Shown here: positions 1 to 64,000 of the stretch, in pieces
Numbering within the stretch: the stretch's first letter is position 1
How the letters are laid out: each line of letters opens with the position of its first letter
NCBI RefSeq assembly: GCF_003704095.1
Contig: NW_020847750.1
Coordinates: 372,001 to 436,000 of the forward strand
Direction of reading: 5' to 3'
DNA: 64,000 nt
Source: Pocillopora damicornis
Lineage: Eukaryota
Notes under the pieces: model-generated
What the model was told of the DNA's origin: nothing
Databases searched by the model: none
What the model saw: the letters and a program-made list of their open reading frames with translations, nothing else
Program-made: the position numbers and the translations under genes

Positions 1-200
1 GTGCGTAACATTCTAGTGTATCCTCCATCGATTTTCTTTTCCAGATGTGTTGTTAAGGTCCAGGCAATGCTCATTTAAAGCATCCCACGCCTTTCCTAGT
101 CTGATGTTTACATCATGTTCGGTAGAGGTGATGAAGCTTCCCAGGTATTTAAAATCTTCCACTTGCTTTGTCTTCTCAACATTGAGACTCTTCATTATTC
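1..200 (-). mobile_element. Degraded non-LTR retrotransposon (RTE-like) ORF2 fragment, region C-terminal to the RT core
   Basis: Minus strand reads KQVEDFKYLGSFITSTEHDVNIRLGKAWDALN and, after a deletion/frameshift, IDGGYTRMLR. Both motifs are typical of the RT thumb and downstream region of RTE-type LINEs. Confidence 0.75.
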
Positions 201-3200
201 TCTTTATTATCCTCAGTATCTATCAGTTGCTGATTAACGGCTCCCTCTTAGTTAATACAAGTCTTGCTTAGCTCACGATGTTTATAATAATAACGAGTGG
301 CTCATTATTTTTGGTGCGTTTTGAGGCGCTTACAAACTATAGCCAAAGTCATCAAAACAGCCAATCAATCAGAAGAGAGACAACTGACGCCAAGCGAATG
401 AAACATTTAGAGCTGCCTTGAATGAAATTTCCTCAGCTTCACATGCAATACTCAGTGGTGTCGCATTTGCAGGTATGTCGAGATGATTAAATTTAGTAAC
501 GATGTCAAAATCACGCGGGGCACGAGTAGAACATTTTTACCTGAAAGGACATTAAAAGTTGATTAAGTTTCAGGTTTGCTTTGTTCCTAGTTTAATAGCC
601 TATTCATTGTTCAATTCATATAACTGAGACAGGAAATAAACGTTTTATTCTGAAAGCAAAATATTATCAAACAAACAATGAATTAAAGCAAAAACCAAGG
701 TAAATTTCAGTTGACGAATTTACGAGTGAAGAAAGGAATTGGCCATTGCGATATCAAAACAACACTTTTAAAAGCTTCCTATTCAAATAGATTGTCTGTG
801 TTGCAGAATAAATAAACAATTTATCAGAGTGGGAAAAAATACACTTTTTATACTATCTTTTTCAATTACGAAGGCACCGGAAAAACCAGGTTTTTTTTCT
901 TTGAAATACGTGCGGGAGCTTAACAACTCCCTTCTGAAAATAATTTTTAAAATTGCGTTGTCGTACATGCAATTTTTATGCAAAGAATATTCATTATTCT
1001 TATAATCAATTCTTTTTTTCCCATTTTACCATCGATCTACCAACGGATTATAATTCTGGTATAATACAGTAATGTAGCGATTATTTTTCCTTTCAGAGGA
1101 TCCGTTACGAGGGCATTAATTTTCTGCCAGAACCTCCTCAAAATTTCACTAATTATCTTTCATAATCTTTGAGATCTATCTTTCTTGTGTTATCAATATA
1201 CTTTCACTTCAGACAAGACAAGATGTTTGTTTTAAATGGACGGCGGTTTTACGCACGACTTTACATAACAACCGACTAATAGATCTTTTGTGTCCATGAA
1301 TAACTAACTAGCTTCCTGCATATTAATCCATAAAAAGGTTCGGTTGCTTCGTGTCTTTGCCAGTCTAACAATCCTGAAGAGGAGACATTTGCAAACGTTA
1401 ATTAAATGTCTTTCCTTTCAAAGACCACACACCGTTGCTACTTTTCTCTAACTGACCCCGAGCGAAAGTCACGCTGACTTCAAGTCTGTGAAGTTCAAGG
1501 TAATGAATTCATATCGTGTTTGGCCCTCATATTTTTTTTTTCTGTTAAGGGAGATGTTACTGTTTCATTTTCTCCGAGACATGATATCTATGATATACAT
1601 ATATAAACTTTTACTTTAATTTTACCTGCAAAAAATGCAAAAAAGAACATAAAATCAAAAGAGCGTTTTACTACTTAAATCTGAAGGAATCTATCGCGAA
1701 ATAACAGTTTGAATAAGATTTCGATGTGTTCCATTTTTTTATTTTGATTTAGTTAATTTTTTGACTCAGCACCGCAATCCATTGAAAATGAATTTTCAGT
1801 AAAAAAGCACTTTACGTTTACTTAGCTCAGATTATAGTTTTATCTAGTGTGTGTGATAATTCTAAAGACAATAAAAGATACAAGCACTTGCAAATTTTGG
1901 GTTCACCTTGGGCACATTATCTCAAGTACTCTTTAGCCTTTTAAAAGAAAGCCGAAAATTTTAAAATCTTTCGAAGAGATTGATGAATATTCTTAGAAGT
2001 TTTTTGGAATAAATTCCTGAAAAAAAAGCTCTTGTTATATTGCGAACCAGAAACAAAGTGCAAAGTGATGTAAAAAACCAAATTATGGTTCATAAGGAGA
2101 ACAAAAAGATGATTATTGAAAGACAAAAACATTTACCCTTAACACCAAAGAAAAATCTACATTTATTATAAATGAGGATTTCAATGAAACGTCCATTTAT
2201 AAACTGGAATTATGTTCTATGTTAAATTAATAAAAGTTTTTCGAAAGGTCTTATTTTTGTGCTCTTGACCATTACTTGTTTTTGTTCATATATATTTTTT
2301 CTAAATAATAAATGTCATCAGATGGATACAAGTAAATTATCTTCTACTTGGTTTAGCTACAATATTGCAACGTAAGTCTTTATGAAATGGAAAGATGTTA
2401 GATTTATTTGCGTAGTAAATGTAATAAGTTTCAGAACTAAGTTACTTTCCTAGAGTCCTCAGCATTAGGCGAGGTAAAGCACAGGCACCTCAAAAAGAAA
2501 ACATTGTGTGGCATCAAACTGCCAGTCAAAATGTGAGAATTTCAGGTGATAAGGCAGTATGTTTCTTTAACATGAAGAGATTTTAAAAGTAAGCTCATTG
2601 CACAAAATATCTATTTATTTAAGGAAAAGTGGATGAGAAAAATTAAAATTAGATGTGTCATACGACGCATTTAGGAAAAGGAAAGGAAATATGAACTTAT
2701 TAATAGAATTTTGGAGGCAATTTGAGAGCCTTTTTGTGGAGAGCATCCAGTGATGACATATCCGTAAGATCAATCATGCATCCGCATTAAGATTTTCCTG
2801 TGTCCCATTTCAAAGTATCGATCATGTGCTGTCACTTTCAACAGACACACATAATTACCAGCAGACACTACGTGACCGGCCGTTTCTCGGAAATAAATAA
2901 TTGGAAACAAGACAGTAGATAGCTGTCATCGGGGACGAATGAACTAAACGCTAACTGACACTGTTCTATTGACATGGCTTTGTGACTTTTGAATTCTACA
3001 TAGACTTTCTGTTTAGCTAAAGAAGTTCCGATTCAATTTTGACCTACCGTTGGCCAGCAGCGACATTAGACTCCAAGATTCGTCCATGAACATGAATGGT
3101 ATGGTTGCCAAGGAAAAAAAAAGGCGTTTGTTGTAGTTTATGTCAGAGATAGTATCAAAAGAAATGATAATAAATTGATTCAAGTAGGACCCAGAGATAG

Positions 3201-3606
3201 AAAAAGAAGAAAAAGTGGATATGAGAAATTGGAATTATTTTACTTATAATGAGCGGTATAATGCGCACAAACCGCGATAAAAACATCGCTAGATATATAT
3301 CAATTTTTTGGGCCATTTCAATTCCAAGCGGTACCTTGGAAATTAACATCCTGAAAAAAAGAACCATTATATTCACGCAGAATCGAGTGAATCTGATAGT
3401 CAAAGGTTTGATTTTGATCTCAATTTTAGAAAAAGTATTTGTTTTTATCCTGAAAATGTCAAGGTTGCGAAAGGAAATGAATGTCATTACTTTTTAATCT
3501 ACGTGCGCGTATTAAAACATTTTTAAATTCTAGTTCCGTTGTTTGCTTATTCTTTGTCTGCTTTAGATCTTACATAAACTGCCAAGACAGCGAAACCGCG
3601 ACGGCT

Positions 3607-5111
3607 ATGATGAACGTTTTTCATAATGGTAAGTTTGATGTTTTGGAAGATGAGCTAAGAAAAATGCTGGGGTGTTAGTAACCATGGTAGTATCTGACGA
3701 TTCAGTCTCGTTTTAAGTTCGGGAAGTGCAAAACTATTTATTAACTAGATTAGCGAAGAAACGAAGACCATCCCACCTTTAAAAAAAATGAAGCAATACA
3801 GTCAGTTTCCCAGGTGAAATTTGAAAACAGCAAAAAGGAAGTAGAGACGGAAAATAGTGTCTTGGAATCCAAGAAGAAAAGACGCCGATTAAAAAAAAAG
3901 GAAAATTGTAAATCTTTGTAGAAGCGGAGACGAAACGAATTACTGCTGCACCAATCTGTTCTACCGAAAGAAGTTTGGAATTCAATGAAGTCCTTTCTAC
4001 TGAATACAGCATCTTTAAAATCCCAGAGAAAATTATTTTATAATAAACTTTTTCTTCTTAACCAGATTCTGATGGGAGCGTCGGTAATGACAGCGACCTG
4101 TCACAGTCTTCAATTTCCCTGAAACTTCAAATTGGCATGACGTTTGCTTACGTCATCATCTTTATCATCTCTCTGGTAGGAAACGCTCTAATGATTTACG
4201 TCATACACAAGACGCCTCGACTCAGAACTACGACCAACCTATTGGTGGCTAATATGGCTGTAGCTGACGTAATTATCACATTTTTCGCCGTGCCTTCAAC
4301 TGTGATGTACTTATATCTACAGCATATTTGGTTATCTGGAGTGATTGGTGATATCACTTGCAAGGTCGTGCAATATGGCTTGACATTGTCAATAGCTGCC
4401 TCTGTTCTCACACACATACTGATTGCGATCGACCGTTTCATCTGCGTTGTGTTTCCTTTCAAACGCGTCACATTCTTTAAGAAAGTTAGACCGAGCTACG
4501 TATTAACCTGGTGTGCTTCGTTGCTTCTAATGAGTCCGCATCTGGTTGTTTACGACAGCGCAAAGCTACCAAACGGTAAGAGCTACTGCACAGTAAGCCG
4601 GCTTGAATATCTGTACTTTCTTGAGATTTATTATGTCTTGGTGTTTGTAACGCTCTATTTGATTCCATTGCTGTTCATTGCAACACTATACGCGTTTATC
4701 TGCCGAAAGCTATGGAGGCATAAAGTACCAGGAGTACGCTCCCCTGACCTTATTCTTAAGAGAGAATTCCAAAACAAGAACACCATCAAAATGCTTATCA
4801 TTCTGGTAATAGCATTCACATTGTGTTGGCTACCAGTTCACGTCGTACATCTACTGGAGTATTTTCGGCCTGAATTACATTTGCCTCATGTGGCATTACT
4901 TTTGTCCTTCTGGGCCTGTCACTCCCACAGCGCAATCAATCCATTACTGGTTGTATTTCTTAATGGATTGTACAGAAAAGAATGTCAAGAGAAAATTAAC
5001 AAGAAATTGGCCAGCTTATCAATCAAGAGAAGTACAGGAACAAATATAGTTTTAGCTCCACAAATGAGAACTGCAATATCCCGAGCGCCATCACCACAGG
5101 CCTTAGGATAA
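3607..5111 (+). CDS. Class A (rhodopsin-family) neuropeptide-receptor-like GPCR, ~355 aa (GPCR1)
   Basis: Coding exons 3607-3628 (MMNVFHN+G, donor gtaagt) and 4066-5111 (acceptor ttaaccag, phase 1, in frame with ORF 4137-5111). Seven hydrophobic segments, GN in TM1, NMAVAD in TM2, TM3 Cys and DRF, CWLP in TM6, NPLLV in TM7, N-terminal NDS sequons. Confidence 0.92.
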
Positions 5112-6106
5112 CTATGACCGGTACACACGGACGTTTGGGTAGTTGGGTGGGGGAACCCCTGAGTTTTCACCGAGTTTGAGATGGAAAATTTAGAAGTAAT
5201 GTAACTTTTGATAGATAGGGTACGTAAGGAGTATGGCACGGCCTCCGATGGCATTGGCCTATAGACGATAGCCTCCTAGATAGCTGCCAAAACGGCCACC
5301 AAGATGGCTGCCATGATTACTTCCAAAATGGCTACGAAGACGGATGCTAAGAATTCCTCCATCATACGTACTTAAGCACCGATGTTAGCTTGATAATAGT
5401 AAACGAACCGTTATGATGAATCTAAAATTGACACTTCTCAAACCTCAGCCGGTTAACAATTCGCCTAAGCGATATTTCCATAGCTGTTCTTAATACGTTA
5501 ATACTTGGGTTTATTTATCTATAAAGGAATATTAAATAGGGATTATCTCATAGCCTAAGGAAAAAAATGAATGCGCTTATTATGTAATTTTTCTATTTCA
5601 TACAATGATCATTGAGTTTCTATGTAAGAAGCTCATGTGAAATGACACTGAAACAAGCTAAATGGAGGTACTTAATTTTACTCAAGAAATGAACGAGAGA
5701 TTGTATAGCCGCTTAAGAAAGTGGAATCATGGTTTAAGGGCTAGGTATTTCTATGTAGCACTTAACTTTTTCCTGCCGCGCCGGTTTTTGGGATATAACA
5801 AAGCTTCCCACACAATTAAGGAAGCTTCTTTCGAGAAGTGTTGTGTAATATACCAAAGAAAGACACTAATTAAAATATAGACGCATGGACTCTAAATTGT
5901 TTGACCATAACCTTTACTAAGATACTCTTCAAAATGCCTGAGTGCATCAAGCTCTAATGACCAATTTAAAGCTCTTCCTTCGCACAAGGTTTTTGGATTG
6001 TCATACTACACCTCTACAACTTGACCATAATTCAGCGAGAGACGTTGTGTGACCATCCAAAGTAACTGCGGCGAAAGAAGAGCACTTCAGGATGTATAGG
6101 TCACAA

Positions 6107-7873
6107 TCAGTAATATTTAATGTAAACATCAACACAAACACGCCCTTGGTTGTCGCCATCATTTTTGTTTTTGAGATCTTCGCCACACCAAATGCGGAGC
6201 TCACGGTGTTTTTCCAGGTAAAATGGGACGCCAAAATTTGTGAAGACAAGCTCGTTGGAGTACGACTCATCCACCCCAGGCATCGCATACCACAGAGTCG
6301 ACAGGTCTTTGAGGTACTCCGTCCTTGGGTAGATGATATTGTTTCTCTGGTCAGTGACAATGACGTTTAGGGGCGTTTTGCTACCTGAATGACAGCCCCA
6401 GCGACTGTTGTAGGCCTTGTTTGGCGTGCATCTGGAATCACAGAACAGCGAGCTATGTTGCAATCGTTGAAGTCATTTTTTTTTCTTCGGCGTTCAAAAT
6501 CTTATTGACTTCGAAACTTTTAGCCTGTTTAAGGCATTCAGTGAGTAAATGTAGTGCGACAGAAAACGGCGTGATAACAGAGATGAAGCGAAAAAGAGAG
6601 AGAGATCTAGGTCAGGTCGGTTTAAGGTGCGAAAGCAAATCTCTATCCCCTGGTTTTTTTGCTCCGCCACTACAATCTTGCCGTTTTCTACGGCGCTCTA
6701 TTTTACAAATTGAACACTTAAAATGGACAATGAAGATTTCGTAGTGCTAGTTCACTAAGACTGGACAAGAAAACAGAAACAAAGGAGATGATAAACCAAG
6801 AACAAGTAAAGGTATCTGAGAATGGAGAAGGTTTAGAAGACGGACGGACGAACTTTAAAAGATAAGTCTGACGTGTTCACTCCTTTAGTTAACAGTAACA
6901 CGCTACCCCTCTCGGAAAATTGCTTCACTGTGATTGGTTTAAAATTTTTCTTGTTTGATGACTGCTAGAAGTAAAATGGTGGTTATGCACTGAGGTAACT
7001 ATAGCTACTAAAGCTCTTTAATTCATTAATTCAATCAGTAGGGTTGGGAGAAATTTCTAGATGGTTAAAGTGTTAAGAAACAGTAAAGTGCTGATATAGT
7101 TACACAACGTCAATCCCAATTTCAGATTGCAGTGTCATCACTTGTGAGGAAATTTATAAATTTGCTATGTTTCGATTTGCGAAATTATCCATCTCGCTTC
7201 TACTCTAAGATTCCCATATCTTTTTCTAACTCACCGGATTTCACCACCTCTGTACACCAATTTCATGGCAGCCACCAAGCGAGGCTCGGAGAGGAAGTTG
7301 TATATTGTTCCATGACGGTCCCCGCTGCACTCAAAGCACACCTGTCGCAGGTTCAGCTGTGCCCACTCGAATGACTTGTTTCCTAAGCAACAAAATATCA
7401 TGTTATAAAGCTACTGTGAAAAAAGGAACTTGTCAGAATTATAACTACAGGTTATAAATGAAAAATCTTTGGAAAGTTTCACATCAGTAGGAGAGGTGAA
7501 ACAAAACTTTATTTTGCAGCACTATCGAGTGCCTCTTTCATTATGAGAATTTTCCTTGAAAGAGGCAGTTATTGTTTATAGAGAAAAATGTGTATAAAAG
7601 GATCGTCTTGGTTCTCCTTCTCAAATTTCCAAAAAAAAATAAGAAGACGGCATACGCTTGTAAACAAAAGAATATAAAATTATCTTACTCTTTCTTTTAA
7701 ATGAATATGATGAGTTCAAAATTGTATTGTTTCCTTAGTTATTTTCTTCTAACGATTTTTAGGTTGTCTAAAGAAACTTTTTGTTTTCCACTTGTAATAA
7801 AAACGTTAACTTTTATTATCACTCTTTCTAGAGAGTTTTGCGAGTCAAAAACGTAAGCAATGAGTAGCTTTAC

Positions 7874-7916
<43 letters not shown>

Positions 7917-8415
7917 CTGTCTGATGATCGCGAAAGCGTGAAACTCAGAGTCACAGAAAAGTTGTCTTATTGATTTGTCCAACTTACATATATATATATA
8001 TATATATGACGTTGTATATATATATATATATACACATGTATATATTATATATATATGACGTTGTCAGTGATCCTTTTTTTTCCGCAATGTTAAGACTAAC
8101 GTCCGATCCTTTAATTTTTTTATTTTCTAGTACACATTATTATCAGAAATATCTCTATGGATATTCTAACATTTCATATCACAAAAAACTTGGCCTTTAG
8201 AGTATCCGGATTGCTTATGGAAACTATAGATTGGAACATATTATCAGAAATCTCTTCGCAAGGAATTGTGTTTTTCTGGGTCATTTCGATTTATACTCAA
8301 ACTTGATATAAATGTAGGCATTTAATAAAAATAATCTTAAACGTAAGTGGTACTCACCCGGCTGTTGTGTAAAACTTGGAACTGTAAAGCAAAGCAGAAC
8401 CAAAATCAAAAGCAT
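6107..8415 (-). CDS. Small secreted protein A (~176 aa): signal peptide plus one Cys-containing domain of unknown function
   Basis: Exons 8415-8358 (MLLILVLLCFTVPSFTQQP+G, gtgagt), 7382-7235 (GNKSFEWAQLNLRQVCFECSGDRHG...LVAAMKLVYRGGEIR, gtgagt) and 6431-6107 (CTPNKAYNSRWGC...IWCGEDLKNKNDGDNQGRVCVDVYIKYY*). Phases 1 and 2 are consistent; aligns along its length with protein B. Confidence 0.88.
7878..8055. repeat. (TA)n microsatellites in intron 1 of gene A
   Basis: TA runs at ~7878-7915 and ~7988-8055. Confidence 0.9.
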
Positions 8416-10383
8416 TGTTGTAGTTTCGTTCTTCCCGGTGAGACCAGTTCTTTTCTGTAAAGCACTTCTTTGTCCAATGATTTTGTCGAGTAAAGAGGAC
8501 GAGATTTTTATTGAAAGAATGTTTACTTTCCTATTCAATTAATTGACAGTTCTAATTAAAGAAAATGAATTCTTTTTTATTGCAATCAAGACGAGAAGAC
8601 ATTAATGAGAGACCATACTTACATCATTTTAAAATCTTAAGATGTAAAAAGCTTCGGTTTTCAACCAAGAATTTGTTTACGTGTCTCATGGCTTTTTTTT
8701 TTTTAAGGAAAGCGATTGCTTTCCCTGGCGACGTTAGGGAAACTGCTAACCGGTTAGAGATTATATGATTTCTAATAATTAAGTAATCAACCCTGCCCTA
8801 GATAAATATTGACATCAATATACAAGAAAAAGAGCGCAGATTGGCTTGAAACAAATCATTTTTATTTCTACATGTGATCATGATAGCGATTTTAAGATTT
8901 TTATTCCACAGATCTATAGTCGAATGCATTGAGAATTGAAGATAACTCTTCTTTAATCAAATGCTCCCAATCTATGTTGTGTTATTTTATAATTAGAAAT
9001 TGTCGTTCTATTTGCCTTTTCTGGTTAATAAAACCGAAAAGCCAACAGTCTCCGTTGTGAATTAACCAATATATATTAAAGACGAGTTTAACAAGGAAAT
9101 ATTTTTAATTAGCTCAACACGGCAATTTTAAATTAAATAAGGTCGCGTTATTTCTGGTAAAATCACGAGGAAAAAATTCTTAAATCTGCATTTATTTGGT
9201 TGTTTGCGTTTCGAGAATTGACTTCAACAGATTGTGACAAACAGCCTTTCATGTATCCAGGAGAATGGGAGGAGCTTTGTCAGTCCACTAGTAAATATAA
9301 GCCATTTTTCTGTATTTGATCCGTGTTTGAGATGGCTTCAGTAAAACAGAACTACACGAGCCCTAGAAGAGTAGTAATACAAGCGTCAATATCTACGGGT
9401 GCCTCTTGGGGGGATTGGGACAAGAAGGCGGCAAACACTTCAGACTAACTGTCTTTTTACTATTCAGAGAGAATTACGAAATTTAAGATTTTTTGCAATA
9501 AGTGCATGCCTCGATCCCAACATGCCAAGGGTAAGGTCCGAATGATCGACTCTCGTAATTCCTTTGAGAGTCAGTCGTTAAACATCGGTGAATCTATTCC
9601 TGGTGCTATCTGATTGGCTACAGTGCTCGCTATCTATTCTGTGATAGACATTGAGTAGAATAAGTGGCCCAAAAGTGTACAGCCGTTGGCAGAATGAATA
9701 GAAATGCGAATCTGTGTTGTAGCTAAGTTTTAAAAAAAAAATTTTAAATTAAAATTAAACTTCGCTATCGGTTTCTACATTTTAGTTCACTGGGGCTTCG
9801 TCGTCATGAGCTTTCACGCGACGTAAACCTAAGTCGAGTTCATCATCATTGTAAAATGTTTACTCCATTTTCTTAAAGTACCATGGAAAATATCAACTGA
9901 AAATACAATTCGTTTGAAAATAAGAATACGTGCGTGTTCATGAAGATATGCGTGATGGAAAAGATTAACTAACTTCGACTTTGATTGTTTTTCTTTTGTT
10001 TTTCTTTGATTTTGTGGGAATTGCTTTGGAAATGGTTCATCGTCGTACAAAAATGTGACAATTGTAAACAGTTTTACAATATCGCCATAGTAAAAGACAC
10101 ACACGCTTTGCAACTGTTCTCCCATCAAATAAAACTTTGTTTTTCATGTTTAACTCTTTTCCAAGAAGACATTCTTTTTTATTTAATCAAGGTACATTGT
10201 TTGCGCTTAGGTAAGAGTCAGTTTACTTTTCCAATAAAACTTCCGTGTCAAATTTACTAGCTTCACTTGCACAGAGTACATCACAACATCAGCATCATAT
10301 ACCTGCATCACTTCCGAATCCGAGAAAAATTGGAAGATTATCCGAGAAGTTGTCACAGAAGCACTTGGTATCGTGTTGCAAGA

Positions 10384-13300
10384 ATGATCTTTAAATTTCT
10401 TTTCATCGTTACCATTAGCAGTGTAATTGCAAACGGTAGGCCTATCATTGATTTTCTAAGTTAAACCTAAATGGTAGGACAACTTCTTGGTAATACAACG
10501 ACCAGTTGCAAAAAAAATTGAGACACATTGAGCAAAAACTTTGTTTACCTCCTACTACAGATAGCTAACAAGTAATTGTGTGCTAAAAAACCAAAAGCTT
10601 CCCCCCTTCCCCGATTTAATGTTGACCATCAAAGTTTTTTCATAGTACTGCTTAGTTAACAACATTGCTAAGGGGGAAGAGGTGGAAAACATTATTTTGG
10701 ATCACATGGTGAACAATTATTGCTTGTCGTGGTAACCTGTCTCAACTACTTTTGCGACTGGTTGAAACTCGGTCTCTTCGAAAGCAGGGGGGTAGCTTTG
10801 TAAAGAAACTGTGTTAAATCGCTCTGACGAAGGGCTAACGCTCGAAAAGTCAGCTTTGCTACTCTTTACGGTGACCAATTTACGTTATCAACTCAGTTGA
10901 TAATACTAAATTGGCTTCTTTGAAAGCGCTCGCGTTTAGTAAATTAAAATACGTATTGAAAGATTGGTCAACGTTTTGGACGCCAACTTGGAATAAAATC
11001 TAGATAAAATCTATTCACATGATGAAAACGCGATCGAAACGCGCCTTGACTATATGCAATCAAATTGCTTGGTAAAAGTTAATGATTTGATGCCGATTTT
11101 TATCGAATAAACGTCCGCGCTAATTAATCTCTGAGTTCATTAACTAACCAAAGTTTAGGAAAATCATCGCTGCTTCTATTATCAACCATTTGAACTGCCA
11201 AGCAACGATCTGCATCCTGAAAATATGCTACTGCAATTTAAATTTAAACGGCAACAGATGTTTGATTCGTTTCTCAAAAAAGATACATCTCAAATATCAA
11301 ATATGGCTCAGTGTTACCTAAAGGCGTCCATACACCCATAACACAAAGTTGTCTGTCAAAGGGTAATGAGTTCAACTACGCAAACTGATTCATATTTTAG
11401 AGGTCAAATTATCTTGGATCGAACGTGCATTCTGTACTTTATGACGTCATGTATCGTTACAGTAAGGATTCTCACTCAGCTTTACCTACAAGTAATTCAA
11501 TGGTTGGCAAATTTCTAGCGTTTCAACTTTCTTTACAGCTCTGCAAGAGGACGATTGGAAACAGCTCAGTTTGTTTCCAGTGTGTGTCAGGCCAAGAGAT
11601 AAAGGTTATGGCCATTTGCAGTACCACGGCAAGAGTAAACTGGTAGCAGCATTGAAACTGAAGCATCAGACTGGGAAGATCAGGTGAGAAAAATGCTGTG
11701 CGTCGTGCCTCTGGTTTCAGGCTCGGAGCCTGTCTAGGACCACGGTTGTGTTTTCAGGCAGGGTCATTCCCATCCGCAATGCCTGTCGATTTCCAGCCAA
11801 GACTGGCGAAAGTACCAGTGAATTGTCAAAACCTCCAGATGACGAAAGTGTTCGGAGCAAGTTAACACCGGTAATAAACTTGCCTACCATCTAGTGTAAT
11901 ACCTTTCTATCTATATGTTTATAAGACAAGGAAAGCGATGCCTCAACAATGCCTGCATCTGATACACTGTTCTCTATGCGAGGAATCCTTCGAACTCCTT
12001 ACTATGTTTCCACGAGGCTCGACAACTCTTTCCTTATTTTTTCTTGCAAAAGTGGCTACATACATCAAAAGGGTATGGAAGCCATGATAAGTCTATTGGG
12101 AATATAGTGGGGGCGCAAAGGCCGGTGGTTGATTACGCTTTTTTTCTTCAAGCGAATCAAAAAAAGCTTTTTATCAGATCTGGAAATGTCTTACTCGGCA
12201 TTGGCCAAACATAATAGCCCTGAAGAAATCAGAAAGCATGATGTAGCGTCCATATTCAACTATATAATTGCGAGACTTTCTAATTGCTTCCTAAAGGTGT
12301 ACCAATAATGAGGCTTTCGACAGCAATTGGGGCTGTGCCAAAGAGAATGGATTCAACATCATTGTTACCGACGAATCTAACCATGTGATCTATCCGCGCG
12401 AAGAGCTTATCAAAGATTCTTCTGGAATGTGGTATTACCTACCACTGGCTGACGCAATGTAAGAAGGAAATCTTCAATATCTAGATCTATGATTGCTAAT
12501 CAAGTTAAATCATAAAAGTTGCCAGCCATCCAATTTTTAATTAACACAGTTAATCAGTCAGTCAGTCAGTTGTTTAGAAAGTCTGACAAACCGACTTTTA
12601 GACATAATTTGGTTTTATCACTTGAGTTGATAATGTAAATCAGCCACCGTGAAGAGTTTCTTAGCTGACGCTTCGAGCGTTAGCCCTTCTTCAGTGCGAA
12701 TGACGAAGGGATAATGCTCGTAACGTCAGCTCAGAAACTCTTTACGGTGGCCAATTCACATTATCAACTAAGTTGATAATACTAAATTACCTTGTTATAC
12801 TTCCCCACCGACGCAGCACCACGGTTTCTTTAGAAACTGACCTCCTTTATTCAGGCAGTCAGTCGGTTAGTCAAACAATGTAAGGCAGTCCGACAGACAG
12901 GCAGTTAGTCGGAGTCAGACTGACGATCAGAAAGCCAGTCAGTCAGAGGATCAGTCGGTGAGTAAGTCGATCAAACAGTTCCTCGATGAGTCAGTCTGTA
13001 GGGGACTCAGTAAATCAGTCAATCAGTTATTCCGCGATTCAACCAGTCTGTGGGTCGGTCTGTTAATTAAAACTTTGAGTGCACCTCTGGCTCCGTTTAA
13101 GTCGCCCAAATCCCTTTTCAAACAGTAAGTAGCTCAGCCTGTCGGGATGTCAATTTGTAAATCACTCAGTATTTTAGTAAGTCAGACAATGAGTCAGCCA
13201 TTGCCCCAGTCTCTTAAGTCCGTTAGTTACAATTGGTCGACCTCACACTCGGCCATCCAGTCGACATTTAAGAAAGTCAGCCAGTTAGTCAATCAGTGAT

Positions 13301-24175: not shown

Positions 24176-26596
24176 GCTTGAAGTGGCACTTGGGGAATCA
24201 TTCGTTTCTTGTGTTTCGCCTTCCCTCATTCTTCATTTCTGACAATTTTAGCACACACACACACACACAATAACTTATTGCTTTGCGCACAAAGAGCGCA
24301 ATGTTAGAACAGTGAAGAACGTAGTACTCGTCCCTAAGATTATATCAAATCCTTTAAGCTAACATCTCGTATCGCCCACTCAAATATCTCGCTGTTTTGA
24401 GATAAATCTTAACCAAATAAATAGATTATTTCCGAAGCAAAATTTCTATCTTAAATATTAAAGGAAATAACAATCTGTTCAACGGATCTTTAGAGTGTCT
24501 TACTTTACGCTTCACCCAAAACAGATCAGATCAAACATTTCGTTTTGAAATTGCAAGAAATCATTATTATAAATCCAACACTTAAAAATATTTGAATAGC
24601 ATCTTTAATAGTTAACCTTGAACACGACTTAGTCCCCGATGCACCGTTGGCTGGAAATCGTGATCACTTCAGCTGGACTGACCAACAAGGCCTTACAACC
24701 AGAGTAAATTGAGTGCACAGAATAACTTTTAACTGTGAGTTAATCAGTATAAAACAGCTGCCTTCTATTCTTTAATCTTTTTTATACGATTCTCAGTTCT
24801 CCGAGTTTTTCTGAATACCTAACATTTACAGCAAAACTATAGATCAGTTTAGACAAGTACGCTTTTCACATCGAGAAAATTTAGGAACAGCTGCCGTTTG
24901 ATAACTGGTCTTAGTTTCATTACAATAAGTTTAGTTATGACGGTCATTAATTTCAATTTCACTACGGGAGGCAAATTTCTAATATGGATGATAATAAAAT
25001 CGTATTACCAAAGCCATGGCAATGACACTTCATTCAGTACCTTTCATTCCATTTGTAACGAGGTCTGTAGTTTGTCAAAACGAGTTGTCTAAGGGTTCCA
25101 CTTAGAGGCTTCGCCGAACCATTAACATGCTGCGAGTCATTTGAAAATATAGAAACACGATACGAAGGCAGGTGTGTAATGGTCTTTCAGCCGGTTATTT
25201 TTCATTTTTCTGGCAGACCTGAAAATGTGTCATGAGTTTTCTTGAAACTGATATGGTAAAATTTTAATTCTTTTTAGTTCTTCATGACAGAACGGAACTT
25301 CGAAATTCTGAGCCTCGCTGGTTTAAAAGGTAAATATTAAAAAAACCAAGTTCAAAATATTAAAAACTGGCATAATAAATATTAAACTTAACCTTATTAA
25401 TAACGACAAACCAGAGAGTTTGGATGGGTAAATACGTGTTGACGCCGAAACTCAAACGCACAGAACAGGAGAATATTCCTACAAAGACGAAAAAAAAGAG
25501 AAAAGATTGGGAAGGAAGCATTGACACCAGCCGGTTATTTATAAAAACGTGGCAGACATTGTAAAATTCTAATATAAAATAAAAAAGGCCAAAATGTCTG
25601 TAGCTTCATAATGTAACATTCAGGGTAATGGCAGATTATCTGAATACTTTCAATGGCGGAGACAAGACTTGTTAGGTCCCTAGCAAGTAAATTCTGGAAT
25701 GGAATTGCGGAAAACACTTCAGAATCTCAGTGGAATGGACCACGTGTAGTTCGAACAAAGTAACAGTTGTTGTGAACACAAAAAACTAGCATGATTAGTC
25801 TCAATACGGTTGAGATCGATCCATAAGTTTTGTAGCGAACGCACCGGCAAATTTCAAAACGGTTACACGAACCATACAATTTATTCGTAACCAGTGGTCT
25901 CGGAAACAAGATTAACTTAAATTGCACTACAGCCAACTACCGACAACAGTAATGACGATCACAAAGCGAAACATCAAACGGTAAAAGACAACGCAAAACG
26001 TACCTGACGGTTTGGATAGAAGGAGTACACGAGATGCAGCAAAGAAACGATCACAGCACGACAAACTGCATAACATTACTGTTCTTTCTGCGCGAAAATT
26101 TCAATATATGTATACGGACGCGAGGACACTGAAGCCTAATTGCAGATAAACCGCTGACCCTTAAATTTGTTGTTACAAGTTTGTTATTACAAGTTTCGAC
26201 TTAACACAAGTAAATGCTGCAAACAAATAGATAAAAAACAACAGCACAAAAGATGAAATATAAGCTACTAGTATTGTTTGAAACCTTGACCTTCCAAGAT
26301 CTAAATTCAGATTTTCCTAATACATGAGCATACATCTTTGTTGATTGGCTATGAGTATTAAGTGTTCTATCTATATCCATATAATATGCACAGCAACATG
26401 GACTCTACTATTCTTACATAGTGAAGAACAAAATCTTGTTTATGATGGCACCCACCTACAAAAGATCATGAGTGAGGACCAATCAAAAAGCCTGTTTGAT
26501 TCAGCTTATCATATCATAAATATTAAAAGTCAAAGCAAACTGAGTGAACAGAGTTTATTGCAGTTTTGTTTGATATCACATTAAGCTGTGACGATC

Positions 26597-26646
26597 TTCC
26601 ACATCCAGCTTCCCTTCAAGGAAGGATTTTCATCTGGACATTTCAT
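26597..26646 (-). promoter_or_regulatory. SECIS element (type II) in the MsrB1 3' UTR
   Basis: Minus strand AUGAA-AUGUCCAGAUG-AAAA-UCCUUC-cuu-GAAGGGA-AG-CUGGAUGU-GGAA. AUGA...GA core, helix II AUGUCCAG/CUGGAUGU, unpaired As 11 nt from the core, apical mini-stem; ~330 nt after the TAA stop. Confidence 0.85.
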
Positions 26647-26977
26647 CAAATTCAAACAAAAAACCCAATGTTTGCTGTTACATCAGATCACAATAATTAA
26701 TGCTGACAGCCACTAACTAGTAATTACAGTTATCTATGCCTACAGGTTCATTCTCCAAAAAATTTAAATCTTTATCTTGAATGTAATTTTTACAGATTCT
26801 ACAACACTTTTCCTTCAAAACAAAGCAGAACCAAAAACATGTATTATTTTAAGTAGTTGTACATTTTAAATAATATATAAACTTGATTATTATCATTATT
26901 ATAACAGCCTAATTTATCACCTTAGATTTTTTTACAACCTGTTTGTAGGACTTATTAATGCAATGTAGCTTTGTTAT

Positions 26978-29910
26978 TTAGTTTTTTCCATTTACATAAC
27001 TAGATGCTGTCCCACTGACTTGTTCCTCCTGTTTGGGGACAAACTGCAGTGAGTCAGAGAAGATTCAGAACCTTGAGGAGATTCCATCAGGGCCATCTTT
27101 TATGAATTCATGTCCTAGACCATTGCCACATTTACCACAGCTAACCTTCACAAGAGAAAATAAAATAAAACATGAATTTCACTTCCTTCAACATGGCTCA
27201 GATTTTGTTGATGGCAATTGCAAATAAGCCAGCTGATGTTACTTGAAAACAAAAAGCAGAGAAACACCAAGGAAAAAATCAAAGAAAAATAAAAACAATA
27301 AAAAAAAGAACCTCTTTGGATCTTACAATAACCACTTTGTTCCCTACCTGAGACCCATGTTATTAATCCTTTCACTCCCACGAGTGACCAAGACAGAATT
27401 TCTCCTTACAATATCAATACAATATCAAGCAGGCAGGTGATGAGAATAGAGAAGAATATCAATCATGGGAAAAATGGTTAATGCAACCCCTCCCCACTCC
27501 CCTCTCACCCTCTGCCTGATTTACCCATAAACTCCCAGAAGTGATTAACATATCCATTCAGCAAACAGGTAATGAGAATATTGCAACTTATCAAGAAGAA
27601 GCTGCTATCTTGATTTAGCACTAACTTCTCGTAACTACAAGGAAATGAGTCGCAGCTAGAGGAGAGAATTAACAATAAAACCAGAGACAAGGTTTTATAA
27701 ACCTTTTGATCTCTAGGAATGACTAGCATCTAATTTCTCCTTAACCCTTTAACTCCCATAAGTGACCAAGACAGAATTTCTCCTCACAATATCAATACAA
27801 TATCAACCAAATAAGTGATGAGAATAAAGAAAAATATCAATTTGAGGATAATTAGTTGATCTAATACTAAATTCTCTAAACTAACATTATGATAATCATA
27901 TGGTTGACAGTAAGGAGAAATACAAATTTGATCTGGGAGTTGAAGGGTTAATAATTAATATCAGCCCTGAATCACATATTAAGATCACAAGAAAAAAGGG
28001 CCATGATCATCAACTAAAGAAGCTCTTGATTGTTAAACAAATTCTCCTTGTCAGCACCTCAAGAAAAGTATAGAGAACATTAAGGAGATTATGCATACTG
28101 ATGTTAGGGTGTAGAGGGTGAAGAAATGTAGTGGAACATTCTCCGCATCTCAAGTTAAAATAGGTCAGTCCATTGTAATTTAGCTAGAGAATTCTATGTT
28201 TTGGTAAAAAAATTCTCCACCCTTAGATATGTGAATGAATGCACACAATTTGATTGCCATGGTGACCTTCTTGTTGGTGAGAATAATGCCTCCTCCTTTG
28301 TTGCTGTCCTAAGGGCATCTACCCTCCAATGTTACTGAATAAGAGTTTTTAAAAACAGGTAAAACTGTTCAGATGAGAGACTGCAGTATACTAACTAGAG
28401 GAAAAGTGTCAGAATGCATCTCACTGTACAACTACCTTTAGCGCTTTAGCCTTACTGCTTGTCTGAGGTTCAGTTTCATCAGCTTTTGACACACTGTCTG
28501 CTCTGATTGTCTCTGTAAATGCTGGCCAAGGTGTATTATGCTTGTATTTTGCCTTGGCACTGAAGAGCTTGTGACCACATTTGGGACAAATATAAATTCC
28601 TGCAAAGAGCAACAAAATGCAATCATCAAAATACCACACAAACCAAAAAGGAAATCACACTATCCAACCAAAACCCAGACAAAAAGAAACCAATCTCAAC
28701 ATTCAACCATTTCAGCACAACCAAAAGTGACCTACAAGGAAATTCTCCTTCAAATGTCAAAACAGCATTAACAGGAAAGATGATGAGAAGACATTAATAG
28801 TTCAACAAGGAGTTATTGTTTGATAAGCAAAAAACTCTTAGCTCCAAAATTGAAAGAAATGTATTGAAGACAGCAAGGAGAATTGATTTAGAGATATTTG
28901 GAATGGAAGCAAAGCAACATACTGAGGTGGCTGTTTAACCCCCTTTTCCCTCCCCCCCGGCCCCCCTCACCTCCCCTGTGGGCAGAACCCTCCACAAGGA
29001 TGGAAGGAAACTCAGCTGATTCACACAAGAGAGGACTTTTCCATTGCTGTCCTGAAAACTTCCTCTTAGCACCAGTTAACTCAAGAAATAGATAGATTTT
29101 ATCATCACAGACTCACAATTTATAAAACATCACAGTATTCAACAATGTTCCCAATGAAAAGTTCATGAAACAGAAGACACATTTTACAGACTTAAGTTGC
29201 TATAGAAAGTCATGGTCCAGATTTCACCTGTTAGAATTTTTAAAAAATCCAAGACAATTTTTATTTTATAAATAAGGAACACTCCTAAACCACCCCACCC
29301 CAACCCCCCTTCTCAGTACTCCCCCCTTCTCTTATGACTCGTGTTGTCAAGGCCTACATGTATAAATGACTCAGCGTTGTGGCTACGATATCAGCCGAAG
29401 CACGTCATCTTTTTAAACCACAACCTTTGGCTAGATGCATTAATAAATACTTTTTAAACCGCTCTAAAATTGCCAGCATGGCTTGGGCCTGATTTCGTCG
29501 CGTCTCTGATTAAGAAGAACAAGCGCATTCGTTCATTTGTACAAATTCCTCAAAACAAGTAGCTAATTTGCTACTTTTTGTATGTACCACAAAATGCAGA
29601 AATTTGAACTCTCCTGTTGAGATCGCTCATTTCTAGTCGTAATTTAAATTCTAATACTCTTGGATTTGTCGAAAAATCCTTTGTACCGACAAATTAAACC
29701 TACATAGTACATGCACGTAATTTAAATTTCGTCTGAACACTTGTTTGCATAATCAAAGCGAATAACATACTCGCGATCTCCATTGATCATGGCATTGCTG
29801 GAGAGAGAAAGAAAATATTATGGCTTACGACAGAAGAATAATATAAAATTAATACCAGCTTCAAAGTGGTTTCTGTATTTCTCGCCTCCGTCCCACGAGC
29901 AAAACGACAT
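26978..29910 (-). CDS. MSRB1: Methionine-R-sulfoxide reductase B1 (selenoprotein R/X), 128 aa, Sec at residue 100
   Basis: Exons 29910-29856 ([18 protein letters not shown]+G), 28599-28436 ([36 protein letters not shown]...ALK) and 27145-26978 ([38 protein letters not shown]...KN*). Two Zn-binding CxxC motifs; in-frame TGA at 27067-27065 matches the vertebrate SRFUIFS active site; SECIS downstream. Confidence 0.96.
27362..27470. mobile_element. Truncated piggyBac-type MITE
   Basis: ttaatcctttcactccca-cgagtgaccaagacagaatttctccttacaatatcaatacaatatc, near-identical to the start of 27741-27951. Confidence 0.75.
27698..28122. mobile_element. Nested piggyBac-type MITEs; intact inner element 27741-27951
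   Basis: Inner element TTAA-ccctttaactccca...tgggagttgaaggg-TTAA (CCC-start TIRs, TTAA target duplication). It interrupts a related outer element ending ctgatgttagggtgtagagggtgaa. Confidence 0.85.
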
Positions 29911-30429
29911 GATCGACTTCAAAACGGAAGTGGGATGGTGCCTGTGATACTTCTTCTACAGCGGTAACAAGCTTAGTCTGTTTCCGTTATGTAAGTTAGT
30001 ATAACTGTCCCTGTCGCACTAGGGAAGTTTACGTTGGAAATTGCGGTTTTAAATTCTCATTCTGAGCACCTGAGTAAATGAAAATGGTTGTCCCTTTGTA
30101 GTTTTTATTTTTTCTTTATCAGCCCAGGCCAGGAGCCCATTAATGGCTCCTTGCTAGGCTAACGTTGGCAGTAGGTAGCACATATTGGTATCTAAAATAA
30201 GGTTTTTCAAGGAGCCACTACGGTAATGCTCCTGGTTTTGTAAACTAAACATTCAGAAGATAAACGAAACATATCTTGCATCTCCAGAATTATTCTGAAA
30301 TCTGATGACCAGGTAGAGTGAGGATAAAGATTTTTTACTTTTTTTTTTCTGTTTTTGTTTTGGTTTTTCGAATGTTTTTTTTTTTACTGTCTTGTCCTTG
30401 GTAAAGTCAGTACAATATTATACAACGAA

Positions 30430-30840
30430 CAAAAATTATTTTCCCAGGAGGAGGAGACTCGATGCAATTGCAGCAAAATTCTTCTCCTACGGAGAGAGGA
30501 CTGGACACAAATGCCAGCAAAATTCTTTCTCAGAACAAGAAGACTTGATCAAATGACAACAAAATTATCTCCCCAGGAAGAGAGGACTCGACACAAATAG
30601 TAGCGAAATTTTTCACCAGGATTTGAGTAAGCGATTCAAATGGTAGCAAAATTCATTCCTGGATGAGGACTGGATACAAAATTCTGTCCTCAAGAGGAGA
30701 TGTCGCGATTCAAAAGACATCAAAATTCTTTCCCCATGGGAGGAAGGCTATAAAGAGTCGCAAAATTCTCCCCGCAGGAGGGGAGGACTCGATACATTGG
30801 CAGAAATAGAACTGTTTCCTCGGGAAGAAAGGTTTGATTG
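30430..30840. repeat. Degenerate minisatellite, ~43-bp unit, about 9-10 copies
   Basis: Recurring caaaattct..cccagga.gagaggactcga.acaaat..cag unit. Confidence 0.8.
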
Positions 30841-32195
30841 CAAATATTGTCGACAATTTTTGTTAAGAAGCTAACTCGGCGTATTCAGTGGACCTTCATG
30901 GAACTCTGCTAGCAAAAGTACATGACTAAATGAGAAGATCAATCAGTAAGGGTCGAATTCTGTTTAACCGACCTTAATGAAAGAGATATTTGTAATACCA
31001 TTTAGTTCCGTTAGGGCATTTAAGAATACACATGTTAAATAACTTTGTCTGAAATGGCTACAACGAGTCTTTCATGGAATATAACCTTTTTTTCTATCTT
31101 TTTGGCAACAAACCTTTTCGTCCTCCACGGGTTTTCTTAATCCTTTAATTTAACCTTTTGTCTTTGTTTAAATAGATAACAGCTTAAAATTGGCGTTGTT
31201 CGGATAAACATTAACTAGGATCCTTAATCTGCTTTGAGGAGCAAACGGGGAGAGACATTGGTCTAAATATTCCTTATCCTTTAAACAATCAAAACATTTT
31301 GTTTTACTAACGCACCTCAAGCGCAATTGTACTGAATTACCTTCTTTCAGACACTTTACTCACCAGACTTGAAATGTATGCCGTATTTCCTGAATTGTGC
31401 AATCAATTGTATGTGGGTTACTGAAAATGTCCTGGCCTTAATGATTCATCACTTCTCGCTAATTCAATACTTCTCTTGACTCCTTTGTCTTACTTTCCGT
31501 ATTGAATTTGACAAATCTTCTCCATCTTTCAACCGCAACTAATCCTTTTGCAGATCATACCAGAAATCCGATGAAAAAAAAACCAGATTTGACTCACTTT
31601 CAATTATTTTTGTGATCGTTTTTTGATTTACCACAAAAAATTCCAATGGAAACCACAAGGCTATGAAAAAAAATCCAACGTACTCCAAAATGAAACAAAA
31701 AACGCGTTCTATTCTGTTCTAATAACATAAATAAAAGCCAGTCTTTTCAGTTTAGTCAAGTGCTGTTGACGGAGCTCTCTTCTCTACACGATAACACTGC
31801 TGAAATTTTTTCAACCTGTGTAGAGGGTCAAATTTGTTGGCGTCTTTCATATTGACACTTGTGATCTCACTCAAAAACGTGCTAACACGACGCTATTCTC
31901 AGCACCGAAAGCGATTAACTGAGCATTAACAAAACTGTCTATATTCTATTCACGATCAGTGCCAGGTGTTCACAGCAAGAAACCAAGATGTTGTTGTTAT
32001 AGATACCCACCTTGTCACGCGAATCGTGACCAAGGAGTAGTATTGACCGGAAGGGAGACAAAAGACGTAAAAGATAACTATCTCATTCTGTAATAACCAG
32101 CGCGTGAACAAGTGAGAGGGCTATTTATTCAAGAACATTCAAGTTGCGTAAGGACATCACGAAAATACTAACATAACAACTCCGCTACACATACA

Positions 32196-33347
32196 ATGGT
32201 AGGAACAGCGATTGAAACTTTGTTACGCGGCCAAAGATGTTACAAACTTTGTTCAGTTATTATTCGTTAACCTAGTTCTCTTAGCGATTTTGTCTGTCTT
32301 TGTTGTTACAGGAGAAGTGTTCCTATCATCCGGCCGCAGCTTATGAGCGACCACCGCTCAAAAGTCCGATGGTGAAGAGAAGAAAGAACGGAACAACTTC
32401 TAGTGTTAAAAATGTTCAAATTGCAGTTCTGGGAAAGGACGGTGTAGGAAAATCAGGTAAATTTACTCCTTACTCGGTCATTAAACCTCCGCTGAACTGT
32501 TAAGGGTTGTTAGCTATGTACTGAACAGTAGATCAGTTCTTACGCTCTACATAGAATCTTTCCGCAACAATGTTTACTAATAACTAGAAACTAACATTGA
32601 AGTAGAAACGAGTTTCACTTTCATTAAGATAGAAACCACGATGATTTCAGACAATGAACTAAAATAAACATAGCGGAAGCTTGGTAGAATCTCGAAAAGC
32701 TAGTTTAACCGCAACTAGTGAAATCACAAAACTGGCGAGATCATATCACATTGTTTGTGACCAAACAAAAAGCTTTAATATGTATCATTTTTGACAAGGC
32801 GTTGAATACGTCTCACTTTGTTTTGTAAAAGAAACCCAACATAGAAATGTTCATTAAAAATCTCCCTCCGAGGGCAAAGAAAGGGCGAGCTGAGGAAGAA
32901 TTTTCAAACAATTGTCCGGCTTTAAATTGGCGAAACCGCGGGCGCCCCACCTGCGGAGAATCGAGCATTAATAGTCTTAGCCCAAGGAAGCCTTGGCGAG
33001 ACGGCTTCCGAATTACAAATAAGAACCTTTCAAAGGAACAATAAGTATAGGCAGATTTTTTCATTGTCAAAGAGAAAGTTTATTTTCATAATTACATTCA
33101 CACTACATAAACAAGTATTAAAGTGCACGAGTCTCCGCTTATTTGCCCGATCTCTGCTTTTTTTCGCTGAGGGCTCTTTCAAATGGAAGAACAATCGTCA
33201 GAGCGGGCAGATTACTCGGTTATTTGCGCGAAATTGTCAAAGAAAACTTCTTGACCTGATAACGTGGTACGTGTTAACTCTACTGAAATGTCCAACTACG
33301 ATGCATCAAAAACCACCGTCGCTGAGGTCGCGTTTGACATTAACATA

Positions 33348-33396
<49 letters not shown>

Positions 33397-36300
33397 AGGT
33401 TCCTAGTCATTGACTGTTGTAACATATGTTCCCCAGCTTGATAGTTTACAGTATCAGATACCTTAAGGAAGATGAATTGACACGAACTCTCTGGAAGATA
33501 GAAATTATCTTTTATTAGCGTATGAACTATAATCTGCTTTTGCGATTGCTCTTTAAGACACTAAGCATGATCAGCTTGTGAAAAGTAAAATATTTAAGTA
33601 CAGCATTCTCTTCAGTAAATCTATTGCATTTAGTTCACGTGTCTTATCATTTTTTGGGCTGTTGTTCAGCACGATTACAATCAGTCTTTGTATCACATAA
33701 TGGTTTGACGGGTATATATAAATATAGAGATACAAATATAACTTTAGGCTCGGCTCGGCTCGTTAATAACTGTCGTATCTATTAACACGGAAAATCTCGG
33801 CTGTTATTGACGTGCAATGAGCCGCATAAGAAGGGCCACCCGTCCTTTGCAATTTCTAGTATTTCAAGCACCTGCTAGTATCGACAATTAACAGAGTCAC
33901 GACTAAGGATTTAAGAATAAAAAACACTGGAGTTATCAGAGAATTTTATCGTAGGAGTTCATCTGTATTTAGGCTATGATTTAAGAAGCTTCATGTCACG
34001 AATTACAAAATCTTTTCGCGCTATGAAAACATGGCTACATCGAGTTTGAAAGTGACCGTACAATATTAGTTTGCAAGAAACAAAGATACTGAAAAGACAA
34101 CCGTTAACAAAGTAAGGGACAAGAGTAGTCATGGATGGAGAGGCGCAGATTTCAGTCGGCGAACTTGGCTCAAAAACTTGGCTAAATCATGGTCTTCAAA
34201 CCCTTGATGCAGTTTCATGCGCAAGCTGCAAAACCTGAAGTCAGAATTCGTTTTCTGGTTGATTGCTATAATTTAACATGAAGTAAACAGTCTTAAACTG
34301 CTTTTTTAATTCACTCTGAGAGTAGAATCGTAAAAGAGGGAAAAATATTACCTTGTTTTCCTCAAATACGTTTTTAATCCCTAATTTAATTACCTTACCC
34401 ACAGCCGACTATCTTGTACGTTCTACATGTTCTGTATACATAGGCAAATGGAATTTTTACTAACAGGGTTTATCATTTTTCCACCCGATCCGCCAGCATT
34501 TACAGTTAGAGCTCTCACCAGACGTTTCATTGGGGAATACGACAAAACATTAGGTAAGCTTACGTTCTTATAACCGACATAGCAGTCACTACGTTGCCGG
34601 CAAGTTTACAATAATTCTGCTACACTTAGATAAGCTCTTGTTATCGTTGAATTGTTCCTTGGATAAATGGTTAATTACCAACTGAAAACCATCTTAGTAT
34701 GGCCATCTTGTCACTTTTCAACTAAATGCGCTATTGATTTATCTGTGAAATCTTAGCAAGGGATCTCTACCCTCTCATTAGCCTAAATTTAGGCCATGTA
34801 TTGCAAGACGAAAATAGCACTGGAAAGGTCGGGAATCTATCAAAGGAAAAAGTCGAAGAACATCACGAAACGAAACTCTATGGTTTAATTTGTAACTTAT
34901 AAAGAAATTTGCAGATAGTTTTTAGCGAAAAATTGTCTGGTTTTAGTATCATCAAAAGGGCGCACGACTTTGTGTAATTCTATATTTACTAGTGTTAACG
35001 CGGTTACAAGCTCATCAAAATTCGCCCAACTTTTCCCTTCATATACGACATGCAATTCACTAATAAAAACTTACTGAAAAATGAAAAAATAACTGAAAAA
35101 AACAGAAAAAAATGAAAGTAAATTTATGGACCGTTTATAAATCTCTCACCCTCTACTCGAAAGTCTTTGTAAATCGAGAATTGTTGTTATCGCCGCCGAG
35201 ATAGAGGTAGATGACTGAAGTAAACCACATTAGGTTTATGAATCTTATCTCGACGGTTGATGTGTCATCTAGGTCAACATTAACACGACCTCTTCCTTTT
35301 AATGCAATGCCATGTCATTCTAACAGAAGCCTCCCTTGGAACAATTGCTGTTAATTATGGTATCTTTTATCATGTTTCCTTTATTTCTTGACGTATCTTT
35401 GGGCTTTCTATCCTCCCACGGAATAGGTGGAAGTTCAGTGTTTTATCGCAGCGGAAACATCGTATTGAAACTTTACCTTACATTAACCGAATCACGCAGT
35501 CGCCCGTGATTTTATAGAAAATGATTTGACTGATTAAGATAGAAGGATAGTGCTTTAATCTTTCCGTAAAAAGTTGTTTGCATGGCGTTCAGTTTTTCAC
35601 AATAGGAGAATGAGTATGAAATCAGTTTGAAACTATAGGAGAAAAAGTGAACCTTCATGTATTTTCTCGAACATTCAATGATGGGCGCAAAGGGAACTTA
35701 AATGCATACTTCATGCGAGGAATTCTAATGTGCTTTTTTAATTTGCTACAGAATCTACATATCGTCATCATGTAGAGCTCGACGGTCAGTTTCTGTCTCT
35801 AGACGTCTTGGACACAGCAGGAAAGGTACAGCAGGCCGTTTTCACGCTGAACATAACTGTGAACTAAATCTTGACAGGCCTTGGACTTTTCTGGATAAAT
35901 ATGAGTAGTATTTGCCATCTCGGTTCCGTTCTGACCCCCTCTCTCCCTCAATCCACTGGCGAATTTCTTCACACGCGAAGAACGACATTGGAGAACGTGC
36001 GGATCAATGTCAGTATCTGAACAACTACGCACCCATCCCCTCCCCCCCCCCAACCCATCATTAATCCTAACTTGTTATCAGTTGACTGTTGATGGGTTAA
36101 GGGGGGGTGGGGGGGGGGTAGATACGCAGTTGCTCAGATACTGATCATTGCCGCATTCAAGAAAGGTTTTTTTAAACGAGGTTAGAGTTTGCTCCATTAA
36201 CCCTCCCCTCCACTGCAGATGATGATGGAGCCTGTCAGGGAGAAGGCTGAGCTGCAACTAAAATGGTAATATTCGTCTGTGCTTTTTCAGAACTCTTTAG

Positions 36301-36683
36301 AAAAGATCGATAAGTGCGTCCACACAGGATCAGACTTATTTTTCGTCCTCTACTCCACAATCGACCGATCCTCGTTCGAGGAAGCCTCCTTGCTCTGTCA
36401 GTACCTCCTGAAAACAAAAAACGTGAATCCGGCTTGCTTAATTCTTGTCGGCAACAAAAGCGACCTGAAGCATTTCCGAGAAGTAGATGAATATGAAGGA
36501 CGTCTATTGGCTCAAGCCCTGGAGTGTGGTTTCTACCAGCTGTCGGTATCGGAAGGATTCGATGACTCTCAAAATGTTCTTTACAGTACCCTCAGGCAGT
36601 ACGTGAATACACAGAAACACGGATCGCCTTCCATCAGATTGTTTATTGACAATGTATTGAGTCGGAAAAAGTCAGTAACTTAG
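32196..36683 (+). CDS. RASL11/RASL12/RERG-like small GTPase, paralog 1 (~223 aa)
   Basis: Exons 32196-32198 (ATG), 32312-32456 (...IAVLGKDGVGKS), 34497-34553 (AFTVRALTRRFIGEYDKTL), 35752-35825 (ESTYRHH...DTAGK) and 36291-36683 (...LVGNKSD...SVSE...SRKKSVT*). LTRRFIGEY and SVSE are RASL11/12-RERG hallmarks. Confidence 0.92.
33351..33392. repeat. (TA)n microsatellite
   Basis: About 21 TA units. Confidence 0.95.
36001..36152. mobile_element. Palindromic MITE
   Basis: caatgtcagtatctgaacaactacgcac...tacgcagttgctcagatactgatcattg inverted ends; second copy at 52405-52513. Confidence 0.75.
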
Positions 36684-37734
36684 TCTGTGTTTATTCGCAC
36701 GCGAATGTATTGTATCAGTATCTTTTTTAGGTAGGGGAAGGCAACCTGGTGTTTTCATCGGGGTGGGAGGGAGAGTCAGAAAATTACCAGGATCATAAGG
36801 AAGGCTGTTAGAAAAGTGACGAGTTACAAGAATAAGAGTTTAGGGTTCTACTTCCAACTAACGGAATACCGCATCACACAAGAATTCTTTATTTATGTGT
36901 CTACCCCAAATACTTTAGCTGAAAACAGCGTTCGCTCACGGAAAGCAAGAACACATTAAACCCCAAAGGCGAATTGGTGAAAATAATTCAAATCATTAAA
37001 TAATGAATTTCGTGACTGATAACCAAAGTTCTAGCCGCTCACGGTGCCATGGCAGCATGATTCCATAAAATCAATATGCTCATTTACCTCCATGCGAAGC
37101 CCAGAAGCCTCATCTTGTTCCATTATGATTCCTTGGCCGAAAAACGTTCCTCCCTTGAACAAAAAGAGCTTTTAGAGATAGAAGAGTACATAACCCTCGA
37201 ACCTAGCTAAGTTTCTGTACCTGTACATATTTACAGTAGCATAAATAATTAATTGTATTTATTAATTCTGAAAAGATAGTGTAAATTCTAGGCTAGGAAA
37301 TATTTTGTATAATAGTGATAGTAGGCTCAAAAAGCACAACAGAGAATGCAAAATAAATGACACTTCCCCACAATCAAGTTCCTAATGCAATCTTTGGCGC
37401 TGTCTAACGAATTAGATAGATTTCAGTTAGGAAGGAAAGCCAAGCGCTGAGCAAAAGAGAAATCAGACTGAAGATGGTTCCACCCTGGGTATTCAGATGG
37501 GGTAAATAACTATTACCAAATACAACATTTCCATTACTAAGTCAAAACGGACAAATCTCGTCCTTAAACCTTTCAATTTACACCCGTCAACGTTGTTCCC
37601 GGACGGATCATGGTACGTGTATAGATGGAGTTGCGTGAAGGCAATTCGAAACTCGCGTTGGAAATAATTGCATAACTTGTGTTGGGTTAGTTTTGCTTTA
37701 TCATCTAGACATCCAAACATCCAATTACTCTTTC

Positions 37735-37823
37735 ACGAGAAGGACTAACGATCGAAATTTCAGCTTTAAAAACTCGTTACGGTGGCCAATTTACATTACC
37801 AACTCAGTTGACAAATCCATCGA

Positions 37824-37860
<37 letters not shown>

Positions 37861-37865
37861 ATTCA
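37735..37865 (+). mobile_element. Degenerate Penelope-like terminal repeat
   Basis: gaaggactaacgatcgaaatttcagc...ttacggtggccaatttacatt...cgacgcagcaccacagtttctttagaaacttaccccctttattca. Confidence 0.72.
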
Positions 37866-40800
37866 GAAGCAGAAAGACGTTTTGCTAGCGACCCGTCTTT
37901 TGGCAAACATAGCTCAAGAATCAACTGATCTGAGCACGACAATCTTACTCGTTATAAAATCAGTCTACAGTTTGTTTACTTGTAGTATTTGGTGGCCATG
38001 GTTTTCATTTACTTTAATCTCATTTAAAAAGGTATTTTTCGGGGGATGTACACCTTTTGAATTGTTTTCTGACTGCGTAGGTGTTGTTTATTTATAGTCT
38101 TACGTCTCCCAGCCAAAATACATTCCTGTCTTACTTTTCAAGTTTAAAACAAAACTTGTTTTAATTATGCTATTTTTTTGGCTATGTATCAGAGAAGTTG
38201 CAAGCCTGGACAAAACATTTTTTTTATCATACACAATAAAGCTGAAATAGGAAAATAAAACATTTATAAGTATTCCATTGCGACATGACTTCGAATCTGA
38301 CGAATGGCGCAACACTGCTTCCATTTTTATTCCAGGTTTATTTTTGTGTCAAGAAGGCTAAGATGAACCCTCTCGTAATTTCCACTTCGTCATGAAATAC
38401 GTCAAACAAGGGAGATAACCGAACGGAATCCAATTATAGGGGACGGAATTACTGTTGATAACCACTTCTGCAAACGAATACAAACAAGAACAGAACTCAA
38501 GTGTTTTTTTTTTGTCGCATTTTCAAAGAACCCAGCATTTTAAGAGGGTTTAAATTCCTGTTCATGCTCGATAGCTTACGTTTGTGCTTATCCAGCAGGA
38601 GATAACACCGGAATTCAACCACAACTTCCCGATGACTGTCTTAGTTGCTAAGGTCACTAGCTAGCACTTGCAACAATATTTAACGCCAAACAGTAGGACA
38701 TCGGACGCGAGATCGAATGAGATACGTGCATAGCAGGTTGCCGGGCAAGTTGCCGAATTGGAAGAGGCGTTTTTAGAGACTAGACCTTCTAGAGCTGTTT
38801 CTTAATTTAGCTCCTAATGCCCGAATTCAAGATGTCAACCTGGATGTTTAAAAGTGGAAGGCAAAGGAACTCTAGTCCGGTAATGTGTTTTTAATACATC
38901 TTGTGAGTCATCGTATGGCTTCTGTGAAAGCTTCTGACTATTGGAGACTCTGAGGAGATTGGAAACTGAAAGTGAGCAATTCAGACCAGTTTCTTTCACC
39001 TTTGACATACAGAGTATAAGTATTGACTTATCATTTCTCAATTTATTCTTACGAGAGAAATTTTCTTCAAGTGATAGAGGAATTACGAGATTTCAACGGG
39101 ATAACGGACGATGAAAGGAAACTCGGTTGAGAAACGGAAAAATATGCTAACCAAAACTAAATACGTTACCAAAATTTCATTTGCATGTAAAAATTCTGTT
39201 CCTTTTAATCTTTATGAGACATGAGAAAATTAAGTGTGGTTATTTTGTGCTCCCAGTCAAAACAGGCGCGGTTCTTGGATGTGTAACATGCGCATGTTTT
39301 CCTAACGATAAATCTCATGTAATCCATTTTATTTAGCCTCGAACACATTCAAAGCAATTTTACATTGGAGAGTTAGGAGTAGATTTAAAAGGCCTTCAGA
39401 ATTCTTTTTGCCGATGTGATTGTTTGTTAACACCTACAGAACTCACAGGCCGACGTTTCTACACGGCAAAAAATATCGAAAAAATCATACGCCATCCTTA
39501 GGGATTTTTATTCCTAACATAGTTAAGACGATAGCATCAATTTTGCCAGGTAAAAAGGAAAAGAAAAAAGAAAAGATGAAATGGCTTGCGAGGCAGTCTC
39601 GATCCTAACAACATTAGTGCTAGCCCACACATTGCAGAGGAGGAAAATTTAAAGTTTCATTTAATACCTTTAAAATCTATTAAGGAAATACGCAAGTCTG
39701 CCTTACGTTTAGGGAAGAGGCGTTCTTTTTTTGATAAGATCGCATGGGAGGAAAAAAAACAAACAAACAAATTGGCATTAGTGCACCCACTTGGCTAAAA
39801 GACGTGTCCAGAATATCTGATAAAGATGAATCGATTTCAAGTTGCGGATCTATGCGAACCGACAAGGAAACCACAACGCCCTTTGATTATCACTTCTATT
39901 CCAAAGATTCTTTGTTGTGTGTTACCGAAATCAGACTAAGCGATAAGATTAACATGACCCTCTACAGTGATAATAGTTTAATGCTTGGCTAAATGCATTA
40001 ACACATTAACAGGAACACAGCATGCCTTTGACTTGAAGAGATGTATTCATGATCGTATAGTTTCCAGTACAATCGGATCTCAAAAATTCTATTCCTCAGT
40101 AAAAAAGCGCGGCCTATTTTGAGGGTTCACATTTGTGAGAATGTCAAAGGTTATTTACTGATTCCTGTTGATCGATGGGAAGAGAGACAAAAAATGTTCT
40201 TTTTCTTGATAAAAGAGTCTGCGTTGGTCTCCAATTCAGTTACCACTTCATGCACCACTGAAAACAGGGCCAACATCGTTAATGTCCTTGCCGAGAGTTT
40301 TGTGTTTGTGGCTTTTACTGTGTAATTGCGAAGCTTATAGTGAGCAAATATACTTGATTAGTTTATTAATGAATAGACCCCACTTGAAGTTTGGCGTATA
40401 CACAAGTATTGAATCGAGTATAGAGTTTACCAACAAACAAACAGCAGTGCATTATGCGAGGGCCGTCCTGAAGTTTCACATATTACACATGTGTATAATA
40501 TTCTTGTTTGTGATGACTAACGAATTTTAAAGGACCCATGAAGAGTGCTCTGATTCTCAAAATAACAATTCATCTCATAAACATAATTCAAATTGACAAA
40601 TATCATAGAGCGAAGAGGAACGAGGTCAAGGTTTACGTCTTTTGAAAATGCAATGGCCAAAATATTATTTGGAATTTTTTTTAATATTATCACTTGCATT
40701 TATCCTTGCCTCTTTATGCTTGTTTAGAATGCTTCTGTTCCCTCTTTCTATCTCAGCCACCTAATATTTCGTGGAGGTAGTTTTGCTTTGTGAAAAAAAA

Positions 40801-43068
40801 AATAAAAGAATGCTGAACTCAAAACGCCAGGTTACTACTTGAAAACAGGCCGGCAACACGTAGCGAACAGACGCCATCCTACTGTGTGTCGTGAGGATAT
40901 GGAAAAATCTGGCTCAAAGCGGCAAAATAACACGGCTAAATGTTTTCAGTAATTGGATCACTTCCTGTCGTTCGTTAATTTTGGTATTCCACAATATTTT
41001 AACTCAGAAATGTATGATTCATCACGGAAACTGAATAAGGGCAGTTGTAAACATTAAGGCACGCGAGATATTTCACAAGTCACGAAAAGTATGTTGTGTG
41101 AAACGATGATATAAACGATGGCGTAAGAGAAGAAAAATGAAGGAAATAAAAATTGAGATGGCTGCTGTCAATCGAATTTCGCTCAGTCATTACCGTTGGC
41201 GGTCAGAGAGGAAAAGTTAAAATCTTTTAACTCGGGAAAATAATTATCATCACACAATAATTAAAATTATTTTGTGATGAGAGTAAACAAGCTCATCACT
41301 AATGCCTTTGTTTATTTAAAGAGCGCGAGCGTTATCTTGGTAAAGCACTAAATTCGTTTTCAATTGATTCCAGAAAAAAGGAAATGACAGCTGAAAGGGA
41401 AGATTTCAAAAGGAGAAAAGCATCAGTAAATAACATTATCTTGATTAAAACCAAAGTATAGTCTAGAAACTGCTGTGTGGCAGCTAATAGGGAGGATTGC
41501 CAAATAGGAAAAAATAATCCGTCTAAGAACTTCGTGTGTTTGTTTACACATAAAATTCTCGTCAACAGTATGTTCGAGAAGGAGACGTGCGGCAGCTAAA
41601 GGGAAAGATTGCAGAAAATGAAAAAAAAAAAAAAAAAAAGACTCAGTTTAAAGCGTCATCTTAATGAAACACCAAGGTCTAGTTACCAAGTAATTCTAGA
41701 AGGAGATGGGTGGCTGCTGAAAGGGAAGATTGCAAAAAAAAAAAGAAATCAACTAAAGAGCTTCGTCTTAAACAACATCAGAGTCACAGTCTGATCAATT
41801 CTTTAAGAAGATATCTGGTGGCAAGAAGGCAAATTTGCAAACATCAACAAAAAAAGGCCAAATTGATAAGACTACTTTTTAATCGGATAGCCTAAAAAGT
41901 TTCCGCATTGCTACATTGTGATTGGCCGTTTGCCATTCCTTCTCGTTCTGAGCCCGTAGATTAAGATTTTTTGCAGCGGAAGTCGAGCGATTTTTCCCAC
42001 GTCATATCTAAGCGCACTGACTGATACCTTGGACTGATGTTCTTACTATAATCATAACTTACAGCATGTGTTTACCACAGTGCAATCTACGTTACTCACA
42101 AACTGATCAACGAATGACAAAATACAAATAGATTGGCGATTACAACATTTTTAATGAGAGAGCAGAAAAACAGCCACATCACCAATTAAGATACTAAAAA
42201 TAAAACTACCAGATATCCATTTAATTTACATAGCAGTCTTTTGAAATCTATGAATTTTGCCTTGGCCTGAGTAAAATGTCATTGACGCAAATCTTGTCGC
42301 TGTAATTCGTCGAAAATTATGTGGTTGACAATTCTCTTACCAGGGGCTGCTTAGCTATTCTATTGAATGTATTGTTCGGACGTTATGAGTTTTCATTCAA
42401 ACGTGAACAATTATTACCGACAAAACATAATTGAAAACTTGTTAATTACCTTATTGTACCTGCAGTCGTCTTTAATTACGCAATTTTGATATGAAATTCT
42501 CGCTGAACTTTACCTAAAAGATATGAGATCCCACTACAGACCATTAAAAGAATTTTTTAAAAGTGGATTCAAGTTATACAATGAGATTTAGGAGTCATAG
42601 ACACGCTGAGATGTAAACTGTTCGCTTGACAAACCTTGGAAGTAGCGCGCATTTCGTCTGCAACTGGTGGACGTAATTAATGTACCATGTCTCAAGGGTA
42701 CCAACACATTAATTGTTTTCGTACCAACTGCCATGTTTCTTTTATTTGAGAGCCCTGTACGTGATGGAGTAAGAAAGATAAGCATGTCACAAATGTTTTT
42801 GGTTTTAAAAAAATCTTAGTCGATGATAAAGATTCATCTAACTTAAAGGCAACTTAATTGGTAAGTTTTGTAGCCAACACGCTTCTTAGCCTCTCACAGA
42901 AATCGGCAGAACTCGACTAATCCGAAATATTTGAGTATTTACGCTTATGGCTTCATTTATTGATGAAAATTGTAATAACTGGGTTAGTTACACTAAATCA
43001 GTGATTACGCCATAAGCGCCTAAGCGAAGTTCGACTAAATCTCATTGAAAAGGCGTATTAGCGCGCGT

Positions 43069-43127
43069 ACTTCCGGCAGCCCGCGTAGGGCAATAATTAC
43101 AAAGGTATCACCACAGGAATGACGTCA
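43069..43127 (+). promoter_or_regulatory. Candidate promoter elements of GTPase paralog 2: ETS site and full CRE
   Basis: acttccgg at 43069-43076 and TGACGTCA at 43120-43127 in a CpG-rich patch 150-200 bp upstream of the ATG exon. Confidence 0.4.
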
Positions 43128-43274
43128 ACAACAACGTAAAACAATAGTTCAAAATAACTGAACAATAACTTCATTTGAGATTTAATATCGAAGCGTTACG
43201 GACCTCCAACATTTTGAGCAATACACAACTGCTTTTGAGAGGAGTTGCACACACTGAAGACACAGAACTCAAAT

Positions 43275-46200
43275 ATGGTATGAAAAACAGTGCGTGTGTA
43301 ATGAGTGGTCTTTGTAGCTTTTTAGACATAGAAGTCTTGAAGTATGACTTTTAAAATCATTTTGAAGTGCAGTTGATTAGCAGTTTAACTTGTAATTATC
43401 ACCTCTAGCTCTTCTTTTATTTCTTTTCATCGGAATGTACGCCTGCTCTGAAAATTCTGACCACATACCTCGAAACATAAGGGCATCAAAATGGCTGTGG
43501 TAAACAAATGGAATATTCCACATAGTAGTCTATTATCATGGAGGCGATTTTAAAACGATTGATGACAGGAGGTCTCAACGGGCATTGCATAAAAATAAGG
43601 TTCTCTAGAGGTTGACTTGATATTTGGTTATCGGTACAGCTAAGAAGGCAAGTAAGAGGTCGAGCTGTTTATTTGGAAACGCAAGTCCTTGAGTGAGATT
43701 CTTCAAATTAGAAGTGAATGATTTGAAGTACATGCGTGAGGTACTGTTTGTTTTTCAGCTTAAAGTTCTCATTTCCGTCTTCTTCCTCCAGGATAGAACC
43801 ATGGATAGCTTGACAATTCCACCGAACTTCCAAAGTACAACAAAGCCTAGAGCAACCACTGGGAACAACAATGGAAACTTAAAAAGTATTCGCTCCGTCG
43901 TACTGGGAAAGGATGGAGTAGGAAAATCAGGTATTTGAAAGCCAAACATGTCAAATCGTTGCATGTTTTCTTTTGTTTTAAGCTGAAAGCTTGAAATCAA
44001 ACAAAGCTTGAAATCAAACAAAGCTTTATCTCACCGCGGGTCGCCGTATAAGGAATGTTTAAACAATTTTCTTTACATTGAAACGTTCTTCTAAGTCACG
44101 AGTTGTTGCTGTGCACATTTCTCGTGATGCCTTTTTACGCGACGTGTGGTTTTGAGATAACAGAGAATGAAGAAAAACATCACAGTAAAATTAATTGACA
44201 CCAATGTAGAATGTCGACAAAGTCATCGCTTCAACGCTTTAGCGTGAAAAACATTCTTTCATGTGTTTGCAACTATGTTTACACACTAGCGACAGGTGAA
44301 AGGTCATTGTAGTTGTTGATATTACAGTCACGTTCCATAGCACAGCTAGTTTCCCCGCTAGAAACATTTGTTTTTAGAATCCATTCTAGGCTATCTTTAT
44401 GAATTATTTCGAAACTGTTGAACGTGTGTTGAAGTTGGTACGTGCGCAAAACAGCCTGTTTTGTCGCTTATTCCGGAATTTTTTGGGTCTTAACACTTAA
44501 AACGTAGAGTTGCATGACCTGCTTCCGTGAAAGAAATTCGCTTTTCCGCCCGGGCGAAAATAAATTTTCCAGAATATAAGGACTTTTCAATCTTTTCGTA
44601 ACCATATCAAATATTTTCATTTCTAACTTCTACTAAACGGAGATTTCAGCTCGGAGAAACATATAAATAAAACTTGAACTCAAGGGACAAGGAGGGACAT
44701 CGATAGAGAACACAAAAACAGATAGCTTATTATGAAATTCATTGTGAAACAAACGCCGAACTTTAAAAAATGCGGCAGACCCTTTCAATGCGAGAAAAAT
44801 TTGATTCTTGAAAGTTTGAATACTCGAGCAAACGAACAGAGTATCAATGGATTGCGTGTCAAAAGGCTGTACGCGCCTTCATAAGTAGAGGAAGACACGA
44901 AGATTTGTGGTGGTTACCATAAAAGGAAATCCACCCCTATAGTAGACAATAACAATAAAAGCAAAGATGAACAATTCCGTATGCCAAGGGCCGAAATTCT
45001 AACAAATCAAGGCTGTTAAATTAGCAAAGCAAGGTTTGCACTAAAGGTTAAATTCAAACTTTGTTGACATATTCCCAGATCTAGAAACTTCGTATCATTT
45101 CTTTTCGTGACTACTGGCCATACATGCTGCAAAGTATGTTTATCAAGATAAATTAACACAGCTATTAAAAACAGATTAAAATTGTACAACCGCACTCGAT
45201 TTTAATTTAGGATAGCGTGAAAGTTTTATCAGCGTGTTTACAGCGTGTTTACATATTGCACGCAAAGTTGATTCCACTTACTCTGTCAGCATTCCTGTGA
45301 ACCACACCCAACACAGAATGGAAAAAGTTAAAAATATAGATGGATTATGCAGGGGTTTCAAAAACGTTCCCAATAAGCGGCCTCTGATGATTTAATAGGC
45401 GGCTGTGCCCGGAAAGGGGTCGTTAGGCAAAACCGAAACAAGAGCCTGCTCCGGCAGGCTAAAAAAAGGGCGGTAAGAGGTCTTACAAGCAGCAGTAGAC
45501 CGCCTGTAACTGGCTTTGAATGAAACGCGAGATTATGGTTTATAAAAGAGCTGTTTTGAAAATGTAGCTTGATGTTAGTAGTAAATAAACTATTTAAAAT
45601 AGCTAAGTAACATAAAGATTGCTTTTTGATTACTAAAGATGATTTTAAGTTGTTGTTGTTATTGTTGTTTTTAGCCTTCACAGTCAGACTTCTCACAAAG
45701 CGATACATTGGAGAATACGACAGCACTTTAGGTAATGAAAAACATTTTCTTCTTGTTCAATTTCATTGGCCAACAGCTTACCACGTGACCTGTACTGTAA
45801 AAGGGTCGGCTACACCAGATCAAGTTTTAGTTTTAAGCCAAAAAAGTGACAGATTATATCTAATTGCTACCATTTCTTTAACTTCAGAAGAAACATACCG
45901 TCATCGCGTTGAAGTGGACGGACAAAAAATCCTTTTAGAAATCTTGGACACTGCGGGACAAGTGAGTAGATCAAGCTGCTTTTTCAAAATTTACAAGAAA
46001 TTTATAGCTTTCACAAAAAAGAGTCCTTCGCAAGTTACTTATCCCTTTCTTAGGTCAAGAAAATTGGCCTTAAGCGTTTTTCGCCTTAGTTATTCCAGTG
46101 ACACAAAACCGAACCTAAGTAATCACAACAACCAATGAGAAGAAGGAAAAATTTCCTCAAGCGCGGGAAACCGCGAATTGTTGATAAGCATCCGATTGAC

Positions 46201-46884
46201 AGGGAAAGTAGTGCCAGTTTCTAGTCCAATCGTGGGCGCTGTAACGTAAAACCAATACAAGCCCATGATACTTTCGTGCCACTGTCTTAAAAATTGCTCT
46301 TCTGGCTTCTCTTTTCTGGAATTGTAATTCAAAAAGAGAGCAGGTCGCTTTTTCCATGATGCTCCTATAGATTTCTACATGACAAAGATATCTACGTGAA
46401 ATTCTTTTCAGTGACAACTAATAAACTGATGTTTTTCATCTCACAGAACTCTGTGGAAAAGATCGATGCATGTTCCTCGGCAGATGTATATTTCGTTCTT
46501 TATTCAACGACAGATCGTTCGTCGTTCAGAGAAGCAGCTCTAATCACCAAGTACCTCCTTGAGACAAGAAACGTCAATCGGGCCGCGATATTTCTAATAG
46601 CTACCAAAAAGGATCTTAAATACGAACAGGATGTGACAGAATACGAAGGAAGATTATTAGCAATGGAGCTCGGATGTGAGTTTTACACCATTTCAAGCTA
46701 CGAAGGGTTTGATGGTACGCAAGATGTTCTACGCGGTTCGCTTCGATTCTCTCTAAATAATAAGGGAAATGGTTCAAAATCTCCACTTATGACGCGGATG
46801 AGAAAAGGACTAAAACACAGGTCGCACACAAGTAGTCCCACTCCACAAGTGATTGAAAACAGGGACAGGACTTCGACTCTTTGA
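43275..46884 (+). CDS. RASL11/RASL12/RERG-like small GTPase, paralog 2 (~236 aa)
   Basis: Exons 43275-43277 (ATG), 43792-43930 (...VVLGKDGVGKS), 45675-45731 (AFTVRLLTKRYIGEYDSTL), 45888-45961 (...DTAGQ) and 46447-46884 (...ATKKD...RDRTSTL*). Same 57- and 74-nt internal exons as the other paralogs. Confidence 0.92.
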
Positions 46885-49104
46885 TTTATCACGTCACCAA
46901 GAACTGCGCTGTGCTAGGTGAAGAAAATAGTTTTACGTGACAACATCTGGGCTAATTCACCTCAAGGGAAAGAAAACGTTTCAGAACAATTTTAAATAAA
47001 ATCTCCCTCGACTCAAATCATTTGTAATGATTGCAAATTTGTGAACACGTGGTAGAGCAAGTTTATACTATGAAATTGTTCAAGTTAGAGTCTTTCCGTT
47101 TATTTAAAACATAGGAGAACTCTTAAGTTTATCAGTAATTGTTGAAACACCAGAAACTCTTGTAAATAGGAATCCAAAAAAGGCTAAAAATATTTTGTCT
47201 ATAGCCCCAACAGTGTACCTTGCCCTCTCCATTGTTCGTCATATTTAAAATCAATATCAAGCTGGACTGATAAATTACGAATAACAAGGTCTGGATACGT
47301 ATGTTTCTATCGAGAGCAGGAGATGGAACAAGAGGTTTTCATTTCCATTGAACATCAATGAAAGGAAATTAAAAGAAACTCCAAATATGTATTTGTATAC
47401 TCTATCAGATATGACAATCGAATACATGCAGTCTCCGTTTACATCAGCGTTTTCGGGAAGGTTTTAGTGTGGATGACAGGCAAACATGCATCGAAAAGTT
47501 GCATTTTTGAACAAAAACGCGAAAGCGTAGATGAGAACTGAAACGGTTGGAAGTGTTGAAAACATGTCAAGAGATTTAAATGTGTTTGTTTATAAATGGA
47601 AAGGTAGGGATAGAAAATGGCCAAAGGAATCGATCTTTTTTTTTTTTTTCATCTCCTGAGACTTTAAGCTTTTTAATCTGGAAACGTTTGGAATTTTGAG
47701 CAAATGTTAATACCTTGTGGGTATTTTCATATTGATTGACCTTGCCCTCCCATCAGACTTTACTCTACGCCATTATTCTGAATTCTCCGAGCACCCCTGT
47801 ATCATGCAACGCTTCACAAGATACAACCAAAAGACTCTTCTTCGTTATAGGTTTAAGAACTGATGCCTTAAATATCAACGAGCAAATCATTTACCTTAAG
47901 TAACTTTAGATGTAAATACTGTGCAACAGATGAGGCGTAGTCCTGCAAAACGTTAAGAATTTTTCCCTCATTCAACGCAAACACATGATGAAAAGACATC
48001 AAGATGTACAAACTAAAGATTGTGGTTTCTGTTGGACAGACTACCAAAGGTCACACGTTTTGTTTAACTCCTCACTTGGAAAACATTACAGAATCATTAA
48101 ATGCTAGATTGTTATCTCAAAGGACCATATTTCGCATCTTTTCACAAATACGACCAGAACATTATACATCATCAGTTCTAGCAACTGCCACACGTAAACT
48201 GATTTATGAAAGAAGGCGAAAAAAAAACACAAAAAAAAAAACAAAACAAGGAAGTAACACTCGTCCAGGTTACTGAGGCTTGGATGCGTCTCAAACAGGA
48301 CTTTGATTCCTACATATTTGAACTATCCCTGTAGTTAATCACATTTAAGCCTCTATCACGTACTAATCCGCTAATTAAAAAGGCAGATTAAGGAAAAATT
48401 AAGCTGGTTAGAAGACAGAATTTTGTCGCTGGGAAACTAAGGAGACTAGGTGATCAATTTATACACGATAGATTTTATTCCTGAAAGATACCATATTTAG
48501 GAAAATACAGTTTCTATAGTAAACTAAAATTGATAGATTAAGTACAGATGAATCTAAAGATTCAGGATGTACTCTCTCTTCCTTGTTTCACGCCCCTCCT
48601 TTAAACCTTAGAGTCTTGATTTGCTTTAACGCTGTTTGCTTTGTAAATAACCCAGGGAGTGCCGAATCTTTGCTTTGACAAGTTTTGATGTTTTCCCATT
48701 AAAATGGTCCGAAGAAAGAAAACTCCGCAGTGACCTTACACCCCTGGTATCGATAACAGTCACTTATAATTTGCCGCCAACAATGGTTACATCAAAAGCG
48801 ACGTAAAGATTTCAGTTTCCGTGCCAGACTGTCTCTTGTGTTATATTTGACCCGTGTCCAACTAACATGCGTTGAATAGGAAGTATAATTCTCCGCAGTC
48901 ATCTCGCAAAGATACGTTCGTCAATAATTTGAACCCTGAGCTAGGCGAGCAAGCAGTTGTAAGCATCATTAGCCTCGAACGGAGTGAACCACGTTTGAGA
49001 AACTGTTGACCAGAGAACTTTTTCTTCTATTTTTCCACAAGGTTTAATACGTTGTTGTGCCGATCAGAGATTTGCCAAGAGTCGGATCATATACACGGAG
49101 AAAA

Positions 49105-52100
49105 ATGGAAACCAAAGGTGACCAATTTGGAAGACGAATGGTAAGTAAATTTAACTGGGTAAATGTTTATTTAAACCCACTAAAAGTTGTGATGTTTAAA
49201 TTATCATAAAACTTGTTCACTAAGTAACAAAACATGCGACAAGGTGTATTTTTCCCCGATGTTAGATTTCTTATGCATTCTGCGTTTAGCTCTCGGAAAA
49301 TCTCTTGGCTGTCCACAAAGGAAACCCAGTAGCAATGCATTTAGATATTTGAGTGTTCTTTTTGCATCTTGCGGTGAAAGGTTGAGATGAGTGATTCCGT
49401 AGAGAAGTTAGTAGAAATAACAAGACGGAGCGATATGCATATTCTGACATTTAGGGAACAGCTAATGCATGCATGATTTTTTTTTGTTTTGTTTTGTTTT
49501 CCTGAAGTCTTTCCCACAAGATAACGCTGGCCATTCAGTGTTTCCACGAAAACCGCGGAATCTCAGCGTAGGGTCAAATAATAACATCGAAGAGGAGAAC
49601 AAAGTCATCAGAGCAGCTGTGCTGGGCAAAGATGGCGTTGGAAAAACCGGTGAGTGGAGAGCCTTTCATGTATTACAATAAAACCGCGACCTTACGAGGC
49701 CTGTCGCACGCGCCTGCAATTGAGGGATTATCACCAAACTTCTCTTGGAGCTGACACGGCAATAAAATGGTTTGAGAGAGCCTCTGGCTATCACGCACTA
49801 GTTGCCGCATGCAAGAGACAGGCATCCAAGGAAGTTCTACCAGGATAAAACGAAATGTCATGATAAAATCAAACGAAGGCTTCTTTACTAAGATTTTGTC
49901 ACCGGATGTAAAAAACATTAACAGCGTTGTAAGAGACTATTTAATGCCAAAATATCCTAAAATAAGTCAGGTAGAGATTTTCTCTGTATGTGCACTGAAA
50001 AAGACGTCATTACTAAGCAACTTTAGAGCGGAGGAATATTGACTGCTCGGCAATCCTGAAAATATTACTCGAATTTTCTTGTAAGTTCGTTGTTTGCAGT
50101 AGGTTTTCATGTGTGCCATACGTCTTTCTTTTCAAATTACCCCAATGTTTGGCGTTTTTCTTCCCTAACAAAATATAGTTTCAAGATTTTAACCTTTGAA
50201 AAACACAAAACACACTCGTCTGTAGCTCTACTACACAACAGTTGAGAACGATAAAAAAAGTTTGCGTGAGTACAGCATCTTCTCGCAGCAGGGAACCGAA
50301 CATCTTTAGTGAAACCCACTCCACTCACTCATCAAGTTTCCATTTCTAAACTTCAACATATTGACTTTTGGTAGGCGCAACAATGCTTATCGTCAGTAAT
50401 CAGATTTCTTTTATATCCTTCCGGCGTTTCGTGGTAAAGCTGTGACCAAAAATATCTATGTACAAATTCTTAAGAAATGTAAGGTGACATGAAATAAATT
50501 AATCTTTGGACTCTCTTTGATGGGACGACAATTATTCCGTGTTTTCGTACTCAAAAGTTACATTCATAATTTTATTTTAAGCTCTCCAAAACGCCATTGT
50601 ACAGTTCAGCGAAGCGTCAAGCCGCTCTGCTATGCTCCCGATTTTTCATAATTTCCCGATGACCCTTTAAATGGGGGTTTGTTTGTAAACTGATAAAACT
50701 TCCAAAACAATACTGTCGAAAACAAACACCTTGCTGTACGGCGAAACCTTTTGATGTTTAATCTTTCAGTTTTGTCATTTTGTGTTTTTTTATTTGTCTT
50801 TTCCTAATTATATTTACTTAATTGTCTAGTTACTTTTGTACTTTTACGATCACAAATCAATGTTGCCTAGTAGAAGTAATTCTAACTGATCTTTTACCTG
50901 GCTAGTTAACTCCTCAAAAATGATACTTATAGTTCCCTGGTGTGGTTGTTACACTGTACGAGTTGCCTAGTGAATTAGAGATAGGTTGTTATGTCGTGAT
51001 CAGACCCTACAGCTGACATTTTTTTAACAAATACGTTTTTTCTGGATAATATATTGATATTCCAGGGTAACATGAGCAGAGATTAGTTGTTACTCAGTGC
51101 CACTGGTTAAAATTATCTTCTAGTTTCATTCTCTTTTCCTTCTGCTAGCCTTCACTGTTCGTCTTCTGACACGTCGTTACATTGGGGAGTACGACGGCAC
51201 ATTAGGTAAGTTGATAAACACGATAAATACTACCTCACTGTAACAGCTAGTGACTAAATCAATAACGTCCTCTATTCTTGAATCTCTATAAGAATCATTT
51301 TATGAACAACAATCGATTTTCACTTGGAATGTTTTTTAAAATATTTAAATAATTTCAAAGGGGCGACACTTGTTTACGAGTTAGTAGGAAAATTACAGCA
51401 CGTAAGCGGAAAATTCTGATCTGTACCTTTCTCTCAAATAACAATTTATTTCTGAGTCACCCACTTATCAACAGAAGCACAGAGATAAATCTAAACCTTT
51501 TGATACAAAGTTCACGCAATTAGTGCAGATTGTAAGCAGTAACAGACGTACAAAATACCTTCAACTTTTCGGTACAAATTTTAAAAACTTCAAAGAAAGA
51601 ATACTACTGACTTCGAGAAAACGTTTCAGCAGGGTTAGAGAAATTTCAAACATTGGCTTTGCTACCAGAATGTACCGCTAACTAAACAACATTGCGTTCG
51701 TTCACGTATAAAAGCATAAACCTGACTAACTCACTAACAGACTGAAAAGATGAGGATCGCGCAAGGTGTTATCTTAGGAAGGCATTTAATTAGTTTTGAA
51801 TTAGCGTAAACAGTAAAAGAATTCCTCAAATTTTTTTTAAACCACAGAGAGCTGGTATCAGCATCGCGTTGATATAGAAGGACAAGAGGTCTTATTTCAT
51901 GTTTTTGACACAGCTGGCAAGGTATCAACCCTTTCCTTGTTACTTATCTTTTTTTGCAATCCTTTGATGTTGAAGATTTCATCGATTTCGGGGAATTATA
52001 GTTAGTGATGTCTCTGATCTCTCCACAATTTTTATTTATTGGTTCGTGTAAAGCTTTATCTGGATATTGTAACAGTTATTTAGTGATAACAGCACAACAT

Positions 52101-53502
52101 GAAGGCGTACAATTCAAGATGTCTGCAATTAATTATTAATTCAACTGCTGTAAACAACCAGTTTTGTCAAGTAAATTATCATTGCACTCCCAATTAGGAT
52201 TGACCTTTTCTTTTGCGATGAGCAGAACGAAGTGACATTTCTATTAGTAAGCAAGAGTAATTTAACTTGTTAATGACTCCAATATTAGTTGTGAAGGAAC
52301 ATCTCCATCTACATTCCAGTCTTGCAGTAATGATATGGCAAAGGCTATTAATGGCTTTCACGGACAATCAATTTGACTACGCATGTGCATACATTTAACG
52401 CTTGGAATCCATGACAGTATCTGAGCAACTGCTCACCTATCCCTCCCCTCACCCGGCAACAGTCGATTGATGACAAGTTAGGGTTAAGTTTCTCAGATAC
52501 TGAAATTGACCCAAGACTTGGATAACGATGGGTACAATCCTGGCAATTGCATATTAATACACAGATAAGTCGAAATCGAACTTTTGACAAGGATTCGAAA
52601 TCCAGTGCAAATCACAAGCCGCCTTCAAGCCCCTTTACTTCTTCATCTGATCACTTTTCATCTTTTAACTCTGAATATTGAAGACTAGGAATTGAACCTC
52701 AGAGGTCCTTTAGGAAATCGTGTTCGTGTGACAGGGCCCATTTTTTTTTTCGACGGCCCATAAGCGCTAACCCAAGGCTAAATTTTAATCCGGGTTTCCT
52801 TAACTCCTTTGTTCAAAAGCCTGTTTGGGATGATTTTCTCTGTTCTCATTAAAGCATCCAATCACAACACTGTAGACAAGAGAAATTCAGCTGGATTTTC
52901 TTTGAAAGCATTCAGATCTGAAATCAAATTTCGCACTTATCTTGGGTTATCTTAACCCAGCTTTGAACAATCAGGCCCTGCAATTTTCTAAAATTTACCA
53001 ATTTCAAAATTTTACACCTCCCTCTCCCTCCTTAACGTCTAACAGTTTTATTTTTAATATAATATTTCAGAATTGCAAAGAAAAAATTGATACCTGTGCA
53101 TCATTGGACATCATATTCGTAGTTTACTCCATCACTGATCGCTCATCGTTCCAAGAGGCCACCCTCATCATCAAATATCTACACGAAACAAAAAATATTC
53201 CCTCGTCAGCGATTTTTCTAATAGCAACGAAAGCAGACCAGAAACGACACACAGAGGTGACAGAATTTGAGGGAAAACTTTTCGCCGTAAACATGGGTTG
53301 TTCATTCCATCAGCTATCAAATTCTGAAGATTTTACTGAGCACAGCAAGATATTGAAACAAACTTATCTAAGAGTATCCCTTGGACATGTACAAAAGACG
53401 CCCAAGTCTCCACTGATGAGGAGATTGAAAGGAGGTTTCAAAAACAAGGGACAAACTGTCATTACAGAACACAGGTACCGATCAGGAAGTGTCGAATTTT
53501 AG
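49105..53502 (+). CDS. RASL11/RASL12/RERG-like small GTPase, paralog 3 (~246 aa, or 235 aa from ATG 49138)
   Basis: Exons 49105-49140 (METKGDQFGRRM), 49508-49649 (...AVLGKDGVGKT), 51149-51205 (AFTVRLLTRRYIGEYDGTL), 51848-51921 (ESWYQHRVDIEGQ...DTAGK) and 53071-53502 (...ATKAD...RYRSGSVEF*). Confidence 0.92.
52405..52513. mobile_element. Palindromic MITE, internally deleted copy of 36001-36152
   Basis: cagtatctgagcaactgctcacctatccctcccc...ctcagatactg. Confidence 0.7.
52732..52980. mobile_element. MITE with CAGGGCC...GGCCCTG inverted termini
   Basis: cagggccc at 52732 and ggccctg ending at 52980; subterminal taaccca/tgggtta. Confidence 0.6.
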
Positions 53503-54752
53503 AGGCAGTCAGTTTCCAATGAAAACAGTTCGCGTAAAAGACCAAGCTGAGAGACGGATTCTTACAAAATCATTCCTTTTCAAGGAGACTCAAAAACATC
53601 CTAATATTTCTAGCAACCAATTGTTTGATGAAAGGTTACGAGCATATTTCCTTTCTCTTTTAATTTTCGCTTTATTTGAAAAAGCTTCTCACAAATTTCT
53701 AATCATTACTCATAAACTGACTCTTATTTAGTTAGCGGCCAAAAAGTAAACATAGTGGTATTTCTAACAGTTTGTAGTTCTGCTATGGTTGTATTCTATG
53801 TCACAAATATAATCAGTCACGTAGGGTCTGCAGCAATTGGAAATTTGTTTGATACCATTTTTAGGAAAGTGATGATAACAAAAGAATCCTATGAAACCAT
53901 TTTAAACTTACTAAAAGTATTCTTAGATCAATTCCGTTTTCGGGGATTTCAGCAGGGTCCAGAAATACTCAATCCCATGTCAGGAACTTTTTGGCACGTG
54001 GAGATCCAGTGCCGCGTGTGCTCGGTCTCCATATTTGAGCAATGCGTACGGGACATAAAAATAATTTTAACCAGAGGAAATCAGTCTCTTAGAATGATTG
54101 TCTCTGAAAGCAATACAGTACCGTGGATTTCAGACGACTGATCATCGGTTTATGCCAGGAATCATGGCATGAACCGTTCCCAAAACCGCCTGCTCTTGCT
54201 CCTTATTAAAGATAAAACAGACAGTGTTTCCTTTTACCTGATGATGAATACTTTACGCCGGTAAGGACGAATCCAGAAATAAAAATGTGTAGAATTACAC
54301 TGTTACCTCGACTTCGCTGATGTTACCTAGAATATTTCGAATTGATAATTTGGTTATTGCAGCCAGTTGATCATGTAAATTGGTCACCGTAGAGAGTTTC
54401 TACAGCTTACAATGAAAAACCTGATTGATCAAGAGCATTCTATCATTGGACAAAAGCGTGTGAAGTTAACATGATAAATGCAATATCTGCAGCGTGTATT
54501 ATCATGTCGAGTACAAAGTATGCCTAGTTTCCAAGCCCCTCGTCCGTGAAGTATTCTCAAACTTTGGCAAACTCAGTGAGGAGTGTTTTCTTTGGCAGTT
54601 TGTTTAAAAATTTTTCAACTAAAGAATTAGTGAGTTCGCTTCTCGGATTATCATGAACTATGAAACCTCGTGTCTGTGTTACTTGTTTCAGCCTTTGGCT
54701 TCGGCAAGTAACGCAGACTTAGGTTTTGATAACTGATGACATAATGCTCAAC

Positions 54753-55065
54753 CTCATCCAATAACTCTTAATTCCCACGGTATCAACGACTGGTATTCGA
54801 CTTATTTTTTCTTGTTTTCTTGTCACCATATTCCCACCAATAGCGTAGCTCCATTTTCTATATACAAAAAAAACATACAACACACAATTCCTCCATTCGC
54901 TCTGACGAAGAGCTAACGCTCTAAACGCCACCTTTGAAACTCTTTACGGTGGCCAATTTACGTTATCGACACAGTTGAAAATACTAAATTGCCCTGTTAT
55001 ACCCTCCCAGCGACGCAGCACCACAGTTTCTATAGAAACTTACCCCCTTAACTCATCCAATAACT
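54753..55065 (+). mobile_element. 5'-truncated Penelope-like insertion with 14-bp target-site duplication
   Basis: Direct repeat ctcatccaataact at 54753-54766 and 55052-55065. The insert starts with LNSHGIND (resembles the end of the PLE GIY-YIG ORF) and has a hammerhead remnant at 54902. Confidence 0.8.
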
Positions 55066-57932
55066 GCTTATTGTCTCAGTAAACATCTTGTAAAAAATAT
55101 GAGCTTTCAAGTTTTAATATTCTTTTGTTCTTTGCTCCTTTTTCACATTATACTGAATCAAACGACATAGTTACTTCATTACGTGAAGGAATTTAGTTTC
55201 CAATGCCTCATTAAGCAAGGTTAAACGTTGATTGGTGTTTTTCACATTTATACATGGGCGATAATTATCAAAGCAGGTGTTTCCTGTGTTTCAATAGAAA
55301 ATAAGATCATTTTCCTATAAATTTCTCATACGATAGGACAAACAAAATTTTGATTTATCCACTAAAAATAGCTTTTTATAACCTGGAGCAGTTCATCTTT
55401 TCATCGATAAAATTTTTCTCACCCGACCTCATAAAGGATTGCCTAAGGCCAGTTACTAAGTGAACATACAAGGTCATCTTTTCATTTGTTCAAAAAACTA
55501 ACCAACTGAAAAAAACGTGCCTCTTTTGTTTAAAATATGTAACACACAGCATAAACTCATTTTTCGCACTTCGTTAAAGCGACATCAAAATGAATTGGAA
55601 CACTCTTAGCTGTAATTTATTTTTCAACAAAAATAGCCAACCTATCCCGTGAAGGGAAGGTCATCAAGTTTGTGTTAATATCACGACAATTTTCTGCAAA
55701 CCCTAAAAATAACTTCCTCAGAGCTGATTTTACATTTAAAGGTTCAAGATCATCGAGGTCTTGCCAGTATAGTCACATGCTTAGAACTAACAAGTGGAAA
55801 GTTCAACCCCATTCTATTTGAGGTATGTTTGAAAATCGTCTCATCATTTCTTCATTCGGAAAATTCAATTTCATAGTTTTCGTTTAGGAGGAATGACTAA
55901 ATAATTACATAATGAGAGCAAAAACAATTGGAACGAATTATAATGGCGCAAATTTTCTGATTACTCAAAGTCCTGATCTTATGTTGGCTATATTAACACG
56001 AGACATTGAACTCATGGAGCTCATTCTGTGTTATAACGTGTTGGGTCTGTTTACAACGGTTCAAAGGACCGTAGCGTGATTCGTGTCCAATCAAGAGAAT
56101 AAGAACTGGGTTTGTGTCTAATCTATTGTAACCGTAAATTTAAGGCCGGCTTTCAACAGCCCAGGCCTTGATGAGCTCCTTCGCAAACAAGTAAACACGA
56201 AATTCAAGCATAATCATCCGAACATGTCACTACGGTGTTCCTTTGTTGATATCAGCGTCCTACTAAAAGCTGGAAGGAAAGAGTTTTCACCCCATCGAAG
56301 CCTTGATTTTTTCTTTTGTGCGACGACCTTAAAAGCGCTCAAACCGTGAAGATCAACCCTTCACATGTGGCAAGTTGTTTAGCTTTTTGCTCCAAAACAG
56401 GTTAGGAGAATACCTTGGAGCTTTTCCTTTACTTTCAAATTTGTTGCATGTAATTAAAAATGTGACCAAGACCATCTTTGTGCATGAGTTGATTGTAGAT
56501 GCTGTCTTACATTCGCTCTCTCTTCGGCATGAACGGCATGCTCTCTCTTCGTCCTTACGGTAACCAAAATATGCCACACTTATGTAATTTGACATAATCT
56601 CTGCACTGAACACGTGCATTACTAGGTCAAAGAGAGGCAGACATGAACATTTTTTTCACTCTCGACTTCCGATAACCGGCCTACCTTTCTTTTCAATAAC
56701 ACTGTTAATGTAAGCCCTTTACAACAAATGTTGCGATACATGGAATGCTTGCAACGATAGCAAGCATTTCAGCACCTAGAAAATAAGTTGGAATATGGAA
56801 CCGCTTTATCTTGAAAGGCAATACCAGCTGTAAGACGTCTCTATCGATCTTTATAGGATTAATATAACATGGCTGCTTAATTAGCTTTAGAATATGCGGC
56901 GTGTTCAACGTTATTGCATGAAATGCAACTAATAAATCCCTGCAACAAGGAAAATCTCTTGATTTTTCAGGAATTGATCCGTTTAACTAAAGGAATCTTT
57001 TATTACAGATCTATGTTTGAAATCAATTTGCACGTAATAATGCTTACCGACGAAACTCTTCACATGCATTATCTGAGAGTTAATTAAATAAATGGTATGA
57101 ACTTTTTATTGGATTAATTGAAAAATCCGAAGGCTGACAGGGAGGTATATCGCGGTGCATTCTCTTGATGTAATCAGCCCTACAAGCAAATTGTACACAT
57201 GATAAAATGTACAGTCTAAGTGTGGGCGACGTAAGGGACACACCTTAAAAGTACTCGCAGCTTCTGCTTCAAATCTTTTGGGGAGTCATACCGGTTTAGC
57301 TAGTTTCCGCTCGAAAAGCAACTTTCACTTATTGCAGTCTGGTTATTTTGGCACGTTTCCACTGCGAATTAGTGAACAAGAATGTTATTTTGCTCTTCTT
57401 TTTTCCAAAAACTTTCCTTTATCGATGGATACTTCCCATTTTCGTATTTCCACAACTTTTTTTTGATACCTTTTTTTGTTTGACTGTTCCCACCATCCCG
57501 AGGGGAACTGGGACACAAAAAACGTGCAGAAATACGCGCCCCTGTCCAAAGTTTGTTCGCCGAGCGATCATCAAATACTTCACTTGATTGGCCGGTTTCC
57601 ATGAGAAATCCAATATTCACATGTTTTTGTACCTCATACGTGCTATTGTCGAAATGCATATGTTTTTCAAGTTGTATCGACCGTGTGAGAAAAAAGAGTC
57701 ATTCAATTTTGAGAGAGTGTATTGAGGAACGCGGTTAGAGTATTTCAACAGTGCAAGGTGTGCTTCTTAATGTTTTGATTAATTTTTTGTTTGTTTGTTT
57801 TTCTTTCTTGCACCTATATATACATATATAATGAAAAACCGATTAACGTCTAGTCTGCAACTCATTTACAGTCGTTAATGTATATTTATGCTTTATTGTT
57901 GTGCTCTGACGCTGATTGACCTCAAAGAGAAC

Positions 57933-60902
57933 ATGAGACGTAAAAGAACGTGTTCAGCGAATCCTTCAAACATCACAAATGTCCACGCGGTGGTGCTTGG
58001 GTTGGATGGCGTCGGAAAATCAGGTAAGTTATAGCCTTGAGTATCACTGTATCATTACAACAAAAGCTGCAGTTGACTCTCAAAATAGCCCCCTCCGCCA
58101 AGAAAAAGACGCCGGGGAACTATCGAGGAACTACCGGAGGAAACGGAACGAGATTTCTTGGGATAACCTAAGATGGACTGGTGTCCCATCCGGGGGGAGC
58201 CTGTAGCAATATTGTTTATCATTTCATGCTACGGGAGTCAGACCGCTAGGATCATAAATTGGCCCATGAAAACAAACCTTAAATTCAACTTTCCAGCTAC
58301 GTTGTCCATCAAAAGGCTTGACTTCTGAAACCAAACTAGGGCTTTCGGAGCTATGAAGTAATCTGTTTCAGAAGTAAGGGAACACAACAAAATGCCAGGA
58401 ATTGGTTGACATTTCTAACTCATAAAGTTAAATTAAAAAAGTTATATACCAAGTAAAATAAATGTATTTATTTTAGTGGACGATTATTCGTCTTTAAATG
58501 CTTGAAAAGATGTTTAACGGCTTTCATCAGGTGCAGGAAAACCACTAAATTATGCATATCAATTACGAGAGTTTTATCGAATATCTTTGTCTTGTAGTGA
58601 TTTCGCAATCAATTATGATCATCAATTTAGGAACTTGCTCTCAGTAACAAACAGAAAAGTGAATCATCAGGCCAAAATAATTGATTTTCAGAGGGTTCCT
58701 AAAATAACCCAGCGTATAAAAACATATGTTTTGATATAATTTTTCAGTTATCAGTCGGGCATCGACGTGGGTATCATAAAGATATCATCGGCGATTGCAA
58801 TTGTTTCAAAATGCGATCAAATCAAGTGGCTTTCCTATATTCTCGAGATTAAGATCGCGGTCTTTTTCTGAAAGCTACGCGCGTGTTGACGTTTTTTCAA
58901 AAACCGCAACAGTTGTCCAATTACGATAAAAGGTTCACCCCAAGAAAGCGGCTAAAAAAATGGAGATATATCGGCCCAAATAGCAGATATTGACTTGGCT
59001 ACCAGGCGTACCTCTTCAAACGCTCCCAGTTATCGCTATTTCAATAAAGTATTTTCACAGAATTTCGCACAACGTCCAGCTGAAAAGTTTTGTTATTAGT
59101 GAAACATTGGAAAAAGAATGACAAGATATGTTGCACACCTGTAAGGCAGACGCGGGCGCAGACTGAAATCTCTCCAGCATCTTCAGATAAAACACTTGAC
59201 TATCAGCCATTCAGACGCCGCCAATGAAAACTGAGTAAATTCGCTCTTACTTCAAAGAATTCATTCAGAAGAATGACCCACAACAACCCATGAGTGGGTA
59301 TCAACAGTACCACAAAATACTGCAACAATAAACATTTACCGAGGGAACAAAACGGGTGCATATGCATAATCTTTTTGCTCCTAATGAAGTGCTTCGCGTA
59401 AGAACTCAAAGGAACAAAGTGAAATCACAATTTAAGGCATCCAAGAGGTCACGTTTAAGGGTGTACTAATCGTTTTCAAAATAACGATAAGAATGAGATG
59501 AGTTCACTAAGCTACGTCTTTGTCTCAACAACTGCTGGCTCAGTTTTTAACACTCAGGGTGAAGTCCAAATGAAATACAAATACTTCCGGTATCTGAATG
59601 CACTGCTGTTGAAACTTATCTAGCATACAAAATAGTGTAACACAGTGAATAAAACCGATTCAAGCTGAACTTCCATGGAAAACTGGAGAAGATACTGAAA
59701 GTAAACAACTTCACCCGTGGCACATGATGCTGAATTTTACATTTGAACGTATCCAACATTCTATGCAGTGCGTGCTAACATGATGGGTATTTCAAAATTA
59801 TCAGTGTTCTCTCAATTATTAAGTTGCATTGAATAAGATACGTGACACTTCAGACTTTTTCATGTTCAAAAACGTTCACCACATTCAAGTAGGGTTTATT
59901 GCTTGAATTCCTTTCATTGCTTCGTAGTTCTTAAAGTTCCATAGAAGATCATCAATGAAGTGGTTGTTTCAGTAGTTACATAGAAAAAATCCCACAGTTG
60001 CAATCGATCTTCGTTTGCACAATGACAAAGGGACACGGACACATACAAACAAAAGGACACGGAAAACTCTGTAAGACGTTTAACCAAACGAAAATATTTT
60101 TTCAGAACCAGAGAACGTGAGAACAGCGAGTAAGAGAGCACTGAACCACACGTATACAAGAAAAACTCGGTGTCACAATGACACGTCCCTAAAGACCTTT
60201 GTCAGTAGAGAGCTTATATACCATATTTGGTGATTTCAGTTAAAATAGCATGACCTACGTGATTCAAATGGATCTTAACGATCATCAGCTTCTAATACTT
60301 AACCGCAGGAACCATGACACTTCCTCTTTCTATGCTGCAGTTCTCGAGGTCAATGTCCTCAAGTCTGTATGTTAAACCGCAAGACAACTTTCGACCATTT
60401 AGACAAAAAAACAAAACAAAAAACAAAACAAAACAAGAGAGATTGCTCGACTTTAAGGTGCAATCTTTTTGTTAACGAAAGGATTGCATGACTTTTTTGA
60501 CATGCCCCTCAGGGCACAGCTGTGATATTTTTTTTTCAAACAAAGTCGACAAATAAAAGCAACGAAGAACCTTTAGATAGAAAAACATGTCTGGGTGTCC
60601 AGCATACCTCCTCTCAGACCGTCAACTGTTGACTTTTCCCCTTGTGATCTAAGTATTGACTTCGTTCAAGTTTCAGTTTCCTTGTGAAGGAGGTTGTTCT
60701 TGCAAACTTTAAGGCCATCTGAACGGTTGGAAATATTTTCTTTCTCTTGATTGACTGGTACAGAAGATAAGAAAGGAAACCTTATTTGAGTGTCAGGTCT
60801 AAAAGTAAATCTAGAGACACTGAGTGGGGAGACTTTCCTTAACATCTAGGCTCCTAAGAATTTGAAAATCAAAATCCTTAAGTTGGAAATTATTATGATT
60901 AC

Positions 60903-60956
<54 letters not shown>

Positions 60957-62703
60957 GAAAAAGTACGTTGTAGATAAAACTTCGAACTGAGTACACAATG
61001 TAAGCGCAATAAATACAATTTAATAAATAGTTTGATAGGATCAAAAACTTAATTCATGTAAGAATTCTTAAGAATGCTTAAGGCAATGCCTATTTATCCA
61101 ATAAACTGTCTCTTGGATTAACTCTCGTTTCAGCTCTCACTGTCCGATTCTTGACCAGACGGTTTATTGGAGAGTATGATGAAAGTTTAGGTGAGTGGCA
61201 AACTAAAGCCCCCAAGTACAGCTCCTACTTCACTATGAGTACAGCATCTAACTCAAACCTATCCCCTCCTTCCACCGTCAACTCATCCATCGACCATTCG
61301 AGATTCTCAACGGAGTTAACCATAAGCCGTAAAAGGGCCAAAAAGTTCAGCGGTTAGACGTAAAAATGGTCACTTTTTTTACCCTTAGTTGTAGAAAAAG
61401 TTAACCGTAATTTTTTTTTCAATCGCAACGGAAAGAAGTTTGCCGTAAGCCGTAAGAACCCCACAGAGACCTTAAGTCCTCTTGATTCGATAATGGGCAA
61501 CCTAAAAACTGTGAAAAATTATTTTGCACAAGTTTACATCAGACAAATAAATGTGGGTCCGCGAAGAAAACCTCATAGCGTCTCTCCCTTTTTTACTTTA
61601 ACCAGCTGAAACGAGGACTTAATATCTGACAGTTTTTTCTTTTACAACCTGCATTTCTTTTGAACAAGATACTGTAATTGATGTCATACATTGAACAATG
61701 TTTGGTATGGGCGAGATTGGATCGAGAAATTTTCCTAATGTTCGTCTCCGTTTTTATTCAATTTAATAGAGATGACATATCGACATCACATGACACTGGA
61801 TGGGCAATACCTAGCCCTTGACATCATGGACACGGCCGGAGAGGTAAATTTCATATGCATAATCAAATTGACGAGTTAGAATAAAAAAAGAAGTGATGCG
61901 TATACCACTCCATCATTAAATAACCGGAAACATATCACAACTCTTTCGCAAAGGTTCGCGTAAGGTTCGCGTAATGTTCGCGATGGCCCCGAAAGAGCTG
62001 CAAGTCCAACAAAGTGGTGATCACACTGCCGTATGTTAATGTTTCCCCGATAGTCCGCTGGTATCCACTTAAACCCCTGGGTGGGAAATATCACTGTAAC
62101 AGTGAAATGTTTTGCTCTCAAATTTTCTTCATACAACCGAGCAAGGCTACAAAACAGTCCTCTCGGACTACAATCCACGAGCCATGAGGTCAAAGTTTCC
62201 GGAGAACTAAGCACTGGGCCACCGCCCCCAACTCAACAAGGCAGGTCATCAACTACAGTAATTATTATTTTTCTTTCCTCCAGAATACGACACAGAAGTT
62301 GGAGAAATGCGCATCTTTTGGGGAAGTTTTCTTTATTCTCTTCTCTATCACTGATAGAGTTTCATTTTTGGAGGCGAAACGTTTGGGGAAATACATACAA
62401 GGAGTGAAAGACAATGATTGTGTTATGATTCTAGTTGGTACAAAGACAGACCTGTGTCGTTACAGAAGAGTCTCGAGAAACGAAGGGTATGAATTTGCTA
62501 GGGAAATAAGGTCTGTATTCTGCGAGATTTCAGTCTCGGAGGGATTCGTCGAAACAAACTCTCTATTGAATGATTCACTGAGACTGCATTTGAGCAATAA
62601 AACCGACCAGGAAAATGGCGACAAAGAGAAAGCGGGTCCTCTGTCCAGGATGAAAGAAGGTTTTAAAGGGATCTACACAAGGAGAAAGTCATGTTCACTT
62701 TAA
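57933..62703 (+). CDS. RASL11/RASL12/RERG-like small GTPase, paralog 4 (~213 aa)
   Basis: Exons 57933-58023 (MRRKR...VVLGLDGVGKS), 61134-61190 (ALTVRFLTRRFIGEYDESL), 61770-61843 (EMTYRHH...DTAGE) and 62284-62703 (...VGTKTD...SVSE...RRKSCSL*). Confidence 0.92.
58160..58268 (+). mobile_element. SINE 3' fragment
   Basis: gatggactggtgtcccatccgggggg...tagcaata...ttcatgctacggga resembles a common cnidarian tRNA-derived SINE (recall). Related decayed pieces at ~11700-11930 (+) and 62040-62230 (-). Confidence 0.5.
60890..60955. repeat. (TTA)n microsatellite
   Basis: About 17 perfect tta units; produces the spurious poly-Asn ORF. Confidence 0.95.
61300..61472. repeat. Dispersed repeat/MITE with recurring ccgtaa units
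   Basis: gttaaccataagccgtaaaa...gttaaccgtaa...gccgtaagccgtaag. Confidence 0.45.
62040..62230 (-). mobile_element. Decayed tRNA-derived SINE, 5' part
   Basis: cgctggtatccacttaaacccctgggtgg...cactgtaacagtgaaatgttttgc...ctaagcactgggccaccgc resembles the reverse complement of a cnidarian SINE head (recall). Confidence 0.5.
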
Positions 62704-62759
62704 ATATTCTAAGACTGGCTTTGATGTATTATTGTATCGCGCTTAGGAACAAGGCAACA

Positions 62760-63040
62760 CCTGGGGAGGGGGGAGGTGGCGGAACATTTTGGGGGATCAC
62801 ATGGTTTTCAGGAGGAGTGGAGGGGGAGTGGGGGGTCAGTCGTCACCAACAGAGTATAAAAGGGGGGTAACGATTGTAGAGAATCGACTCCCAAAGGGAA
62901 GGGGGGAGAGAGGTCGTCAAAAGAATATTACAGAGCCTTATGGTGTTATCTGGTAAATTTTATCATGACACATCCAAAATCCACTGACCCCCCCCCCCCC
63001 TCCCTCCCTCCCCCCAGGCGAAAAACGATGACAGGTCCCA
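62760..63040. mobile_element. MITE-like repeat with G-rich left end and C-rich right end
   Basis: cctggggaggggg at the left and ccccc-caggcg at the right form imperfect inverted ends just after the paralog 4 stop. Confidence 0.55.
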
Positions 63041-64000
63041 AATAAAAGATTGAGTACTTCTAGTGGAACTAACGCATCAAATCATAAAGTCAATTCTAAG
63101 AATCAGCCTGTTCAATACGGAAGAACATTCCAACCGGTCATTTCTAAAAAAAAAAATGACAATTGGCCTTGATTCAATCAAGAGAGTCTCGCTATTTTGG
63201 AAATGAAAATTGATTTGAGCGAAAAGTTTGCTTGTGTTAAGTTTTAGCTTGGTGAAGGCAGCTTGTTTGAGGTCAATGCTATCTAAGTTAGTGTAAATAG
63301 TAGGCAAACAAAAAAAAGCGGTACTGATGTTCTAGGATAGTATGTTGTCACGCATTGAGATATTGCGTGACGGTAAAAGTGGTAACTGCAATAAAAAACA
63401 ATCTGAGTTTTGTCTACATACAACGCGTGGGGAAAAGTAAACTTGGGTGAATCACTCGAAGGATGGAAGAGCCATGCCTGAATTTTCTATTAAACGAAAT
63501 ACTACGAGGAATCTCCAGAACAAAGACGGGAAGCAATGCAAGAGATCGAAGCTGGTCGGTTCAGAATTGCGCAGTTAGCGCGCGTTTCGCTATTACACTA
63601 GCTCGATTTGGGGACGGACAGAAGAAGTCAATGTCATTTCTACACGTACTTTTTACCCTTCCTTGACCTAAATTCAGCTTTAACGTAGCATCCATTCTCC
63701 TGATGGACAAAATAGAGTTGTTTTAAACTATGTCGCCCGCTTGTTTGAAAATGCCAACCGAACGTCTCGAAGGAATCATTCAGCTCTCCGAGCTGGCTAT
63801 TGTTTTTGACTCTATCAAACACCAACTGGTAGATATTCCATTACATTTTAAAACCGCTCAATGAACATGTAAAATAAATTTCAACTCACCGAGAATCCTT
63901 TTTGTCGACTTTAGTCGGGATCTGGGAGACTTGTTTGTCACGCTTGTTTTTCGCGCTAAGTTGTCACGTCACCTTTGTCAAATGTAATGTCACACAAAAT

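What the first reader, a model, noticed from the sequence alone, without database searches (positions are those of the whole stretch)
32196..62703. Four-gene Ras-like cluster with natural G12D- and Q61K/E-equivalent residues
Seen: P-loops are GKDGVGKS, GKDGVGKS, GKDGVGKT and GLDGVGKS (Ras GAGGVGKS), so all have Asp at position 12. G3 motifs are DTAGK, DTAGQ, DTAGK and DTAGE (Ras DTAGQ). Established: G12D and Q61K block GAP-stimulated hydrolysis in Ras; RERG/RASL11/RASL12 already deviate at position 12 but normally keep Q61. Inference: a lineage-expanded set of hydrolysis-poor, mostly GTP-bound switches controlled by expression (long introns and spacers) rather than GEF/GAP cycling, analogous to Rnd, RGK or Di-Ras proteins. 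Paralogs 2+3 and 1+4 look like sister pairs.
Basis: partly seen in the sequence, partly recalled or inferred. Interest (0 to 1): 0.75.

Follow-up and report, generated by a model that had tools for sequence, protein, structure and literature searches.

The report
Ancient coral RERG-like GTPase gene cluster
These are four working genes from a cluster of at least nine RERG-like signalling proteins with close kin in corals and sea anemones; they likely escape the normal Ras off-switch, but losing the classic Ras residues is usual in this family, so the "natural cancer mutations" are less special than they look.

Summary
The motifs are real. Four spliced, intact Ras-like genes carry Asp at position 12 and K, Q, K, E at 61. 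They are RERG-family genes, part of a cluster of at least nine on this scaffold, inside a coral-plus-anemone clade (99/98).

Among 102 other RERG-type rows, 95 lack Gly12, 72 lack Gln61 and 35 have K/E61. Residue 61 is also the last codon before a splice donor, so K and E are likely single-base drift from CAG. Pair 2+3 holds, pair 1+4 is rejected (AU p=0.008), and the introns are not unusually long.

What does mark the clade is Asp12 (34/41 vs 7/102), Thr116 (34/41 vs 0/102) and a basic tail with an RRxS-type site and no CaaX. Best reading: RasGAP-insensitive, probably self-loading GTPases dosed by expression. No biochemistry was possible. New variant of a known kind; moderate interest.

The parts
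32196..32198 (+). gene 1 start codon, last three bases of an upstream exon
32312..32456 (+). gene 1 P-loop exon (Asp12 codon at 32438)
34497..34553 (+). gene 1 57-base switch I exon
35752..35825 (+). gene 1 74-base G3 exon, ends on Lys61 (AAG then GT)
36291..36683 (+). gene 1 last coding exon: keeps Asn116, has Val146, basic tail
38533..38879 (+). gene 2 distal alternative non-coding first exon (5' limit is a contig end)
   Evidence: joint 38878/43791 in 2 of 4 runs
42853..43277 (+). gene 2 proximal alternative non-coding first exon (5' limit uncertain)
   Evidence: joint 43276/43791 in 3 of 4 runs in each call
43801..43930 (+). gene 2 start codon and P-loop exon (Asp12 at 43912)
45675..45731 (+). 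gene 2 57-base switch I exon
45888..45961 (+). gene 2 74-base G3 exon, ends on Gln61 (CAA)
46447..46884 (+). gene 2 last coding exon: Thr116, Ser146
49105..49140 (+). gene 3 start-codon stretch of exon 49042-49140 (missed without RNA)
   Evidence: joint to 49508 inferred from a contig end
49508..49649 (+). gene 3 P-loop exon (Asp12 at 49631)
51149..51205 (+). gene 3 57-base switch I exon
51848..51921 (+). gene 3 74-base G3 exon, ends on Lys61 (AAG)
53071..53502 (+). gene 3 last coding exon: Thr116, Asn146
57933..58023 (+). gene 4 start codon and P-loop exon (Asp12 at 58005)
   Evidence: P0003
61134..61190 (+). gene 4 57-base switch I exon (Ser at Thr35)
61770..61843 (+). gene 4 74-base G3 exon, ends on Glu61 (GAG)
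62284..62703 (+). gene 4 last coding exon: Thr116, Val146, predicted tail helix and RRKS site

Best explanation
These are four spliced, intact members of an old coral-and-anemone branch of RERG-family small GTPases that are likely insensitive to ordinary RasGAPs, are predicted to reload GTP on their own, and would therefore be dosed mainly by gene expression and possibly by phosphorylation of a basic tail. Shown: gene structure, splicing, residues, clade and tail motif. Inferred from Ras: Asp12, loss of Pro34 and (in three of four) loss of Gln61 block arginine-finger GAPs, while changes at 116 and 146 loosen guanine binding and speed exchange. Lys/Glu61 is most likely a released position held to xAG codons by the splice donor, not a selected oncogene mimic. 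Asp12 and Thr116 are the conserved clade features.
For: Profile-to-PDB best hit is RERG 2atv at 221 bits, versus 178 for M-Ras. The model of gene 4 (pLDDT 86.6) matches RERG at rmsd 1.7. Clade of 41 rows, support 99/98: Asp12 34, non-Gln61 38, Pro34 2, Thr116 34, Ile/Val146 31; Lys117 40, Asp119 41 and intact DTAG 38, so the nucleotide site is mostly kept. Papers describe N116H and A146V as raising exchange or GTP level in KRAS (PMC5980551, PMC9987992; passages). 12 of 13 K/E/Q codons at 61 end in G against 40% background, and column 61 ranks first of 77 variable columns for K/E/Q. Orthologues of gene 4 swap E and K. RRxS-type site in 25 of 34 tails versus 5.7 expected, CaaX 0 of 34. Gene 2 has two alternative first exons. 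Two neighbouring RERG-like Acropora tenuis genes move in opposite directions on symbiont exposure (PMC7850063; passages).
Against: No rate or nucleotide state was measured. Ras mutant behaviour need not transfer at about 35% identity. Asn116Thr is not the tested N116H; gene 1 keeps Asn116 and gene 2 keeps Gln61. Rap1 (Thr61) and Rheb (Arg at 12) are still switched off by Asn-thumb GAPs, which need Tyr32, and Tyr32 is 41 of 41 here (PMC2265111). RGS3 is reported to inactivate oncogenic KRAS alleles, and G12D is described as hydrolysing faster than other mutants (PMC11274496). Thr35 is kept in only 21 of 41 rows, which fits a non-switching protein as well. The 13 codons come from related genes and are not independent, so p=1.5e-4 overstates the case. 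The Acropora genes were not shown to be orthologues of this cluster (supplement unreadable).
Confidence: 0.5

Rival explanations
1. They are true cycling switches turned off by a GAP that supplies its own catalytic asparagine (Rap1GAP, TSC2, RalGAP or RGS3 type), so positions 12 and 61 do not matter.
For: Tyr32 41 of 41 and DTAG 38 of 41 in the clade versus 29 of 102 elsewhere. Rap1 and Rheb precedents (PMC2265111) and RGS3 (PMC9987992).
Against: Rap1GAP contacts Gly12 and Pro34, and these are 0 of 41 and 2 of 41 here. Changes at 116 and 146 would refill GTP quickly, if Ras logic holds.
Confidence: 0.2
2. They are RGK-like or pseudo-GTPase adaptors whose action does not depend on the bound nucleotide, and the tail does the regulation.
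For: Thr35 lost in 20 of 41 rows (Ser in gene 4), position 61 free, and G4 and G5 both altered. Conserved tail motif with an RRxS-type site.
Against: P-loop GxxGxGKS/T, Asp57, Gly60, Lys117 and Asp119 are nearly invariant, and Gly60 is better kept than in other RERG-type rows (40 of 41 versus 42 of 102).
Confidence: 0.2
3. One reading: both Asp12 and Lys/Glu61 were selected as oncogene-like locks in a recent lineage expansion with long regulatory introns.
For: The pair Asp12 plus K/E61 is 27 of 41 in the clade versus 3 of 102 outside.
Against: Non-Gln61 is 72 of 102 outside; K, E and Q interchange among close relatives; codon 61 sits in the splice donor; paralogues have anemone kin; intron sizes match a RIT-like control.
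Confidence: 0.1

Closest known systems
Human RERG (PDB 2atv) and the RERG/RERGL/RASL11/RASL12 branch
   Same: Best PDB hit by sequence and profile; shared switch I region signature; non-Gly12; no CaaX (PMC2186344); close relatives are named RERG-like by NCBI.
   Different: RERG has Ala12, Gln61, Pro34, Asn116 and Ala146. The clade has Asp12, K/E61, variable 34, mostly Thr116 and Ile/Val146, its own tail motif and at least 9 clustered copies.
KRAS G12D, Q61K/E, A146V, N116H mutants
   Same: The same positions differ from wild-type Ras.
   Different: About 35% identity background; the changes are fixed and old; no lipid anchor; effects unmeasured here.
RGK, Di-Ras, Rnd atypical GTPases
   Same: Loss of canonical 12/61 residues. 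Control by expression or tail phosphorylation is recalled knowledge, not from a call.
   Different: Not members: RGK chains score below RERG and R-Ras-type chains. Di-Ras-like ORFs seen in this genome run through G1 to G3 without the introns (label recalled). Rnd is Rho family (recalled).
Rap1 and Rheb
   Same: Non-canonical 61 or 12 with invariant Tyr32.
   Different: Both have known Asn-thumb GAPs; none is known for these proteins.

Membership tests
Ras family small GTPase | PF00071 domain and G-domain fold | tested here: met
   4 of 4 last exons pass the Pfam cut-off; Foldseek top hits are M-Ras, RERG and RASL12
RERG/RERGL/RASL11/RASL12 branch | Closer to RERG than to classical Ras, R-Ras, RIT or Rap | tested here: met
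   in the FastTree the genes fall in a 152-row group (97) with named RERG, RERGL and RASL12, apart from the outgroups
RERG/RERGL/RASL11/RASL12 branch | No C-terminal lipidation motif | tested here: met
   0 of 34 clade tails have Cys at -4; feature defined in PMC2186344
RERG/RERGL/RASL11/RASL12 branch | Cytosolic localisation | not testable with these tools
   needs imaging
RERG proper (one-to-one orthologue) | Groups with vertebrate RERG | tested here: not met
   Fish RERG (P0212) lies in another subtree; the backbone is weakly resolved
Classical Ras switch | Gly12, Gln61, NKxD, SAK | tested here: not met
   Gly12 0 of 4, Gln61 1 of 4, Asn116 1 of 4, Ala146 0 of 4
RGK proteins | Closest sequence relatives are GEM, RAD, REM | tested here: not met
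   RGK chains rank below R-Ras2, RIT and M-Ras for exon 4 and are absent from the best 60 for the profile
Constitutively GTP-bound atypical GTPases (functional class) | Low hydrolysis, GAP-insensitive, GTP-bound in cells | not testable with these tools
   inferred from residues only

The most novel reading that the evidence does not exclude
A coral-and-anemone subfamily of self-loading, GAP-proof RERG GTPases in which Asp12, Thr116 and Ile/Val146 were fixed together before corals and anemones split. An RRKS tail would act as a kinase-controlled off-switch in place of GTP hydrolysis, and the paralogues would be used as opposing dials when algal symbiosis is set up.
Probability: 0.2. Interest if true: 0.65.

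Novelty: new variant of a known kind. Interest (0 to 1): 0.37.

Why it matters
RERG-branch GTPases are among the least understood Ras proteins (bioRxiv 2020.02.05.923433 says functional data are lacking). A ten-paralogue natural series that varies at 12, 13, 35, 61, 116 and 146 is a ready panel for testing which Ras rules carry over, and neighbouring RERG-like genes respond to symbionts in Acropora. The splice-donor effect on codon 61 is a caution against reading 'oncogenic' residues into this family. It does not show a new mechanism: atypical residues are the family norm.

Tried and rejected
Sister pair 1+4: rejected by AU test on 22 rows. Long introns as a sign of expression control: rejected; cluster introns are 113-3110 bases, and a RIT-like gene has about 2.2, 0.6 and 0.6 kb. 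The 57/74-base exon layout as a RERG marker: rejected, because the RIT-like gene shares it. Amphipathic tail helix: not above shuffles in any of 8 genes (149-487 of 500 shuffles reach it). RNA depth was not used to rank genes, since all runs were contigs. NCBIfam gave only the generic small_GTP model above cut-off. Earlier scan findings: none by place or sequence. Literature: 10 searches found no description of this cluster or of RERG kinetics; one search was too loose to inform. Three papers were not held and one supplement was unreadable, so published Di-Ras or RERG biochemistry and the identity of the Acropora genes remain open. My RIT-like outgroup model had two three-base slips at exon joins; it is an outgroup row only. 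A first model of gene 3 was one base off and was corrected; the tallies use the core domain, which was unaffected. No complex prediction was run, as no binding claim is made.
Full report
1. Observation. A six-frame scan finds the four P-loops and four DTAG motifs exactly as reported, all on the + strand; chance gives 0.26 such motifs per shuffled window. Each gene has a P-loop exon ending one base after GKS/T, a 57-base exon, a 74-base exon ending on residue 61, and a long last exon. The products are 223, 232, 246 and 213 aa without stops. RNA contigs (5 runs laid of 22 listed, 4 studies) list 12 of 14 coding-region introns as GT..AG joints; two are supported by contig ends only. A Logan protein (P0003) is 99.5% identical to the gene 4 model. 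Gene 2 has two alternative non-coding first exons.

2. The cluster is larger. The window is G000:C4385:372001-436000. Five more genes with the same exon plan have P-loops near contig positions 437034 (+), 445242 (-), 474096 (+), 482189 (-) and 553469 (+), and a tenth is on C211. A source names a protein 100% identical to gene 6 as Pocillopora damicornis RERG-like, so the host is a Pocillopora coral. Four further candidates with the same exon plan lie on other contigs; two of them sit at the base of the tree, so their family membership is uncertain. Of these 14 modelled genes, one has Gly12, one has Gln61 and none has both. The genome searches score only top candidates, so 14 is a lower bound.

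3. Family and age. The best PDB match is human RERG, by single sequence and by profile (221 bits versus 178 for M-Ras). The AlphaFold model of gene 4 is a complete G domain (pLDDT 86.6) that overlays RERG at rmsd 1.7 (M-Ras ranks level with it by E-value). A tree of 155 RERG-type rows, thinned at 88% identity from about 220 domains with the family signature and complete motifs, plus 7 outgroups, puts genes 1-7, 9 and 10 in a 41-row clade whose named members are all corals or anemones (FastTree 99, IQ-TREE 99/98). Genes 1, 7 and 10 group with anemone sequences, so several duplications predate the coral-anemone split. Four Nematostella members share one contig length, and the Montipora orthologues of genes 3 and 4 have consecutive accessions, which suggests conserved linkage. 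Genes 2+3 are sisters (97/95); gene 1 joins them and gene 5; forcing 1+4 together costs 26 log units (AU p=0.008).

4. How unusual are the residues? In 102 RERG-type rows outside the clade (12 cnidarian sister rows set aside): non-Gly12 95, non-Gln61 72, both 68, K/E61 35, Asp12 7, Asp12 with K/E61 3. Using only the 150 representatives, of which 46 were dropped for lacking the signature or a motif and 22 as cnidarian-linked, 82 remain: Gly12 7, Gln61 28, both canonical 3. The sample leans towards the query, since 19 of 26 profile rows were cnidarian, and most rows are unnamed. Asp12 also occurs in a hemichordate (same P-loop as genes 1 and 2, Asp61) and in oysters. The vertebrate proteins seen mostly keep Gln61. 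So loss of Gly12 and Gln61 is the family norm. Clade-specific conservation lies at Asp12 (34 of 41), Thr116 (34 of 41 versus 0 of 102), Asn62 (35 of 41) and Ile/Val146 (31 of 41 versus 37 of 102), with DTAG better kept than elsewhere (38 of 41 versus 29 of 102).

5. Why Lys or Glu at 61? Codon 61 is the last codon before a phase-0 intron. In 15 genes of this genome with that intron it is AAG seven times, GAG four times, and CAG, CAA, AAT and AGG once each. 12 of 13 K/E/Q codons end in G, against 40% in the last exons. AAG and GAG are single-base neighbours of CAG that keep the donor-friendly AG (consensus recalled). Column 61 has the highest K/E/Q share of 77 variable columns in the clade, orthologues of gene 4 swap E and K, and gene 2's Gln is nested among Lys61 rows. 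The simplest reading is relaxed selection under a splicing constraint. The genes are related, so the p-value (1.5e-4) overstates the evidence, and a protein-level preference for a long polar residue is not excluded.

6. Mechanism. Shown: an intact nucleotide site (Lys117 40 of 41, Asp119 41, Tyr32 41), no CaaX (0 of 34 tails; 7 partial, fused or unparsed rows left out), and a conserved tail with an RRxS-type site in the last 20 residues (25 of 34 versus 5.7 expected from shuffles; 26 of 88 versus 15.7 in other rows). Inferred: Asp12, loss of Pro34 and loss of Gln61 exclude arginine-finger GAPs, a mechanism blocked by Ras hotspot mutants (PMC9987992, passages). Changes at 116 and 146 would speed exchange, as described for N116H and A146V (PMC5980551, passages). 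Together these give a mostly GTP-loaded protein whose output follows its amount and perhaps tail phosphorylation (PKA consensus recalled). Expression evidence is indirect: alternative first exons, and two nearby RERG-like Acropora tenuis genes regulated in opposite directions by symbionts (PMC7850063, passages; not mapped to paralogues). Intron length gives no support. Against: Asn-thumb GAPs act on Rap1 and Rheb despite non-canonical 61 or 12 (PMC2265111, passages), RGS3 acts on mutant KRAS, G12D keeps faster hydrolysis than other mutants (PMC11274496, passages), and Thr35 is lost in half the clade. Odds: 0.5 main reading, 0.2 Asn-thumb-regulated switch, 0.2 nucleotide-independent adaptor, 0.1 selected double oncogene mimic.

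7. Prior knowledge and verdict. The proteins are already annotated RERG-like in public records. Ten searches of the held library found no account of the cluster or its residues; that library lacks most subscription papers. Other papers seen as passages only: PMC2186344, PMC6505131, bioRxiv 2020.02.05.923433, PMC12719659, PMC3141262. The finding is real, belongs to a known family, and defines an apparently undescribed coral-anemone variant. Novelty: new variant of a known kind. Interest 0.37.

Noticed in passing
window 4062-5111 (+) and 14189-15364 (-): Two single-ORF rhodopsin-family GPCR genes (PF00001, E about 1e-45).
   Followed up: partly
window 6107-6472 (-): A 121-aa open frame that looks like a protein exon but has no Pfam match.
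   Followed up: no
window 10825-10977, 12605-12854, 37770-37866, 54903-55056: A dispersed repeat of about 150 bases, with an inverted pair at 12605-12789; the copies laid with RNA contigs draw summed depth in the thousands, consistent with a genome-wide element.
   Followed up: partly
G000:C4385 near 445242 (gene 6, L001): Gene 6 has Asp at both 12 and 13 in Pocillopora-labelled records and their near-identical relatives; a 92% relative and the Oculina orthologue have Gly13.
   Followed up: partly
G000:C4385 near 557300 (gene 9, L013); P0070, P0075, P0078: These four of 34 tails end in an RVxF-like motif directly after RRKS, a possible phosphatase-1 docking site next to a kinase site (motif meaning recalled). 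A fish RERGL also ends in RRKSV.
   Followed up: no
   Followed up: no
P0064 (Porites evermanni): One record holds a gene 2 orthologue followed by the start of a gene 3-like domain, probably a fused gene model that reflects the same gene order.
   Followed up: partly
G000:C4385 478900-482200 (gene 8, L005): The most divergent cluster member: Val12, Glu at 57, Glu at 119; it falls outside the 41-row clade.
   Followed up: partly
window 32344-32376: A short out-of-frame upstream ORF overlaps the second in-frame ATG of gene 1 (seen in the sequence).
   Followed up: no
L028-L034: Small groups of Ras-like ORFs without introns in G1-G3 on contigs C4076, C1122, C1173, C871 and C2045, several with Thr, Ser or Leu at 61.
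   Followed up: no
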